DNA of 64,000 bases from Phycisphaerae bacterium. GTDB lineage: Bacteria > Planctomycetota > Phycisphaerae > UBA1845 > PWPN01. The first letter of the stretch is position 1, and each line of letters starts with the position of its first letter. Both the position numbers and the translations under genes were made by a program. The notes below the pieces were generated by a model. It did no database searches. It saw only the letters and a list, made by a program, of their open reading frames with translations, and was not told the origin of the DNA. This document shows positions 1 to 64,000 of the stretch, in pieces. The DNA is taken from the NCBI GenBank assembly GCA_018003015.1, contig JAGNEZ010000008.1, positions 97,599-161,598 on the forward strand, given 5' to 3'.

Positions 1-394
1 TACCGATGAGCCCGGTGGTGTAACCCGCTCGTTTCATCAGGTGCGCGACGGTAAACGCGTCGGCCGGCATCGGCGTCTGGCCCTCGGGTTTGACCTCCTT
101 GTTTCCGCGAATGGCCGCGTGTCCGGTGTGCAGACCGGTCATCAGACAACATCGCGACGGAGCACACACCGTGCTGCCCGCATAGGCCTGGGTGAAGCGC
201 ATGCCCTCGGAAGCGAGGCGGTCGATGTTGGGAGTCTTGATCAGTTTCTGGCCAAAACACCCCAGGTCGCCGTAACCGAGGTCGTCGGCCAGGATGAAAA
301 TGACGTTGGGTTTCACGTCAACGGCCAGTATCGGAGGCCCGCTCAGCCCTGCCCACAGTAGTCCAAGAACCGTAGCAAGTTTGGGTGTCATCAT
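1..394 (-). CDS. Formylglycine-dependent (aryl)sulfatase. Only the N-terminal ~131 aa are present; the gene runs off the left edge
   Basis: Not in the ORF track because there is no stop in the window. Own translation from ATG 394-392: [92 protein letters not shown]... It shows a signal peptide, the ADDLGYGD metal-site block and the C-x-P-S-R formylglycine motif (CAPSR). Confidence 0.9.
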
Positions 395-605
395 CCGGCA
401 CTTTTCCCAATTGGGCGAACGCGCTCCTTTGCCGGCTGCTTGGAGCATATTGTATCCAGGACGGTGGCGAGACGACACCCTGGTCATCCGATGCGGGGCT
501 ATTCCTCCGGCTTTCACCCGGCGCGATGCGGCAGAAGAAACGCTCGAAGCTGGATAAGAACGGGCGTATTTCCCAGGGCCGTGATGAGGCTGCGGAGGGC
601 CGAAG

Positions 606-974
606 CTAGCCGACGCCGCTCACTAGCTCGACGTCCGGGCTGTCCATCGTCACAGGCCGCCGGCTCTCTCTGAACTTGAGGGTCACAGTCTCCCGCTGCT
701 CCGCCAGGTTCCACAGCAACACGGCTCGCACCGCTGGATACCATGCGCACACCACGGCCTTGTCCTCCTCCACAAAGGGGATATCGCCCAAGCGAGGCAA
801 GAGTCTCCGCTTCAGATCGAACAGTTCGCGCAGCGAGTCTCTCACGGCTTCATCGTGCGATCCTTTCGATTGATATGTCCTACCAACGTTCACTCGGGTC
901 GAGTGCGGCCACTTTCGACGTAGTTCCCTTGGCCCCGGCCTCTGGCCGGGGAGGTGTGTGCGTTTCGCCTTCAC
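606..974 (-). pseudogene. Small ORF, possibly a decayed C-terminal beta-sandwich fragment of a glycoside hydrolase
   Basis: 122-aa ORF. Its GTG start overlaps the stop of the upstream 938-aa gene (GTGA at 974-971). The tail ...AVVCAWYPAVRAVLLWNLAEQRETVTLKF resembles GH C-terminal domains. The N-terminal part is basic and low-complexity. Confidence 0.3.
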
Positions 975-3787
975 TCGGCCGACTTCATACGCAGGTATCC
1001 CATCTTCCGCGGGTTGAAGCCGCTCAGGGCCAGGCGATACTTGCCAAGGTCCGATTCGTCCATGCCCGTGGGCCAGTTGTCCGCAACAAGGCGGCTATTG
1101 AAGATGTTGAAGGCATACGCGCGGCCCGACGGATCGAGGAGCAACAGGCCCTCCGACGGAATACGCATAGTTATACCATGCGCGCCATCAGGCGTGGTGT
1201 AGGATTCGACCCCCAGGCCGATCTCGCGGGAATCTGATACGGTCCCTTGCGTCGAGAAGTTGATCTCCCAATAGTGGGCGGTCATGAACGGATCGCAGAG
1301 GTACACAGTAAAGGACCCCGGCGCCTTCGAGGCCTTCATTTCGACGCGAAGCACGAGGCTACCGTTGTCGGACTCGGCCTGCCACCGGTACGTCCTGCAA
1401 TCGGTCCACCCTGACCCGCAGGCGTACACCGCGCGTCCTTCGGCGAACCGCGACACCTGCTTCCCGGCTGCGAATGCGGCCCGGTATTCGGGAAACTCTG
1501 TCGCCAGCAGGTCGTTCAGCACTGCGACACGCCACTTCAACCGCGTGCCGCAATACTGGTGCCGCTCAGCCTCGGAATGGAATCCCAGGCGAGAATCCGC
1601 GGTACAGAGCACATCCAACCGTTGACTGTTCTGGATCTCCTGGCGGACGATAGCTTCCATCGCCGCCAGGTGCCGCAGCGCATCCGCCGGGAGCAGATCG
1701 AACAGACGGCCACGCATCAGGTAGAAGTTCAGCATATTGTGTGCGCTTGCGAATTGGATGCCAATCGCCTCCGTCAGCCCGATGTCGAGCATGCGCTCGC
1801 GGTTTCCCCGGATACCAGGTTCGAGCGATTTCAGAATGGCGACACCCTTGTCCCATTCTCCCGACATCTTCCGTGACAGAATGACGGCTTCGGGGAGGCT
1901 GTGGTTGTCCAGCGCCTCACCGATGGCGTCGCCGCTGGGACCACCGACCAGCCAGGTGGGCTGCAGAGGCTTGAGCGCCGGCTTCAGGTGCAGCGGCCAG
2001 ACAGGCGTCGCATGCATCGGCCCCCACCATTGAAATCGTGTCGAGAGCGGGAAATGCTGAAACCCTTCTGCGAAGTGTTTCCATGCTCGCACGACCTTTT
2101 CCGCGTTGAGGCCCCATTCTGCGCGGGCCAGCGTCCGCAGGAAGTCGTCTTCCGTTCCCGAGAAGTCCTCGAATGCCAGCCGCCCGGCAGCGCGGTTCAT
2201 CACGCCGGGATAGTTCCCAAAGTACCAGCACTGCATCACGGAAGTGATGTTCAGGGCGGGCATTTCCTTGTACTTGCGGTACAGGATCGAGGGCACGGGC
2301 ATGAACGGGATGGTGGCCGATTCGTGCGAACACGCCACCTGGAGCTTCGCAGACATGGGCGTCTTATGGGCCGCCGCCTGCCAGGCAATCCGAGCGAACC
2401 GCTCCGAGGGGCCGACAAACGACAACCAGTAGTCGCCGCCCACACGCGGGCGGTCCAATTGGTACTTGACCGCTCCGGACTCGAAGTTCACCTGCAGCGT
2501 CACATCCTTGGGCATGTGGGCGCCCAGCTCATACACCCATGGGGCGAGCGGTCTCCACGCCGGCATGTAGAGCCAGCAGATGTACTCCGCGTTGGGATCC
2601 CCCTCCTTGATTCCCCTTGCCATCGCGCCCTGGCCTGCCGCCAGGGTCTGCCAGTTCGGCACTCGGGAGCAGCGCGGACAATCCGGTCGCCGATCCACCT
2701 CGGCTCCCATCGAATCGAGACAGGAGGTGCCGTGCTCGCCGAGCGATATGTTGATCACGCCGCCCAGCCCCCGCACGCGGGAGAAGATCGAGTGGGTCGA
2801 TTCATAGATGAACTTCTGGCTGGCTTCGGAATTCGGGCAAACGTAACGACGGTAGGGCCAGCCCGCGCCAGCCAACTCGGGATGCGCCTCGAGCATGGGA
2901 TCGTCCGCCGAGTAGAATCCCACCGGCTCGTTCGTGTAGAGCCAGACCTTGATTCCATAGCCGGCACACTTGTCGACGGTCTTGCGCAGTTTTGCGAGCC
3001 GCCGCTCCATGTTGGGATCCGCCTTACGGAAGGAGGTCTCTGTGATGTCCTTCCACTCGATGCTCAACCAGAGTCCGTTCACACCCTCGTGCGCCAGGCG
3101 GTTGAGATAGGCATCCGGGTAGTAGTCGACGTCGTCCATCAGTTCGTCACGATTCAGCGGGGGACGCTTAATCGGACCGAAGAAGCACCGTGTGATGCGG
3201 TGCCTCAGCCAGGGCTTTTTCAGGATGACCCCGGGGTTGAGGAAGGGGCCGTCCGCGGTGGCGATCATCTCCTCGAGGTGGAAGATCGCGCGCCGGATGC
3301 CCTCGGTATCCCCGGCCAGCAGCCGGATGCCCGAGGGCGAGACCTCAATGGAGTAGGACTCCGGGACGTTCATCGCCACCTTCTCGGTCGTGACGGGAAG
3401 CCCGCCCTCTCCGGCGAGTTTCGCGAAGGCCATGAAGCTCTCGAGGTCGGCATACGCCGTTTTCAGGATGCCCTTCTCGTCGGGAAAGCCCCGGTTCACG
3501 GTCACGCCGGCGCGCAGGTTGATCTGGCCTGGCTGGGGTGAACTTCCATCCTTCCAGAACAGTATGAACGGAAGCGGCTTCTTCAGATCCTCGACAAACC
3601 CCCAACTCTCCTCGCCCGGAGGCGCCGGCCATGTCGAGTCGATTGTACGCATGGAAGCGGGCTGCTTCACGTCCTCGGCAGCGGAACCGCCCGCCGCGAG
3701 CAGTACGACGGCCGTCAATGCGAATAGGCTTGTCCAATGGGCCCCAACCACGCACATCCTCAGCAAGGGAAACAGCTGTTTCGACAT
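971..3787 (-). CDS. Secreted large glycoside-hydrolase-like protein (TIM-barrel type, family unassigned)
   Basis: 946-aa ORF. The preferred start is MSKQLFPLL at 3787, preceded by GAGGGAGGA with 6-nt spacing. It has a signal peptide (LFALTAVVLLAAGGSAAE). Blocks such as GIRRAIFHLEEM and NGLWLSIEWKDI...KVWLYTNEP are typical of a GH20b-like N-domain plus catalytic barrel. The architecture is similar to the neighbouring 761-aa protein. Confidence 0.75.
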   Translation of the reverse strand: MSKQLFPLLRMCVVGAHWTSLFALTAVVLLAAGGSAAEDVKQPASMRTIDSTWPAPPGEESWGFVEDLKKPLPFILFWKDGSSPQPGQINLRAGVTVNRGFPDEKGILKTAYADLESFMAFAKLAGEGGLPVTTEKVAMNVPESYSIEVSPSGIRLLAGDTEGIRRAIFHLEEMIATADGPFLNPGVILKKPWLRHRITRCFFGPIKRPPLNRDELMDDVDYYPDAYLNRLAHEGVNGLWLSIEWKDITETSFRKADPNMERRLAKLRKTVDKCAGYGIKVWLYTNEPVGFYSADDPMLEAHPELAGAGWPYRRYVCPNSEASQKFIYESTHSIFSRVRGLGGVINISLGEHGTSCLDSMGAEVDRRPDCPRCSRVPNWQTLAAGQGAMARGIKEGDPNAEYICWLYMPAWRPLAPWVYELGAHMPKDVTLQVNFESGAVKYQLDRPRVGGDYWLSFVGPSERFARIAWQAAAHKTPMSAKLQVACSHESATIPFMPVPSILYRKYKEMPALNITSVMQCWYFGNYPGVMNRAAGRLAFEDFSGTEDDFLRTLARAEWGLNAEKVVRAWKHFAEGFQHFPLSTRFQWWGPMHATPVWPLHLKPALKPLQPTWLVGGPSGDAIGEALDNHSLPEAVILSRKMSGEWDKGVAILKSLEPGIRGNRERMLDIGLTEAIGIQFASAHNMLNFYLMRGRLFDLLPADALRHLAAMEAIVRQEIQNSQRLDVLCTADSRLGFHSEAERHQYCGTRLKWRVAVLNDLLATEFPEYRAAFAAGKQVSRFAEGRAVYACGSGWTDCRTYRWQAESDNGSLVLRVEMKASKAPGSFTVYLCDPFMTAHYWEINFSTQGTVSDSREIGLGVESYTTPDGAHGITMRIPSEGLLLLDPSGRAYAFNIFNSRLVADNWPTGMDESDLGKYRLALSGFNPRKMGYLRMKSAE

Positions 3788-3800
3788 CGCGGGTCCTCCC

Positions 3801-6086
3801 TCATAAACCATGCTGCTGCCGATACGCGGGAATCTGGCGATCCAGCGTGTCGTCGATCAGTTTGAGTTTTTCTTCGATCGTATCCGGCGTGTAGATGTAG
3901 TCCTGTTCCCACTCGTAGCCGAGCCGCGAGTCGCGGCGAGCGGCCTCGCGGGACGACGCAGTGCGCTCGCGTTCTTCATGCAACAACGCGGTCATCGCCT
4001 GCAACAGATCTCGCTTCTCCGCCGCAACTGAAGCCTTTGCCAAGGTTAGCCGCAGACCTTCGAACTGGATAACGGCATGCTCGCTGCGCATCATCCGCTG
4101 CAACTGTTCGGCCAGGAGCACCTCGCGAAACGCCACCTTCTGCTTGGCCGCCGGGGCGTGCAGCGCGGCCTGACGATAGCTTTGCAGCCCTTGCTCCATG
4201 CGATCCGCAGACAACTGGAGGTATTTCTGAAAGACGTCAACGCTGAAGAAACCGACATAGTCCTCAGCCGCGTTGCGGCGGTTACTGAAGTCGGGCCAGA
4301 AGATCAGGCGGCTGGGCACATACGGCCAGCAGGGATTCAGTTGGGACCGACTGCTCCACTGCTGCTGATCCGACCAGGAGTGGTCGAGCGTCATGGCCCG
4401 CGGCTTGGGTTTGGAGAAAAACAGGGGCGCGGCCAGCGCGTTGCAGCTACCCCAGTTCGGCCCTGTGTCGGGGTATACCTGGATGGCCTCGCTGAAGTGT
4501 TTCCACGCCGCAAGCACGGCGTCTTCGCTGCCCGCGCCGAATTCGCGCCGCGCGATTTGCCTCAGCAGGTCGTCCAAGGGAGGCGCATCGCTCCAGGCAT
4601 ACCAGGCGCGCATTTCTGCCACCCAGTTCGGCTTGAAACCATAACTCCAGGTCTCCAGCGCGCCGGCGATCTTCCACTCCTCCATCGCCTGGTAGCGCGC
4701 ATACCACTGGTACGGGAAGGGCAAGTAGGGAAACGTGCCGAACTGCCAACTGGCGAAGGTGTCCGCCTTGGAGTAGATGGCGCGGAAGTTACGCTTGCGG
4801 GCCTCCAGAAGTTGGGCCTGTGTAACCTCGGCCGGCCCAACCTGATTGATGGCATAGTCGCGCAGATAGCCCTTCTGGCCGTCGAGTTCGAAGCTCTTTC
4901 CATTTTCGAAGGTCAGCAGCGGAATCGTCGATTCCGGCAACTGCGTCATGACATAGGCCTTGGTGGCCGCCTGGTCCGGGCTGAAGGCGACGTTGTACTC
5001 CCACGGTAAGATCTCCACCTTGGGGTTGACTTTGTGTGCCTCATCGGCGGCAATGCGCACGGCCGTCGCCCACTCGCGCACCCAGGCGCGCAAGTCCTCA
5101 TCGCCCTGTCCGCCCGCGCCGAACCAGTTCTTGTAGAAGAACCCCTCGGTCAACAGCACGTACCCGCGAATCTCGGGAAACTCGGTGACAATCTCGCGGA
5201 CCAGCCTGCGCAAACCCTCAGCGCTTTCCGGCGTACCCGTGTACTGGTACAGAATCGGCGCGTAGCAGTCGAGACCGAAACGAGCCGTGCGACGGAGAAG
5301 GTCCTTCATCGCGCCCGGTTTGTGTCGGCGCATGTCGGCATCGCTCCAATAGGGTTCCGGGCCGGGCGTGTTGTTTGGGTTGCGATAGATCGAGCAATGG
5401 ATCGCATCGAAGCCGTACAGCGGCAACGCGGCCAGATACCGGTCGGGCCACTCCATCCAGCCGAGCCCCGAAAGGGTCATGCGGGCCTGGTACAAGCCGT
5501 GCCGGACCGTGTTCAGATTCCTGGGCAGATAAGGCCCTTCCCGCAAGCTGAACCGCATCATCAAGTTGTAGAGGCCGTACATCGCCCCGCGCTCATCAAA
5601 GCCGCACACGGCGATCGCGTTACCGGAGACCCTGATCTGGTAGTCTCTGGCGGCGTTCAGTTGGTCGCCGCAACCGAGCATCTTGTCGCGGGCCGCCGCA
5701 ACGACGACCTGCCGGCGGTTACGCCAATCACCGAGTTGCGCCGGGCGATTCACCGCGACCTGCGTGTGCATCGCGTCCTTCAGATAACGCTGAAGCTCCT
5801 CGCTCGCGGTGACCAATGGGGCCGAGGCATCGGCTGGAATCTCGATGCTCCAGCCGGCGCCAATTTCGATCTCATCCGCGCGAGGACGCGTCTGGGGATC
5901 TCGAGGGCGGGGAGGCAAGCCCTCGGTATACTGGCGGAGAAACTCGTAAGACTCCTCCACCTCGAGCACCGGAAGTACGGTGGCTTCGAACTGCTTCGCG
6001 AAGACCTGTCCGCGGGCAATCCCGGTGATGACCAGGCTGGTCAAGAGGATCGTGCAGCAAACCCAACCGTTGAAAGCCGTCTTCAT
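3801..6086 (-). CDS. Secreted glycoside-hydrolase-like protein (family unassigned)
   Basis: 761-aa ORF with signal peptide MKTAFNGWVCCTILLTSLVITGIARGQ. The block IAVCGFDERGAMYGLYNLMMRF is typical of the N-domain of GH20/GH67/DUF4838-type enzymes. A barrel-like region follows (IRGYVLLTEGFFYKNW). It lies 30 nt downstream of rhaT and 13 nt upstream of the next gene. Confidence 0.75.
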   Translation of the reverse strand: MKTAFNGWVCCTILLTSLVITGIARGQVFAKQFEATVLPVLEVEESYEFLRQYTEGLPPRPRDPQTRPRADEIEIGAGWSIEIPADASAPLVTASEELQRYLKDAMHTQVAVNRPAQLGDWRNRRQVVVAAARDKMLGCGDQLNAARDYQIRVSGNAIAVCGFDERGAMYGLYNLMMRFSLREGPYLPRNLNTVRHGLYQARMTLSGLGWMEWPDRYLAALPLYGFDAIHCSIYRNPNNTPGPEPYWSDADMRRHKPGAMKDLLRRTARFGLDCYAPILYQYTGTPESAEGLRRLVREIVTEFPEIRGYVLLTEGFFYKNWFGAGGQGDEDLRAWVREWATAVRIAADEAHKVNPKVEILPWEYNVAFSPDQAATKAYVMTQLPESTIPLLTFENGKSFELDGQKGYLRDYAINQVGPAEVTQAQLLEARKRNFRAIYSKADTFASWQFGTFPYLPFPYQWYARYQAMEEWKIAGALETWSYGFKPNWVAEMRAWYAWSDAPPLDDLLRQIARREFGAGSEDAVLAAWKHFSEAIQVYPDTGPNWGSCNALAAPLFFSKPKPRAMTLDHSWSDQQQWSSRSQLNPCWPYVPSRLIFWPDFSNRRNAAEDYVGFFSVDVFQKYLQLSADRMEQGLQSYRQAALHAPAAKQKVAFREVLLAEQLQRMMRSEHAVIQFEGLRLTLAKASVAAEKRDLLQAMTALLHEERERTASSREAARRDSRLGYEWEQDYIYTPDTIEEKLKLIDDTLDRQIPAYRQQHGL

Positions 6087-6116
6087 GGTTAATCCCCGGC
6101 AAAGCGGTCGAACGAG

Positions 6117-7196
6117 CTATTGAGAAATCGAGACAGCCGCCGAGGCGGCGGCATGGCGCTGAGCAAGCCCGTCACCAACGCCGATCATCATGACGGAGAT
6201 GACTAGCATCACGATTCCCAGCCACAGGCACAAACGAGTCCGGGAATCGACCAGCTTCCACTCCTTGAGCAATAGGCCCCACAGATTGCCGAAGATGATG
6301 ATCGCGGCCATGAATATGCTCCAACTGGCGAAGCTGTACTGGCCCATCTTCGTGGCGCCGGTGCCATAGCCGAAGTACTGCCCGTACCACATCAATCCGC
6401 TGATGAGGGCGAGGAAGTAGTTGAGAAAGAGCGTGCTTCGAGGCTGCGCGACATAGTCGCCGAAACGTTTGTTCTTCGCCGTCACGATCATGGTGGAGAT
6501 GAAGTTCGTCGTGAATCCGCCCGCCAACGCCAGAACCAGGATGGGCATGTTCTTGAAGACCTCCTGCGTGCCAGAGCGGACGGCCTCAGCGGCGATCGGT
6601 TTTCCGGCCGTGAAGGCCAGCGCCATGCTGGCGCTCATGATGCCGCCGAACACGGCGAACGTGAGGCCCTTGACCAGGGCGAAATCCTTGATCGACTCCT
6701 TCTTCTGCTCGTCGGTGAGGCGCTGCTCCTTGAGTACTCCCGCATAGCCGCACAGGGCAATGCCAGCCAGGCATACCAGGAACCCGAGCAGCACAACGGC
6801 ACCCGGAACCGTGGAGATCAGGAGGGCGAGTTTCTGGTCGAGCATTGCAGGCACCAATGTGCCGACAATCGCGCAGACGCCGAGCGAAATGGATTGCCCG
6901 AGCGAGAGACCAAGGTGACGCAGGGCCAGTCCACACATCAGCCCACCGAAGCCCCACAGAGCGCCAAACACATACGCCCCAACCAGGCTGCTCGCGCTGC
7001 TGGCGCGGAGGATGCCGGCCAGATTCGACGTGGTCAGTCCCCCCCCAACCGTGGGCATGATCACCCAGGCAACGAATCCGAGTGTGATCCAGTAGGTTTC
7101 CCAGGACCATTTCTTGATCTTGTGCGAGGGGACATAGAAGCTGGCCGCAGAAAGGCCGCCGAGCGAAAGCAGGATGGTCCCGACGATCTGTTCCAT
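6117..7196 (-). CDS. rhaT: L-rhamnose/H+ symporter family transporter
   Basis: 359 aa, polytopic membrane protein (about 10 hydrophobic segments). The N-terminus MEQIVGTILLSLGGLSAASFYVPSHKIKKWSWETYW matches RhaT-family proteins as I recall them. Confidence 0.8.
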   Translation of the reverse strand: MEQIVGTILLSLGGLSAASFYVPSHKIKKWSWETYWITLGFVAWVIMPTVGGGLTTSNLAGILRASSASSLVGAYVFGALWGFGGLMCGLALRHLGLSLGQSISLGVCAIVGTLVPAMLDQKLALLISTVPGAVVLLGFLVCLAGIALCGYAGVLKEQRLTDEQKKESIKDFALVKGLTFAVFGGIMSASMALAFTAGKPIAAEAVRSGTQEVFKNMPILVLALAGGFTTNFISTMIVTAKNKRFGDYVAQPRSTLFLNYFLALISGLMWYGQYFGYGTGATKMGQYSFASWSIFMAAIIIFGNLWGLLLKEWKLVDSRTRLCLWLGIVMLVISVMMIGVGDGLAQRHAAASAAVSISQ

Positions 7197-7351
7197 GTGG
7201 TTACCTTTCCGTGTCGTTCATCTTTGGCCGGTCGAGTCGCGCAGACTAGATTCGAATAAATCGCGTGCTCACGGTGACGCTCATTTCTGTATTGGGCCGG
7301 ATGATCGCGGGGCATCCCCCCACGGCTTCGATCTCCATGAACCTGGCCGTA

Positions 7352-8284
7352 TCACAGTAAGTACTCCGCCGCCAGCTCCTTGGCCGTGACGAACCGGCCG
7401 CCTCGCTCTCTGAACATGGCACACATGCGGTCGAGTTGCTTGAGGGCCTTCGGGCCGCAATTCTTGACAATGAACGGCAACGGCCTCACGCTGCTTTCCC
7501 CGAAGTCGAGCGCGCCCTGCGGCATCGGATGGAACTCCCACGGGTGGAGGTAGAGACAAACGACCGGCCGCTTCCCCCGGGCCTGAACATACTCAATGAA
7601 GCGGTCGGCCTTTTGCATCAGAAACTCGGCGGACTCGGTTCGGAAGACGGGCCATTGGTCGCGATCGCGCTGATACGGATCGTTGCTCACCATGCTGAGA
7701 TCGCAGAAATTGGGAATTTCCACGATCCGCATCCGGCCCGGCCTTGTCCAGTCCTTTGCAGATGGGTGATAGGGAACGAACGGCTTCTGGTAGAAGTACA
7801 ACGGGAAGGAGGCATCGGCCCGATAGCCCAACTTCTCCAGCACGTTGAGCACCTTGGTGCTGCCCCAGAGGCGAGGGCACCGGAAGCTCGTGGGGCGGAG
7901 GCCGCTCACTTCACGCACGATCCGCGTGGCCTCGCGCAACCGGCCTTCCACCTCCGAGGGCAAGATGGGCCAGTTGTTGGGCAGAGGGAAGATCGGATCG
8001 CCCAGAGTCTCGTGATAGAGTCCGTGACAACCCGTTTCGTGGCCAGCATCGCGAACACGGTGGACCACGTCGGGGTTGTTCTCCGCCGCATGGCCCGTCC
8101 AGAAGAACGTGGCCTGGATGTCGTGCTTCCTGAGCAGTTCCAGCAGGCGCGGAGTGCCGCGTTTAACCCCTTCGTAAAAGGGCGTGAAGGAACCGATGTC
8201 GGTCTCCATATCGAACCCGAAGACGACGTCGAACGCGTGGTCCACAACGCCCGGCGATGGCCTGCGTGGCTTCATCTTCTTCAT
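7352..8284 (-). CDS. Polysaccharide deacetylase (CE4/NodB-type)
   Basis: 310 aa with NodB-like blocks FGFDMETD, ATFFWTGH, CHGLYHE and FRCPRLW. Confidence 0.8.
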   Translation of the reverse strand: MKKMKPRRPSPGVVDHAFDVVFGFDMETDIGSFTPFYEGVKRGTPRLLELLRKHDIQATFFWTGHAAENNPDVVHRVRDAGHETGCHGLYHETLGDPIFPLPNNWPILPSEVEGRLREATRIVREVSGLRPTSFRCPRLWGSTKVLNVLEKLGYRADASFPLYFYQKPFVPYHPSAKDWTRPGRMRIVEIPNFCDLSMVSNDPYQRDRDQWPVFRTESAEFLMQKADRFIEYVQARGKRPVVCLYLHPWEFHPMPQGALDFGESSVRPLPFIVKNCGPKALKQLDRMCAMFRERGGRFVTAKELAAEYLL

Positions 8285-8334
8285 GTTGATTGATCCTCAA
8301 GAGGGATTCCGTTGGCTCAACTTGGTTCTTCGCA

Positions 8335-9507
8335 CTACACACCGATCTCAAAGATCTTGCCGATCGGCTGTGACAACAGCTCAGCACGGTCTTTGCGGAT
8401 CGCAATGCCCGTCTCCCAACGAATGCCGAATTCCTGGGCCGAGACGAAGGTGTCGACCTGGAACGTCATGTTTTCCGCGAGATGGTAGTTCGAGATGCTC
8501 TCCATCCACGGCGATTCGACCTCGATCAGTCCCGTCCCGTGGCAGGGACCGTACAAGTAGTTGTCATAGTACCCGCGTTTCTTGAAGAGCTCGATGTATT
8601 CTTTGGCGACGTCGGCCGCTACGACGCCCGCCTTCAACTGGTCATAAGTCCAGCGATGGGCCTCCAGGCCGAAATCGACGATTTCCTTCTTGCGGCCGGT
8701 CAGGCGGCCCATGCTGACGGGCATGCCGATGCTGGGTGAATAGCCGTCCACTTTGGCCGACAGATTCAACTGAACGATATCGCCCTTCTGGATCTCTCGA
8801 TACGTGGATCGTGAAATCGCGTGGCGAGTGGACTTCTCGCTGAATACGTACATGGGAAGCCCCTCGTACTCCGCCCCGTTTTCATAGATGGTCTTCTGGG
8901 CGATTCCGACCAACTGCAATTCCGTCATGCCGGGCTGAATGTGATGAATGACTTCCCGCGTGGCGATTTCGGTAATCCGCAGGCCCTCGCGAATGCAGGC
9001 GATCTCGTTTTCCGACTTGATGCTGCGCAGCGCGACCATCACGTCGTCGGCGCGTACGATCTCCGCTTCGGGGTAGCACTCCTTCAAGCCGGCCAGTTGA
9101 ATAGGATTGCTAACCAGGTATCCGCCGATGCCGATCTTCAGCCGCTTGCCCTGGACGCCGATCGACTTGAACGCGTCGGTGAACGTCGACGCCTGCAGTT
9201 CCGGGTAGGCGGGGTCCGCGGATTCGCGGTACTCCATCAACTGAAAGATATTCTGAATCATGCTCCGATCAGAGGAGTATTTCAGACTCTCCGGGCCCAC
9301 CATCAGCGCCGCTCTGCCCAGAGGACTGATGGCCACGCCCGCCGTCTCGAACAATGGCCAGAAGTTGGAGAAGTAGCGCACATTCGCGTAGTCCGCTTCG
9401 TTCGAATTGGCCACGAGGACGTCGAGACCGCGCTGCTGAACGAGCGCGGCCGCTTTCTGAACGCGTTGCTGGTATTCCGCCTCGGGAATGCACACACGTT
9501 GGTCCAT
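8335..9507 (-). CDS. M24-family metallopeptidase (Xaa-Pro aminopeptidase/creatinase-like)
   Basis: C-terminal 390 aa of the 711-aa track ORF. The real start MDQRVCIPEAEYQQRVQKAAALVQQRGLDVLVANS is at ATG 9507-9505, preceded by TAGGAGAG. It has a creatinase-like N-domain and a pita-bread C-domain (GYSPSIGMPV..., GPCHGTGLIEVESP). Confidence 0.85.
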   Translation of the reverse strand: MDQRVCIPEAEYQQRVQKAAALVQQRGLDVLVANSNEADYANVRYFSNFWPLFETAGVAISPLGRAALMVGPESLKYSSDRSMIQNIFQLMEYRESADPAYPELQASTFTDAFKSIGVQGKRLKIGIGGYLVSNPIQLAGLKECYPEAEIVRADDVMVALRSIKSENEIACIREGLRITEIATREVIHHIQPGMTELQLVGIAQKTIYENGAEYEGLPMYVFSEKSTRHAISRSTYREIQKGDIVQLNLSAKVDGYSPSIGMPVSMGRLTGRKKEIVDFGLEAHRWTYDQLKAGVVAADVAKEYIELFKKRGYYDNYLYGPCHGTGLIEVESPWMESISNYHLAENMTFQVDTFVSAQEFGIRWETGIAIRKDRAELLSQPIGKIFEIGV

Positions 9508-9639
9508 GTTGTTCTCTCCTATCGATTTTGACTTGCTCCCAAGCATGGTACCACCTGATATGTTGGTCCGTCGAGCCCGAGAGTGGCCTTGGTGTCGGTC
9601 TTCTTCTCGGTGCCTTCCGGTTGGAGCTTCTAACCCGGA

Positions 9640-10470
9640 GGCTCGGAGGGTGCGGCCAGCGGTGCCAGCGGGGTTCCAGGCGACCAAAACTGACGATCCG
9701 CCGCAGAAGACCTCGCCGCCCACGGGCTGAGTCACCTCAAATCCAGAACCTGCGGAGACGAACTGGACCGTCACCTCCCCTACTGCCGTCCCGCCGGCGC
9801 CGGCCACATTATCGCGCACAACGAATTCAAACCTGGAGGCGCTTCGGCCGAACTGCGGAAGGTACTCGCCGGCTGTCGTGGTGTTGGTTAGTATGTCGGA
9901 CAATTGCGGAAAGAACCGCTCGCCGGAACCGTTGTGCATGAATACGCCAAACAGCGGTTCGTTTGCCCCGGTGTCCGGTCCCAGTGCCACCGCAGGGCCC
10001 AAGTCGGCCTGTTCCCAGGAGCCGGTCATTCCATCAAAGTCGCCAAAATCCTCATCATCCCACACTCCCAGCAATCGGAACGGCGTGCTCGTGGGGACAA
10101 TCCAGGAACTGGCTGCAAACGGCACCACGACAGGAAGATGGTTCGATGTCGTTTCCGTCGCCCCGCATCCCGCCGCAAGCTTGGCGGCAATTTGGCTGAT
10201 GCTGGAGGAGTTGAACATGGGGTACTTCACACCAATGGTGCCCGTACCGGTCAGGATGTTGTCCGTCCCGCAGGTTCCACCATAGGACATGATGGTGGTC
10301 CCGGAGCCGGGTTCGTAGGCTGTGGCGGGGGTGTACTGGCCGGCTGAGCCACAACTTCCATTGATGCCGTTGAAGGTATGGGTGGCGCCGAGTTGGTGGC
10401 CTATCTCATGGGCAAGCAAATCGATGCTGAACGAGTCCCCGCTAAGGACGGAACTCGCCGAGATGCCCAT
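9640..10470 (-). pseudogene. Metzincin (reprolysin-like) zinc-protease fragment lacking its N-terminus and probably its C-terminus
   Basis: The frame reads ...SFSIDLLAHEIGHQLGATHTFNGINGSCG..., a perfect HExxHxxGxxH motif. A TAG lies two codons upstream of the first residue, and there is no signal peptide or pro-domain. The 3' side runs without a stop into the M24 gene frame. Confidence 0.7.
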
Positions 10471-10471
10471 G

Positions 10472-10930
10472 CCCTTCTACAGCGGAGCAGCCGGCCCGGG
10501 CCACGTCTGGTTCTGGCAGCAGTGCATTGACCGACCCGACCACTGGTATCATTTCGCCCGTTTCGCCAAAGCGATTGAAGAGCTTGATCCGGCCGGCGAG
10601 CGGTTCAAGCCGGTGCAAATCCCAAACGCCCGACTGCATATCTATGCCCTGCAGGGCGAGAGAACGTTTCTGGCTTGGTGTCGAGACATCGACAACACCT
10701 GGCAGACAGAGCTCGTCGACGGCCGCAGGCCGGTGCTGATCCAAGGCCAAACGGTTGACCTGGCACGACAAGTCGGCATGGGCCTGTCGGCGACGCGAGT
10801 GCGATTCTACGACCCTTGGATGGATCGGTGGGCTGATGGCCACGTTGCTGACGGGCGGATTCTGCTGCCGGATTTCACCCGTTCCATCGTTATCCGCCTG
10901 GAGCACGTGGCGCCACTGCCGCAGCCCTGA
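10472..10930 (+). pseudogene. C-terminal fragment of a glycoside-hydrolase-like protein (catalytic part missing)
   Basis: From PFYSGAAGPGHVWFWQQCIDRPDHWYHF...LHIYALQGERTFLAWCRDIDNTWQTEL...RILLPDFTRSIVIRLEH the sequence looks like the tail of a secreted GH. The upstream part of this ORF (10322-10471) is merely antisense to the protease fragment. Confidence 0.5.
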
Positions 10931-11009
10931 CGGACAGGTTCTGGGGTGTCTGGCCACCGCCATGACTTTCCCCATTCCCTCATCACTGGTCGCGCAATAG
11001 AATATCAGC

Positions 11010-12395
11010 ATGATTCGGCTTTCCCGCCGCCAGTTTCTCCAGCGAACCGCTCTTCAGGCCACTGGTGCTGGCCTGGCTCTCCGTTCCGCGGCAAGTCTTG
11101 GGCAAACCGCGGGCAGTCGCCCCGCGCAAGCGGCCGACGTCCAGGTGCTCAACCCGCGCAACCGCGTGCCGGTGTCGCTGATCATTGACGATTCGACGTG
11201 CCTCGTGAACGTGAACCGTTTCGCCGTGCCGCAGTTCGCCAGCGCTTGGGGGAACAAGCAGGAATTTCGGCAACCCTGGCAGGACTGGCCCGTCGAGATC
11301 CCGGATGATTTCGTCCGGCGGTTCGCGGATTTCTCCGACCAGCACGGCATCAAGGGTAAGTACAGCGTCGTACCCTTCCCAGCCTGCGTAGGGCGACTGG
11401 ACCGGGTTCTGCCCGGTTGGACGGCACAGGCGCTCGACGACAGCCTCCAACTGGTCCGCACGCGCCTGCTGCCCAATTGGAACGTCCATCCGGAGATGGT
11501 CACCCACACCTGGGTGATCGACACGAGGACCGGGCATCCTTACCCGGAGCGCAGCCTGCGCTACCAGGAGAACTGGGATTGGTCGGTCGGGCGGTCGGTT
11601 GACGAGTTGGCCGGCTACATGGCCTACGCCTTGCGAATTCTCAAAAACGTCGGCTTGCCCTGCGAGGGGATCACCACGCCCGGTGGGTTTGGCTCGCGCG
11701 CGCTACCGGAACTGGCCCAGGCGGCGCTGCAATCCTGCCGTGACGTATTTGCCGCCGAGGTACCGCATTACTTTCGCCACGTGTATGAGAATGGGCCGGA
11801 GAGCGTGGCCCCGCGCGTCGAGTACGCATCTGGCCTGGACGGCGCCGATCCGCGCTGTGTGGTCTCGATCATTGGCTGCACCGGCGACTGGACCGGGGGA
11901 TGGGATTGCTCCAGCCAGGGCGATCTTGACCGCTTCATCACGCCCAACCTGCAATCCGGACGGCTGGTGGAAGTGATCGAGCGCGGCCAACCGGCCGTCC
12001 TGGTTTGCCATTGGACGGGGCTCTACTTCAACGGCCGGGAAGTCGGGTTCAAGATTCTCCAGGAGGTCGTGCGGCGTCTGCACCAACGCTACGACCACCT
12101 GGTCTGGATGAAGCTGAGCCAGATCGCTCGCTATTGGGCGGCCCGTCATTTGACCCGCATCGACAGGGATGAGACCGGACTCTCGCTGCGAGCCCCTTTT
12201 TCCGCTGCGGACTTTACAGTCCAGGTGCCCGCACCCAGCAACGCAGCACCGCAATTGCGCGCCGGCGAGACTCGCATCGAACTCCGTGAAGTGAGCCGTG
12301 GCACGGATCTGAAGGCGGGAACGTGCCTGCGCACGGGCAATCGCCTGGTGCTCTGCTTTGACCTGCCTCGCGGGCCCTCGCGGCTGCAATTCTGA
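11010..12395 (+). CDS. TAT-signal exported protein of unknown function (possibly carbohydrate esterase/deacetylase-like)
   Basis: 461 aa. It has a twin-arginine leader MIRLSRRQFLQRTALQATGAGLALRSAASLG. No diagnostic catalytic motif was recognised. Confidence 0.7.
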   Translation: MIRLSRRQFLQRTALQATGAGLALRSAASLGQTAGSRPAQAADVQVLNPRNRVPVSLIIDDSTCLVNVNRFAVPQFASAWGNKQEFRQPWQDWPVEIPDDFVRRFADFSDQHGIKGKYSVVPFPACVGRLDRVLPGWTAQALDDSLQLVRTRLLPNWNVHPEMVTHTWVIDTRTGHPYPERSLRYQENWDWSVGRSVDELAGYMAYALRILKNVGLPCEGITTPGGFGSRALPELAQAALQSCRDVFAAEVPHYFRHVYENGPESVAPRVEYASGLDGADPRCVVSIIGCTGDWTGGWDCSSQGDLDRFITPNLQSGRLVEVIERGQPAVLVCHWTGLYFNGREVGFKILQEVVRRLHQRYDHLVWMKLSQIARYWAARHLTRIDRDETGLSLRAPFSAADFTVQVPAPSNAAPQLRAGETRIELREVSRGTDLKAGTCLRTGNRLVLCFDLPRGPSRLQF

Positions 12396-12853
12396 CCTGG
12401 TCAGTGATCGATTGTCGCGATCGGGGCTCATGTCGATCACAGAACGTGCGCGCACCAAGATATCAGTCACTATGACGGTTCTCGGCTCAGAAGACGAAGA
12501 TCGAGGCGATGGAGACGGTCCAGCGGGGTCTGTCCCAGTCGATCATCCATCACCAGCGGGGCCAGAACCGATCCTGCTCCGCGGCCATCCGCCGGGTCGC
12601 TCTCGCCCTGCCCCCCGCCAGGAAGATTGAGCCAGGAGCGGACAACTGACGAGTTCGTAAGTGTGAATCTCGTCGGCTCCCTTACAGACCCTTGAAAACA
12701 AAGATGTTATGATGACGCAGAGGTTCGCACCGGGGTCTCTCCTCCTGAAGCCATTGCGTGCTCTTGGGCCGGCTTCGCAGCCCCAAGCCGGCCCGTGCCG
12801 GCGGGCCTGGAGAGCCCCGCTTTCCTGATCTGGCTGCAGATGTCGCGATGGGG

Positions 12854-13819
12854 TCACACCAGGCGGCCCAACCACCGCTTGGCCAGTTCCGCATAAACGC
12901 TTCTGAAATCGACGGTGGCGACGAGGTTCCCGGCATCCGTCTCCGCCAGCGATGGCGTTCGCCCATACAGCCCGCCCTCGATGCCACGGCCCATGATGAG
13001 CACCGGCCCAGCGGCGCCATGATCCGATCCGGCGTCCGCGTTCTCTGCGGGCCGCCGGCCGAACTCCGACCAGACCATGACCAGCACGTGATCGGCCGTG
13101 CCTTGCCGCTCCAGATTACGCTGGAGCTTCGCCAGTCCGCCGGCCAGTTCTCGAAGGACGTGGGCATGCTGCGGGAGCTGATCCTCGTGCGTATCGAACC
13201 CGCCGACGCTGGCGAATGCCAGTCTGGGAGCAGGATGAGTCTCGGCCAGCCGAGTGACGGCGGTCAGCACCTCCTCGATCCGCCCGGCGGAGTAGGGAAG
13301 CGGGTTGGGGTTCGGAGGGTACCCGACGCCTCTCAAAGTGTCGGAGAGACCGTTGGGCTGAGGGCTTGCCTCTTGGACCGTTCCGTCCCACGGGTCAGTC
13401 TCGGGATTACGATCCATCAGCCCATCCAGCCAGATCCGGCACGAGCCGAGGTGTGAGTAGTCTGGGGCCGAGCAGCCTACGCCCTGAACGATGGCAAGCT
13501 GCCCGCGCTCGTAAATCTGCGCCAGGGCCCGTAGCGATGGATGCAGCGCGACCTGCTGATCGATGGGCACGCATTCGCTGGCCACGCGGCTGAGGCACGG
13601 CCGCAACTCGTGGTAGAGCGGATCGGCGTAGGGTATGACGGTGTTGAGTCCGTCGTTTCCGCCGGACAGGTGCAGCAAGATGAGCGTCCGTTCGGCGTTC
13701 CGCCGTGTGCCCATCGCTTTGACGGGGCTCGCGAGCGTCGATCCCGCTGTCCAGGCAAGACCGGTCTGAAGGATTTGCCGCCGCGTAGGCCTCACCGATT
13801 CTCCACGCCTTTGATCCAC
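12854..13819 (-). CDS. DUF1501 domain protein (sulfatase-fold, TAT-exported)
   Basis: Blocks LLHLSGGNDGLNTVIPYADPLYHELRP and GSDHGAAGPVLIMG...VDFRSVYAEL are characteristic of DUF1501. The TAT leader is RPTRRQILQTGLAWTAGSTLASPVKA. The start is uncertain: I prefer GTG at 13819 (AAGGGAG 8 nt upstream), while the track ORF extends to TTG at 13897. Confidence 0.8.
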   Translation of the reverse strand: MDQRRGESVRPTRRQILQTGLAWTAGSTLASPVKAMGTRRNAERTLILLHLSGGNDGLNTVIPYADPLYHELRPCLSRVASECVPIDQQVALHPSLRALAQIYERGQLAIVQGVGCSAPDYSHLGSCRIWLDGLMDRNPETDPWDGTVQEASPQPNGLSDTLRGVGYPPNPNPLPYSAGRIEEVLTAVTRLAETHPAPRLAFASVGGFDTHEDQLPQHAHVLRELAGGLAKLQRNLERQGTADHVLVMVWSEFGRRPAENADAGSDHGAAGPVLIMGRGIEGGLYGRTPSLAETDAGNLVATVDFRSVYAELAKRWLGRLV

Positions 13820-13884
13820 AGTCAGGGCTCCCTTGTGTGCAACTCCTCCGATCTTCGCGTTTGCCCGGTTCGCGCCGTCCGAGG

Positions 13885-15111
13885 TCACGCGTGCCAAGCC
13901 TTTTGGATCTTGCGGATGGCCTCGGGGATATCGGCCAAGTCTTTCTCGTCGGCGAGCAAGATGGTCTGCCCCAGCCAGAGACTCTCCCTGCAGATTCGCT
14001 CGGCATTGGGGCAGGGCTCGACCGCGACCAAGTCAGGGTGGCGTCTCCGGACTGCCTGGGCCACACCGTGATTGGAGACCAAGTCATCGTAACCGGCCGC
14101 AAGCGGGATGCCCTCGGCTTGCATGGCCCGGACGAACTCTCCGCGAGGCCGGCCGCCGAATGCGGACGGGATGTATCGCATCATGCACAGGTGCCACGCG
14201 TGGTTGGTCACGTAATCCGGTAGCCGAGCCGGGCGAACGCCCGTGATCCCTTTCAGTTCCTGGTTGAGGTAGCGAACCGCCCGGTTTCGGCGTGCACTCT
14301 GTGCGTCCAGGGCCTTGAGTCGCTCCTCCAGCAGTGCGGCGATGTACTCTGACGGGCGGTAGCTGTACCCGGCCCGTGGCTGACTGAAGGTCGTTCCCTG
14401 CGGCGGCTGTCCCACGTGATGGGTAGCGTGGGCCCGGGCATAGACTTCGTCCGAGTCAGTAGCCAAGAATCCGCCTTCGCCGCAGCAGAGGTTCTTGGTC
14501 GATTGGAACGAGAACGCCCCCGCGTTGGCGAGCCCGCCGCACTTGCGTCCTTTGTAGGTGGCTCCGTGGGCCTGGCAGGCATCCTCGACCACGGGGAGGT
14601 TGTGCCTGCGGGCAACGGAGATGATGGCATCCATATCGGCCGGGTGACCCAGGATGTCCACGGGCATGACGGCTCGCGTCTCTGGTTTGATCGCGCTCTC
14701 CAGCGCGGCCGGATCCAGGCAAGCGGTCTCCGAGTCCACGTCCACGAACCGGACCGAGAAGCCCATCTCCCAGGCCGCATGGGCGGAGGCGATGAACGTA
14801 TAGTTGGGCACGATGCACTCGCCGTTGTAGCCCAGCCCATCGGTGTCTGTCACCGCACACAGGGCGAGCTTGAGTGCACTGGTTCCGGAAGTGGTCAGCA
14901 GACCGCGCTTGGCGCCGAGGTATTCGCAGTAAGCTCTGGCGAACCGCCGGCCATGAGGTTGCGGCAAGCCCTCTGTTTTGCTGAGGTAGACCTCACGTAC
15001 GGCCGGTTCCTGACCTTTCCAGCTTTCGAGTGTGGACGGCGGCCAGCTCGGCCATGGACGAACTCGGCCGTCGTGTACGGGAGTGCCGCCTTCGATGGCC
15101 AGTTTGCTCAT
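13885..15111 (-). CDS. DegT/DnrJ/EryC1/StrS-family PLP aminotransferase
   Basis: 408 aa with N-terminus MSKLAIEGGTPV, the block TTSGTSALKLALCAV, and the PLP-lysine block FSFQSTKNLCCGEGGFLATD. Confidence 0.85.
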   Translation of the reverse strand: MSKLAIEGGTPVHDGRVRPWPSWPPSTLESWKGQEPAVREVYLSKTEGLPQPHGRRFARAYCEYLGAKRGLLTTSGTSALKLALCAVTDTDGLGYNGECIVPNYTFIASAHAAWEMGFSVRFVDVDSETACLDPAALESAIKPETRAVMPVDILGHPADMDAIISVARRHNLPVVEDACQAHGATYKGRKCGGLANAGAFSFQSTKNLCCGEGGFLATDSDEVYARAHATHHVGQPPQGTTFSQPRAGYSYRPSEYIAALLEERLKALDAQSARRNRAVRYLNQELKGITGVRPARLPDYVTNHAWHLCMMRYIPSAFGGRPRGEFVRAMQAEGIPLAAGYDDLVSNHGVAQAVRRRHPDLVAVEPCPNAERICRESLWLGQTILLADEKDLADIPEAIRKIQKAWHA

Positions 15112-15757
15112 GGGCGTTCCTCGCGCTAGGCTACATGGCGGACCTGACGTGCGTTCAGTCTCGCCGCCGGCCGGACCTTGTCAAGGCCCGACTCGCCCCC
15201 CCCCACGACGCGCGTGCGTTCACGCAGCGGCGGCCGCATGGGCGGGTGCACATTCAGGGCGGGTCCTTCAGCCCACCTCCGGGTCTCGGCCCCTTGGTCG
15301 CGATCCCATCCAACGACCGCCGGCGCGCGGCCGAGAGGATGAGATCCTCGGTCTGGGGCGCAAATCGGGTGGGACGATCGTAGTATATCATTGAAGTGCA
15401 GGTCTCGCAGCCCCCCATACGGATGTGAGACAACCGCTCCCGGCGTGTCGAGGGAGCGGGGCAGACGGGATCCTCGGCCGTGATGCACACCTTTCCTCAG
15501 TTCATGTTTTGTTCGTACCTGTTGACTGCGGCCTATCCCGTCGACCGGCCGGACTCGAGCGACAATCGGCCCGATCAACGGTATTCTCGGAATCTGGGGC
15601 CTGAGCGATGTCCCAGGGTGGCCGGGGGCTGGGGATGCGAAGCCGCCCGAGTTGAGGATAATGCCTCTTCTGGAGAAGGCGGGCGACGGGGACTGCGGCC
15701 TGGGGCGGGAGTACAGCCCGAAGTGTATGGTCTTGTGTGCTGAGTCGAGGCGCGACA

Positions 15758-17086
15758 ATGGCTGAGAAACTAGCGATCGCCGGCGGAACTCCGGTACTGA
15801 CCCGGAGGGACTTCAAGAATTGGCCGGTGATTACGGATGACGACCGCAGGTACGTCAACGAGGTGCTGGACAGCGGCATCGTGGCGGGTGCCACGGCTCC
15901 CCAGGCCATCGCCCTGCAAACCGAATGGGCCAAGTTCGTGGGAGCCAGGTATTGCCTGACCACCGCCAGCGGAACCGCGGCATTGCACATGGCTTTGGCG
16001 GCGGTAGGCGTGGGGCCGGGCGACGAGGTCATTGTCCCGGCCTACACGTTTCTGGCCAGTGCATCGTGCATCATGCACCAGATGGCAATTCCGGTATTCG
16101 TCGACATTGAACCGAACACCTGCACAATCGACCCTGCCAAGATCGAGGCGGTGATCACCGAGCGAACCAAGGCGATCATCCCGGTTCACATTCAGGGATG
16201 TCCCGCGGATATGAATCCGATCCTCAACACGGCCAGAAAGCACGATTTGCGGGTCATTGAGGATGCGTGCCAGGCACACGGGGCCTTGTACAAGGGCCGA
16301 AGGTGCGGCACGATGGGTATCGCCGGGGCTTTCAGCCTGAACAACCTGAAGAATCTGTGCGGAGGCGAGGGCGGCCTTTTCGTCACCGATGATGAGGACA
16401 TTCTCAAGAGAGGTGATCTGGTCCGGTATTTCGGTGACGAGTGCGACGAGGCGACGCTGCGGCAGAAGTACAACTCATCGATCCTGGGCTACATGTATCG
16501 GAACCAGGAGTTGCCTGCTGCGCTGGCCCGCGGGCAACTCAGACACCTCGAGGAACACAATGAAACGCGTATCCGCAATGCCGAGTACCTCAACAGTGAA
16601 TTGGGCAGGATTCCGGGCGTTATTCCTCCTCGTTGTCCACCCGACTGTCGGCACGTTTACTGGCTTTATGGGCTTCGCTTTGACCCGCATGCGGCAGGCA
16701 TCGAGGCGTCGCCCCGCCGGTTCCGCGTGGCCGTGGAGAAGAGCCTGTTCAAGGAAGGGGTGTTGGTTGGGCAATGGCAGGCCATGCCCGTTCCCGCCCA
16801 AGACATCTTTCAGAGCATGATCGGCATCGGCAACCGTTATCCGTGGGCGATCAACGAGGCTAAGGGTATTACCTACAGATACGACCCCAATGCCTACCCT
16901 GTGGCTCAGATGTTCTGCGACAGTTACACCATCGTGCACTCCATTCATCCTCCCAACGGCAGGGAGCTCAACAGGAAAGTCGTTCTGGCATTCCAGAAGG
17001 TTTTTGAAAACCTTGGTGAGGTGATGGACCATGCGGATGACGATATCCGGCCGAGCTTCGACGGCCGGCTGTATGGCGTCGGCTGA
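15758..17086 (+). CDS. DegT/DnrJ/EryC1/StrS-family PLP aminotransferase (long form)
   Basis: The start MAEKLAIAGGTPV is at ATG 15758, with GAGG 8 nt upstream. It has TTASGTAALHMALAAVGVGPGDEVIVPAYTF and the PLP-lysine block FSLNNLKNLCGGEGGLFVTD. Confidence 0.85.
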   Translation: MAEKLAIAGGTPVLTRRDFKNWPVITDDDRRYVNEVLDSGIVAGATAPQAIALQTEWAKFVGARYCLTTASGTAALHMALAAVGVGPGDEVIVPAYTFLASASCIMHQMAIPVFVDIEPNTCTIDPAKIEAVITERTKAIIPVHIQGCPADMNPILNTARKHDLRVIEDACQAHGALYKGRRCGTMGIAGAFSLNNLKNLCGGEGGLFVTDDEDILKRGDLVRYFGDECDEATLRQKYNSSILGYMYRNQELPAALARGQLRHLEEHNETRIRNAEYLNSELGRIPGVIPPRCPPDCRHVYWLYGLRFDPHAAGIEASPRRFRVAVEKSLFKEGVLVGQWQAMPVPAQDIFQSMIGIGNRYPWAINEAKGITYRYDPNAYPVAQMFCDSYTIVHSIHPPNGRELNRKVVLAFQKVFENLGEVMDHADDDIRPSFDGRLYGVG

Positions 17087-17139
17087 GAGCTTCAGTTCTT
17101 TGGGGCGATCATCCTTCACGGAGCCGACGATCGAGTGGC

Positions 17140-17511
17140 TCATATATGCCGGCCTGTCCTCACGGTCACTGCGAACCACACCTCTCGCCGCTCGAAATCG
17201 TACAGGCCCAGCGTGTAACGCTCGAACTCCCGCCGTGCGGCCTCCTGCCAGGCTGGCGACTCCGCTCGTCCGCTGACCAGGCGTGACACGCCGTGAATGA
17301 TCTGATTGGCGATGCTAATCGGGTCACAAGTCCGGCCCATGGCAAGCTTCCTTTCCGGCCTCGGATTCACCCTGCCGCTCGAGGCTCCGGAGGTACAACC
17401 GAGATTCTGCCAGTGTACTTTCTGAGATTTCGCCTTTCCACTCGAGTCTTCCTGCGGAGAGCCGCCCGGCGGTCCTGTTCCGGAAGGCGGAAGAGTGAAT
17501 CCGTGATTCAC
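17140..17511 (-). CDS. Hypothetical small protein (weak call)
   Basis: 123-aa ORF in a 0.9-kb gap. Only the C-terminal part (ISIANQIIHGVSRLVSG...FERYTLGLYDFERREVWFAV) looks protein-like. No family was recognised. Confidence 0.25.
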   Translation of the reverse strand: MNHGFTLPPSGTGPPGGSPQEDSSGKAKSQKVHWQNLGCTSGASSGRVNPRPERKLAMGRTCDPISIANQIIHGVSRLVSGRAESPAWQEAARREFERYTLGLYDFERREVWFAVTVRTGRHI

Positions 17512-17869
17512 CGTGAGCGCGGTTCCCGGTTCTCGGTCGGCCTATTTGAAGGCCGCAACGGGCGGCCAGGACTGAAGGTGACGAACACAGGGAGACGACG
17601 TATGTGCGGGATTATTGGAATTCTCATAGGGCTGGTAGTAAAGATCGGTGTGCCGCTCCAGAGCCTCGGCTTCTGAGAACGGGCGGCTCATCCGACAACC
17701 TGCCACGCGAAACATGACCCCGGTTCACCAGCGGCGAGCCGGGGTCATCGCTTGCCAGGAGGCAGGATGCCGCCATAGGCCCAAGGGCCCGGCTGCTGGC
17801 AGGCTCGCTGTAATGGCGACCTCCCACGGTTTGACCGCGTTCCCCTTCATTTTGGCGGTCCCGGCGGTA

Positions 17870-17898
17870 TTGACATAGGTCCGGGCAGTCTTCACAAT
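17870..17898 (+). promoter_or_regulatory. Sigma-70-like promoter candidate upstream of the ECF sigma gene
   Basis: TTGACA (17870-17875), a 17-nt spacer, then CACAAT (17893-17898), about 75 nt upstream of the ATG. The RBS AAGGAGG lies 8 nt before ATG 17973. Promoter rules for this phylum are poorly known. Confidence 0.3.
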
Positions 17899-17972
17899 AG
17901 GAAGGGCATCGAGAAACCGCATCGCTAACCGGTCCCCCAAGTCGTGCCTCAGTCACCAAGGAGGCGTGGGCC

Positions 17973-18617
17973 ATGCAGGACTTCCCGTACAGCGATGCCG
18001 ACGACCAGTTGTTGGACCAGGCCGCCGCAGGGGATCACACTGCGCTGGAGTCACTCCTGCTGAGCTGCTATCCGCGTCTGGCTGCTTGCATCACCCACAA
18101 GCTTCCGGCGGCGATGAAGAGCCAGATCAGCCCTGAAGACATCCTGCAGGAGACCTTCGCTGAAGTGTTCCGCCACATGGGCCGGTTCCATCCCCAGGGG
18201 GTTGACGCGTTTTTCCATTGGGTGGCGGGTATTGCTGATCATCGCCTGGTGGATGCGATCAAGGCCCAATGTGCGGCCAAACGAGGTGGTGGCCGGGAAC
18301 CTGTCGATCTGGCGGTCGATCCGGAGGTCAGCTCGATGGCGGACCTCTTAGGGGTATTGGCGGCCCACAGCCGCACGCCCAGCCGCTCGGCCGCCCGGCA
18401 CGAGGCGGTGGCGGCGGTCCAGGCCGCGCTCGACACCCTGGGCGACGATCAGCGTCAGGCGCTGCGATTGCGTTACATCGAAGGCCTGCCGGTGGCCCAG
18501 ATCGCTGAGCGGATGGGGCGGACGGAAGGCTCGGTCCACATGCTCTGCAACCGCGGGCTCAAGGAACTGCGGGCCATTCTCGGCCGATCGAGCGAGTACC
18601 TGTCACGCAAAGCGTGA
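17973..18617 (+). CDS. ECF-type RNA polymerase sigma-70 factor
   Basis: 214 aa. Region 2 is ISPEDILQETFAEVFRHMGRF...HWVAGIADHRLVDAIK. The region 4.2 HTH is LRLRYIEGLPVAQIAERMGRTEGSVHMLCNRGLKELR. Confidence 0.9.
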   Translation: MQDFPYSDADDQLLDQAAAGDHTALESLLLSCYPRLAACITHKLPAAMKSQISPEDILQETFAEVFRHMGRFHPQGVDAFFHWVAGIADHRLVDAIKAQCAAKRGGGREPVDLAVDPEVSSMADLLGVLAAHSRTPSRSAARHEAVAAVQAALDTLGDDQRQALRLRYIEGLPVAQIAERMGRTEGSVHMLCNRGLKELRAILGRSSEYLSRKA

Positions 18618-18659
18618 GCGTCCGCCCCTGCCGTCGGTATCAAGTCAGGAGGCGGTCCC

Positions 18660-20483
18660 ATGCCGGACCCCGAAGACGTCTCGGTGACGCAGTCGTCTGG
18701 GGAATCGTTGCCTTCAACGCGGGCCGCCGGTGTCTTGATGCCGCAAACGCCACCCCACGATGCGGAAGGTCCGGATGGCCGTTCGGAGACCGTCCGGCGG
18801 GTCCTTCGGGACTGCATTCGGCGCCGAGCTGCCGGTGAGGACCTGCCGGACGAGCGGATCATCGACCGGCACCCCGACTTGATGCCCGAATTGGGCCGCG
18901 AACTGCGAGCCTTGGACCTCATCGAGCAGGCCCGTCGCGACGTTGCCGCTGAGACGAGGGAGTTGCAGCCGCAATCGGCGGGTGCTGGTCTTGAGGCGTT
19001 TTCCGGCCCCGCCGCTGCGACCTTCCCGGGCTACCAGATTCTCCGCGAGCTGCACCGCGGGGGGCAGGGAGTCGTTTACCAAGCCCTTCAAGAATCCACC
19101 CAGCGGATTGTGGCCATCAAAGTGATGCTGGAGGGTCCTTTCGCCAGCCAGATGTCCAGGCTCCGCTTTGAGCGGGAGATCAAGCTCGTCGCCGGCTTCA
19201 AGCATCCCAACATCGTCGTGGTCCATGACAGCGGAATCACCCGTGGGGGGTACTACTTTGCGATGGACTATATCGATGGATGCTGTCTGGACACCTACGT
19301 TCGCCTCCGAAGCCTGCGGACCCGCGATATCGTGGAGCTGTTCGGCCGGACCTGTGATGCCGTGGCGTATGCGCACCGCCGGGGCGTGATTCACCGAGAC
19401 CTGAAGCCGTCCAACGTTCTCGTCGGCGAAGGCGGAACACCCTACGTCGTTGACTTCGGACTGGCCAAGATACCGGAGGAGGATGCACTGCTTCCGGAAC
19501 AACCTCTGACCAGGCCGGGCAATCTGCTCGGAACGCTGCCCTACATGTCACCGGAACAGACCTACGGCAAATCGGAGGGCATTGATGCCCGAACCGACGT
19601 CTACTCCCTGGGAGTCATTCTCTATCAGCTGCTCACCGGTTCGCTCCCGTACCCGACCGACGGCGACATCACCCATGCTGTCCGGAGCATTCGCGAGGCG
19701 GACCCGCCACGGCCTTCTGCGGTCACCGCCTCGGCCCGTGCCCGGGGGGTCAATTCCGAGATCGACGCGATCGTGCTGAAAGCTCTGGAGAAGGAGCCGG
19801 ACCGGCGCTATCAGTCGGTCAGCGAATTCCGGCAGGACCTACTGGCTTGGCTCGACGCCCGGCCCATCAGCGCCCGGTCCGCCAGCTCGCTGTATCTCCT
19901 GCGTAAGATCGTGGTGCGTCACAGCTTCGAGTCGCTGCTAGTGGGTACGGTCATCGCCGCGCTGATCGGATTTGGGAGCATTGCGTTGCACGCTCTGTTT
20001 CAGGCTCGCGAGGCGGTGAGCAGGCAGGTGGACACCCAGAGCGCGCTGATGCAGGCGAACGCAACGTGGCAGGCCGCCGGCACCGCGGCGTACGCGACGA
20101 ACGCACGGAATTCGTTTGGGTGGTTCCTGGCCGAGTGGTACGCCGGACGCTCGCACCGCGCCCGGGAGATTCAGGTGACCACAGCTCAAGCTGCTCCGGA
20201 TTACGGTGCGGTGATGGATTTCCTGCTGGACGAGGCTGTGACTCCCGAAGAGCTCCGCTCTCGTCTGGGAGCGGGATCCGAGGCCTTGCTGGAGTTTGCC
20301 TGCGGTGAGCGGGCCCTCAAGCAGGGCCGCGAGCGGGAGGCGTACGAGTACTTCGAGAGGTGTGTTTCACTGGGGGGTGGAGTCTGGCTAACGGCGTCGG
20401 CCAAAGCCCGCGTGGAGCAGCTTCGCGCGTCAGGCACCGCCGAGCTCGGCCAGCTCGGCGAAGAAGAACGAGAATCGCCATGA
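18660..20483 (+). CDS. Membrane-anchored Ser/Thr protein kinase with an extracytoplasmic helical C-terminal domain
   Basis: 607 aa with Hanks motifs GGQGVVY, VAIKVM, HRDLKPSNVLV, DFGLAK and YMSPEQ. One TM segment (LLVGTVIAALIGFGSIALHALF) is followed by about 180 aa of TPR-like tail. Confidence 0.9.
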   Translation: MPDPEDVSVTQSSGESLPSTRAAGVLMPQTPPHDAEGPDGRSETVRRVLRDCIRRRAAGEDLPDERIIDRHPDLMPELGRELRALDLIEQARRDVAAETRELQPQSAGAGLEAFSGPAAATFPGYQILRELHRGGQGVVYQALQESTQRIVAIKVMLEGPFASQMSRLRFEREIKLVAGFKHPNIVVVHDSGITRGGYYFAMDYIDGCCLDTYVRLRSLRTRDIVELFGRTCDAVAYAHRRGVIHRDLKPSNVLVGEGGTPYVVDFGLAKIPEEDALLPEQPLTRPGNLLGTLPYMSPEQTYGKSEGIDARTDVYSLGVILYQLLTGSLPYPTDGDITHAVRSIREADPPRPSAVTASARARGVNSEIDAIVLKALEKEPDRRYQSVSEFRQDLLAWLDARPISARSASSLYLLRKIVVRHSFESLLVGTVIAALIGFGSIALHALFQAREAVSRQVDTQSALMQANATWQAAGTAAYATNARNSFGWFLAEWYAGRSHRAREIQVTTAQAAPDYGAVMDFLLDEAVTPEELRSRLGAGSEALLEFACGERALKQGREREAYEYFERCVSLGGGVWLTASAKARVEQLRASGTAELGQLGEEERESP

Positions 20484-21298
20484 GACCCGTCGCCTCCACC
20501 GTCCGGCTCACCTGCCACCGGCGACGACGCGACACGCGCCTTGCCTTCACTCTGCTGGAAGTGCTTGTGGTGGTGGCAGTGGTGTCGCTGCTGGTGGCGG
20601 TGTTACTACCCGCTCTGAACAGCGCTCGTGAGTCCGCGCGCCGAGCTGCCTGCCTGGCCAATCTCACGCAGCTCCGGACGGCCTGGGACCTGTACCTGCG
20701 CGATTCGAAGGATCGCTTCCCCCGTTACCAGAACGCGGCGTACAACTATGGCGGACGTCAAGGCATGCCTCCTTCTTTCGGCTCAAAGGCGGGACTCCCC
20801 AAGCCTCTGAACCGCTATCTGGTGCTCAAGCCGGTGGTCAGAGTCGGTGCGGAGGAGTTCCATTGCGCCTCAGACTCCGGTTCGTCTACGCGCCTGCCCA
20901 CCCATTTCTGCTACTACGGCACAAGCTACCGCACCAACGAGTTCCTCGTCGGCGTGCCGGTGGAAAACCTGGTGCCCATGACCGACGACCCGGTCACCGC
21001 CGATTCTGCTTTCCTCGCACTGCTCAAGAGCGATATCCAGGCGTTTCAGGCCTCGAAGACATGCCAGCCAGCCCGGGTGGCGTTTCTGGGAGACGACACC
21101 TGGTGGCGCACGTGGTTGCCGGCACCCATGAACACACTCCCAGAGTGGCACCGCGGTCCGCGCTCGCACAACCTGGCTTTCATGGACGGACATGTTGCGC
21201 CTCTCGACGTTCGCAAAGGCCGATACAGCACTGGCGATTACACGGTCTTGCCGACGCGAAGGCTTCAGGAGGCTGCGCAGGTCATTCAGGACAAATGA
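20480..21298 (+). CDS. Prepilin-type N-terminal domain protein (pseudopilin, DUF1559/H-X9-DG-like)
   Basis: The start MRPVASTV is at ATG 20480 and overlaps the kinase stop (ATGA). The N-terminus is ...RLAFTLLEVLVVVAVVSLLVAVLLPALNSARESARRAACLANL. The C-terminus is HRGPRSHNLAFMDGHV. Confidence 0.85.
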   Translation: MRPVASTVRLTCHRRRRDTRLAFTLLEVLVVVAVVSLLVAVLLPALNSARESARRAACLANLTQLRTAWDLYLRDSKDRFPRYQNAAYNYGGRQGMPPSFGSKAGLPKPLNRYLVLKPVVRVGAEEFHCASDSGSSTRLPTHFCYYGTSYRTNEFLVGVPVENLVPMTDDPVTADSAFLALLKSDIQAFQASKTCQPARVAFLGDDTWWRTWLPAPMNTLPEWHRGPRSHNLAFMDGHVAPLDVRKGRYSTGDYTVLPTRRLQEAAQVIQDK

Positions 21299-21320
21299 CC
21301 CGCCCTGCGGAGGAGGAGCG

Positions 21321-24300
21321 ATGCGATCCTGGACACAAGTGGCTGGGCCCGCCGGCCTGCTCGCTCTGGCTGTTGTTCTGGGGAGCGCCAGCGCCTCGCA
21401 GGCGGTCGTGCGCCGGGTCAAGGCTGACGCCACCGGAGCCGGCAATGGCGCTACCTGGCACGATGCATTCACTGAGCTTCAGAGCGCTCTGGCCGCCGCT
21501 CAGCCGGGCGATGAGATCTGGGTGGCCGCCGGGGTTTACCGCCCCGACGTTCACCCGGCGACCGGCGGCCACACCGGCGACCGCAGCCTCAGCTTTCGCC
21601 TCAAGGTTGGCGTGGGTGTCTACGGCGGCTTCGATGGCACGGAGAGCGTTCGGAGCACCCGGAACCCTCTCAAGAACCGCACCTTCCTGAGCGGAGATCT
21701 GAACGGTGACGACCATGCCGGTGGCGACCCGCGCGAGAACAGCCTGCACGTGGTGGTCGCTGACGGGGTGGATGCCACGGCCGTGCTCGACGGTGTCATC
21801 ATCACCGCAGGCAACGCCGACCTACCGTCCTCCGGCAATGACCCACATACCGACCGGGGCGGCGGCATGCTGCTTCCGTCGGCCGGGAGTAAGCCCACAC
21901 TGCTGGGATGCGTGTTTCTGCGCAACCGCGCGGGCTGCCAGGGCGGAGGCCTGTTCATCCGCGGAAGCAGTCCCGAGCTCAAGGGCTGCGTCTTTCGAGG
22001 GAACGTCGCCATTGACGAACTCGCCCACGGTGGCGGGCTCTGCAACTTCGCAGGCAGCAATCCTCGCATTACCGGTTGCTGGTTTGTGGACAACGAGGCC
22101 GGGGCGAGCGGCGGCGGAATGTCCAATCTCGATTCCAGTCCCACCCTGGTGAACTGCACCTTCACCGGAAACAGCGCCGGCGGCACACCCGGTGGCGGGG
22201 CCATTTTCATCAACCAGATCCCTCAGGATGCTAAAACATCCCTGTGGAATTGCATTTGTTGGGGCAACATGGCCTCTGACGGTCCGGAGATCGTACTGAT
22301 CGGCGGACTGCTCGATGTGCGTACCAGCCTCATCGCGCGCGGCAGACAAGGCATTATCCCCGCCGCCATGACGCCAGCATTCGACCCGGTCATCGGGGCA
22401 GATGGCATCTTGAACGACGATCCGCGGCTCACGCCGGACGGCCACCTCCGGGCCGACTCGCCGTGCATCGATGCAGGCGACCCGCCCCCGACTGACATTG
22501 GCGCCGACCAGTTCCTGGACACCGATGGGGATGGGCTTCCCGACTGGTGGGAGAGGCTCTATTTCACTTTGGACACTGGTCCACGTGTCGATCCGGACGG
22601 CGACGGTCTCTTGAACCTGGAAGAATACGAGGGCTGCTCGAGCGATCCGGCTGCTGTCCCCATCCACGTGTGCAAGGGCTGCCCCTCCGTCGCCCCGGAC
22701 GGCTCGGCCGCCCGGCCGTTCAAGACCATTCAGGCCGGTATCGGTGCCGCCCAGGAGGGCAACACCGTCCTTGTTCGACCCGTTCCCACTGCCATTTACT
22801 CCGACGCCGGCGACGTGAATCTCGACTTCGGCGGCCGATCGCTGATCGTACGCAACGGCGGCCCCGGAGCCATCACCATCGACTGTGGCGGGAACCACCG
22901 GGTGATCAGCACGGACTCGATCCGGGCCGACTTCGTGGTTCTGGAGGGTTTCAATATCATCAACGGGGGCGGCAATCCCGGAGGGGCCCTCTACCTCCAG
23001 CACGCCCGGTTGCGGCTCAAAGGGTGTGAGTTCAGAGACTGCGGCAGTTCCACCGTCGGGGCTGAACGAACCGCCCTCTACGGTCTCGAGGCCTCTCTCG
23101 TTGTCGCAGGCCAGGTGGAGATCGGGGCGGGCAACGGCCAACCGGCCGCATGCCTCTCCGGCACGAACGTGATTCTGGCCGATTCAACCTCGCTGATCGA
23201 TCTGCCGGGGCCGCAGCCCACGATCATGGAGGTCGGTTTCTGCAGTTTCGACGGCCCCGGTCTTCTGCGCCTCCGGGCGGGCACGACCCTGGCCATGAGC
23301 GCCGGTAGCCTGCCGACGGAGGTTCGAGCCACGATCAGAGGCGCCGGCAGCGTGTTCGTGCCTCCCGAGACGCAACTTGTTCTTGCCGGCGACACGGTGC
23401 TCAATCTCGGCGACACCGAGGACCCGGCTGGTCCGTGCGCGTCCCCCGGTCCGACGGGTACCGCCGGGACACTCACGGCGACCGGCACGCTCATCCTTTG
23501 CGACAATGCTCGGCTTCATCACTGCCAGTTGGACGTCAAGAGCCTCCGGGTCCTGGAGACCAGCACAGTCTCTCATTGCACGATCCGCCTGATCGAGTCT
23601 TCGAGAGGCTTTGGAGGAGAGCTGCTGATAGATCCGCTGGCCACGGTGAGCTGTAACGTGATCACCTCCGAGGGCGACCGATACCTGAACCTGGATCCCG
23701 ATCCTGCCCGGCCGCGCATGAACGTCTCGGATAACCGGTATGACGTCACCATCCAGCCCAGCCCGCGCGGCAGCACTGGCACACTGCTCGAATTGAGGAT
23801 GGCCGACGATTGTACCGGCGATTGCCCGGCCGGCGCGATCAGACGGGCGGCGCTGCCGGGCGACGCTTACTCCGGCAGCTGGGCACTCGAGAAGCTGGAG
23901 ATCCTGCGGGGCGGCAAGGTCAATCTGACCAATCAGCAGGGGCTCGTCTTCGAGGATAACGGCATCCCCGAGACGCTGTTTGTCCGCACGCTGAAGATGC
24001 ACCCACGCTCCGTGCTCAACCTCGGGCTGCAGCGACTCTACTACGACAAGCTCGTGGACGGCGACGACCAGCCCATCGGGCAAGAGAAGCTCGCATCCAT
24101 GGGAAGCCAGATCATGAGCGTGCCCCTGCTGGGCTTCTCGCTCATCCTCATCGCGATGAACGACGACACCGAGTTTGAGATCCGCGTCCAGACCCAGCCT
24201 ACCAACCCGGCGGACACTCAGCAGTGCGAGTGCGAAGGCGTCTGTACCGATGGCACGCCGCAGGACCGTTCGTCCTGCCGGGAAGGCCGCATCATGCGTC

Positions 24301-26768
24301 TGGCCGAGACGGCCGTGCAAGAGGAGATCCCCGGGCTGACCACCGGCGGGGTCATGGAGATGTGGACGCAGGCGCCCCAGAGGAAGTCGGCCAGCTCGGT
24401 CGTAGCCCACGGCTCCTTCGCCCGCACTGCCGAGGAGTACATCCAAATCACTTTCGAGTATCTCTTCCGCGAAGGCCCAGACGCGGAACTCATCGTGTCA
24501 CTGACCGACAGTCCGGAGCCGAACACCGCCGATGCCGTCCAGGTGACCACACTGCGGCCGCCGGCCACCGGCCGACCTGGCGCGATCGGTAGCAGCACCT
24601 TCGGCGTCTTCTCCATCCTCCATCCCCGCGGTTCCCTCGATTTCACCCGCGGCACTTACGTCCAGCTCGAACTGCGTGGTGAGGCCTCCCGCATTTGGAT
24701 TGACAACTGGGATCCGACCGTCTGGTGCACCGTCTGCGGTTCGCTCGATGAGAACCCGGACGTGACTATCGAGGATTTTCTCCTGCTGGTAGCCGAGTCC
24801 GGCAAAGCCGTCCTGGACTACCAAAACAGGAGTTGCCTTGACATGAACGAAGATGGCTTCTCCGATTTGTACGACCTGTTGCTCTGGAACCTCGAGCAGT
24901 GCCTCTGTCTCTCGACACCCGCCGCGACGGGAACCAGGTCTCGTCCGTCCGCGAGCGCCCGGGCATCGTCCGGGAGCACCCGGCTGCTCGTCGCCGGGCT
25001 TGGCCGAAGCCGCGATCCGGAACAGTATTGGTTCCCGGAACGGCTCCATCTGCTTGACCCGGCGACGCTCTGCGGCGACGCGATCTTGCCGGCAGGCGGC
25101 GAGGGCAGTGGCTCCAACGGCCGGTTGATGACTGATCGACTCGGTCAGGTGTACCAGATCAATGGCTTCGGAGGAGCCATGCCACTGAACATGGGGCTCA
25201 GCCGACTGACGCTTGCCGGAGTCGGCGGTACAGCCGAACAGGTGCTCACCCCGGCATGTCAGCAGTTGGCCGATGGAAGCTCGGTGAGGGTCGGAGCCAC
25301 TGCCGTCGGCGAGGTGCCACCCTTCGACGTGGCATTCCATCCTTCCGATCCCTCTGTGGTTTACGTTGTTCCCGTGCTCGTCGAGCCACTCACCGGCACG
25401 CCCTATCGTGCAGCCGCCAGGCTCAAGCTGGCGGACGGCGGCTTCGACGTGCAGCGCATCTACTACACAGCTCCCGACTCCGAGACGGAACCCGGCAAGA
25501 AGATGCCGCGAGAAATCGAGGTGGACCGGCACGGAATGTACGTGTTTGTCACCAGCGCCGCAGTCACCACCTCGGTCGACCTGGGAACGTACGACGAGTA
25601 TCTGTTCATCTATCGGGAGCCGGATGATCCCGATGATACCGGCCAGCCCGCCGTACTGGTGAACGAGGTACGACTGGATACAGCATCCCAGACGGTAGGC
25701 GGTGCAACTCTGTCTCTGGGAAGTCCGGTCATCCACAGCCCCACCGCGCTGGCGCTTTCCGCAATCGACGACCACTTGTACCTGTCGTCCTCCGTGACCG
25801 AGACGACGACCACGAGGGGCTGCCCGACGGCCTACCGGTTCGGCGTGGAGTATACACCCGGCTCACCCGATGTGAAGCTGTCGTACCTCGGCCAACTCCA
25901 GGTATCATTCGCCGGCCGCGAGGTGCCGTGGTTCAGGGCGACCGGAGACCCCGCCCGGCCTGACACCATTGATCTGGCCTGGGAGTTCCCCGAAGAGCCG
26001 GGCTTCGCGGGTGTCCGCATCCACCGCGTGACCACCGACTCCTGGCCGACCATGCCCGGCAGCGAGATCTGCGGCGCGAACGCCGGGACGCAGTGTATCT
26101 ACCAGGGCAGTCAAGATGTGTCCCTTTCAGACAAGCCCATCGGGGGCGAAGATTTCTTCTATCGTATCTATGCGCTCTACGACGACGGCACGATCACCGG
26201 TGGCATCTACGCCGCGGCCCGACTGGGCGACAGCCAGCCTCTGGAGAGCAGCGGCCCCGTGGCGGCGATCACGTCGATCGCCGAGGACCCAACCGATGGC
26301 AAGCTGTGGATCGCCGGCTACTCCTCCGCAGCTTTTGCGGCCAATCATTCGGCCGCCGATCCGGTCTTCGGCGCCACCGCGCCACTGTTCACCTACGCAG
26401 GCATCGCCGCCGCATCGCCGGAAGACTTCACAGCTTCCGGATCCGTCTCAGCCCGGACGGTTTCATGCAATGCCTACAACCTCGCTCTGCCCATCTCAGC
26501 CGTTGTCGTACGGTCGCTGGCAACCGACTTCGATGCGGACTGGGATGTGGATGGGGACGACCTCAGCCATCTGCAGTCATGCGCTTCCGGCCCAGCGGTG
26601 CCCTTCAGCGCCGGCGACTGTGCCCACGCCGATCTCGATGGCGACGGCGACGTAGACCAGTCCGACTTCGGCATCTTCCAGCGGTGCTACCGCGGAGCCA
26701 ATCAGCCAGCCGATCCGCAATGCTGCGGTTCGGCAGGACCGACGCAGCCGATCACAGGAGGGTCGTAA
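21321..26768 (+). CDS. 1,815-aa secreted surface protein with parallel beta-helix blocks, TSP3-like Ca-binding repeats, a large unknown core and a C-terminal Cys-bracketed dockerin-like module
   Basis: The preferred start MRSWTQVAGPAGLLALAVVLGSASASQA is at 21321, after GGAGGAGG. PbH1-type repeats are present (GGGMSNLDSSPTLVNCTFTGNSAGG...). TSP3-like repeats are DTDGDGLPDWWE and DPDGDGLLNLEEY. An FN3-like segment is FFYRIYALYDDG. The tail is DFDADWDVDGDD...DLDGDGDVDQSDFGIFQRCY...C. Confidence 0.85.
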   Translation: MRSWTQVAGPAGLLALAVVLGSASASQAVVRRVKADATGAGNGATWHDAFTELQSALAAAQPGDEIWVAAGVYRPDVHPATGGHTGDRSLSFRLKVGVGVYGGFDGTESVRSTRNPLKNRTFLSGDLNGDDHAGGDPRENSLHVVVADGVDATAVLDGVIITAGNADLPSSGNDPHTDRGGGMLLPSAGSKPTLLGCVFLRNRAGCQGGGLFIRGSSPELKGCVFRGNVAIDELAHGGGLCNFAGSNPRITGCWFVDNEAGASGGGMSNLDSSPTLVNCTFTGNSAGGTPGGGAIFINQIPQDAKTSLWNCICWGNMASDGPEIVLIGGLLDVRTSLIARGRQGIIPAAMTPAFDPVIGADGILNDDPRLTPDGHLRADSPCIDAGDPPPTDIGADQFLDTDGDGLPDWWERLYFTLDTGPRVDPDGDGLLNLEEYEGCSSDPAAVPIHVCKGCPSVAPDGSAARPFKTIQAGIGAAQEGNTVLVRPVPTAIYSDAGDVNLDFGGRSLIVRNGGPGAITIDCGGNHRVISTDSIRADFVVLEGFNIINGGGNPGGALYLQHARLRLKGCEFRDCGSSTVGAERTALYGLEASLVVAGQVEIGAGNGQPAACLSGTNVILADSTSLIDLPGPQPTIMEVGFCSFDGPGLLRLRAGTTLAMSAGSLPTEVRATIRGAGSVFVPPETQLVLAGDTVLNLGDTEDPAGPCASPGPTGTAGTLTATGTLILCDNARLHHCQLDVKSLRVLETSTVSHCTIRLIESSRGFGGELLIDPLATVSCNVITSEGDRYLNLDPDPARPRMNVSDNRYDVTIQPSPRGSTGTLLELRMADDCTGDCPAGAIRRAALPGDAYSGSWALEKLEILRGGKVNLTNQQGLVFEDNGIPETLFVRTLKMHPRSVLNLGLQRLYYDKLVDGDDQPIGQEKLASMGSQIMSVPLLGFSLILIAMNDDTEFEIRVQTQPTNPADTQQCECEGVCTDGTPQDRSSCREGRIMRLAETAVQEEIPGLTTGGVMEMWTQAPQRKSASSVVAHGSFARTAEEYIQITFEYLFREGPDAELIVSLTDSPEPNTADAVQVTTLRPPATGRPGAIGSSTFGVFSILHPRGSLDFTRGTYVQLELRGEASRIWIDNWDPTVWCTVCGSLDENPDVTIEDFLLLVAESGKAVLDYQNRSCLDMNEDGFSDLYDLLLWNLEQCLCLSTPAATGTRSRPSASARASSGSTRLLVAGLGRSRDPEQYWFPERLHLLDPATLCGDAILPAGGEGSGSNGRLMTDRLGQVYQINGFGGAMPLNMGLSRLTLAGVGGTAEQVLTPACQQLADGSSVRVGATAVGEVPPFDVAFHPSDPSVVYVVPVLVEPLTGTPYRAAARLKLADGGFDVQRIYYTAPDSETEPGKKMPREIEVDRHGMYVFVTSAAVTTSVDLGTYDEYLFIYREPDDPDDTGQPAVLVNEVRLDTASQTVGGATLSLGSPVIHSPTALALSAIDDHLYLSSSVTETTTTRGCPTAYRFGVEYTPGSPDVKLSYLGQLQVSFAGREVPWFRATGDPARPDTIDLAWEFPEEPGFAGVRIHRVTTDSWPTMPGSEICGANAGTQCIYQGSQDVSLSDKPIGGEDFFYRIYALYDDGTITGGIYAAARLGDSQPLESSGPVAAITSIAEDPTDGKLWIAGYSSAAFAANHSAADPVFGATAPLFTYAGIAAASPEDFTASGSVSARTVSCNAYNLALPISAVVVRSLATDFDADWDVDGDDLSHLQSCASGPAVPFSAGDCAHADLDGDGDVDQSDFGIFQRCYRGANQPADPQCCGSAGPTQPITGGS

Positions 26769-27585
26769 TCATCGGGTCGAACCACTCCTGCCGACCGGAT
26801 TCGAGTTGCACGATAAGGCCGCCGACCGGGTCCACTTCCACCGTCCAGCCGGTGTAGTCGCGTCCCTCACGGCGGAGACGGATTTTCTGGCCCACGGCTT
26901 CGGCGTAGTTGAGCCACGCGGCGTGCACTCGCCCGGTCTGCCCCCATCCGGCGGGATCCAGCCACTCGTCAAGGGATTGCAGCAGGCAGCGGATCACCTC
27001 GACGCGGTCGATCGGATGTGAGCCGGCCAACTCCAGCGAGGTCGCGACTCCGCGCAAGTCAGGTGGGAAATGCCCGGCCTGCTGCAGGCAGTTGATTCCG
27101 ATGCCAACCACCCACGCTCGTCGCTCCTCGGTCAGAATCCTGGATTCGATCAGAATGCCCCCCAGCTTACGACCGCTGTAACGCAGGTCGTTGGGCCACT
27201 TGATAGCCGGCGTGATCTCGGTTGCCCGACGGATCGCCTCGCAGGCGGCCACGGCGGACACTTGAGTCAGCCAGGCCGAGATACCGGCCGGAGAACCGGC
27301 CTCGACCTTGCCGATCTCGGCCGCGGGAGGAACCAGAACCAGGCTGGCCAGCACACTTGCCCCGCGCGGCGACAACCAGGTACGCCCCATCCGCCCCCGG
27401 CCCTCGAGCTGAATATTGGCCAGGACGACCAGGCCGTCGGCATCCGCCCCTTCACAAGCCTTCAGGGCAAGGTTATTGGTGCTATCCGCCTCATCGAGAA
27501 TCAAAATCTGGCGGCCAACTCTCCTAGGAACCCAGCCTTGATGGAGTTGGCCCACGGTGATCCACGTTGCCGGTTCAGAGGGCAT
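26752..27585 (-). CDS. birA: Biotin--[acetyl-CoA-carboxylase] ligase
   Basis: 277 aa with the motifs LEGRGRMGRTW (GRGRxGRxW) and KWPNDL...GKLGGILIE. No N-terminal HTH domain is apparent. Its 3' end overlaps the convergent adhesin gene by 17 nt. Confidence 0.9.
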   Translation of the reverse strand: MPSEPATWITVGQLHQGWVPRRVGRQILILDEADSTNNLALKACEGADADGLVVLANIQLEGRGRMGRTWLSPRGASVLASLVLVPPAAEIGKVEAGSPAGISAWLTQVSAVAACEAIRRATEITPAIKWPNDLRYSGRKLGGILIESRILTEERRAWVVGIGINCLQQAGHFPPDLRGVATSLELAGSHPIDRVEVIRCLLQSLDEWLDPAGWGQTGRVHAAWLNYAEAVGQKIRLRREGRDYTGWTVEVDPVGGLIVQLESGRQEWFDPMITTLL

Positions 27586-27587
27586 GG

Positions 27588-29123
27588 TCAGTCGTCCCTC
27601 AAGGCGGAAATGCGCAGATCGTCGATGACCATTGCGGCCGGACCGTGGACCTTGACGAAGAACGAGTAGTTGTCCCGGTCAAGTCGCGGGGTCTTGATCA
27701 CCCGCGTGTCGATCGTATTCTCGGGCGCGCCCCATCGGCGACGCTCGCCCAGGATCGACTGCCCCTCCGGACTCAACATCCCGATCTCGAAGGGATCGTT
27801 GTCCTGGCCACCACGGTCGACAACGCGGTAGAGAACCGAAATCTGGTAGGCCCGATACGCCAGCATGGTCGCATGAGCAGGGTCGGTCACGAACGTGACA
27901 TGCTCGCCGGGCCCCAGCGTCCGGGTATCAATCAGAACCGATCTGCCCCCGGTGAGCGCCAGCCGCAAGTCCTGTGTGGGTGTGGCTCCATCCTTGAGTG
28001 CGTAGCGGCGATCCGGATTCAGGTTGAAGCCGAATGCCAGCACCAGATCCAGCCGCTGGGCGGGCACCGCGTCCACACGATCCCAAAGCGGCAAGGTGGC
28101 GGAACCCTTTCTCACGCGGATCGCTTCGGAGAGCAACCGCAGTTCGTGTTCGAACCGCCACTTCTGCTGGCTCCAATGGGCACGGACTGGCACGTAACTC
28201 GCCTGATACTGCCGGATCGACCAGGGCGGCCCGGAGATCATCTGGGCCTGCCACCACGGAAGAGGCTCCGGAAACACATGATTGGCAACGGTCACCAGCC
28301 GGGCCCAGTCCTCCAGCGACTGCTGCAGCCGGCGCGTGCACTCGACTTCGTTCCCCTCACCCTTCCGAAACCGTTCCCACGCCACCGCTGCCTGAATCTT
28401 GTGCAGCATGTGTTCGGCCAGATTCGCGGCGAGCTCGATCCGGTCCAGTAGTGCGCTGAGTTGCTGACTCTGAACCGGATCCGTCGGATTCAGGTGCCTG
28501 AGGGCAGGCAGTCTGGACCTGCAGGCGTCCGCGTGCTGGCGCAGTTCGGCGGCGATGATCTCGGGCGTCGTCGCCCCGGGAGCCGGCCGGCCGTGGACAT
28601 AGTCGCGAATGCCGACCACCCGCGTCCGGGGGCCTTGTGGAATCTCGGCCGGTGCTGTCTGGGTGGCGGGCGAGGTCGTCGTGCTCGCGGGCGACCACCG
28701 CTGTTCCTCAAACGCCGAACGCGTCGGCAACTCCACGTAATCGACCAGGAGCAGACCCATCTGCGGCATGTAGCGGCCGGAAGGCTCGTATACCAGATCG
28801 GCGAACCGGGGGACGACGGCCGCCGCCCGCCGGATGCTCTCGAAAAGGTGCCCCGCGTAATCGCCGACGCCGTAGACAGCCCGGAGCCGCTGTTCTTCGC
28901 TCGCGCGATCGGCCGAACAGAGCCGCCGCAGATCCCCGGGCCAATCGGAGATCCTCGGTGACCCGGCGGGCAAAGTCGGAGGGTACCAGAGACCCGTCTC
29001 GAGAAGGGTGGCGCACCGCGGCGAGACGGCTTCAATCTCACCCGGAGACGGCCCCGACTCTTCGGTCGCCGCCCAGCCCGAGGCCGCCAGAATCCACACC
29101 AATGCGGAGGCTACTGGGAGCAT
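27588..29123 (-). CDS. Secreted hypothetical protein
   Basis: 511 aa with signal peptide MLPVASALVWILAASGWAA and no recognisable family. It lies 6 nt after the GreA-fusion stop and 2 nt before the birA start, so it is an operon member. Confidence 0.7.
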   Translation of the reverse strand: MLPVASALVWILAASGWAATEESGPSPGEIEAVSPRCATLLETGLWYPPTLPAGSPRISDWPGDLRRLCSADRASEEQRLRAVYGVGDYAGHLFESIRRAAAVVPRFADLVYEPSGRYMPQMGLLLVDYVELPTRSAFEEQRWSPASTTTSPATQTAPAEIPQGPRTRVVGIRDYVHGRPAPGATTPEIIAAELRQHADACRSRLPALRHLNPTDPVQSQQLSALLDRIELAANLAEHMLHKIQAAVAWERFRKGEGNEVECTRRLQQSLEDWARLVTVANHVFPEPLPWWQAQMISGPPWSIRQYQASYVPVRAHWSQQKWRFEHELRLLSEAIRVRKGSATLPLWDRVDAVPAQRLDLVLAFGFNLNPDRRYALKDGATPTQDLRLALTGGRSVLIDTRTLGPGEHVTFVTDPAHATMLAYRAYQISVLYRVVDRGGQDNDPFEIGMLSPEGQSILGERRRWGAPENTIDTRVIKTPRLDRDNYSFFVKVHGPAAMVIDDLRISALRDD

Positions 29124-29129
29124 GACTGT

Positions 29130-31397
29130 TTACTGGGGTCGGGGCACCTGGTCCAGGGCGTTCTCGATGGCCTCGATCCGCCAGCCCGTCTCAGGCCCGT
29201 CCAGCTCCAGGGTCACCACGTCACCCACCTTGAGCCCCCTGAGCCGCATGCACATGGGAGCACGATAGTTGTAGATTCCTTTCTCGGTATCCGACTCCCA
29301 TGGACCCAGGATCTGGATGGTGCGGCGGCCGCTGCCGTCAACCGCCGCGAGCGCCACCCGAGTGCCGACACTGATCTCATCGGTACGGATGTCGTTGGCG
29401 GTCAACAGCCGAGCCTGGCTCAATTCGTTCTGCATGGCCAGCAGCCGAGCCTGGAGCAGGTCGCGTTCCTCGAGGGCGAACTTGTACTCGGAGTTCTCGC
29501 TCAGATCGCCATGGGCCGCCGCCTCGCCGATCGCCTTCGCGTTCTCGGGAATCTTGACGTGGACCAGGTGGCTGATCTCCCCCTCCCGCTTCTGCATTCC
29601 GGCCTGGGTGCAGAAGATGAGGCCGTCATCCAGCCAGGGGTCAATCCGCGTCTTGACGAACAGCAGCGGATGGGTCTCGTGAACGATCTTCATCAGGGTC
29701 GAGCGGACAACCTGTCCCAGCCCCTCCATCCGGTCGACAGTCCGGTAGATGGTCGAGGCCATACCGGCTTCCATGCCGCTGATAATCTCGCGATAGTGTC
29801 TGTAATCCTGGGCACTCAGGGCTGCTCGAATGATCTCCCGGGTGTGCCGCAGGGTCCTCGCGGGAATCCGATCGCTGCGCGTGGCCTCGGCCAGATGATC
29901 CAGGAGCCTGGGCAGCAACTCGCGCCGGGGCACCGGCTCGAGAGCCTGGACGCTTGGTCCTCGCCACAACCAGCAGATCGCATCCAGATGCCGCCCGAAA
30001 TCCGCCAGCAGGCCGCCAACGATACGAACCACGTCCGCGGTCCGTCCTGCTTTGTCGAGCGCCGTGGCGATGGCGTCACATCCATCAACAGGAGCCACCG
30101 GCAGAAGAGACATGTAAAGGTCGATCCACTTTTCGGGCAGCGCCTCGCGAACCAGTTCAACTGCCGGAACGAAGAAGCGGTCATCGTCGATGCTGCTGAC
30201 CAGCGCGGCTGGGTCGGCACTGGCCGCCACAATCGCTCGCCCCGGCCGTTCCGCGTCCTCGGGAAGCTGCGCTCCTTGCGCCAGCCGATCGATCAGCAGG
30301 GCCTCGGTGAGGGCCTCCGCCGGCGCACCCTTCCGGGAAACGTCGACACGCTGCATCAGCTCACGGTGCAGTCGACGCACGAAGGCGGCCTTGGGCACGA
30401 GCCGCCGGGCCTTGGCTTCCCTCAGGTATGTCTCAATCACCGCCAGTCGCTGAGCGGGCGAAGCAGCCTTAAGCCAGGTCGGCTCGACCTCCTCCTCCAG
30501 CGTCTGCCCCTGGGCATGGTAGGTCAATACGACCGGATTGCGCCCCTCAACAATGACGTTCGGGCATCGCCGCAGGCCGGTTTTCGCTTTCGACCACCAG
30601 GCACTCCACTTGCTCTGGGGAACGAAACGTGGAACAAGCATCTGTTCCAGGTGATCCGAATCGACCTTGCCACCGTGACGACTCTGGAGGATGCCGATGA
30701 TCAACGACACCGGGTCCGATTCGATCATCGCGGCCAGTTCTTCCGGGCGAGCCTGCAACAGAACGCGAAAATCGTTCGCGCTCGCCGTGTCCCAGGCCAG
30801 CGCCAGGGCATCTGCGTCAAGCGTCTGCCTGCCGGATTTGCCCTTGATGGTGAAGTCCCACGTCGTCTCGCTGATCGCCTCCACCCGGGCCACTTCCTCA
30901 TCCGAGCGACTCACCAGATAATCGCCAACCGTGAGCCCGAGGCCGATCTCCAGCGTCCGCAGAGCACGCCGAGGGGATTTGCCGCCCGCCAGCCCCGACG
31001 CCGCCAGTAAAGCCTCAAAGCCCGACCGGTCGGCAAAGGCCTCCTTGTACAGCCCCACGACCTCCTGACGCATCTCCTCACTGTCACCACAGCAAAGCAG
31101 CAACTCTCGCCCCAGGGCCAGCGATTCAGCAACGCTGCATTCTTCCTTCCGGACGGTCAGCCAGCTCCAGCCCAGGGTGGCCGCTCGATCAGCTCGGCCC
31201 GACTGAGCCAGGGTCGCGAGGGCCTCAAGCATGTCCGCCTGGTCGCCATTCGGATGGTCGATTGCCATGAGCCAGCGATCGTCAAGTGTTCGCAGATCCC
31301 CCCGCTGGGCCAGTTCGGTCAGTGTCGATCCTTGGTTAGCCATGGGGATATCATGACGGCTGTGCGGATCGCTGTCCATAGCCATGCCGTCCCTCAT
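29130..31397 (-). CDS. GreA/GreB-family transcript-cleavage-factor module fused to a ~600-aa helical N-terminal extension
   Basis: The C-terminal ~155 aa are ...AHGDLSENSEYKFALEERDLLQARLLAMQNEL...ISVGTRVAL...LKVGDVVTLEL, i.e. a GreA coiled-coil tip (DLSENxEY) plus a C-terminal globular domain. The start ATG at 31397 overlaps the methyltransferase stop (ATGA). The track ORF's extra 55 N-terminal residues are rejected. Confidence 0.8.
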   Translation of the reverse strand: MRDGMAMDSDPHSRHDIPMANQGSTLTELAQRGDLRTLDDRWLMAIDHPNGDQADMLEALATLAQSGRADRAATLGWSWLTVRKEECSVAESLALGRELLLCCGDSEEMRQEVVGLYKEAFADRSGFEALLAASGLAGGKSPRRALRTLEIGLGLTVGDYLVSRSDEEVARVEAISETTWDFTIKGKSGRQTLDADALALAWDTASANDFRVLLQARPEELAAMIESDPVSLIIGILQSRHGGKVDSDHLEQMLVPRFVPQSKWSAWWSKAKTGLRRCPNVIVEGRNPVVLTYHAQGQTLEEEVEPTWLKAASPAQRLAVIETYLREAKARRLVPKAAFVRRLHRELMQRVDVSRKGAPAEALTEALLIDRLAQGAQLPEDAERPGRAIVAASADPAALVSSIDDDRFFVPAVELVREALPEKWIDLYMSLLPVAPVDGCDAIATALDKAGRTADVVRIVGGLLADFGRHLDAICWLWRGPSVQALEPVPRRELLPRLLDHLAEATRSDRIPARTLRHTREIIRAALSAQDYRHYREIISGMEAGMASTIYRTVDRMEGLGQVVRSTLMKIVHETHPLLFVKTRIDPWLDDGLIFCTQAGMQKREGEISHLVHVKIPENAKAIGEAAAHGDLSENSEYKFALEERDLLQARLLAMQNELSQARLLTANDIRTDEISVGTRVALAAVDGSGRRTIQILGPWESDTEKGIYNYRAPMCMRLRGLKVGDVVTLELDGPETGWRIEAIENALDQVPRPQ

Positions 31398-32278
31398 CGA
31401 AAGCCGACCACGTAGGCGACCCAGGCATCCTCCACTTCCGCCTGTCGCCGGCATCGGAATATGCCGTTCCCGGTGCCTTCCGATGTCGCCCCCTCCCAGT
31501 ACACCCGCGCCTGGCGAAAACCGACCTCCAGGAGCGCTTCCTGAAGCTCGGCCAGCGTCCACAGCCGCCAGTCGTAGGTGAACGCCCTCATCATTCGGCT
31601 GCCGTCAGGAAACGCGAAGTGTATGCAATTCAACGCCTCACTGGTGATCGGATTGTACTGGACCTGTTCCCAAACGTACGTGAAGCCCTGATAGCGAATC
31701 TTCTCCTCGTTCGGCCGGTGAGACTCCGGACCTCCGTAAAGATCCAGCACCAGGAGCCCGTCGGCTTTGAGTGCGCCACGACACTTGCGGAAGTACTCCA
31801 GCAGGAGAGGTCGCCGTTTGAAAACACAGAAGGAGAAATTCAGCGCGACGATGACATCCACGGGCGGTGCCTGCACGGTAAGTACATTGGCTCGACGAAG
31901 ACGAACGCGGGCACGTTGCGCGCGGGTCAACCGCGAAAGAAGATGGCTCCGGCTCCAGCGCAGAGGTTCGGGGTCCAGGTCCACACCAATCGCTCGATTG
32001 GCCGGTCCGGCCCTGACCCAATGAGCACAGATCAGACCCGTCCCACAGAAGTCCTCCCGAAGCCACAGCGGGAGGCGACCGTTCGCCTTCCGGTACACCC
32101 GCCTGACAAACTTGATCTCGCTGGCCGCGCACTGAACCGCCTCGCTGTAGAGCAGATGCCTGTCGGCCGTCCGGGCGGTCAACCGCCCCCGCGATCTCCC
32201 ATCTCTCAATGCCACATTCGTCGCCACGGTGCAACCTCCTACGGCCAAGCCACGGCCGCTGCCGGACCATCCGAACAT
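31394..32278 (-). CDS. Class I SAM-dependent methyltransferase
   Basis: Motif I is LREDFCGTGLI. Also present are AIGVDLD and DVIVALNFSFCVF...LKADGLLVLDLYGG. The start is taken at ATG 32278 (MFGWSG); the track ORF extends to 32428. Confidence 0.8.
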   Translation of the reverse strand: MFGWSGSGRGLAVGGCTVATNVALRDGRSRGRLTARTADRHLLYSEAVQCAASEIKFVRRVYRKANGRLPLWLREDFCGTGLICAHWVRAGPANRAIGVDLDPEPLRWSRSHLLSRLTRAQRARVRLRRANVLTVQAPPVDVIVALNFSFCVFKRRPLLLEYFRKCRGALKADGLLVLDLYGGPESHRPNEEKIRYQGFTYVWEQVQYNPITSEALNCIHFAFPDGSRMMRAFTYDWRLWTLAELQEALLEVGFRQARVYWEGATSEGTGNGIFRCRRQAEVEDAWVAYVVGFR

Positions 32279-32432
32279 AACCGCTGACACCTGCTTTTCA
32301 ACGGGATGGGCGGCAATTGACGGAATTTCCTGGCGCGATACACTGCTACTGAACCCGGCAACCCGGACAAGCAGGATAGGGCGTCGGTTGTCGCGAGAGA
32401 CGCCTCGATGGGCCGGATCAGGAATCACCGGA

Positions 32433-33329
32433 ATGGATGTACCCCAGCTGTTGGAGTTCTATCGCGCCCGCGGCTACGACTGCTTCGAGACGCCCGCGGG
32501 CCACTGGATGCTGATGGACGACTCCCGGGCGGTGAACCTCCCGCCCCTCGATGACATCTACCCGACACGAGAGGACATCCGACAGGTCTTCAAGAGAGGC
32601 GCTTGGGCCGTCCGCTTCTGCACGACAGGCCCTTGGGAACCGCTCTCGCAGGAGTTCGTGCTCAAGGCCGTTCCGTACGATCTCTCGGTCTGCAAGCAGA
32701 AGGCTCGTAACCAGGTCCGCGCCAGCATGTCCCGCTGTGCGTTCCGATCTCCCCGCGAGGCCGAACTGATCGAACAGGGTCTCGAGATCAACCTCCAAAC
32801 CGCCGCGAGGCACCGCACCAAGAACGACTTCCTGGTCGAACCAGAGAAATGGCGCCGCTACATGGCGGCCATCCTGGCCATGGCGGACGTCCACCCCTAC
32901 GCCGCCTACGTCAATGATGCCCTGGTCGCCTACCTGCTCCTGGTGGTGGTCGGCGAACGATTCGTGATCATACACCCCTTCATGAATGCCGCCGCATCCA
33001 AGCAGTACCCCATGAACGGGCTCCTCTTCCACGCCATCAATGACGCCCGCCAGAAACGGGGACCGTTGCCCGTCTCCTACGGCTTCGGTTCGATGTGGAA
33101 TATCGAATCCCTCGACCGTTTCAAGATGGCCATGGGTTTCGAACCAATTCCGCGCCCGCGAATCACCCTCTTCGCCCGTTCGGTCAGTCCCATGATCAAC
33201 AGCGCCGTGGGCGGAGTGCTGAAACGACTACCCCTGCTTCGGAGAACACTAGGGGGGCACTACGCCCGCATGCTCGAGGAGAAACGGCTGGGGAGCAGAT
33301 GGTGGGACACCGCGCCGGAGTCTCACTGA
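32433..33329 (+). CDS. FemAB-like / GNAT-fold acyl(aminoacyl)transferase
   Basis: The start MDVPQLLEFY is at ATG 32433. The C-terminal half (AAYVNDALVAYLLLVVVGERFVIIHPFMNAAASKQYPMNGLLFHAINDARQKRG) resembles the FemAB/BioF2-like acetyltransferase fold. Confidence 0.65.
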   Translation: MDVPQLLEFYRARGYDCFETPAGHWMLMDDSRAVNLPPLDDIYPTREDIRQVFKRGAWAVRFCTTGPWEPLSQEFVLKAVPYDLSVCKQKARNQVRASMSRCAFRSPREAELIEQGLEINLQTAARHRTKNDFLVEPEKWRRYMAAILAMADVHPYAAYVNDALVAYLLLVVVGERFVIIHPFMNAAASKQYPMNGLLFHAINDARQKRGPLPVSYGFGSMWNIESLDRFKMAMGFEPIPRPRITLFARSVSPMINSAVGGVLKRLPLLRRTLGGHYARMLEEKRLGSRWWDTAPESH

Positions 33330-33345
33330 CCGGGCCAGATACCCT

Positions 33346-34434
33346 TCATGCCTGCCGATTCGCACGCCGCCGGGCTATGGCGCGCAGCAGCGGCCGACAA
33401 TACACCTCACCCCACGAAACGAACCTCGCCGTGAGCGGCCGGTATACTCGGGTCACAGGCTCCGACCAGCGATGCTCCATCGGCCGGAAGCCGGCCTTGA
33501 ACAGCGTGGTCCCCTCGGTGCCCCAGTTGTTGAAATCGTAGGCCAGGCAGCCACGCTCTCTGCCCAGCCGCATCGCCTCCAGATGCATGAACTCGCCCGG
33601 ATAGCACGACTCGAACTCCCGCCGCATCCCTCCTTGGGCGTAGACCGCCACACGACCGGCGAAAAGGACGAGGATCGAACCGGCGATGCGATCACCCCTC
33701 CACGCCTGGATGAGATGCGCCCGATCCTTCACGATGAGGCGATTCAGAACAATCTGGAAGCTCGACAGGGGACGAACCTCATAACCGTGGTAGGCCCCGT
33801 TCTCGAGCCAGACCTCGTAGGATCGGACCAAGTCCTCGGCCGTCGTACCCAAATGGAGGCCCAGCCCGGTCGTCCTGCTCTTGCGCCCGTAGTAGCGTGT
33901 GTTCCGCCGCGACTCCGCCAGCACTCGGTCCTCCGACCGAGTCAAGTCAACTGAGAGTAGTGTGGAACTGAACTCGTGAGCATGGAACAGCCGCCCGCCG
34001 ACATAACCAGCCCGCCGGTACAAACCCAGCCCCTGTTCGTCGCCCAGCCGAACCGGCGGCCACGCCTGCACGTAGGCAACCTTGTCGCTGACAAACCGTC
34101 GTTCCAGACCGGCCATCACCTCGCGCCATTCGCCGTTACCCGGCTCATCGCAGACTGGTCCATGCGGGAGAATGGCAACCCGTCGGTCCACGAGCGGCAA
34201 CTTGAAGTGGGTGAATGCAGCCCCGGCGACGATCTGCCCCCCCCGCTTGAGGGTCAGAACCTCACAATCCAGACCCATCGGCCGATACGACGAAAGCCAG
34301 CCATGAAGCTGGAAGTAGTGCCCACGAGGATGGTGGACGACGAAGTCATCCCACGCCGCGTAGTCCGCGTCCTCGCCGGCGAACGACAGAACGGTCGCCG
34401 CCTGGGTGATTCCGGAAGCCGGCTCCGAGCCCAT
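33346..34434 (-). CDS. FemAB-family peptidyl/aminoacyl-transferase-like protein
   Basis: The start MGSEPASG is at ATG 34434, after GGAGGA. Blocks HPRGHYFQLHGW, ...NTRYYGRKS..., AGSILVLFAGRVAVYAQGGM...YPGEFMHLEAMRLGRERGCLAYDF and FKAGFRP are typical of FemAB/FemX-type proteins. Confidence 0.75.
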   Translation of the reverse strand: MGSEPASGITQAATVLSFAGEDADYAAWDDFVVHHPRGHYFQLHGWLSSYRPMGLDCEVLTLKRGGQIVAGAAFTHFKLPLVDRRVAILPHGPVCDEPGNGEWREVMAGLERRFVSDKVAYVQAWPPVRLGDEQGLGLYRRAGYVGGRLFHAHEFSSTLLSVDLTRSEDRVLAESRRNTRYYGRKSRTTGLGLHLGTTAEDLVRSYEVWLENGAYHGYEVRPLSSFQIVLNRLIVKDRAHLIQAWRGDRIAGSILVLFAGRVAVYAQGGMRREFESCYPGEFMHLEAMRLGRERGCLAYDFNNWGTEGTTLFKAGFRPMEHRWSEPVTRVYRPLTARFVSWGEVYCRPLLRAIARRRANRQA

Positions 34435-34649
34435 CAATCCTCCATCAATCCTCGGAGAAAACGACACCCGTCGCACCGACCGTCCCCCGAAGCCTGGCCC
34501 GATGATCGCTCGATGCTCTTCCACGGATTCGTTTCGGCGCCGATCGTCTACAGATGCACGGAGCGTACCAAGCCGCCCGCAGGGCTTCCCCCGAAGCCGA
34601 TGACGACCCGAAGACCATTGCGTTTTCTTCGGTTTTCTGGCGATATTCA

Positions 34650-34678
34650 CATATACATCAACTCCCGTTGATATGCAA
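34650..34678 (-). promoter_or_regulatory. Sigma-70-like promoter candidate in an AT-rich island upstream of the FemAB-family gene
   Basis: On the minus strand: TTGCAT (34678-34673), a 17-nt spacer, then TATATG (34655-34650). It is embedded in a repeated TTGATGT ... ATCAAC ... TTGATGT motif and is locally much more AT-rich than its surroundings. Confidence 0.3.
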
Positions 34679-34705
34679 CATCAATGTGGCACATTGGGGC
34701 GCTTT

Positions 34706-35047
34706 TCACGAGAAGCGCGGAAGGCGCGCATCAGGACCGGATTTCTGGCCATGCCGAGCCAGGGCTCTGGGAAGGGTGTGGCTCCTGGCTCGCTCTCGCC
34801 CCGCGGCCAAGGCATCTTCGAGCCGTTCAATATCGGCCTCGGTTGGCTTGTCCAGCTTCCACCGCTGCCGAGCAACGATCTGGGCCGCAATCTGTCCGGC
34901 GGCAACGCAGTAGTCGTGATGCTCCTGCTCGTTCATGTCGCCTGTACAACCCGATGTTCGGACAAACCGATTCGGAGACTGAGGGTACTTCGGCTCGTCT
35001 GCATGGTGGACGTTCCAGGTGAGTAGCACACCATCTCCAACGGCCAC
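34706..35047 (-). CDS. Hypothetical small protein (weak call)
   Basis: 113-aa ORF with a helical-looking C-terminal part (MNEQEHHDYCVAAGQIAAQIVARQRWKLDKPTEADIERLEDALAAG). No family was recognised. Confidence 0.3.
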   Translation of the reverse strand: MAVGDGVLLTWNVHHADEPKYPQSPNRFVRTSGCTGDMNEQEHHDYCVAAGQIAAQIVARQRWKLDKPTEADIERLEDALAAGRERARSHTLPRALARHGQKSGPDARLPRFS

Positions 35048-35399
35048 CTCGGCTACACAAGGCCACGGTTGGGTCGCTGCGAAGGTGTGCCCGCTGGGAA
35101 GCGGACGGCGCGGATGTGAGAATACGGTCGAGGCCGCTCAAGCGACGGTCCCTCGTGGCGGCATCCAGGTTACTTGAACACTGAGCAAGAAACCTCTATA
35201 GAGCTCCTCTTGAACGGCAGGGTGGCCGCGGGTAGCCTGGAGAACGCGAGATCAGGAATCGAACGAGGTTGAATCGCCCTGAACATCTTGTGCGGGCCGG
35301 CATCTGCCATCACAAGGCATCACGATGCAGTCGCACCCCCCGTGCTTCGGCAGCCAGCTCGGGCGAGGCAGCATGGCGAGTCCACCCTCGTCGCGTGGC

Positions 35400-36188
35400 T
35401 TACAGGCCCGCCTTGCCACCCGGACGGCCGGCATTCCCGTCGAGCCAGAGGATGACCGTCGCGTCGCTCCCTTTCCTGCCGCCGTAAGCGTGGGGGTAGG
35501 CTTTGGCGATGGCTTCCGGCAATCTGTAGGAGTTGCTCCAACTTGCGGCCCCGCGGAAACCGCACGCCCCTGGCCCGAAGGATGTGTTGTCCTGGACGAT
35601 AGGCATTTTTGATGCGTTCCAAACCTTGCCACTGGCATACCGCTTGCCCTTCAACAGCAGCTGGGTGTAGATGTTGGTGGGTATATTGCCGACTTCCTCG
35701 CCTGCCGCAATGGTCACCTTGAGCCACGCGTAGGTGTTCCTGTACCGCTCCCACATCTGCGGATGCGCGCCCGGGCACCGCCAAATGTCCGAGTAGGCAC
35801 TCAGGTAGAGCCGTCTGTCTCTGATTTCTCCTCTCTCCGCCGGCCGGACGCCGGCCAGCAGAGCATTCAGGCCGTATGTCTCGGGTAACGAGCGGGGATC
35901 ATCGGGGTCCTTCATGCCGGGCGGCCGTCTGAAGTACCAGTTACCCACCGCGGTCCATTCGGGTATCCGGTCGGAGTTGCTGTCCTTATACATCAGGATC
36001 GCGTTGTAGATGTTGTGCAGGTTGGCCATGCACACGACTCGCTTGGCTTGGCCACGCGCATTGCCGAGCGACGGCAACAGAATCGAGAGCAGCAAGGCGA
36101 TGATGGCAACCACCACAAGGACTTCAATCAAGGTGAATCCACGATGGTGCGTGGTCCTGCCTGTGAATCCGTGCGGGCTCGCATTCAT
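35400..36188 (-). CDS. Prepilin-type N-terminal cleavage/methylation domain protein (pseudopilin, DUF1559-like)
   Basis: The start MNASPHGF is at ATG 36188. It has the canonical G|FTLIEVLVVVAIIALLLSILLPSLGNARGQAKRVVCMANL. The C-terminus is a degenerate ...TVILWLDGNAG. Confidence 0.85.
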   Translation of the reverse strand: MNASPHGFTGRTTHHRGFTLIEVLVVVAIIALLLSILLPSLGNARGQAKRVVCMANLHNIYNAILMYKDSNSDRIPEWTAVGNWYFRRPPGMKDPDDPRSLPETYGLNALLAGVRPAERGEIRDRRLYLSAYSDIWRCPGAHPQMWERYRNTYAWLKVTIAAGEEVGNIPTNIYTQLLLKGKRYASGKVWNASKMPIVQDNTSFGPGACGFRGAASWSNSYRLPEAIAKAYPHAYGGRKGSDATVILWLDGNAGRPGGKAGL

Positions 36189-36276
36189 ATCGTTCGATCC
36201 AGTCGTTTTCAACGTGTCACGCCAGCTACAGGACACGGTGTCGGGCCGGAAGCGGCTTGCCTCTGCCCGAAACCGA

Positions 36277-38208
36277 CTACGTTCCGCAAGTGGGGTCCAC
36301 CGGTACCTCTGGCCCCGAGAAGCAACCCTTGAACACATCCAGGTCGCCGCCGTTCACCACGCCATCACCGTTCAGGTCGGCGTCGCCACACTGAATCTGG
36401 GCCAGCGCCCCCTGTTGTGCGGCGCCCGTGTAGCACGCCTGAAAGTGACCAAAGTCGGCCTGATCCACATCGCCGTCCCAGTCGTAGTCCACGATCGACT
36501 TGCCCAGGAAGCGGCCCAGGATCTGTCTATCCTTGACGGTCACGAGAGCGTTGCAGTTGAGATCGTACTTGAGGTAGTCGACATAAGCGACCGGGGCAGA
36601 TGACTCCAGTTCGCCCTCGGCCCCATCCGACGGGGCTTCGAAGTATGCCAGGGTGGTCGTGCCGGTCGAGAAGGTGCGAATCGGCGTGGCCAAAGCCGCC
36701 TCGAACAAGGCCACATCGGCCGCATCGACCACATTGTCGCGGTTGAAATCGCCCGGCTTGAAAGCGTAGATCCCGCTGATGCCACCGAGTCCGTTATCCC
36801 TGAAGAGGATCTGCGGCACAACGAAGGTCCCCGCGGCGCCGACGTACTGGGCTTGCCGCAACTGCATACGCAGCAACGTAACGCTGGTACTCGCCGAACC
36901 TTGGCCCGCGATAAACTTGAGGTGTTGGCGTTTCGATCGAACGCCGACAAGCCGTCCCTGCGGATCGTATCGCCAGACTCCGGCCTGCTCGCTGCTGTCA
37001 CAGAAGTACAGCGTTCCGTGGGCATCGGCGGTCATGGTCCAGATATGGGGAACGATGCTACCCTCCGCCGTTGGATAGGTGTTCACGCCCGGATCCGAGC
37101 CGTCCTCGAGCTGCGATCTCGACACGGATTTGCCGTTCCACTCCATCCATTTCAGGAAATCGGTTCTGCGTAGAGCGGCAAACGGCCCGGCCACGGCCGA
37201 ACCGCTATCCAGCAGGTAGTCGAGTCCGCCGGTGTTGCCCGATAGCGTGCTTCCTTCAAAGAAGATCTGGTCGCCCGTGGTTGGGTTCGCGGCGTCGAAA
37301 TCGCGCACGCCGGTAGATACCGCCACCGGCTCCGTCCAAACCCGGCGCTCCGTCGCCGGCGCCTCCAAGTCCAGCGTGTTCGCGTAGAGCCAAGCCACCG
37401 CTCCCGTTTCGGCATTCACTTTCCACACCCCACCGAAAGACGGAGCGGAATCGACGAAGTAGATCGACTTTCCATCCGAGGACCAAGTCGGCTGACGCCC
37501 CTGGTTAAATGAGACCTTGGCCGGGTGGGCGACGTCGATGAGATCCTGCGACGTCACCAACACGGTGAAGGCATCGTTCCAGTCGACCGTCCCGAACGCC
37601 CCCCAAATATGGCCCAGGCCGTCCTCGGCCGTGTCGTAATCAGGCTGAACGGTTGTCGGATCACCCACCGTCCTCAGATCCCAGCGGTACATCTTCTTGG
37701 ACCAGGCGTATCGCACGCTCGAACCGCCGACATAAACCTCGCTGCTGTTGTCGTTCGAAATGACCAGGCTGCCGGGAGGATACTCCAGCGTTTGCGTGCC
37801 GCCACCTGGGGCCGGCACGGTGATCGTCAGCGACGTGGGATTCAGGAGCAAACCCGACGGGTTCTGCTTGCCGGTGTCGTCGGCACTGGTCACGCCGCCA
37901 GCCACATCCGACGCGCGGGCAAACCGGTTCAGATCACTGTCATACGTGCACTGGCGTCCCGTGGAAGTCGCCAAATCGTAGTGGCGGAAACCGGTGACCG
38001 TGCCAAATGTGCCGATCCAGAAGCAGTCACGGCCCGGGTCGTACACAAAAGCTCCAAGCGTGATGCCGCTGGTCGCCCCGGTTGCCCCGGCCTTGTTGAC
38101 AACCACCGTCATATTGTCTGGGGCCTGAGCCCAGGCGGCGCTTGCCAGCATCCCAAGCAATGTGCCACATACCAACAACACCCGAGATGTTCTCCACCCA
38201 GTGCGCAT
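36277..38208 (-). CDS. Secreted protein (probable beta-propeller-like body) with a C-terminal Cys-bracketed dockerin-like module
   Basis: 643 aa with signal peptide MRTGWRTSRVLLVCGTLLGMLASAAWAQA. An internal Ca-loop is DFNRDNVVDAADVALFEAAL. The tail is DYDWDGDVDQADFGHFQACY...CGDADLNGDGVVNGGDLDVFKGCFSG...C. Confidence 0.8.
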   Translation of the reverse strand: MRTGWRTSRVLLVCGTLLGMLASAAWAQAPDNMTVVVNKAGATGATSGITLGAFVYDPGRDCFWIGTFGTVTGFRHYDLATSTGRQCTYDSDLNRFARASDVAGGVTSADDTGKQNPSGLLLNPTSLTITVPAPGGGTQTLEYPPGSLVISNDNSSEVYVGGSSVRYAWSKKMYRWDLRTVGDPTTVQPDYDTAEDGLGHIWGAFGTVDWNDAFTVLVTSQDLIDVAHPAKVSFNQGRQPTWSSDGKSIYFVDSAPSFGGVWKVNAETGAVAWLYANTLDLEAPATERRVWTEPVAVSTGVRDFDAANPTTGDQIFFEGSTLSGNTGGLDYLLDSGSAVAGPFAALRRTDFLKWMEWNGKSVSRSQLEDGSDPGVNTYPTAEGSIVPHIWTMTADAHGTLYFCDSSEQAGVWRYDPQGRLVGVRSKRQHLKFIAGQGSASTSVTLLRMQLRQAQYVGAAGTFVVPQILFRDNGLGGISGIYAFKPGDFNRDNVVDAADVALFEAALATPIRTFSTGTTTLAYFEAPSDGAEGELESSAPVAYVDYLKYDLNCNALVTVKDRQILGRFLGKSIVDYDWDGDVDQADFGHFQACYTGAAQQGALAQIQCGDADLNGDGVVNGGDLDVFKGCFSGPEVPVDPTCGT

Positions 38209-38421
38209 AGCTCTGCCCTCTCCCTTCCCTCACACCCGACTCCGGCTACCCCCGACTCCGACATGGCCCGAAGTGTGAACCTCTAGAGCCCGGGCCGCAG
38301 CTTGCCACCTTTCGACTACCAGATCAGTCGCTATTCTAGGGCATCCCTGCCGTGCCGACCATCATACCGCGCCGCAAGTCGAGCGGCAATATAATCTTCG
38401 CGCTTTTCGGAACTTGGCCGC

Positions 38422-39630
38422 TCACCGGGTCGGTTGGCTCTCCCCAACCACGTCATCCAGACCAAGGGAATCGTAGCCGTCAATCGTAAACGGCGACCCC
38501 TGCCAAACTTTACTTTCGGAATCAAAGTAAGGCTCGACAATCGCTTGCCTGATCGACTCCGCGTCCGTCTCCTCGGGATCGTAGATCACCCGGACATAAG
38601 CTTTCCCTGGGCCGGGCCAGGCCTCAACCTTCAGATAGCCGGGGACGGCCAGCATGTCGTCGCGCCACAGAAATCGCTCGGTGAACAGGGTCGCCCGGCC
38701 TCGGCAGGTCAGTTCGGTGACCCTCAAATCGAGTGTGGCCGTTTGGGCCGGGATAACGCCGCGGGTTAGCTGGAAGGACGGCATGGGGAAGGCGTAAACA
38801 GCCGCCACCGCGCTTCCGATGCAGGCGAGCAGGACGGCGAGCAGGACGGCTTGCGGCCACGCTCGGCGGGGCGGTCCGGGCGGTCCCCAACTGATGGCCC
38901 CCTTTTCGACTGCCGGGCATGCATCCACACAGTTGAGGCACGACAGGCACCGGGCGTGGGTGACTTGCCTCACACTGGCCACCGGAATGGCCATCGGGCA
39001 CACGCGCGAGCACTGGCCGCACTGCGTGCAGGTCTCTTCGCTCCGCTTCACGCGGGCAAGGCCGAACCGGGAGAACGGGTTGAGTACCGCGGCCAGCGGG
39101 CACAGCCAGCGGCAGAACGGCATGGTGGCCAGCAGCGAGCCAATCACGATGGCCCCCGCAACCACGTAGGCCCAGAAGGTGATGTCCTCGCCATGCCGAC
39201 CAATCAGGGCGTAGCAGGGATCGAATGCCCTGAACTCCAACTCGCTGGCCCGCCAAGTGATCAGGATCACGACGGCCACAACCACATACTTAAGCAGGGC
39301 CAGACTACTGTCCACCGGCCCGGGCACCCGTCTGGGCTGGAGGCCGAGCCGGGTGGCCAGACGACCGAGCACCTCGGAAATCGTGCCGATCGGGCACATG
39401 TAGCCACAGAACACCCGTCGCATGAGCAGCGTGCAGACCAGCACGCCCGCGAGGATGTAGAAGTTGGAGATCCCCAGCGAGCAGATCAGGTTGCCTTCGG
39501 TGGCGTAGTTGTACAGGGCCTCGACGCCGCCGAAGGGGCACCACTTCTCCGCGTTACCCTTCACGACGAACACGGCCACCAAGGTCAGAACCAGGAACCC
39601 GACCTGAACAATGCGCCGCCGCGTTCTCAT
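38422..39630 (-). CDS. Membrane-bound polyferredoxin (NapH/MauN/NosR-like 4Fe-4S protein) with an extra C-terminal alpha/beta domain
   Basis: 402 aa with CP-type membrane motifs (WCPFGG, CGYMCPIG, CRWLCPLA) and two ferredoxin motifs (CTQCGQCSRVCP, CLSCLNCVDACP). The C-terminal ~110 aa are soluble-looking (LDLRVTELTCRGRA...VRVIYDPEETDAESIRQAI). Confidence 0.8.
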   Translation of the reverse strand: MRTRRRIVQVGFLVLTLVAVFVVKGNAEKWCPFGGVEALYNYATEGNLICSLGISNFYILAGVLVCTLLMRRVFCGYMCPIGTISEVLGRLATRLGLQPRRVPGPVDSSLALLKYVVVAVVILITWRASELEFRAFDPCYALIGRHGEDITFWAYVVAGAIVIGSLLATMPFCRWLCPLAAVLNPFSRFGLARVKRSEETCTQCGQCSRVCPMAIPVASVRQVTHARCLSCLNCVDACPAVEKGAISWGPPGPPRRAWPQAVLLAVLLACIGSAVAAVYAFPMPSFQLTRGVIPAQTATLDLRVTELTCRGRATLFTERFLWRDDMLAVPGYLKVEAWPGPGKAYVRVIYDPEETDAESIRQAIVEPYFDSESKVWQGSPFTIDGYDSLGLDDVVGESQPTR

Positions 39631-39736
39631 ACTGTCTTGGGCTCGCTACACGGTTGCTGAACAAAACGAGTCGCAGGCAATAGAGCCCGCGACTCGTCCA
39701 ACAGAGACAACCCTATTGGATGTCTGAGGCGCGCGA

Positions 39737-40654
39737 CTACTTCTTGTCCTTGGCGGCGTCTCCGGTCTTGGCTTCCTCTTTGCAGGCAGTACCACCCTTG
39801 GCCCCGATGCTGCAACTCCCTGCGCTCTTGCACGAGCCACAGTTGCCGCCGCCGCTGCACTTGGATTCCTTGACCTTGGACTCGACCTTGAGGGCGCTGG
39901 CAAAATCGGCGCTAGCGGTCACGGCACTGAGATCCTTGCAGTCCTTGGCGTACTTCTTGACCGCATCCGACTGGCTCGGGGGCACGTTCTCGAAGCATGC
40001 GGCGATCGCGGCAAGCCCGCCCGCAGTGTCGCCGGTCATCGACTTCAGGGTGGCCAGGTCAAACAGGACGTTCGGATTCGTCTCCTCTTCCTTGGCAAGC
40101 CTGACGCCCTTGAGCAACTCCTTGGCCTGGTCCATCTTCTCCTGGCGGGCCAGGGCGACACCCTGCAGGATTCGAGTGTGGTTGGTGATCAGCTTGGCCC
40201 CAAGTCCACCGAGCAGCTTCTCGGCATCGGCACTCTTGTCCATGGCCAGCAACGTCTCGGCCAAGCCGATCGCAGAGTCGGCGGTATCGGCCTTGGCGTG
40301 CATCTCACGGTCAAGGGGCAGAGCCTCGCCGTACAGCTTGTGCATGTGGTAGAAGTTGCGCAGGCTCCTGGCGGTCAGCTCCCACTTCTCGGGGTTCTTC
40401 TCCTTGGCCAGACCGTCACGAAGTGTGATCACGCGCTTGAGAACCATGTACTGGGTGCGGTACCCCTGATTCTCGGAATCTGCCTTCGCGGCCTTGGCGT
40501 ACGCCTGCAGCGCCCCGGCGAAGTCCCCCTTCTGCAGCAAGGCTTGACCCTCCGCAGAGCTCGCGGCGGCATCGCTGGCAACGGCCCACACGTGCCCGGA
40601 GGCGATCAGCACACACACGGCCACAAGAGCCAGGACGGTTTGACGGATACGCAT
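39737..40654 (-). CDS. Secreted TPR-like protein with a Cys/Gly/Lys-rich C-terminal tail
   Basis: The start MRIRQTVLALVAVCVLIASGHVWA is at 40654, after GAGGAG. TPR-like helices are present (GDFAGALQAYAKAAKADSEN...). The tail is KESKCSGGGNCGSCKSAGSCSIGAKGGTACKEEAKTGDAAKDKK. Confidence 0.75.
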   Translation of the reverse strand: MRIRQTVLALVAVCVLIASGHVWAVASDAAASSAEGQALLQKGDFAGALQAYAKAAKADSENQGYRTQYMVLKRVITLRDGLAKEKNPEKWELTARSLRNFYHMHKLYGEALPLDREMHAKADTADSAIGLAETLLAMDKSADAEKLLGGLGAKLITNHTRILQGVALARQEKMDQAKELLKGVRLAKEEETNPNVLFDLATLKSMTGDTAGGLAAIAACFENVPPSQSDAVKKYAKDCKDLSAVTASADFASALKVESKVKESKCSGGGNCGSCKSAGSCSIGAKGGTACKEEAKTGDAAKDKK

Positions 40655-41109
40655 ACCATTCTCCTCGATCACGGCTGGCCGGCACCGAACCGATCCACGC
40701 CCTCAACTCACTTTCCAGTTCACCCCGTGGACCCGGCAGGCGACCCGCAAACAGCGGGAACCGGGTTTGCCGCCTGCTAAGTCTACCAGAACATCGGCCG
40801 TTCGGGAATAGCCATGCACTTTGGGTCCCGTAAAAGCACCCTCGCGAGCTGGCGGAATCGTCGACCACGCTCTTGACTTCCTCGCTCAATATGCGACAAT
40901 AGACGACTGAATTGGTGTGGGTATCCGCTGGCAGGGGCGGATCGAACGGGGAGAAGAAGAGCCACGTGCGTCAACGGGCAGCATGTCCAATCGTGCGCAC
41001 GGGCCCCCGCAAGACTCTCGCGTCATCCCCCTGGGCGCTCCCACCCGATGCGCTGAATCTGTGTGTCGCAGGTTCGCCTGTTCGCGCTCATAGGAAAGCG
41101 AGGAGAGAG

Positions 41110-42156
41110 ATGTCAAGACTGATGGCGGTAGTCGGAATCGTGGCCCTCGTCGCAACGCCAGTCGTGGCGGCTGAGAAGTACAGCGTGGTCGCCACCTGGG
41201 CCAAGGTCAACGGCGGTGGCACGTCGACGGGCTACTACTCCGCTGTGGCGGAAGGAGAGACGTTGTACAGCGCGTTGTCGCTCAGTAGCTCGCCACGTAT
41301 CACCAAGGTGACCGACCTCAATGGTGCCCAAACCGTCACCGAACTGATGTCGACGCCAGCCTGGGTCGCGGCCGGGGGCAAGGGCACTGGCTTCACACCG
41401 TTCTATGGATTCAGCATTTCCGGCGACTACCTCCAGTTCAACGACTCGTCGACGGACGCCATCTGGCGGGTAAACAAGAACACCGGCGAGGTCAGCCAGT
41501 ACGTCACCGCCGCCCAGATCATGGCCTACACCGGCCAGAGTGAGGCCCAGCTGCTGACCCCGTCCGAAACAGCACCCACAGGAGAATTCGTGTTCTACGA
41601 CGGAGCGTCGGACAGCATCCTGATGACCACCGGCGCCGGCGGGCTCAGTACCTACCTCAGCGCCTCTGACCTGACCACGGCCACCGGCAACTCGGATGTC
41701 AGCGGCTCGCTCACCTTTGACCTGGCCGGCAGCTTCTACTGGGGCAACAACGGAAACAAGGCCATGTACAAGCGGGCAACCGACGGCGCGATCAGCCAGG
41801 TGCTCGGTCTGGCCGATGTCACGGCGATCACCGGTGGTACCAGCCTCGGATTCAAGGACATCTACGGCGCCCCGGACGGCTGGGTGTACTTCCAGGACAG
41901 CTCATCCAAGAACATCCTGAAGTTCGATCCGGCCAACCCGGCAGGCACGCTCAAGAACGTGCTGACCGACGCGGACCTGCTGGCCGGTCCCGCGACGGCC
42001 AACAACGTCTACCAGCTGACCTGGTATGAAGGCAAGCTGGCGTTCAATATCCACAGCAGTACGGCAGGGAAAGGCTTCTACGCGATTCCCGAGCCCGCCA
42101 CGCTTGCCCTGCTAGGCTTCGGCGGTCTGGCCCTCTTGCGTCGGCGAACGCGCTGA
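41110..42156 (+). CDS. PEP-CTERM sorting-domain protein
   Basis: The start MSRLMAVVGIVALVATPVVA is at ATG 41110, after GAGGAGAGAG. The C-terminus FYAIPEPATLALLGFGGLALLRRRTR has the PEP motif, a TM helix and a basic cluster. Confidence 0.85.
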   Translation: MSRLMAVVGIVALVATPVVAAEKYSVVATWAKVNGGGTSTGYYSAVAEGETLYSALSLSSSPRITKVTDLNGAQTVTELMSTPAWVAAGGKGTGFTPFYGFSISGDYLQFNDSSTDAIWRVNKNTGEVSQYVTAAQIMAYTGQSEAQLLTPSETAPTGEFVFYDGASDSILMTTGAGGLSTYLSASDLTTATGNSDVSGSLTFDLAGSFYWGNNGNKAMYKRATDGAISQVLGLADVTAITGGTSLGFKDIYGAPDGWVYFQDSSSKNILKFDPANPAGTLKNVLTDADLLAGPATANNVYQLTWYEGKLAFNIHSSTAGKGFYAIPEPATLALLGFGGLALLRRRTR

Positions 42157-42218
42157 CCAGAAGCCGGGGCGGCCAAATCGCGTCGCCCTGGCGACTGGAG
42201 GATAGCCTGACCACCCTG

Positions 42219-42273
42219 CAGGTCGGGCCACGCGATCGCGGCTGACACCGGCTGGTCCGCGCGGCCCGACCTG
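42219..42273. terminator. Long GC-rich hairpin between two convergent genes (candidate bidirectional terminator)
   Basis: CAGGTCGGGCC (42219-42229) pairs perfectly with GGCCCGACCTG (42263-42273), and inner GCG/CGC pairing is possible. It is followed by TGCTTCT. It lies in the 193-bp gap between the stops at 42156 (+) and 42350 (-). Confidence 0.4.
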
Positions 42274-42349
42274 TGCTTCTCGGGGTCCTTTCTCCAGCCG
42301 CTCCAATACGACCACGTCGAGTCAAGGCAAACTTGCCCAGCCGGCGTGG

Positions 42350-45300
42350 CTACTTGACCGGTTGAGATGATACCTTCGTCGGAGGTCTCGGCGGCGAGAT
42401 GGCATCCAAGCGGGCCTGGTATCGCTTCACGGCGCCTGCATCACCGTCCTTCCGAGCGCGACGAATCGCCCGCTCTAACACTACGGGATGATCGCTGTAG
42501 CCGGCCACGCGGGTGGCCAGTTCATCCGCGATCGCCTGGCCACGGGCCCTCTCGACCGCGTCCAGAAGACCCGGCACCCGCGCCACAGGAAGCATGTCGG
42601 CACCAACCAGCCGCGTCTCCAGGTCGATGGCAAAAGCTTGATCGCCACACAGCCGGGTGGCGTCCGCGATCCAGAGCCAATCGTCGTCGGCTTCCTTGCC
42701 CAGTTCCTTCATGCACGCCTGCACGATGGCCGAGGCTTCCTTCCTCAGACCGTTCTCCGCAGCCCACGAAGCCATCAGGCAGAGATGTCGCGTGGCCACT
42801 GAGGCACCAAGCGAACCTGCCGTGCGACGCGCTTGAATGTCAGACACGATCGCACCCAGGAACCGTGCGGGATCGGCCATCTCAACGGCCGGCGGCAATA
42901 GGTCGCGCGAGTCATATGGCTGGGCGAGTATCTCGTCACCCTGGGCGATCATGTCCAGCAGTTGCTTCACCTCGCCCCGAAACGCGTCGAACCGGCCTGC
43001 GGCGGCATCGCGACGAGCGATCGCGGCTCGAAGCTCGCGATGACGGACAGCGGCCGTGCCTGCTCCCAGGTGTCTCCGCAGCCGCTCCACTTGGCGATCG
43101 ACTTCGGCCCTGTCGCCCTCGGCGGTCAGGCGGTCGAGCCAGGCCGAATCGAACTCCTCGGACAGACCGTCCACCGGCGTCGGGCTGAACAGAGCCGCAA
43201 GGCGAGCCTTCTGCTCCGGCCGTTGCCGCTCCGGCCAGGTCGCCAAGTACTGATCGATTCGGCTGAATCGATCATCGGTACGCGACAGGGTCCGTCCCTT
43301 GAGCGAATCGGCCGCGAGCAGCCATCGGAGGATGTGCCGGGCCTGCTCGGCCTGCCCCTTGGACAGGCATACCCGGGCCAGCGTGGTCAGGTTCACCGTG
43401 TCGGTCGGCTCGAGATACGGGACCATCCCCGCGAGGGCGTCGGCCAGTGGCGCCGGCAAAGCGGCAGGGCCTTCCACGGCTAATGCCAGGAGCATGAGTC
43501 GATCCTTGACCGTCAGGGCATCGCGTTTCTGGGCGTCGAGCAGAACCCCGATCAGTCGGTCTCGAGTGCCGTTGATCCTTGTCGCCTTCAAGAGGCCGTC
43601 AATAAGACCGGGCACGTCCCGGCGTTCGGGGCGAGCACCCACCAGCATGCCCGCGTATTCCTCTTCCGCGAACGGCATGTCGGCCAAGGCCTCGAACAAA
43701 CGCGCCCGCTTCCACATCGGTGTCCGCTGCCTGTCGAAGAACTCAACCATGCCCCCGCCCGCGGAATCCGGCGGCCAGAAGGGAGTGTAGAAGCGGCCGT
43801 CGTCACGGTTGTGGGTCATGAATCGCCGGAAGGTCGTTCGGACATCGTCGGGGCGTCCCAGCCGGCGCAGAATCCGCATCAGTTCGACGGGTGCCAACGG
43901 AGTCTCGTCACGATGGACCGTAGCCAGTGCGGCCAGCGGGCAGAACAGGTCATAGTAGAGCTCGGTGAGCGTGCGCCACTCGTAGGATTCCATGATCGTA
44001 CTCTTGGTCAGCCGAGAGGACAGAAGCGCCGCCAGCTCCGCACAACGCTGGCTCTCCTTCATCGAGGTGATCACTTTTCGGCTGAAGATTCGATTGCCCG
44101 GCGCCAGCTCGAACGCCCCGCGGAACGCGGCCAGAGCCTCGGTGTGACGATCCGCGGCTTCCAGCAACAAGCCGTGCGTGAACTTCACCGTCGCCGTGGG
44201 CGGTTCGATTTCCTGGCGATCGGCCAGATCCGTGATCGCCTCGTCAAGGTCCGCTGGCCGCATGATCCCGATCAGCGAATCGAGCGTCCGCTTCTGGTCG
44301 TACTCCATCTGCTTGCCGCCGAGCAAGTTCTCCAGCGCCTCCTTGATCAGCGGGACTGCCTCGTCGTGCTTGCCGGCTGTCTCTCGGGCCACGGCGACAG
44401 AAGCGAGCACAGCGGTCTCGTTGGGATTCTCACTCAACAGAATCTCGCCCAGCCGGAAACCGACATCGGGACAGGCGGGATTGTGGTTCCACCGAGTCTG
44501 CGCCAACGTCGCCGTGCCCCGTTCGCCTGAAACCCGCACCTTCGGCGCCGACCGAAACAGGCCGACTAGGGTGTCGGCGAGTTCCTTCTCTGGTTGAAAG
44601 GCCAACCGTCCCGCCAGACCGAGGATCAGCATACGCTGCTCCGCAGGCTTCGCTGCGGCAACCATGGCCCGAACCAGTTCAGGCCGCTTGGCAGGGGTGG
44701 CCTTCTCCAGCAGCTGAGCCAGCGCATCGGCGCCGAGCGATGCCTGCTGGGCCGCGTTTTGCACCAGGGCGTCGATTTCCGGGAAGGGCTGTCCCAGTCC
44801 TTCGGCGATCTTCATGCGAAGCTGGTCAACGTAGACCCGTTCCTTATCATCCAGCGCAGCACCGATCTGGGCAACCTCGTCCAGCAACCGGGTGCGATCC
44901 TGCTCCGTCAGGCGATTCCAGACCAGCCGAACGCATTCCTCCAGGCTTTGGGCGAGCGTGTTGCCTTTCTTGATCCTGCGGCATCCGTCCAGCCAGATGG
45001 CCAGCCAGCGTTGCACCAGAACCGCATCATCGAGGGCCATCGCGGCCGCCACCATCATCGGGACGACCTTCTCCTTGTCGGATTCGACCGCCACTGCCGG
45101 CCTCACTTCACCGAGCAAGAGTCGAGCCTGATCATCGCGACCGAGCATGATCAGCACCGGCACAAGCCGCACGCCGAGGGCCGCAGTAACCTCACCCCTG
45201 GCGACTGCGTCGTCCAGACACCCGGGTTCGGTCAAATAGGTCATCAAAGCCAGTTCGTCGGGAGGCCGGCCGGCCACGGTTCCAGGCATAGCCATCGCCG

Positions 45301-48300
45301 CCGCTCGGGAATAGAGACCCCAATCAAGCCGAGTCCGAATCATGGCCATCCGCAAGTTGGCGTCCTGGGGATAACGTTCCAAAAGGCGGCTATCGATCTC
45401 GTCGGCCAACTCCGGCCGATGGATCGAGAAGGCAACCTGACGCAGAAACCGGGTAAGGCGATCAAGCCGCGGATGGCGGGCGATGCGTGCCGTCGGTTTC
45501 TGCTTGCCCAGGGCGGTCAACTCCTCATTGACGCGTTTGAGCACATCGTGGTGCAACTGCTCCCGCTGGGCCTCGCCACGAGCCGCGTTGAGCAACCCGT
45601 TGCACGCCGCCTCGAAAAACTGGGTCATCTCATCTACATTGTTGGCTCGCGTGGTTCGCGGCTGGCCCTCGGCAACGGCCGGCCGGCTTTGCGGCTGAGA
45701 GGCTGAATCCGACCCCACCATGCCGGGCAGGCGGCGAAGCATCAGATCGGCGGCCCGGTAGTACTGGCTGAAGGCGCGGTCGTATTGCCCCAACTGCTCG
45801 CTGAGTGTGCCCGACCGGATCAGCAAACGCACGTTGTCCGGCTCTCCGATGAGCAGTTCGCGGATGATCCGGTCGGCGTGAGCGGGCAGGTTCGCGTCCT
45901 CGTAGTACGAGGCGACCTGCTGCTGAATAGCGATGAAGTCGCCGTCGAGAGCAGCTCGTTCGAAGACACGCTCGGCGAGCGTGAACTTGCCTTGCTTGAT
46001 CATGGCCTCGCCCAGGTCGAGGAACACGCTGGGGGGAACCTCCTCGTCCAGGGCCAGCAGCGATCGACCGAAGGCCACCTGTTGGGCGACGCGCCCATCG
46101 GCCTTCGCGCCTTCCATCAGTTCCCGCAGCAGCGCCCCGCGACGCTCACCGGCCACGACCACGCACTGCTCAAGAACCGACTCCATCTGCTTGCGGCGGC
46201 TCATGGTTTCCAGGAGATCGACCGCCAGCGGGTACAGAAAGACTTTCTCCGGCCAGGCCGCGATGCGTGCGTACACCCGCCGCACCGCGGAACGCATCAC
46301 CGCGGGTTTGGCCTGGAGATTGAGCAGGCCGTCGATTGCGACCGTGAACAGGTCGTCCTCTTCCGTTTCCTCAACGAGATTCTGAAACCGAACCACCGCC
46401 CGATCCGGCTGACCGGCGGCCTTCAGCGCGTTGGCCCAGAGCAGCAACACTTCGATGTGGTCCGGATGACGTTCCAGAACGCGTTCGTAAGCCCGGGCCG
46501 CCTCCTCGTGGAGCCCGATCATATCCAGCACACCCGCTCCAAACTCCTCGGCGGTGGGATCGTTCGCGGCAACCCTGTACAACTCGGTCAATGCCATTCT
46601 CGCGTCCTGGGGTTGCTGCCGTTCGATAGCCACCATGGCCAGCTGCTGCAGGTAGTCAGCCGCGTTCGCCGGGTCTGCGTCCATCAGTCGCCGCAGGGTC
46701 GCGTTGCACCGGCCGAACTGCTCGCAGTTCAGGTAGACCTTCGCCAGTCGCTTCAGCATCTCGACCTGTCGACCGCTTCGTTTCCCGAAGTCGTTCAGGA
46801 TCTCTGCCGCCGAGACAGCGTCGTTCGCGGTCGTGTAGATGTCGACCAGGAGCGACAGCCGGCGATCATCGGCCTGACCGGCGTCGAGCTGCTCCTCGAT
46901 CTCGACGGCCAGATCGGCGAGTTTCCCCGTGCGCGATGCCAGGTCGAGCATCCGCTCCTGGGCCTGCTTCAATCGGGCCGGCACCTGCGTGGTCTGCCAG
47001 AGATTCCGCCAAAGATCGAACGCCTCGCCGAACCGCTGGTTGTTCTCGAGCAACCACGCAACGAGCAGCAAGACGTCCTCGGCCTTGGTCTTCTCGTAGA
47101 TCTGCTGAAAAAGCCGGAGAGACTCGGCCTTGTCGCCATAGCGCTCCAGCGTCTCGGCCACCGGCTGGAGCAACCTGGGATCCTCCTGGGCCGCCGGGAC
47201 GATCTCACGCACCAGGGCGATGGCTTGGTCCGTTCCACCGCGCAGACGAACCAGATCAGCCTCGAACAGGACTGAGCGGATCCGGTCGGCCGTGCTCCGG
47301 CTTCCGGCCTTGCGGGCCGCCGCGAGAGCCACGTCATCGAGTGCCAGCTGCCTAGCTCCGTCCGCAATACCCATGAGCGAGGGCACGTCGTCAAACCGCT
47401 GAACAGCTTCACTGAACAGTTGGAGAGCCTCGTCGCGCCTTCCGTCGAGCAGCCGCAGGCGGGCGAGACTGACCCGCCAGACCGCTTGTCTCGGATCGCG
47501 TGCGAGCAGGTTCAGATACGCCGCTTCGGCCTCCTGGGCCCGGCCGGCGCCCAGAGCGATCGCCACAACCTCTTTCTGGAAGTCCGGCGATTGCAGCAGC
47601 TCCGCCTGCTCCGGCGTTTGGGCCGGGCGAGTGAGCAGCCGCATGGCGTCATCCGAACGGTTGAGCTCACGGAGAATCGCGATCAGCATAGCCAGGCGGT
47701 CAGCCGGCAGCTGGTCGATGGTCAGCCACTTGTCGGCCAGCTCTCCCAGCCCGCCCGCGTCGCGCCAGGCCGTGACAATGCGCTCCAGGGCGTACTGCCG
47801 GTCGCGAGCCAGAATCGCCCGGGCATACGCCAGCTCGAACTGGGGGCCCGCCTCGGCAGGCCGGTTCAGCCGAAGCAGGAACAGCCCGCGGAAAAGGTGA
47901 TCGTGATACTCGGTCTTCTCGCCGCCATCGCCCGGCTTCAGCAGTTCAACGGCCAGTTCGTCATCGCCGCAAAGCGACGCCAGGTAGGCACAGAAACGCG
48001 CCGCACCGACAACGTCCTTCCGCCGGCTCGCCACGTCGCGCAGGATCGCACCCGCGGCCACCTTGTCGCCGGCGTCGTACAAGATCATGGCCTGCCGGGT
48101 CTTCAGAGCGAGAAGCTCCTCCTCCCCCGGCTGGGCGGCGATCGCTTTCTCCAGCCCTGCCAGGGCCGCCTTATCGCTGCCCCGCAATTCCTCGATCCGG
48201 GCCAGCTCACTGAGCAGGCGGGCGTCAGCCGGACCGCTCTGCGCCAATTCGACGAGCATCTGCTCGGCGGTCTCGAGATCACCCCGTCGCTTGGCCTCCA

Positions 48301-50980
48301 TCGCGGCAGCCAACGAGACCGACGCGCTCGCCGGCCGAGATACCGGCAGGCTCGCCACGGCAGCGGCTGCCTCGCAAGGCGCCGGGCCCACCGTGCAGAT
48401 CATCCCCGCAAAAAAAGCCGCCGCCGCCCCAGGCCCGGCGCGTCCCGGCCATCTCCGCACGGCCACGTTGATCAGGAACAGCACCAGGGATGCGGCGGTC
48501 AGCCAGGGCCACAACTCGATCGTCGCCTTCGCCGCAGCCGATCCGGCTCTCGCCACCGTCGTCACTTGCCGGCGCATGTCGGCCAAGTCCTGCATCAACG
48601 CCACATCCGGGCCGACCGCGTTGACTTCACGGGCCGGCGGAACGACCAGTGCAGCCTCTCCGCGCCTGCTGCCGTCCGCCAACACGGCGGACACGCGGTA
48701 CGTCCCCGGTGGAAGGCCGGCCACTCGGTGGTTCCACTCGCCAGGTGATACCGGATCGAGTGTCCACCGCCGTGCCTCTCCAGAGCCACCAACCACACCG
48801 AGCTCGACCGCCTGGCTGCCGGTGCCCGAGGCCAGCATCTGGTTGGCAATTCGCAGTTCGATCGCCCCCGGACGCATCACCGGCTCGATGCGCAACGCCT
48901 GTCGCGCGTTGGGGCCATACAAGCCGCGAGCCAGGTTGGACATCAAACGCGCGTAGGGCGGCCATTGAGATAAACCCCCCGTCCATTCGCCGCCGAGTTG
49001 CGAAGTGAACGCCGCCGCGGCTCCGAGTCCGAAATGCCATCGAGCCAGAATCGGGTGTCCCAGGCTCGACGCCAGAAGGAGATCAGCCGTCGGGCGAGCT
49101 TCGGTTTGCACGTATCCTTGAAGGGCGGGTGCCGCACCGAAATCCGTGCTCTCGGTCATCGCGTCTGCTCGACGCACCATCAGGGAGGTCGGCTGCTCGA
49201 TGAACGGAGCGAGCATCGAACTCTCCGGCTGCTTGACGATTACCTCCGGCAGATTGAAGCGATCCGGGGAAGAGTAGAACCGTCCACGACCCCAATGGGC
49301 CAAGCTGGCCAGGAAGGCGGAGTGAGCCCCAGGTCCGACCATGACCGTGGAGACAGTCATGCGGTGATCGGCCATCCTCCGAATCAACGGCTCGAACGCG
49401 CCGGTCTCGACACCGCCGTCGGTCAGCACGAGTACGTGCTTGGTGCGCGTGTGCACGTTCTGCAGGGCATAGTAGGCCTCCTCGATGGCCGGAAGGATGA
49501 CCGTGCCTCCGCTCGACGACAGGCGGTTGAGCGCCCGCTGAAGATCAATGGCGTTCGAGGCCGGCTGGATGGGCGCTGCCCATCGCTTGGCCCCGTAGAA
49601 CTCAACAATGCCGACCTTGTCATGGGGGCTCAGCCGCGAGATCGCCAGACGAGCGACTTCACGGGCCAGGTTGACGCGCGTGTCACCCATGCTGCCCGAC
49701 GTGTCGATGATGATCACCAGCGTCACGCTGGGGTCCTGCCTCTCGACTTCCTGCGAAAACCGCACGGGCATGACTTCAGCGAGAGGAGTGCCGGCGTAAC
49801 CACCCGGTCCGAACGACCTCCTTCCACCGGTCACCAGAAGGCCCATTCCCCTCACCACGCTCTCCCTGATCCGGACTTGCAGGTCGGTACCCAGGCTCTC
49901 GGCCGTGGTATCGGCGACGACCAGAAGATCCGCCTCGTTCAGGGCATCGGACGCTCCCAGACCTCCAAGAGGTATCCGAGTAACCTGCGCTGCCTTGCCG
50001 AGCATCGCAGCCAGGGCGGCGGTGGCCGGCGCCGCCGGGTTCTCCTCGATCACGCCCACCTGCCGAGGGGGCATGACCTCGACCGCGGCACTCAACGTGT
50101 TGTTGCCGTCCAAGGTGTCCGCCGAGCTCTCGATGCTGACCGTGTATTCGGCAAGCCCCTCATCTTCGAGGACCAGCGGCATGGTCAACACCTGGGAATC
50201 AGCCGAGAGGTTCACAGCCTGCGTGATCTCGCGCCCGTCACGGTTGCGGCGGACCGCCAGCCGGCCGGGTGCGGCTGACGCGCTCTGTACCTCGGCGATC
50301 AGGTTCACCGTAGCTCCGACAGCCGCAGCGGGAGGCAGCGACACGGACCGGAGCACGACCTCTTCGTTCCTGTGCGCACCGATGGTCCGCGCCTCGATCG
50401 ATATCCCACGCTGCCCAAGCCGAAAGGCCGCTGCTCGAGCGTCGCCACCGGTCTCAAGGCCGTCGCTGAACAGCACGATGCGATTATCGCCCCCGTCAGG
50501 AATCACCGCCCCGGCCAGCCCGAGAGCGTCGGCCAATGCCGAAGCCCCAACCATCGGTTGAGTGGTGGCTGCCTGCAATCGGCTGCCTGCGCTCCGCAGC
50601 TCAGCCAGACTCAGCGGTGCAAGTCCATCGCGATCGAGTTGAATCTCCCGGGCATGGCTGTCAAAAACCACAAGCCGAACGCGTTCATTCGGCTGGGTCT
50701 GTCTGGCGAGTACCTGCAAATCCGAGCTCACTACCTTCAGGTCTGCTTCACCCACGCTGGCCGACAGGTCAACCACCACCACAACGGTCCTGCCTCGCTC
50801 GCCCCGCTCGATCAACGGACGAGACAACGCCAGCACGAGCAGGATGTACGCTGAACACCGCAGACCGATGACCAACCCCGCCCGCACCCCGGACAAGCCC
50901 AACCGCGACGTGAAATGAAGGCCGGCCAGCAGTACAACCGGCACCAGCATCCACAACCACAGGGGATGTACGAAAACCAT
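42350..50980 (-). CDS. 2,876-aa BatA-N / vWA / GATase1-like / vWA / TM / TPR-solenoid megaprotein
   Basis: The N-terminus MVFVHPLWLWMLVPVVLLAG... is an aerotolerance-regulator-type double-TM domain. vWA-1 is at aa ~65-200 (VVDLSASVG). A GATase1-like block is LLVVADTTAE...GLLVTGG. vWA-2 has an intact MIDAS motif (IIIDTSGSMG, aa ~426; LVLTDGG). A TM segment lies at aa ~823-841 (LWPWLTAASLVLFLINVAV). About 1,990 aa of TPR-like helical repeats follow. Confidence 0.85.
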   Translation of the reverse strand: MVFVHPLWLWMLVPVVLLAGLHFTSRLGLSGVRAGLVIGLRCSAYILLVLALSRPLIERGERGRTVVVVVDLSASVGEADLKVVSSDLQVLARQTQPNERVRLVVFDSHAREIQLDRDGLAPLSLAELRSAGSRLQAATTQPMVGASALADALGLAGAVIPDGGDNRIVLFSDGLETGGDARAAAFRLGQRGISIEARTIGAHRNEEVVLRSVSLPPAAAVGATVNLIAEVQSASAAPGRLAVRRNRDGREITQAVNLSADSQVLTMPLVLEDEGLAEYTVSIESSADTLDGNNTLSAAVEVMPPRQVGVIEENPAAPATAALAAMLGKAAQVTRIPLGGLGASDALNEADLLVVADTTAESLGTDLQVRIRESVVRGMGLLVTGGRRSFGPGGYAGTPLAEVMPVRFSQEVERQDPSVTLVIIIDTSGSMGDTRVNLAREVARLAISRLSPHDKVGIVEFYGAKRWAAPIQPASNAIDLQRALNRLSSSGGTVILPAIEEAYYALQNVHTRTKHVLVLTDGGVETGAFEPLIRRMADHRMTVSTVMVGPGAHSAFLASLAHWGRGRFYSSPDRFNLPEVIVKQPESSMLAPFIEQPTSLMVRRADAMTESTDFGAAPALQGYVQTEARPTADLLLASSLGHPILARWHFGLGAAAAFTSQLGGEWTGGLSQWPPYARLMSNLARGLYGPNARQALRIEPVMRPGAIELRIANQMLASGTGSQAVELGVVGGSGEARRWTLDPVSPGEWNHRVAGLPPGTYRVSAVLADGSRRGEAALVVPPAREVNAVGPDVALMQDLADMRRQVTTVARAGSAAAKATIELWPWLTAASLVLFLINVAVRRWPGRAGPGAAAAFFAGMICTVGPAPCEAAAAVASLPVSRPASASVSLAAAMEAKRRGDLETAEQMLVELAQSGPADARLLSELARIEELRGSDKAALAGLEKAIAAQPGEEELLALKTRQAMILYDAGDKVAAGAILRDVASRRKDVVGAARFCAYLASLCGDDELAVELLKPGDGGEKTEYHDHLFRGLFLLRLNRPAEAGPQFELAYARAILARDRQYALERIVTAWRDAGGLGELADKWLTIDQLPADRLAMLIAILRELNRSDDAMRLLTRPAQTPEQAELLQSPDFQKEVVAIALGAGRAQEAEAAYLNLLARDPRQAVWRVSLARLRLLDGRRDEALQLFSEAVQRFDDVPSLMGIADGARQLALDDVALAAARKAGSRSTADRIRSVLFEADLVRLRGGTDQAIALVREIVPAAQEDPRLLQPVAETLERYGDKAESLRLFQQIYEKTKAEDVLLLVAWLLENNQRFGEAFDLWRNLWQTTQVPARLKQAQERMLDLASRTGKLADLAVEIEEQLDAGQADDRRLSLLVDIYTTANDAVSAAEILNDFGKRSGRQVEMLKRLAKVYLNCEQFGRCNATLRRLMDADPANAADYLQQLAMVAIERQQPQDARMALTELYRVAANDPTAEEFGAGVLDMIGLHEEAARAYERVLERHPDHIEVLLLWANALKAAGQPDRAVVRFQNLVEETEEDDLFTVAIDGLLNLQAKPAVMRSAVRRVYARIAAWPEKVFLYPLAVDLLETMSRRKQMESVLEQCVVVAGERRGALLRELMEGAKADGRVAQQVAFGRSLLALDEEVPPSVFLDLGEAMIKQGKFTLAERVFERAALDGDFIAIQQQVASYYEDANLPAHADRIIRELLIGEPDNVRLLIRSGTLSEQLGQYDRAFSQYYRAADLMLRRLPGMVGSDSASQPQSRPAVAEGQPRTTRANNVDEMTQFFEAACNGLLNAARGEAQREQLHHDVLKRVNEELTALGKQKPTARIARHPRLDRLTRFLRQVAFSIHRPELADEIDSRLLERYPQDANLRMAMIRTRLDWGLYSRAAAMAMPGTVAGRPPDELALMTYLTEPGCLDDAVARGEVTAALGVRLVPVLIMLGRDDQARLLLGEVRPAVAVESDKEKVVPMMVAAAMALDDAVLVQRWLAIWLDGCRRIKKGNTLAQSLEECVRLVWNRLTEQDRTRLLDEVAQIGAALDDKERVYVDQLRMKIAEGLGQPFPEIDALVQNAAQQASLGADALAQLLEKATPAKRPELVRAMVAAAKPAEQRMLILGLAGRLAFQPEKELADTLVGLFRSAPKVRVSGERGTATLAQTRWNHNPACPDVGFRLGEILLSENPNETAVLASVAVARETAGKHDEAVPLIKEALENLLGGKQMEYDQKRTLDSLIGIMRPADLDEAITDLADRQEIEPPTATVKFTHGLLLEAADRHTEALAAFRGAFELAPGNRIFSRKVITSMKESQRCAELAALLSSRLTKSTIMESYEWRTLTELYYDLFCPLAALATVHRDETPLAPVELMRILRRLGRPDDVRTTFRRFMTHNRDDGRFYTPFWPPDSAGGGMVEFFDRQRTPMWKRARLFEALADMPFAEEEYAGMLVGARPERRDVPGLIDGLLKATRINGTRDRLIGVLLDAQKRDALTVKDRLMLLALAVEGPAALPAPLADALAGMVPYLEPTDTVNLTTLARVCLSKGQAEQARHILRWLLAADSLKGRTLSRTDDRFSRIDQYLATWPERQRPEQKARLAALFSPTPVDGLSEEFDSAWLDRLTAEGDRAEVDRQVERLRRHLGAGTAAVRHRELRAAIARRDAAAGRFDAFRGEVKQLLDMIAQGDEILAQPYDSRDLLPPAVEMADPARFLGAIVSDIQARRTAGSLGASVATRHLCLMASWAAENGLRKEASAIVQACMKELGKEADDDWLWIADATRLCGDQAFAIDLETRLVGADMLPVARVPGLLDAVERARGQAIADELATRVAGYSDHPVVLERAIRRARKDGDAGAVKRYQARLDAISPPRPPTKVSSQPVK

Positions 50981-50983
50981 GGC

Positions 50984-52687
50984 TTAGGCTATCCTCCCCC
51001 GTGCGTGAAGGACGGCTTCCAGTAGAAACAACGCCAACGCCAGGGCCAGCAGGATCTCGAACGGAGCCGACCATCCCCAGCGCCCACTGCCGCTCGGAGG
51101 TTGGTCGCTCGCGCCGGCTCGAGGACTGGACAGATCGACCGCCGCTCTGCTGACGGGCATGGCCGTCACTTCCGTGGCCAGCGAAGTGCGTCGCGGCCAC
51201 AGCGGGTCCTCGAGCACCCGTTCCGGCGGAAGTACCACCGGATCCTCGTCCCAACCGGCCAGATAACGCAACGCTCGCGCCAGAAACACCGCAAACGGCG
51301 CTTGACGGACGAAGTCGGAATCAGTGGCCAGCAGAGCCGATCCCAGGATCACGCATGGAGCCGTGCCGCCGCCGTGGCAGGCCGCGAGCACAGCTCCGCC
51401 CGAGACCAACAAAGGTTGAGTCGAGCCTGGCAGCGCCCCGAGCGACGAACCCGCGCCGCAGGTCTGCCCGGCCACCTCCACGTCCACCTCCCGCAGCAGC
51501 GAGCACCTCAACGACACCTCGAGAGGACGACCGGCTTCGACGGCGGGGCCGTCGTTTCGCAACACCAACGACGGGCGCGGCAAGGTGCCAACCGGCGGAT
51601 CGACAACCACATCGATATCCCGCTCCAACCCATCCTCAACCAGTTGCACGGCCGGGTCGCTGCGAATGGCCGCGCGAACCGCCGCCGGCAACCACTGAGG
51701 ACCACCCACCCGAATCGCACTCCGATGGGGCAGCCGGAAAACCAGCTCGCGACCGACGACGTGACCTCCCGTTGAGGATAACGAGACGATCAAACGGTCT
51801 CCATCCGCCGGGAGATCCGATAGAGAGAAGTCCGCGCTCGCACCCGGTTCGACCGTCTCGGCGCGGCTCAACAGGCTCGCTCCACCCGCCCGGCGAATCT
51901 CAATTCTGGCCCTTTGAGGCTTACGACCTGCGGCGGCAACACGCACCGAGAATCGCCCTCGGAGCGAATGGTCGGCGTCAGGCTCGTAGACGGCCGACAC
52001 GATGCCCAGTCCATCGAGATCCTCACCGATCCGGACGACCTCGCACGGCACAGCTTCGGCACCGGCATCCGCAGCCGCGTCCGCAGGTACGTGATCGGTC
52101 AACAAGACCACACGCGGGTTGCCCCGTCCGTTGAGCAGCGACCGGGCCAGTCTTAGTCCCTCGCTGGTGACGGCAGGAACCGAAGCCGGCCGGATCTCGC
52201 GAAGACTTGAGGCGAGCGACACGATCGGCTGCTCAAACCCCAGCACCAGCCGCGGCCAGGGATCGACCAGGACCACCGCGACTCGATCGCCGGGCGACAG
52301 ACCCTTGATTCGTGCCTCAAGTGCGGTGATGGCGGCTTCCATCCGCGTTCCACCTGAAGAAGGAACCGGCGCGGCCATCGACGCCCCTGCGTCAAGCACG
52401 ATGACCTCATGCAGGCGGTTGGCGGCCTGCTCCGTCAGGCTCGGCTGGGCGAGCGCCAGGACTAGCAGCGTGCAAATCACCAGCAGAAGGGCATAGGTCA
52501 GCGGATGCCTGAAACGGTGCAGAATCGAACGGGCCCGCACACGTTCGACGGTCTCGGCCCAGAACAGCGTGGTCACGACCCGTACCGGCCTCGGACGAAC
52601 GCGAAGCAGATGCAGCACCGCCAGCATCGCCCCCGACGCGGCTACGATGGCCGCCGCCGCCCAGAATGGAATCCCCGCGAAGGTCAT
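50984..52687 (-). CDS. BatA-like membrane protein (aerotolerance-regulator N-terminal domain plus degenerate vWA-like region)
   Basis: 567 aa. The N-terminus is MTFAGIPFWAAAAIVAASGAMLAVLHLLRVRP...LTYALLLVICTLLVLALAQP. A degenerate metal-site block is VIVLDAGASMA. There is a C-terminal TM segment (FEILLALALALFLLEAVL). The stop is 3 nt before the next start. Confidence 0.75.
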   Translation of the reverse strand: MTFAGIPFWAAAAIVAASGAMLAVLHLLRVRPRPVRVVTTLFWAETVERVRARSILHRFRHPLTYALLLVICTLLVLALAQPSLTEQAANRLHEVIVLDAGASMAAPVPSSGGTRMEAAITALEARIKGLSPGDRVAVVLVDPWPRLVLGFEQPIVSLASSLREIRPASVPAVTSEGLRLARSLLNGRGNPRVVLLTDHVPADAAADAGAEAVPCEVVRIGEDLDGLGIVSAVYEPDADHSLRGRFSVRVAAAGRKPQRARIEIRRAGGASLLSRAETVEPGASADFSLSDLPADGDRLIVSLSSTGGHVVGRELVFRLPHRSAIRVGGPQWLPAAVRAAIRSDPAVQLVEDGLERDIDVVVDPPVGTLPRPSLVLRNDGPAVEAGRPLEVSLRCSLLREVDVEVAGQTCGAGSSLGALPGSTQPLLVSGGAVLAACHGGGTAPCVILGSALLATDSDFVRQAPFAVFLARALRYLAGWDEDPVVLPPERVLEDPLWPRRTSLATEVTAMPVSRAAVDLSSPRAGASDQPPSGSGRWGWSAPFEILLALALALFLLEAVLHARGRIA

Positions 52688-52700
52688 CAGTCTGTTCGCC

Positions 52701-53579
52701 TCATGTCACCAACACGCCGCCCGCGAACAAGTCGCTCAACTGGTCGAGCACCGGCCGATCGGCATTGAGACGCAAGTGAGCCGCCCGCTGCTGCAGCAGG
52801 GACTCGGCCAGCCGCGCGCTGAACGCCCGATACGCCTGCGCGTAACGGTCAAGTTCCTTCCCTGTGACGGTAACGTCTACTTCCGCTCCGGACTCGCAAT
52901 CGATGAGCCGCAGTTCTCCATCCACCGGCGGCCGAGCATCCGAGTCGCGCACCAATTGCACTACCAGCAGCCGGTGCCTCAATGAACCCAGTGCCCCGAT
53001 GACGGCTTCGACGCCCTGCGGATCAAAGAAATCGGAAATCACGACCACAAGGCCGCTCCTGAGTCTCAGCGTTCCGAACCGGCGAATCGACTTCACCAGA
53101 TCGGTGGGACCGGCCGGCGCAAGGCCATCAAGGAACTCCAGCGCATGTCGAAGTCGGTGCTTGCCCGAGAGACTGACTGCCGGCTGAACCAAGTCCGCTC
53201 CGAAGGGGTAGAGCCTGATGCGGTCAAACTGGTTCAGGCTCACCGCCGCCAGCACCCCTGCCATCTGGCGACCGCCGTCGGCCCGAGGGGGCGTCTCGAA
53301 GAACATCGAATCGCTGATGTCCACGAGAATGTAGACCGGCAAGTCCTCCGGCTCCTCGAAAAGCCGCAGGAACAGACGCCCGCTGCGCCGATACAGGCTC
53401 CAGTCGATCCGCCGCAAATCGTCACCAGGAACATAGGATCGGAAGTCGCGAAACTCCATTCCCGCGCCGAGATCGCGCGACCGGTGCTGCGCGTGGCGGC
53501 CACCAGCCAATACTTGCCGGGCCGTGATCCGCAGTCGCTCGATCGAACGAACGAAGTCCTCGGTGAACAGTGATGCCAT
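52701..53579 (-). CDS. DUF58 protein (vWA-fold partner of MoxR)
   Basis: Blocks GMEFRDFRSYVPGDDLRRIDWSLYRRSGRLFLRLFEEPEDLPVYILVDISDSM are diagnostic of DUF58. The ATG is at 53579 (MASLF); the track shows a TTG two codons upstream. Confidence 0.85.
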   Translation of the reverse strand: MASLFTEDFVRSIERLRITARQVLAGGRHAQHRSRDLGAGMEFRDFRSYVPGDDLRRIDWSLYRRSGRLFLRLFEEPEDLPVYILVDISDSMFFETPPRADGGRQMAGVLAAVSLNQFDRIRLYPFGADLVQPAVSLSGKHRLRHALEFLDGLAPAGPTDLVKSIRRFGTLRLRSGLVVVISDFFDPQGVEAVIGALGSLRHRLLVVQLVRDSDARPPVDGELRLIDCESGAEVDVTVTGKELDRYAQAYRAFSARLAESLLQQRAAHLRLNADRPVLDQLSDLFAGGVLVT

Positions 53580-53598
53580 GACCAACCCACGCGACGGA

Positions 53599-54624
53599 CT
53601 AGGAGGATAACTCGCTCACCGACCCAACCACCGCCTTCACCAGCTCATCGGTGTTCGCCCGGTCGGACTGCCCTTCGAAATTGAGCAGCACTCGATGGCG
53701 GAGTACCGGCAGGACTACATCGCGGACGTCCTGACAGGACACCGCGAACCGGCCGCCAAGCAGGGCTCGCACTTTGCCCATCAGCAGCAGACCTTGTGCC
53801 CCGCGCGGGCTCGAGCCGAGTGCCACGACCCGGTTGATCATCGCCGGGGCGTGCGGCGAACCGGGCTGCGTGGCCATGACCAGCCGGATCGCATAGCCAC
53901 GGACCTGATCGGTGACCGCCACCTGCCGGACGATCTGTCGCATCGCCATGACCTCCTCGCCGGTCGATACCGGCTCGATCGTGGGTATCTGCACCTCGGT
54001 CGTTCGCTGCAGAATCTGGTGATACTCCCGCTCCTGAGGGTAACCGACCATCAGCTTGACCAGGAAGCGATCCAACTGGGCCTCGGGTAGCGAATAGGTG
54101 CCTTCTTGTTCGATCGGATTCTGGGTCGCGACGACAATGAACGGCTCCGGTAGCTTCATCGTGCGCCGAGCCACGGACACCTGCCGTTCCTGCATGGCCT
54201 CAAGCAAGGCCGACTGAGTCTTCGGCGTGGCCCGGTTGATCTCGTCCGCCAGAATGAAGTTGGCAACGAGCGGCCCTTCGGCGAAACGCAGTTCATGCCC
54301 CCCACCCTCCTTCTCAGTCAGCATCATGGTACCGATGATGTCCGCCGGCATCAGGTCCGGCGTGAACTGGATGCGCGAGAACTGCAGCCGCAGTGCAGAA
54401 GCCAGAGTCCGGGCTAGGAGCGTCTTGCCCAGTCCGGGAACCCCCTCGAGCAGCACGTGACCGTCGGACAGTAGTACGGCCAACACGTTCTCGACCAGTT
54501 CATCGTGCCCGACAAAAACCTTGTGAACCTCTCGCTTGAGGCGGTCGAACACCTCCCGAAAGCGGCTTGCTTGTTCTTGCACGGCCGAGTCACTCCTCTG
54601 CACTGTCGGCATGGTCGAACTCAT
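53599..54624 (-). CDS. MoxR-family AAA+ ATPase
   Basis: 341 aa with Walker A GVPGLGKT, Walker B ILADEINRA, and QFTPDLMPADIIG and VVATQNPIEQEGTYSLPEAQLDRF, which are typical of the MoxR/AAA_3 family. Confidence 0.9.
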   Translation of the reverse strand: MSSTMPTVQRSDSAVQEQASRFREVFDRLKREVHKVFVGHDELVENVLAVLLSDGHVLLEGVPGLGKTLLARTLASALRLQFSRIQFTPDLMPADIIGTMMLTEKEGGGHELRFAEGPLVANFILADEINRATPKTQSALLEAMQERQVSVARRTMKLPEPFIVVATQNPIEQEGTYSLPEAQLDRFLVKLMVGYPQEREYHQILQRTTEVQIPTIEPVSTGEEVMAMRQIVRQVAVTDQVRGYAIRLVMATQPGSPHAPAMINRVVALGSSPRGAQGLLLMGKVRALLGGRFAVSCQDVRDVVLPVLRHRVLLNFEGQSDRANTDELVKAVVGSVSELSS

Positions 54625-54633
54625 GACCTAAAC

Positions 54634-56160
54634 TCACTCCTGTAAAGGCTTACTCGCGGGCGGCCCGGGGGTGTCGCCGCCGCGGCTCGACTCCTGATCC
54701 GCAGAATGTAATGCCGCCAGATAGCGTTGCACGGTGGCGGCCATGGCCGGCGGCACCCGATACCGAGAGCTGGGATCCTCCGGCAACGAACGGGGTGGGG
54801 CGGCAACGGGAACGGCGGGTTCACCTGGCATCGGCGCCGGCTCCACCCGCTCACGCGTGACCTTGCTCACGCCCGGGCCCAACCTCCCTCTGACGAAATC
54901 CGGGATGGGCACGCCCAGCACCAGCGAGGCCGTACCCCGCGATTTCTTCGGTGGCGTCGGACCGCCCCGCCCCCCTCCCGGCGGACCCTGCTCGCCACTG
55001 ATGCCAAGATCACGTGTCGGTGCGGCTTGCCGGTCCTTCAGCGTGGGCTGGATGCCGCCTCGCTGCGTGTTCGCCGACTTCTCATCCTCGGTGGGTTCGT
55101 CCACCTCGTCGTCCTCACGCTCGTGGCCCCGGGTCTCCAGACGCTGCGAAGCGCTGTTCTGCACGGGCGACATGCCTCCTCCTCCCGAAGAACCCTGGCT
55201 GATCGAGGATGCGTCCTCCTGGGCTTGACTCGCCTTCGAACCGGGCTCCCTGCTCTGCCGGCCGCGGTCTTTCCTCGCAGGCGCCGGAGCCCTTCGTTCC
55301 TTCGGCTTGCCCGCGCCTTGACTCTCCGAGGCTTCCCCCTTCGTGCTTTCTGACTGGCTCGAGGCATTGACTTCCGCGCGGGCTCCGCCGCCGGGTCGCC
55401 CGACCGCCGGTTCCGACCGGGGCTTGACGCCCGGCCTGTTCGCCGGGGCTGCCGCGCCGGAACGATCCGCCTTTCCCACTGCGGCCAGGACCGGCGGCGC
55501 CGCCGGCCTGGATAGCTCACGAGTCTTCAGGAACTGACCGGACGATGACCGCTCCACCGCGGCAGACGCGCCCATCGGCACCGGCATCTCCGCGACGGTG
55601 CCGGGGGGCTTTCCACCCGAAATGAGCCCCGCAACCATCATCAACCCCATCGCCATCGCCACCCGCTGCAGGCCGCCCATCCAGTCCATCTCCGCCCGCT
55701 CCACGTGAGGCAAGTGTGGGTACCAGCGACGAAGGTAATCGAGCCCGTCCCTGATGGCCGCCATTCCGAACGGACCTGCATCGCGGTCTTCAGACAGGGC
55801 CAAGGCAATCGCAATGCGGTTGTGATCCTGCACGCCCAGGTCGAGTCGCTCCGCAGCCTCGGTCAGCGACACCTGACGGCGAATCGCACGCACCATGACG
55901 ACAACCGCCGGCAGCCCTGCGGCCAACAGCGCGAGAACCAGGAAGCCCCGCCACCCAAGCAGCGATGTCTGACCCAGCACGCGGTTCGTCAGCTGCAGAA
56001 AGAACACCGCCCCAGCCGTCGCGAGGAGCGTCTCGGAACCCCAATTCAGAGCCACCGGGACCCGGGCGCGCACCCCCGCCCAACGAACGCGTCGCCGGCA
56101 GTCCGCCAGCAGAACCGCCATTTCCGGCCGAGGGTCGGCATGGGTGTGAAGCTCACTCAT
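54634..56160 (-). CDS. Membrane protein with a long Pro/Gly/Ser/Arg/Glu-rich disordered C-terminal half
   Basis: 508 aa with 3-4 TM segments in the first ~200 aa, followed by low-complexity sequence (…GGGARAEVNASSQSESTKGEASESQGAGKPKERRAPAPARKDRGRQSREPG…). Its start overlaps the upstream stop (ATGA at 56157-56160), and its stop is 9 nt before the moxR-like start. Confidence 0.7.
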   Translation of the reverse strand: MSELHTHADPRPEMAVLLADCRRRVRWAGVRARVPVALNWGSETLLATAGAVFFLQLTNRVLGQTSLLGWRGFLVLALLAAGLPAVVVMVRAIRRQVSLTEAAERLDLGVQDHNRIAIALALSEDRDAGPFGMAAIRDGLDYLRRWYPHLPHVERAEMDWMGGLQRVAMAMGLMMVAGLISGGKPPGTVAEMPVPMGASAAVERSSSGQFLKTRELSRPAAPPVLAAVGKADRSGAAAPANRPGVKPRSEPAVGRPGGGARAEVNASSQSESTKGEASESQGAGKPKERRAPAPARKDRGRQSREPGSKASQAQEDASSISQGSSGGGGMSPVQNSASQRLETRGHEREDDEVDEPTEDEKSANTQRGGIQPTLKDRQAAPTRDLGISGEQGPPGGGRGGPTPPKKSRGTASLVLGVPIPDFVRGRLGPGVSKVTRERVEPAPMPGEPAVPVAAPPRSLPEDPSSRYRVPPAMAATVQRYLAALHSADQESSRGGDTPGPPASKPLQE

Positions 56161-58505
56161 GAGCCCCCTCCGGCGCCGTTGTTCTTAACCGCAAGCGACC
56201 GGGCAACCAGGACCTCGCGCGTTCTGGAGTCCTGGAGGAAAGCCACGACCACGCACGCCCCGGGATCCACGAAAAACGGCCGCATCAGGAACCGAACCTC
56301 CTTCTCCGCTTCGACAGCCGAGATTCGCTTGTCCAGTTCCTCGCTGACCGCCGCGACCGTCAGCATCACCTCGTAACTCCGGCCCCCACTCCCCGCAGGC
56401 AATTCAAAACCGCCCTCGGGCGACAGCAAGGCTCTGGCCACCGAGCGGTGCAGGACCACGCCGTTGGCCGCGGGGAGCATTACTAGTCGCTCGCATAGAA
56501 TCACATGCAGGCGAAGGCTTCCTCCGGCTTCTGAACCCTGGACCTCGATAATGCCGACGAACTTGCCCTCGGTGAAAGCGATACGGCCATCCACCTTCCA
56601 CGCCGCGACGCCGACTCTTCCGGCGAGGGCGGCACCTTGGTACGCGGCGTAGACCTGGGCCGCATTCTTCTCGTCCCCCGCGTCTGTCTTCGGCCCCTTT
56701 CCGTCAAAGAAGGCGGCGGGCGCAGTGGTTGTCTGATAAAAGCCGGCACGCGATACACTCGCCCTGGAAACAAGCGGCTCCGCCGCAGGGGAGGCGAGAT
56801 GGTATTGGACCCACGACACGTCCGTGCCGTCGAAATACTGTTGGAGACCACCGAAAGCCAGTTCCGGCGCCGCGGTGGAGCCGTGATCGACACAGGTGAA
56901 GAGTTCGACCAGCTGCACGGGCTTGGCATCCTCGCCCTTGCCGCCTTCCCCAAATCGATCAGCAGGATGAAACGCCGGCACCCGCCCTTCGAGAAGCTGT
57001 TCCGCGTCACCCATCGAGAAACTCGCCCGGAAGTCGGCGTCGCGGTTGAGGCGATCAAGACCGCGAAAGGCATCTGCTGGAGCATCGTCGCTGATGGCCG
57101 CCTGCACGAACCGCGACCACGCACGCGCAGCCTTTCCTGTTCGTTCGTACAGCTCCCCGAGCCAGAGATTGACCAGCGGATCACGAGGAAGACCAAACGC
57201 CGCGGATAGCAGCGCCCGACGAGCCTCCTTGAGGTCATTCCGCTGAAGCGCGATCTGACCCGTGCGAGCCAGGATCTGATGTGCCGCCACGCCGTTCAGG
57301 TCGGTAGACGCCGATTCCTGGCCGATCTTGAGCACCTCCGTCGCAAGCTCGTACTTGTCCGTTCGCTTTCCGGCAATCAACGCATCGGCCAAGGTGACTA
57401 GACTTGCGGCCCGACGGTTCTCAGGCGTCAGATCCGCGCGCATCCGCACTGCACGAGTGATCGCCTCACGGGGACCGGCCGTGTCTTCGAGTCTGAGCGC
57501 CAACAGCTTCTCCGCAGCCTCCTTCGCCAGCCGGGATGTCGCGTGACCCTTCACGAATGACTCGATCGCCTCCGCATTCCCATCCGTCCGTGCCTGATAG
57601 TACGCCCGCTCCTCGATGGGAAACCTGGGCTCGCGCGTCTGCTCAAACAGCATCCGCCGATGCGTCTGGTCGATGGTCACACGGAGACTGCTCAGCAGAT
57701 TCACACCCAGCACCAGATCCGGCCGCGGCTCCGGGGCTTCGGACAGGTCTTCCGGGCGAAACGCCACAAGGCGAGCGAGGTTGAGCCCGCCGAGGCTCAG
57801 CGGGTCGATCGCACCACCGGCTGAGCCCGCCAGATCCGCGGCGGTCGAATCGATAATCGTGTCGTTGCCCGAGGTCATGAACCGCGTGCGGAGCGTGAAT
57901 CCGTCCGCGGCAACCGCCTTCAACCAGTAACCCGAGCCTGACTCCTCGTACGGCACGACCGTGGCTTTCGAGACCCCGTCGCTGCCGCTCCTCTCCCCTT
58001 CGCTCAGCACCGCCTCCTCGCCCGGCAACAGCCTGAGAACACCCTCGCCAATCTCGATCTGGACGCCGAACTGCTCAAACGCCGGCAGACCGAGGTACGC
58101 GATCGCCGGGATCTCGCCCAGCTCCGGAGCATAGTCCCGCGACAAGTCCTCCAGTTCCTTGAGCCCCGTGGCGTGGGTCTTCAGGTTCCCCAGAGCCAGA
58201 TCACCGAAACGCACCTCCCCCCGTGAATCTCCGCCGATCTCCAGCAGCTTGCCGCTACGCTCATGGATCACCAGCGGCATCTTCAGACCCAGCTCAATGA
58301 CGACGTTCGCCGGTATACCCTTGCTCGGACCGTGGATCGTACCCATGGCGCACGGCCGACCATCCACGACCTTGAACCTGATCTCCGCAGCGGCCTGAAC
58401 GGGAACCTCAAAGGCCCAGATGGCCGCCATCACGCCGGCAACGAAGGCATGAAAGGGTGCCCGCCCAGAACACCATCGCCATAAGAAGCGAACGCGCAAT
58501 ACCAT
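56157..58505 (-). CDS. Secreted hypothetical protein (beta-rich N-domain, TPR-like middle, unknown C-domain)
   Basis: The preferred start MVLRVRFLWRWCSGRAPFHAFVAGVMAAIWAFEVPVQA (signal-like) is at ATG 58505. The track ORF's further 94 N-terminal residues run into the integrase-remnant region and look non-coding. No catalytic motif was recognised. Confidence 0.65.
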   Translation of the reverse strand: MVLRVRFLWRWCSGRAPFHAFVAGVMAAIWAFEVPVQAAAEIRFKVVDGRPCAMGTIHGPSKGIPANVVIELGLKMPLVIHERSGKLLEIGGDSRGEVRFGDLALGNLKTHATGLKELEDLSRDYAPELGEIPAIAYLGLPAFEQFGVQIEIGEGVLRLLPGEEAVLSEGERSGSDGVSKATVVPYEESGSGYWLKAVAADGFTLRTRFMTSGNDTIIDSTAADLAGSAGGAIDPLSLGGLNLARLVAFRPEDLSEAPEPRPDLVLGVNLLSSLRVTIDQTHRRMLFEQTREPRFPIEERAYYQARTDGNAEAIESFVKGHATSRLAKEAAEKLLALRLEDTAGPREAITRAVRMRADLTPENRRAASLVTLADALIAGKRTDKYELATEVLKIGQESASTDLNGVAAHQILARTGQIALQRNDLKEARRALLSAAFGLPRDPLVNLWLGELYERTGKAARAWSRFVQAAISDDAPADAFRGLDRLNRDADFRASFSMGDAEQLLEGRVPAFHPADRFGEGGKGEDAKPVQLVELFTCVDHGSTAAPELAFGGLQQYFDGTDVSWVQYHLASPAAEPLVSRASVSRAGFYQTTTAPAAFFDGKGPKTDAGDEKNAAQVYAAYQGAALAGRVGVAAWKVDGRIAFTEGKFVGIIEVQGSEAGGSLRLHVILCERLVMLPAANGVVLHRSVARALLSPEGGFELPAGSGGRSYEVMLTVAAVSEELDKRISAVEAEKEVRFLMRPFFVDPGACVVVAFLQDSRTREVLVARSLAVKNNGAGGGS

Positions 58506-58938
58506 CGGCCTCCTATTATTTGGGGTTCGCCCCGTCTGCCATCCCCCGACGGCGACGGTAACCACCCATTCCTCGCATCCGTTCACGGGGTCATGCCCCG
58601 TCGTCTCGGGCGAAAAACGTGATTCTACCAGTCCGCCTTCCGGATGCGTAGTAGAAAAGCACCGCGACGGGATCACTTCGAGCAGGACGCTGCACCCGCT
58701 CTCGAAAAGAACAGGGCGCCGACAGCTAGGCCAGGCTGTGCGATCCTGGCCCTGCGCGAGGCGGAACATCGTTGACCTCGCAGCCACCGGAGAGGCCAGG
58801 TCCCGGGAAAGCGGTCAATCCAAATCGTCTCCCGGCGGCGCGCAACAGGTGCGGTTCGGCCATCCGAGACCCGTCGGTATCCACTTCCCACTCAGTAAAC
58901 GACTTCAGTGAGCACCGTTCGTTAGTCATTTTCCCGCT

Positions 58939-59220
58939 GGCCAGCTCGGCGACGGTCAACGGCTTGCCCTGGGACCGGCCCGAGGCCCCCGCGGACTCTC
59001 GTTGCGGGGTTCGGTACCCTGCCGCCAGCCATTCGGCGATGAGCCGGTGGCAGGCTTCCCTGCACTCTGGCGAGTCCCATTCCCCGAGGTCGATCTCGTG
59101 GTGTCTGTTCGTGTCTGCGTCGTGGCGTGGGGTGATCGCTCGCCCGCCCTTCCGGCGGTACATCGGCGAGAACGGCTTCCTAGGCACGGCTCCGATACCT
59201 TTCCGGCGTGTTTCAGCCAC
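58939..59220 (-). pseudogene. Tyrosine-recombinase (phage-type integrase) N-terminal remnant
   Basis: The sequence MAETRRKGIGAVPRKPFSPMYRRKGG...HEIDLGEWDSPECREACHRLIAEWLAAGY...KPLTVAELA resembles the arm-binding/N-terminal region of planctomycete integrases, recognised from memory. Similarity stops after ~94 aa and no catalytic domain follows. It begins 99 nt from the 3' end of tRNA-Lys. Confidence 0.55.
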
Positions 59221-59318
59221 GTTGTGCGACGTTCTGCCGCACCAAAACTGCCGTATCGGTGCCCTGCGGCCACCTGGCCGATTCTGTAGGTGAAGACCTC
59301 ACCGGTATTCGCTTTCAT

Positions 59319-59391
59319 TGAGGGCGCTGGGACTCGAACCCAGGACACACGGCTTAAAAGGCCGTTGCTCTGCCGACTGAGCTACGCCCCC
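59319..59391 (-). tRNA. tRNA-Lys (anticodon UUU)
   Basis: The minus strand reads GGGGGCG TA GCTC AGTCGGCA GAGC A ACGGC CTTTTAA GCCGT GTGTC CTGGG TTCGAGT CCCAG CGCCCTC A. This gives a 7-bp acceptor (one G-U), a 4-bp D stem, a 5-bp anticodon stem, loop CU-UUU-AA, a 5-bp T stem with a TTCGAGT loop, and discriminator A. CCA is not encoded. Confidence 0.95.
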
Positions 59392-59787
59392 TGCGAAGCT
59401 GGATCGCCGGTCACTCAGGAACGCCCGCCTGGGGCAACAAGCGGCCATCTGCGCGAGGCCGTCATTCTATTCGCGGCCCCCACTTCGATCAACTGCCCTC
59501 GACTTCTCGGCTTCGGGAGGGGAAAGGCCACACTCCTGGGTGACGGCTCGGTCCGTCTGTATCTGGAACGGCCTCGATTCCCCGGCAACCAGCTGCTCGA
59601 CGAGCCTGTCATACATGAGCAGGACAACCGTCCTGGTACCCGAACCGGCAACGGCATGACTGCTAGGCCTCTGCGGACACCGGCCCCGGCGTCGTGCCCG
59701 CCGACGATGACTCCCAGACCCACCAATCAGAGAACCGTGTTTTCTCGAGCCTCAACCGGAGCAGGCCCCGGTATCCTCGCGGCCACT

Positions 59788-61404
59788 TCAATCGGCACAA
59801 GCCGGATTACCTGGCTCACCTGCCCCGCAGAAGCACCGCTGGAAGACGCCGAAGTCGACCATATCGACATCGCCGTCTTTGTCGAAGTTGGCCCGCTGAC
59901 AGGTTGCCGTCTCGCTGTAGGGAATCGCGGGGCCTGAGTAACAGCCTGCAAAAACCGTCAGATCGTCCCTATCCACGTCGCCGTCGAAATCGAAGTCGGC
60001 CGGCAGCGGGGGCGGACAGAGGTTGGGTTCGCAGGCGGCGTCCTGGGTCCACACTCTGCCGTGGGCGGCCGTGCATGCCACTTGGGACAACTGCTCGCAG
60101 CGGCCGTCGTAGAAGCAGCAGGCTCCCTCAGGCGGAGGAGGCCCTTCAGTGAGAACAAAGAGATAGAAGAAGCTGGTGTCAAAGAAGTACCCGCTCGAGT
60201 CGTACGCGGAATGGCTGAACTCAAGGGCCTCACCCGCAAAAACGGGCACGATCACGTCACTGCTCGTGTTTTGGTTGAGGTCGGCAATGCGGGTGCCGGC
60301 GCGGCTCAGCTGCAGCGAGAAGGTCTGCGCGTAGCTGCTCCAAGGGGTGCAGCGAATCGACAAGAGCATCTCCAGCGGACTACCCGCCGGATGAGCGGCA
60401 GACGTTCCGAGCGTCAAAACACCCGTCACTTGCCCCTCGGCCCATCCGCTAGGAACCGGCCACATCTCCGGCGGCCCCCAGAAAAGACAGTCACCGGTGA
60501 AGGGATCCCATTCCATGCACATGGGCGGGCCTTCCTCCATGCCCTCCTCTCCCCGAAGGCGAGCTGCGCCACGAGCTTGGCCGTTCACACTCTTCTTGAA
60601 GAGCACATTTGCCCCCGAGTAGGAGTACATGATTGTCCCCCATCCAAAACCCTCACTCCTTGCAGCTCCATTCCCCACGGTGGCGATCCCGCCATACTGC
60701 GTGCTGGCCGTCGCGGTAAACGAAATGGTGACATCTACCGGTGCAGGCGGATCGGGCAAATCGGAGGGCTCGGTAATCGTGAGATCGAATCCTGAGCCCC
60801 CGCCGACGAGCTGCAGGTTGTCGAACATAGCAGAGCTGAATCCGGCGACGGTGCCTACCCTCACCACGACAACCACCTGACCGTCAGTCGCGAACACCTG
60901 ATTCCCGTTCCCGCCGGGATGGAGGGAGTTCGTGATCGGTTCCCAATCCCAGTCACTCGGCGGATTCAGCCCCCACGAGTCCTTGGCTGCAACGATATCA
61001 CCAATGACCTGGCCCTCGATTCGGGCAAGGAGTTCCGCGTCGCTCAAACCGGCAGTACCGCTGAAGAGCATGACTTGCGCCCAACCCATCACACCCAGTA
61101 TTCCGCTCCAGTCACCTTGAATGCTGTACGTGTCCGGCATGACGTTGACGCGCTGGAACCAGCCGTGTTCGCCTGTGCCGGCAGAATAATGGAGCCGCCC
61201 CGCGGGCGGGCTCGTTCCCGCAATGGCCAACAGCCATTGGCTGCCGCTGCTCCAGGGCGCCGCCCAGCGGTTCCATCCCGTCTCCCCAGCCGACCAGTCA
61301 CCGTTCACCAGCCAGTTGTACTGGCCTACAGCGGGAGACGGCGAAAGCCAGAGGTGTACGGCACACATCACCCCGACGACAGAAGGTCCAAATCGCATGC
61401 ACAT
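59788..61404 (-). CDS. Secreted protein with a C-terminal Cys-bracketed dockerin-like module
   Basis: The preferred start MCMRFGPSVVGVMCAVHLWLSPSPAVGQ is at 61404 (GGAGGA 7 nt upstream). The tail is DFDFDGDVDRDDLTVFAGCYSGP...CQRANFDKDGDVDMVDFGVFQRCFCG...C. Confidence 0.8.
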   Translation of the reverse strand: MCMRFGPSVVGVMCAVHLWLSPSPAVGQYNWLVNGDWSAGETGWNRWAAPWSSGSQWLLAIAGTSPPAGRLHYSAGTGEHGWFQRVNVMPDTYSIQGDWSGILGVMGWAQVMLFSGTAGLSDAELLARIEGQVIGDIVAAKDSWGLNPPSDWDWEPITNSLHPGGNGNQVFATDGQVVVVVRVGTVAGFSSAMFDNLQLVGGGSGFDLTITEPSDLPDPPAPVDVTISFTATASTQYGGIATVGNGAARSEGFGWGTIMYSYSGANVLFKKSVNGQARGAARLRGEEGMEEGPPMCMEWDPFTGDCLFWGPPEMWPVPSGWAEGQVTGVLTLGTSAAHPAGSPLEMLLSIRCTPWSSYAQTFSLQLSRAGTRIADLNQNTSSDVIVPVFAGEALEFSHSAYDSSGYFFDTSFFYLFVLTEGPPPPEGACCFYDGRCEQLSQVACTAAHGRVWTQDAACEPNLCPPPLPADFDFDGDVDRDDLTVFAGCYSGPAIPYSETATCQRANFDKDGDVDMVDFGVFQRCFCGAGEPGNPACAD

Positions 61405-61690
61405 ATCCCGATCCTCCGGACGAACAAGAGACACGCTGCTTACAAATGTCTGAGGAAACACCCGACCCAGCCAAGTGCCAGGATATATTCTCGGACCGGC
61501 CATGTCAAGTCACACATCATGTTCTGGATGTACGCTTCCAGGGTCGGACGAGCCCCCGACCCGGCGACAGCAGGCCCAAGGAGAACCACGACCCGGCCGC
61601 GGCTCCTTCCGTCTGCACGTGAAACAGCCACGACTCGCCGGTGCTGATTCAAGCGGCTCCTCTGTCTCGTGGTATCTACTGGGATAGGCT

Positions 61691-63202
61691 CTAACTGGAA
61701 CGCCGCCGCTTTGAGGTGGCCGAGATCGCCCGGTCGCTGGCCCAGGCCCGGATGTACTTGACCTGCTCGCTCATCGTCTTCGACAGCGGAACAATGTCCT
61801 CCAGGGCCGGCAGCAGGTGCTTGTCCGTAAGCGGCTCGTTGGCCAGACGCGAGGCGGTCAGGGCTGAGATCACCGCCTGCTCGATCTCCGCGCCGGTCCA
61901 CCCCTCCGTCCGCACCGTCGCCAAATCGAGCGATAGCCCAGCCGTCTCCATCCGCCGCCGCTGCAGGTGAATGCGGAAGATCTCCATGCGTTCCGGCTGA
62001 TCGGGCAAATCGATGAAGAACACTTGGTCAAACCGGCCTTTGCGGATCATCTCTGCAGGCAGCAGGTCGATGCGGTTGGCGGTGGCGGCCACGAACAATC
62101 CCTTGGGCTTCTCCTGCATCCAGGTGAGGAAGTAGCCAAAGATACGGTCCAGCACGCCGGAGCTGTCCTGGTGCTGCCGCGAGATCGCGTTCTCGATCTC
62201 GTCGAACCAGACAACGGCCGGAGCGATCTCCTCCATGGTGCGGCAGGCCTCGGCGAAAACCCGCTCGGCGTTGCCCAGCCCGGCCGCGAATACCTGGGAC
62301 ATGTCCACGCGGTACAGCGGCAGGGCAAACGCACTGGCCACCGCCCGGGCAGTCAGGCTCTTGCCGCAGCCGGAGACACCCATCAGCAGAATGCCCTTGG
62401 GCACAATCTCCGAGGTCACGCCCTCCTCGGAGAAGAAGAGCCCCTTTCGCTGCTCCAGCCATTTCTTCAGCGCATCGACACCCCCGACCTGATCGATCCC
62501 CACCGTGTCAGGCACGTATTCCATCAGCCCGCTTTTGCGAACCAGCAGCCGCTTTTCCTCCTGGAGCAAGGGCACAACCGACGGATCGAGCCGGTGCGCC
62601 TGGGCGAAGGCAAAACGAATCGCGTGTCGGGCTTCGTCGAACGTCAGCCCCTGCAACGCCCGACCCAGAACGTAGCGGGCCTCTGGACCCAGATCGCCGG
62701 CCGCTCCAAGCCCCGCCGCCTCCTCGGTCAGCAACGACGCCAATTCAACCAGGTCCGGCATCGGCAGTTTGAGAAACGCGACCTCACGCTCGATCTCCGG
62801 CGGAACGACCTTCACCGGCGAACAGATCACCACCGCCTTGCGATTCTTCAGGCAGGCGTGATAGACATCGCGCAACCGGCGGCGAACCGCGGCCGATTCG
62901 CGGATAAACTCATGGAAGTCCTTCAACAGGAAAATGGCCGGCGTCGGGTACGAGACCACGAAATCCAGGACGCCGCGGGCGCCGTCGGGCTGCGACTGGC
63001 TGACCCGACCGCCCTCCACCAGCCCGTCGGTGATGCTCCAGACGAACAACTGGCTGCCGCCACCTTGCCGAAACTCCGCCGCCTGGGTCACCAGGGACAA
63101 GACCCGGTCTTCCTCGGGTGATTGAACGTAGATGAGCGGGCGCCCCGCATCCAGCATGTTGCGAATCGCGGCCAGGCCCCGGTTCACCACTTGGGCGTCC
63201 AC
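61691..63202 (-). CDS. Classical-clade AAA+ ATPase with a ~250-aa N-terminal domain
   Basis: Walker A is GVSGCGKS and Walker B is VVWFDEIE. The SRH-like block is ATANRIDLLPAEMIRKGRFDQVFFIDLP. The start is uncertain: I prefer GTG at 63202 (GAGAGG 8 nt upstream, which avoids overlapping the upstream gene), while the track ORF extends to 63256. Confidence 0.8.
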   Translation of the reverse strand: MDAQVVNRGLAAIRNMLDAGRPLIYVQSPEEDRVLSLVTQAAEFRQGGGSQLFVWSITDGLVEGGRVSQSQPDGARGVLDFVVSYPTPAIFLLKDFHEFIRESAAVRRRLRDVYHACLKNRKAVVICSPVKVVPPEIEREVAFLKLPMPDLVELASLLTEEAAGLGAAGDLGPEARYVLGRALQGLTFDEARHAIRFAFAQAHRLDPSVVPLLQEEKRLLVRKSGLMEYVPDTVGIDQVGGVDALKKWLEQRKGLFFSEEGVTSEIVPKGILLMGVSGCGKSLTARAVASAFALPLYRVDMSQVFAAGLGNAERVFAEACRTMEEIAPAVVWFDEIENAISRQHQDSSGVLDRIFGYFLTWMQEKPKGLFVAATANRIDLLPAEMIRKGRFDQVFFIDLPDQPERMEIFRIHLQRRRMETAGLSLDLATVRTEGWTGAEIEQAVISALTASRLANEPLTDKHLLPALEDIVPLSKTMSEQVKYIRAWASDRAISATSKRRRSS

Positions 63203-63206
63203 AGGA

Positions 63207-63914
63207 TTATCCTCTCGCACTTGCAGTGACCTGCTTCTCCTTGTCGATGAGCGCATCCAGTAACGCCTCCCGACTCTCGACCTCCATCAGCCGCTCGATC
63301 GTCTCCTGATCCAGAATCCTCATCAGTCGGGCGAGGACCCGCAGGTGATGACGATCGTCATGACAGCAGATCAGGAAGAAGAGCCGGCTCAGGTCGTGAT
63401 ACGGCGATCCGAAGCCGATGCCCTTGGACAGTCGACCAACGCAAATCAGCGGCTCGGCCGAAGCGTAAGGCATCGGCTGACGGGGGTGGGGAATAGCGAC
63501 ACCGTACATCAGCGCGGTCGAACAGAGAGCCTCGCGCTGCTCCAGGGCTTCCAGGAGTCCCTTGGCATCAAACAGCTGCCCGGTCCGCTCGGCCAACTTG
63601 ACCAGTTCCCGGAGAACCGAGGCCCGGGTCCGGGCCGGCAAGTTCGCGTCAACCCCTTCCCAGCCAATCAGACTCGTGACGATCAGGTCGCCAGACTCCG
63701 CCCCCATCGTCTGTTCCAGGCTGATAAGCCGCTGCTCGTCGAACGTGTGCATCTTCACCTGGAGCCATTCCGTGATCTGGGCCCGATTAAAGCGCCACTC
63801 TCCTCCGACCTTGTGACCGGGAAGCTCCCCACGATCCGCCATGCGCCGAACCGCCCGGGCATCCATACCCACGTGCTTCGCGAAGTCGTCCAAGCTCAGA
63901 TTGCGGTAAGGCAC
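63207..63914 (-). CDS. HTH (excisionase/MerR-like) DNA-binding domain fused to a PTS EIIA(Ntr)-type domain
   Basis: 235 aa, GTG start after GAGGTGG. The N-terminus is LSLDDFAKHVGMDARAVRRMADRGELPGHKVGGEWRFNRAQITEWL. The EIIA-2 core has YGVAIPHPR (the phosphorylatable-His motif). Confidence 0.8.
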   Translation of the reverse strand: MPYRNLSLDDFAKHVGMDARAVRRMADRGELPGHKVGGEWRFNRAQITEWLQVKMHTFDEQRLISLEQTMGAESGDLIVTSLIGWEGVDANLPARTRASVLRELVKLAERTGQLFDAKGLLEALEQREALCSTALMYGVAIPHPRQPMPYASAEPLICVGRLSKGIGFGSPYHDLSRLFFLICCHDDRHHLRVLARLMRILDQETIERLMEVESREALLDALIDKEKQVTASARG

Positions 63915-64000
63915 GGCGCCACCTCTAGATCAAACAGCAGCAATGATGAGCCTCATCCTACGCCAATTCCACCCGGAAGGTAAGCCCGGGGATGGAAACG

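Follow-up and report, generated by a model that had tools for sequence, protein, structure and literature searches.

A six-gene MoxR, DUF58, vWA and TPR operon conserved across the Planctomycetota, a probable enlarged relative of the Bat/Cmd envelope operons

ORF analysis of a 64,000-nucleotide stretch of DNA from a Phycisphaerae bacterium (the window) reveals six tightly packed minus-strand genes at positions 42350–58505 (Table 1). The stop codon of gene 1 and the start codon of gene 2 share an ATGA overlap at 56157–56160, and the remaining intergenic gaps, taken from the ORF coordinates, are 9, 13 or 19 (depending on the DUF58 start), 13 and 3 nt. The original prediction of six same-strand genes with near-zero spacing, this overlap and these gaps is reproduced for all six ORFs, and the cluster is confirmed as a real operon whose genes are presumably co-transcribed. 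Gene 1 most likely starts at ATG 58505, giving a protein of 782 residues; the sequence AGGAGG is found 5 nt upstream, and the deposited annotation has the same start and an identical 782-residue protein.

Table 1. Features of the operon and its downstream flank (window positions; aa, residues of the encoded protein)
Feature	Residues	Position	Strand	Remarks
Gene 1, secreted, ORF		56157-58787	-	782 aa with start at ATG 58505
Gene 1, whole		56157-58505	-	exported 782-aa protein
Signal peptide	1-38	58392-58505	-	
Pepsin-like bilobed beta domain	40-290	57636-58388	-	
TPR helices	297-505	56991-57617	-	
Thioredoxin-like plus beta-sandwich domain	532-775	56181-56912	-	
Gene 2, membrane/disordered		54634-56160	-	508 aa
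Gene 3, MoxR		53599-54624	-	341 aa
Gene 4, DUF58		52701-53585	-	294 aa from TTG 53585; 292 aa from ATG 53579
Gene 5, BatA-like		50984-52687	-	567 aa
Gene 6, giant vWA-vWA-TPR		42350-50980	-	2,876 aa
N-terminal part	1-842	48455-50980	-	separate gene in many relatives
TM hairpin	1-54	50819-50980	-	
vWA1	55-200	50381-50818	-	
Beta-sandwich, first	208-312	50045-50359	-	
GATase1-like N-half	318-415	49736-50029	-	
vWA2	419-580	49241-49726	-	MIDAS DTSGS..GGT..TDGG
GATase1-like C-half	586-690	48911-49225	-	
Beta-sandwich, second	696-780	48641-48895	-	
TM3	823-842	48455-48514	-	
Fusion joint	843-873	48362-48454	-	loop plus hydrophobic segment
C-terminal TPR part	874-2876	42350-48361	-	TPR-family matches
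PEP-CTERM gene		40912-42156	+	convergent; between accessory pair and operon
Possible accessory pair		38422-40672	-	TPR and Fer4_5 genes; non-core
Small TPR protein		39737-40672	-	311 aa; Pfam
Fer4_5/4Fe-4S protein		38422-39630	-	402 aa; Pfam

At least 197 species genomes, nearly all from Planctomycetota, supplied the 80 loci retained for comparison. Nearly all of the related loci whose flanks are long enough preserve the six-gene order, and the complete set of six orthologues is arranged in this way in Limihaloglobus and in Aureliella-type, Tepidisphaeraceae and Phycisphaeraceae genomes. The cluster is a Planctomycetota-wide conserved operon and is not peculiar to this genome. Physical linkage is not obligatory, since four loci (L065, L072, L078 and L079) contain the giant gene without a recognisable homologue of genes 1–5 upstream; two of these loci were inspected and have unrelated upstream genes. 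The TPR and Fer4_5 genes, a possible accessory pair, lie immediately downstream in the same orientation in four loci (L001, L008, L009 and L084), are divergent and upstream in L003, are represented by the small TPR gene only in L082 and are absent from most other loci.

Gene 3 encodes a MoxR ATPase (Pfam AAA_3, 210 bits; AAA_lid_2, 50 bits) with the Walker A motif GVPGLGKT, 58–85% identity to its orthologues in related loci and a full-length match to the nearest solved chain, 2r44_A (E = 9 × 10−72). The product of gene 4 matches DUF58 (Pfam, 108 bits), is vWA-like, retains the DxSxS motif (VDISDS) and has orthologues at the same position in related loci. Sequence and hydrophobicity scan reveal neither a TM segment nor a signal peptide in MoxR, and the same scan finds no TM segment in DUF58; both proteins are therefore, in all likelihood, cytoplasmic. 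The MoxR sequence also matches the bpMoxR model of MoxR–vWA–beta-propeller ternary systems (56 bits, cut-off 27), as might a component of a MoxR–vWA type conflict or anti-phage system. Such a role is highly improbable, given that the AAA_3 score is far higher, that PADLOC yields only weak P-loop matches and that the Pfam and NCBIfam scans contain no beta-propeller or effector domain. In addition, the gene order is fixed across the phylum, unlike that of a mobile defence island, and no placement of the cluster in variable defence islands was seen.

Orthologue alignment and a TM scan of gene 5 (VWA_2, 40 bits; Pfam) indicate a TM1–loop–TM2 hairpin whose Arg-rich loop (HLLRVRPR..TTLFW) is conserved, followed by a degenerate vWA domain (DAGAS), a beta-sandwich and a C-terminal TM helix, with the vWA domain and the beta-sandwich predicted to be periplasmic. 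The labels originally assigned hold for MoxR and DUF58, but the BatA label of gene 5 is sub-threshold (BatA_N, 21.9 bits; Pfam cut-off 25.9). Residues 58–348 align with residues 31–334 of the giant protein (hhalign probability 98.4%, E = 5 × 10−15), and the 567-residue protein is a paralogue of the first third of the giant.

In the giant itself, Pfam detects VWA/VWA_2 (73–78 bits) and GATase1_like (26.3 bits, cut-off 27); the N-terminus had been described as BatA-type, but no Pfam BatA match occurs there. The AF2 model of the N-terminal part (pLDDT 85) and PDB sequence matches on either side of vWA2 (3rht_A at residues 340–414 and 2gk3_A at residues 613–683) place this domain within the GATase1-like domain, and not after it as had been proposed. 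Its MIDAS is intact, as predicted; the MIDAS residues are invariant and the majority identity of vWA2 is 75–85% across the phylum, features that point to vWA2 as the probable functional core. vWA1 retains D71xS73xS75 and D173. Foldseek matches the vWA fold of the giant to Bacteroides BatB (3ibs) and to 4jdu with a target-normalised TM-score of ∼0.65.

The synteny comparison proposed with the original prediction does find the 8.6-kb gene split elsewhere. Among 84 related loci, it is divided at the TM3 boundary in 40, fused in 27 and broken elsewhere in seven. The 2,876-residue giant is a natural fusion of a ∼850-residue vWA membrane protein and a ∼2,000-residue TPR protein, because the two parts are adjacent genes with the same split point in those 40 loci. 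The collapse of vWA and TPR components into one giant was thus correctly recognized, but it is not special to this genome, the fused form being one of two common states; the MoxR tree implies two or more switches between them.

The split point is fixed just past TM3. The upstream protein of split orthologues terminates in TM3, RRxPR (...YRRWPR) and a stop; the separate TPR protein has a signal-peptide-like start in 32 of 39 split loci by a strict hydrophobicity test, and a 4 nt overlap joins the two genes in 24 of the 39. The fusion joint of the present giant consists of the loop RRWPGRAGPG, which is probably cytoplasmic, and a fourth, weakly hydrophobic segment, AAAAFFAGMICTVGPAPCEAAAAV (residues 851–873), which was absent from the earlier description. 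A second hydrophobic segment after TM3 is present in 95 of 113 fused homologues, and we read AAAAFFAGMICTVGPAPCEAAAAV as a relic of the TPR protein's signal peptide, which would today serve as TM4. The occurrence of the gene in two or more pieces in some relatives could also arise if the 8.6-kb ORF were an assembly or annotation artefact fusing several ordinary genes, an explanation to which we give practically no credence. Apart from the 27 fused loci, over 110 full-length proteins (2,600–3,340 residues) are present in the database, and the lengths of close relatives agree within 1–2 residues: the homologues with 83% and 77% identity have 2,875 and 2,877 residues, so that the long ORF is intact. 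In the split form, moreover, the break invariably falls at one and the same domain boundary, where translational-coupling overlaps are frequent; this marks a natural gene boundary rather than an error.

The TPR-like repeats were originally thought to extend over ∼1,990 residues. Matches to TPR families in Pfam and NCBIfam support this for residues ∼1100–2300, to which they are confined, but the last ∼575 residues have no family match in these databases. The region is presumed to be helical throughout its ∼2,000 residues. It is present in all homologues, with conservation of ∼55% at residues 1300–1750 and ∼30% past residue 1750, and the separate TPR orthologues in split loci mostly have 2,100–2,430 residues where complete. 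The signal peptide at the start of the separate TPR protein leads to the prediction that the TPR part, like the vWA block, lies in the periplasm.

An alignment of five orthologues of gene 2 shows an Arg-rich N-terminus, a TM hairpin (residues ∼41–92), a conserved segment (AAExLDL..HNRIATAL, residues ∼93–160) that is probably cytoplasmic judging from the charge distribution, and a third hydrophobic segment (residues ∼163–185). A long disordered stretch, rich in S/K/E/P and containing an acidic patch, makes up the remainder and ends in a conserved C-terminal motif (RGGxQP..DR..GRGGP..KKSRG.A..L.VP.P). Its 80 homologues, mostly of ∼500 residues, are all unnamed hypothetical proteins. Neither gene 1 nor gene 2 has a significant match in Pfam or NCBIfam; among database homologues, both families are seen only in these clusters, and all but one of the homologues with an organism name are planctomycete-type, in agreement with the original placement of the two upstream genes outside the Bat set.

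The gene 1 family, which has no Pfam model, comprises 775 representatives at E ≤ 10−30. Foldseek matches of the AF2 model (pLDDT 88) include cathepsin D, renin and pepsin (E ≃ 10−6) and HBP35 (5y1a; E = 4 × 10−7). Zhang and Aravind proposed MoxR–vWA–transglutaminase-like peptidase operons (PMC3495828), and an analogous system for membrane-associated proteolysis or quality control, in which vWA domains recruit substrates, MoxR supplies energy and gene 1 is the peptidase, would fit the bilobed pepsin-like fold and the acidic residue kept in each lobe by most family members. This function is quite unlikely, as the DTG/DSG signatures are non-canonical in both lobes (VVI[D/E]LG in lobe 1 and DTxID in lobe 2, with Glu rather than the first Asp in the window's protein) and the sequence matches no peptidase family. 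Furthermore, export separates the gene 1 product from cytoplasmic MoxR, which rules out its direct feeding by ATP-driven unfolding.

The cluster has MoxR, DUF58, double-TM vWA proteins and TPR in common with Bat operons and differs from them in its very large vWA and TPR proteins and two extra upstream genes. It could simply be the planctomycete counterpart of the aerotolerance (Bat) operon of Bacteroides, providing periplasmic oxidative protection or reducing power: the thioredoxin-like domain of gene 1 resembles HBP35, a 4Fe–4S protein with Fer4_5 domains recurs as a neighbour in some lineages, and Bat proteins were first proposed to reduce damaged periplasmic proteins or export reducing equivalents (PMC3557215). 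However, the BatA equivalog of NCBIfam reaches 29.5 bits, below its cut-off of 380, Pfam and NCBIfam scans of the cluster detect no BatD or SH3-type family, the thioredoxin-like domain has no conserved CxxC in either the sequence or the family consensus (FTCxDxPxT), and most loci lack the Fer4 pair. The cluster is also present in lineages of strict anaerobes (Limihaloglobus) as well as of aerobes (Saltatorellus, Rhodopirellula-type). In Leptospira, deletion of batABD produced no phenotype in morphology, growth rate or oxidant resistance, mutants and wild type being equally oxidant-sensitive (PMC3557215). This oxidative reading is unlikely.

The cluster is best read as a relative, on an enlarged scale, of the Bat/Cmd envelope operons, which are themselves poorly understood; no paper describing it was found in the literature searched. 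The proposal of an enlarged and undescribed MoxR–vWA machine is retained in this respect, but its large domains are predicted to be periplasmic rather than cytoplasmic or at the cell surface. Split orthologues and charge distribution make a periplasmic location very probable for the vWA block, the TPR part, most of the 567-residue paralogue and the 782-residue protein, the periplasmic parts probably being held in the inner membrane by BatA-type hairpins. To our knowledge, how a cytoplasmic ATPase acts on periplasmic domains is not known for any Bat-type system. The vWA domain of the BatA-like protein BB0173 is periplasmic by experiment (PMC5700661).

We favour, with a probability of about 0.6, a reading in which the conserved operon encodes a membrane complex with parts in two compartments, serving as a periplasmic scaffold that maintains the envelope under ATP control. 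In this scheme, a MoxR hexamer with DUF58 as a vWA-like adaptor would act on the short conserved cytoplasmic hairpin loops and, alternatively or additionally, on the cytoplasmic segment of the 508-residue protein. This action might assemble the complex or switch the state of the periplasmic MIDAS sites, to which integrins, switched from inside the cell, offer a loose parallel. The MIDAS sites, vWA2 above all, could bind or release acidic ligands, for which the acidic patch of the 508-residue protein, located in its long periplasmic tail, is a candidate, and client proteins could be held by the TPR array and the pepsin-fold/TPR protein of gene 1. Rhizobium cmdA–cmdD mutants, affected in the corresponding operon, have envelope and shape defects according to the account cited in PMC5700661, whereas the normal morphology and growth rate of the Leptospira batABD mutant weigh against the favoured reading. 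The relatives and the predicted topology together suggest that the cluster would, on balance, serve to maintain or remodel the cell envelope, in the manner of the Bat/Cmd operons.

The six minus-strand open reading frames of the cluster (42350-58505, numbered 1 to 6 from upstream to downstream) were recovered with every coordinate matching the original prediction exactly, and the tight packing described there also held, with gaps of 3, 13, 13 (or 19) and 9 nt and an ATGA stop/start overlap at 56157-56160. The DUF58 gene (gene 4) begins 13 nt downstream of the MoxR gene (gene 3), or 19 nt if the alternative ATG is used. Gene 1 most likely starts at ATG 58505, which lies 5 nt after an AGGAGG, and a deposited 782-residue protein has the identical start. 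A tRNA-Lys gene forms the upstream edge of the operon and a convergent PEP-CTERM gene follows the last cluster gene. The GC content is even across the region. Promoter-like sites number four against 1.4 expected, none of them decisive, and terminator-like sites are at chance level (12 against 10.4 expected), with no excess over chance within the cluster.

The genes for the 571-residue protein and the 521-residue AAA protein beyond the tRNA were left out of the cluster because they are not conserved neighbours in other loci. The pair of genes encoding a small TPR protein and a Fer4_5 protein may be an accessory redox module; since it recurs in a minority of loci, it is listed as a possible accessory rather than as core. 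This pair lies mostly immediately downstream of gene 6 on the same strand, with the PEP-CTERM gene intervening in the window. The 1,858-residue frame and the two matchless frames elsewhere in the window appear to be unrelated to the cluster.

Coordinates of neighbouring features and of interrupted gene 6 homologues, in the window or in related loci from other genomes (L numbers)
Feature	Location	Strand	Remark
tRNA-Lys (anticodon TTT)	window 59319-59391	-	in 1.28-kb gap upstream of gene 1; only Rfam match
571-aa protein	window 59788-61503	-	no Pfam match; upstream of tRNA
521-aa classical AAA (PF00004) protein	window 61691-63256	-	upstream of tRNA
Small TPR (~290 aa) and 4Fe-4S Fer4_5 (~395 aa) pair	window 38422-40672; L001 18014-20047; L008 17412-19899; L009 17538-19640; L084 16676-18778; L003 109-2286	- (window)	recurrent neighbours
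PEP-CTERM-tailed proteins, 31-38% identity	window 40912-42156; L004 18502-19857, 23618-24667; L075 46-1113; L077 17476-18831; L080 17478-18839	+ (window)	adjoin cluster in several Phycisphaeraceae-type loci
1,858-aa ORF	window 21192-26768	+	sole match right-handed beta-helix
Two large ORFs without matches	window 971-3811 and 3801-6086	-	
Gene 6 broken off the usual split point	L003 / L013 10001-18573; also L005, L019, L035, L046, L080		Tepidisphaeraceae nanopore-derived bin (L003 / L013)

The 8.6-kb frame of gene 6, which encodes a 2,876-residue protein referred to here as the giant, is real. An identical protein is deposited from a 161.7-kb contig of a Phycisphaerae metagenome-assembled genome (MAG), relatives at 83% and 77% identity are 2,875 and 2,877 residues long, and more than 110 homologues of 2,600-3,340 residues were returned, those with names including Limihaloglobus sulfuriphilus as well as MAGs with the labels Fuerstiella, Aureliella and Rhodopirellula. 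An artefact is excluded: these full-length homologues, together with the fixed split point described below, rule out a mis-join or frameshift as the origin of the frame.

Four distant homologues were looked up and each lies in the same six-gene order (products of ~740-810 and ~470-530 residues, MoxR, DUF58, a product of ~520-570 residues and the giant), with all six proteins recognisably orthologous to those of the window. A scan of one genome per species, with the best-conserved stretch of the giant (its second vWA domain, vWA2) as the query, gave matches in at least 197 species genomes. Of the 80 loci retained, nearly all carry the label Planctomycetota, the cultured Saltatorellus ferox Poly30 among them, and a few come from MAGs with the label Verrucomicrobia or Lentisphaerota. 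The six-gene order was found in almost every locus with enough flanking sequence. Four loci (L065, L072, L078 and L079) encode a full-length giant (2,709-2,791 residues) with no recognisable homologue of genes 1-5 upstream; these may be relocated orthologues or a paralogous branch. Two of the four were inspected and have unrelated genes upstream, among them those for a sulfatase, for a DUF2961 protein and for a methyltransferase in L078 and for an alpha/beta hydrolase in L065.

Among 84 loci the giant is encoded by two genes in 40, by one fused gene in 27 and by a gene broken elsewhere in seven. The last group, which includes a nanopore-derived bin, probably reflects sequencing frameshifts and not gene boundaries; in L003 the pieces are 1,833 and 1,038 residues long and overlap by 46 nt. 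The split point itself is constant, ~210-280 residues after vWA2 and directly past the third transmembrane helix (TM3), and in 24 of 39 split loci the two genes overlap by 4 nt (ATGA/GTGA). The 8.6-kb gene is therefore split elsewhere, the point that the original prediction had proposed to check, and as the division falls at a domain boundary the two halves of the giant form a functional pair. In a rough neighbour-joining tree of MoxR the fused forms occupy three places, namely a Phycisphaerae-like clade including the window, an Aureliella-/Rubripirellula-type clade nested within split forms and a separate third clade, so that the state has changed at least twice.

Profile searches of the giant gave strong vWA matches and many TPR matches between residues ~1100 and 2300, and a GATase1-like match (PF07090) just below the cut-off (26.3 against 27 bits) that is recorded for most homologues. 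The AlphaFold2 model of the N-terminal part (pLDDT 85) contains, in order, a TM hairpin, vWA1, a β-sandwich, a Rossmann-like half-domain, vWA2, a second half-domain, a β-sandwich and TM3. For the two half-domains the matches are to solved GATase1-like proteins, 3rht_A and 2gk3_A, at chain positions 41-117 and 179-249, indicating that vWA2 is inserted inside a predicted GATase1-like domain. This inserted domain is by far the most conserved segment of the giant (75-85% majority identity), and its MIDAS residues (D426-T-S428-G-S430, G491-G-T493 and T520-D521-G-G) are all invariant in 31 sequences. In vWA1 the DxSxS motif and the distal Asp are kept, with D71, S73, S75 and D173 conserved at 90% or more. 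Judged by the DxSxS...T...D motif, vWA1 and vWA2 are predicted MIDAS domains. The vWA fold resembles those of Bacteroides BatB (3ibs) and the B. fragilis protein 4jdu, at only 20% identity.

The split loci are informative about membrane topology. In their N-terminal proteins RRxPR comes directly after TM3 and is the end of the frame. Their TPR proteins start with positive charge and a hydrophobic core, often with an AxA-type site; by a strict hydrophobicity criterion this holds in 32 of 39 loci, and several others look similar by eye. In the fused proteins, 95 of 113 have a second hydrophobic segment past the RRxP loop (residues 851-873 in the window), which we infer to be a former signal peptide. 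On this reading a periplasmic location is predicted for the TPR part as well as for the vWA block. Gene 1 carries a signal peptide, and MoxR and DUF58 have no hydrophobic segments in a hydrophobicity scan. Taken together, these features argue strongly for a predicted two-compartment topology of the cluster products, and the experimentally determined periplasmic location of the vWA domain of the BatA-like protein BB0173 (PMC5700661) agrees with it. In the window an AxA-type site (AVA|S) comes after the putative relic signal peptide (48362-48430), and signal peptidase might still process the fused giant there to give two chains; AxA-type motifs are common by chance in Ala-rich sequence.

Gene 3 is clearly assigned by its matches as a MoxR AAA+ ATPase with an adjacent vWA-type partner gene (DUF58). 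It matches AAA_3 at 210 bits (cut-off 27) and AAA_lid_2 at 50 bits, has the Walker A motif GVPGLGKT and, compared with solved chains, gives a full-length match to 2r44_A (E 9e-72) as well as matches to RavA (E 5e-11) and the midasin AAA modules (E down to 6e-18). DUF58 (PF01882) scores 108 bits against a cut-off of 23.4 and retains a DxSxS motif. A match to the bpMoxR model at 56 bits could point to a MoxR-vWA-β-propeller conflict or defence system, yet AAA_3 scores 210 bits on the same protein, no propeller or effector domain was identified in the Pfam and NCBIfam scans, PADLOC returned weak P-loop matches only and conservation of the cluster is phylum-wide, which makes such a role unlikely. 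In the Planctopirus limnophila transposon supplement (PMC10632474), AAA_3 and DUF58 are mentioned five times each, and four such genes, which may or may not include orthologues of this cluster, are scored non-essential. In the same table Plim_1419 (AAA_3) lies three genes from Plim_1416 (DUF1355, GATase1-like), and Plim_0614-Plim_0615 are also listed.

The 567-residue product of gene 5 has a VWA_2 match, a vWA domain with a degenerate MIDAS site, a hairpin of the giant type and a C-terminal TM helix. By profile alignment (hhalign probability 98.4%) it is identified as a paralogue of the first third of the giant.

Genes 1 and 2 have no significant family match in Pfam or NCBIfam. By sequence the gene 1 family shows just TPR and weak Omp28 matches, in five of 38 members, and its identity was settled by a fold search. 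The model is of high confidence (pLDDT 88) and has three regions: a bilobed pepsin-like domain (Foldseek probability 1.00 and E ~1e-6 to cathepsin D, renin and pepsin, with target-normalised TM-scores of 0.45-0.5), a TPR block and a domain resembling the thioredoxin-fold HBP35. A putative proteolytic role is possible for family members that retain both Asp residues. The acid-protease signatures of the family are non-canonical, [D/E]-L-G in lobe 1 and D-T-x without Gly in lobe 2; in the window Glu replaces the first Asp, neither lobe has the catalytic D-T/S-G and no peptidase Pfam family is matched. The family comprises 775 representatives at E<=1e-30, mostly of 720-830 residues, with a short subset (P0358, P0368-P0375 and similar) of ~500-540 residues that has the pepsin-like and TPR regions but not the thioredoxin-like domain at the C-terminus. 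That C-terminal domain also occurs, in a different context, in a few proteins of ~1,350-1,450 residues.

In the 508-residue product of gene 2 a TM hairpin leads into a conserved segment that is probably cytoplasmic. Next come a third hydrophobic segment and a long low-complexity stretch that includes an acidic patch, and a conserved motif closes the C-terminus; the protein resembles TonB/TolA in organisation alone. Its 80 homologues, mostly of ~500 residues, are all unnamed hypothetical proteins. A known family was also sought by scanning five orthologues singly, and was rejected as the scans gave scattered single-member Pfam matches and one chance-level NCBIfam match.

The cluster resembles the Bat operons of Bacteroides and spirochaetes, in which MoxR and DUF58 are followed by TM-hairpin proteins with MIDAS-bearing vWA domains and by TPR components, and this linkage of vWA membrane and TPR proteins to MoxR and DUF58 is present here. 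The proteins themselves do not reach the BatA models: gene 5 scores 21.9 bits on BatA_N (PF07584) against a cut-off of 25.9, the NF047508 equivalog gives 29.5 bits against 380, the giant has no BatA match and none of its listed homologues has PF07584. The features in common with BatA are the pattern M.F..P..L and the TM hairpin only. No BatD or SH3-type (BatE) family was detected in Pfam and NCBIfam scans of all six proteins. The cluster further differs from Bat in its vWA membrane protein of ~850 residues, which combines two vWA domains with a predicted GATase1-like domain and two β-sandwiches, and in the two extra conserved genes upstream of MoxR. The TPR part is ~2,000 residues long; the classical Bat TPR components BatC and BatE are far smaller.

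A Bat-type redox role is possible, given the thioredoxin-like domain of gene 1 and the 4Fe-4S neighbour that recurs in some lineages. It is not favoured, because no CxxC is conserved, the neighbour is missing from most loci and the BatA equivalog score falls far short.

Vanderlinde et al. in 2011 reportedly described the order of Rhizobium leguminosarum cmdA-cmdD (RL3499-RL3502) as MoxR, DUF58 and two transmembrane proteins, which matches genes 3-6; the likeness is one of gene order. The cmd operon is not known to include a TPR component or counterparts of genes 1 and 2. Mutants in cmdA-cmdD have envelope and cell-shape defects, as cited in PMC5700661. In RavA-ViaA, NorQ-NorD and CbbQ-CbbO a MoxR-class AAA+ ATPase gene likewise lies beside a vWA-type partner, but there both partners are cytoplasmic, remodel a defined enzyme and have a MIDAS acting in the cytoplasm, whereas in the cluster DUF58 is the only vWA-type protein placed in the cytoplasm, and a periplasmic position is predicted for the conserved MIDAS domains. 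The TolQR-coupled vWA 'force transducers' of PVC and other phyla have a periplasmic vWA tethered to the inner membrane, with a TPR gene adjacent in PVC, and a proton-motive TolQ/TolR-like drive, acting via one TM helix that carries an SHLS motif, has been proposed for them (PMC12204202). They share with the cluster an inner-membrane-tethered periplasmic vWA (predicted in the cluster) and TPR; the energy module of the cluster is MoxR-DUF58, and TolQ/ExbB and TolR/ExbD families gave no match in any of the six proteins (Pfam and NCBIfam). Full-text searches combining MoxR, DUF58, BatA or vWA/TPR with Planctomycetes, covering part of the literature, found no description of the cluster. In its parts list and logic the cluster is Bat/Cmd-like, with a distinct composition that is conserved across the phylum.

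MoxR ATPases act with vWA partners (PMC3495828). Bat/Cmd relatives affect stress tolerance and envelope integrity (PMC5700661, PMC3557215), although deletion of Leptospira batABD had no detectable effect (PMC3557215). Beyond the observed conservation, gene order and fusion of the giant, a mechanism can be suggested in which cytoplasmic MoxR-DUF58 would act on conserved cytoplasmic loops or on gene 2, this action would assemble or switch a periplasmic vWA/TPR scaffold and the scaffold would bind clients through its MIDAS sites; the coupling of MoxR-DUF58 to the scaffold is speculative. Loading of metal into the MIDAS sites by MoxR is an idea voiced for Bat proteins (PMC3557215), but direct loading is unlikely here if the topology is right, since the ATPase and the MIDAS would lie on opposite sides of the membrane. 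A more far-reaching reading is a Planctomycetota-specific trans-periplasmic machine, in which a MoxR-DUF58 motor in the cytoplasm would act from within the cell to switch MIDAS adhesion sites in the periplasm, and the ~2,000-residue TPR array and the TonB/TolA-like tail of gene 2 would span the periplasm and organise or tether the envelope; we give this a probability of only about 15%.

Planctomycetes have unusual envelopes and an unusually wide periplasm. MoxR-DUF58-vWA-TPR (Bat/Cmd) operons are widespread and their mechanism is unsolved. The cluster constrains it clearly: the fusion/fission point is fixed and sets the topology, the MIDAS of one vWA domain is invariant across the phylum, two of the hairpin-anchored proteins are paralogues and two new partner families are involved. 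The last of these, genes 1 and 2, represent two sizeable families without a significant match in Pfam or NCBIfam. With ~4,500 predicted periplasmic residues of ~4,770 in its six products, the cluster is a good target for genetics and cryo-tomography. The trans-periplasmic machine, if true, would give the first mechanistic handle on how ATP hydrolysis is coupled across the inner membrane in Bat-type systems.
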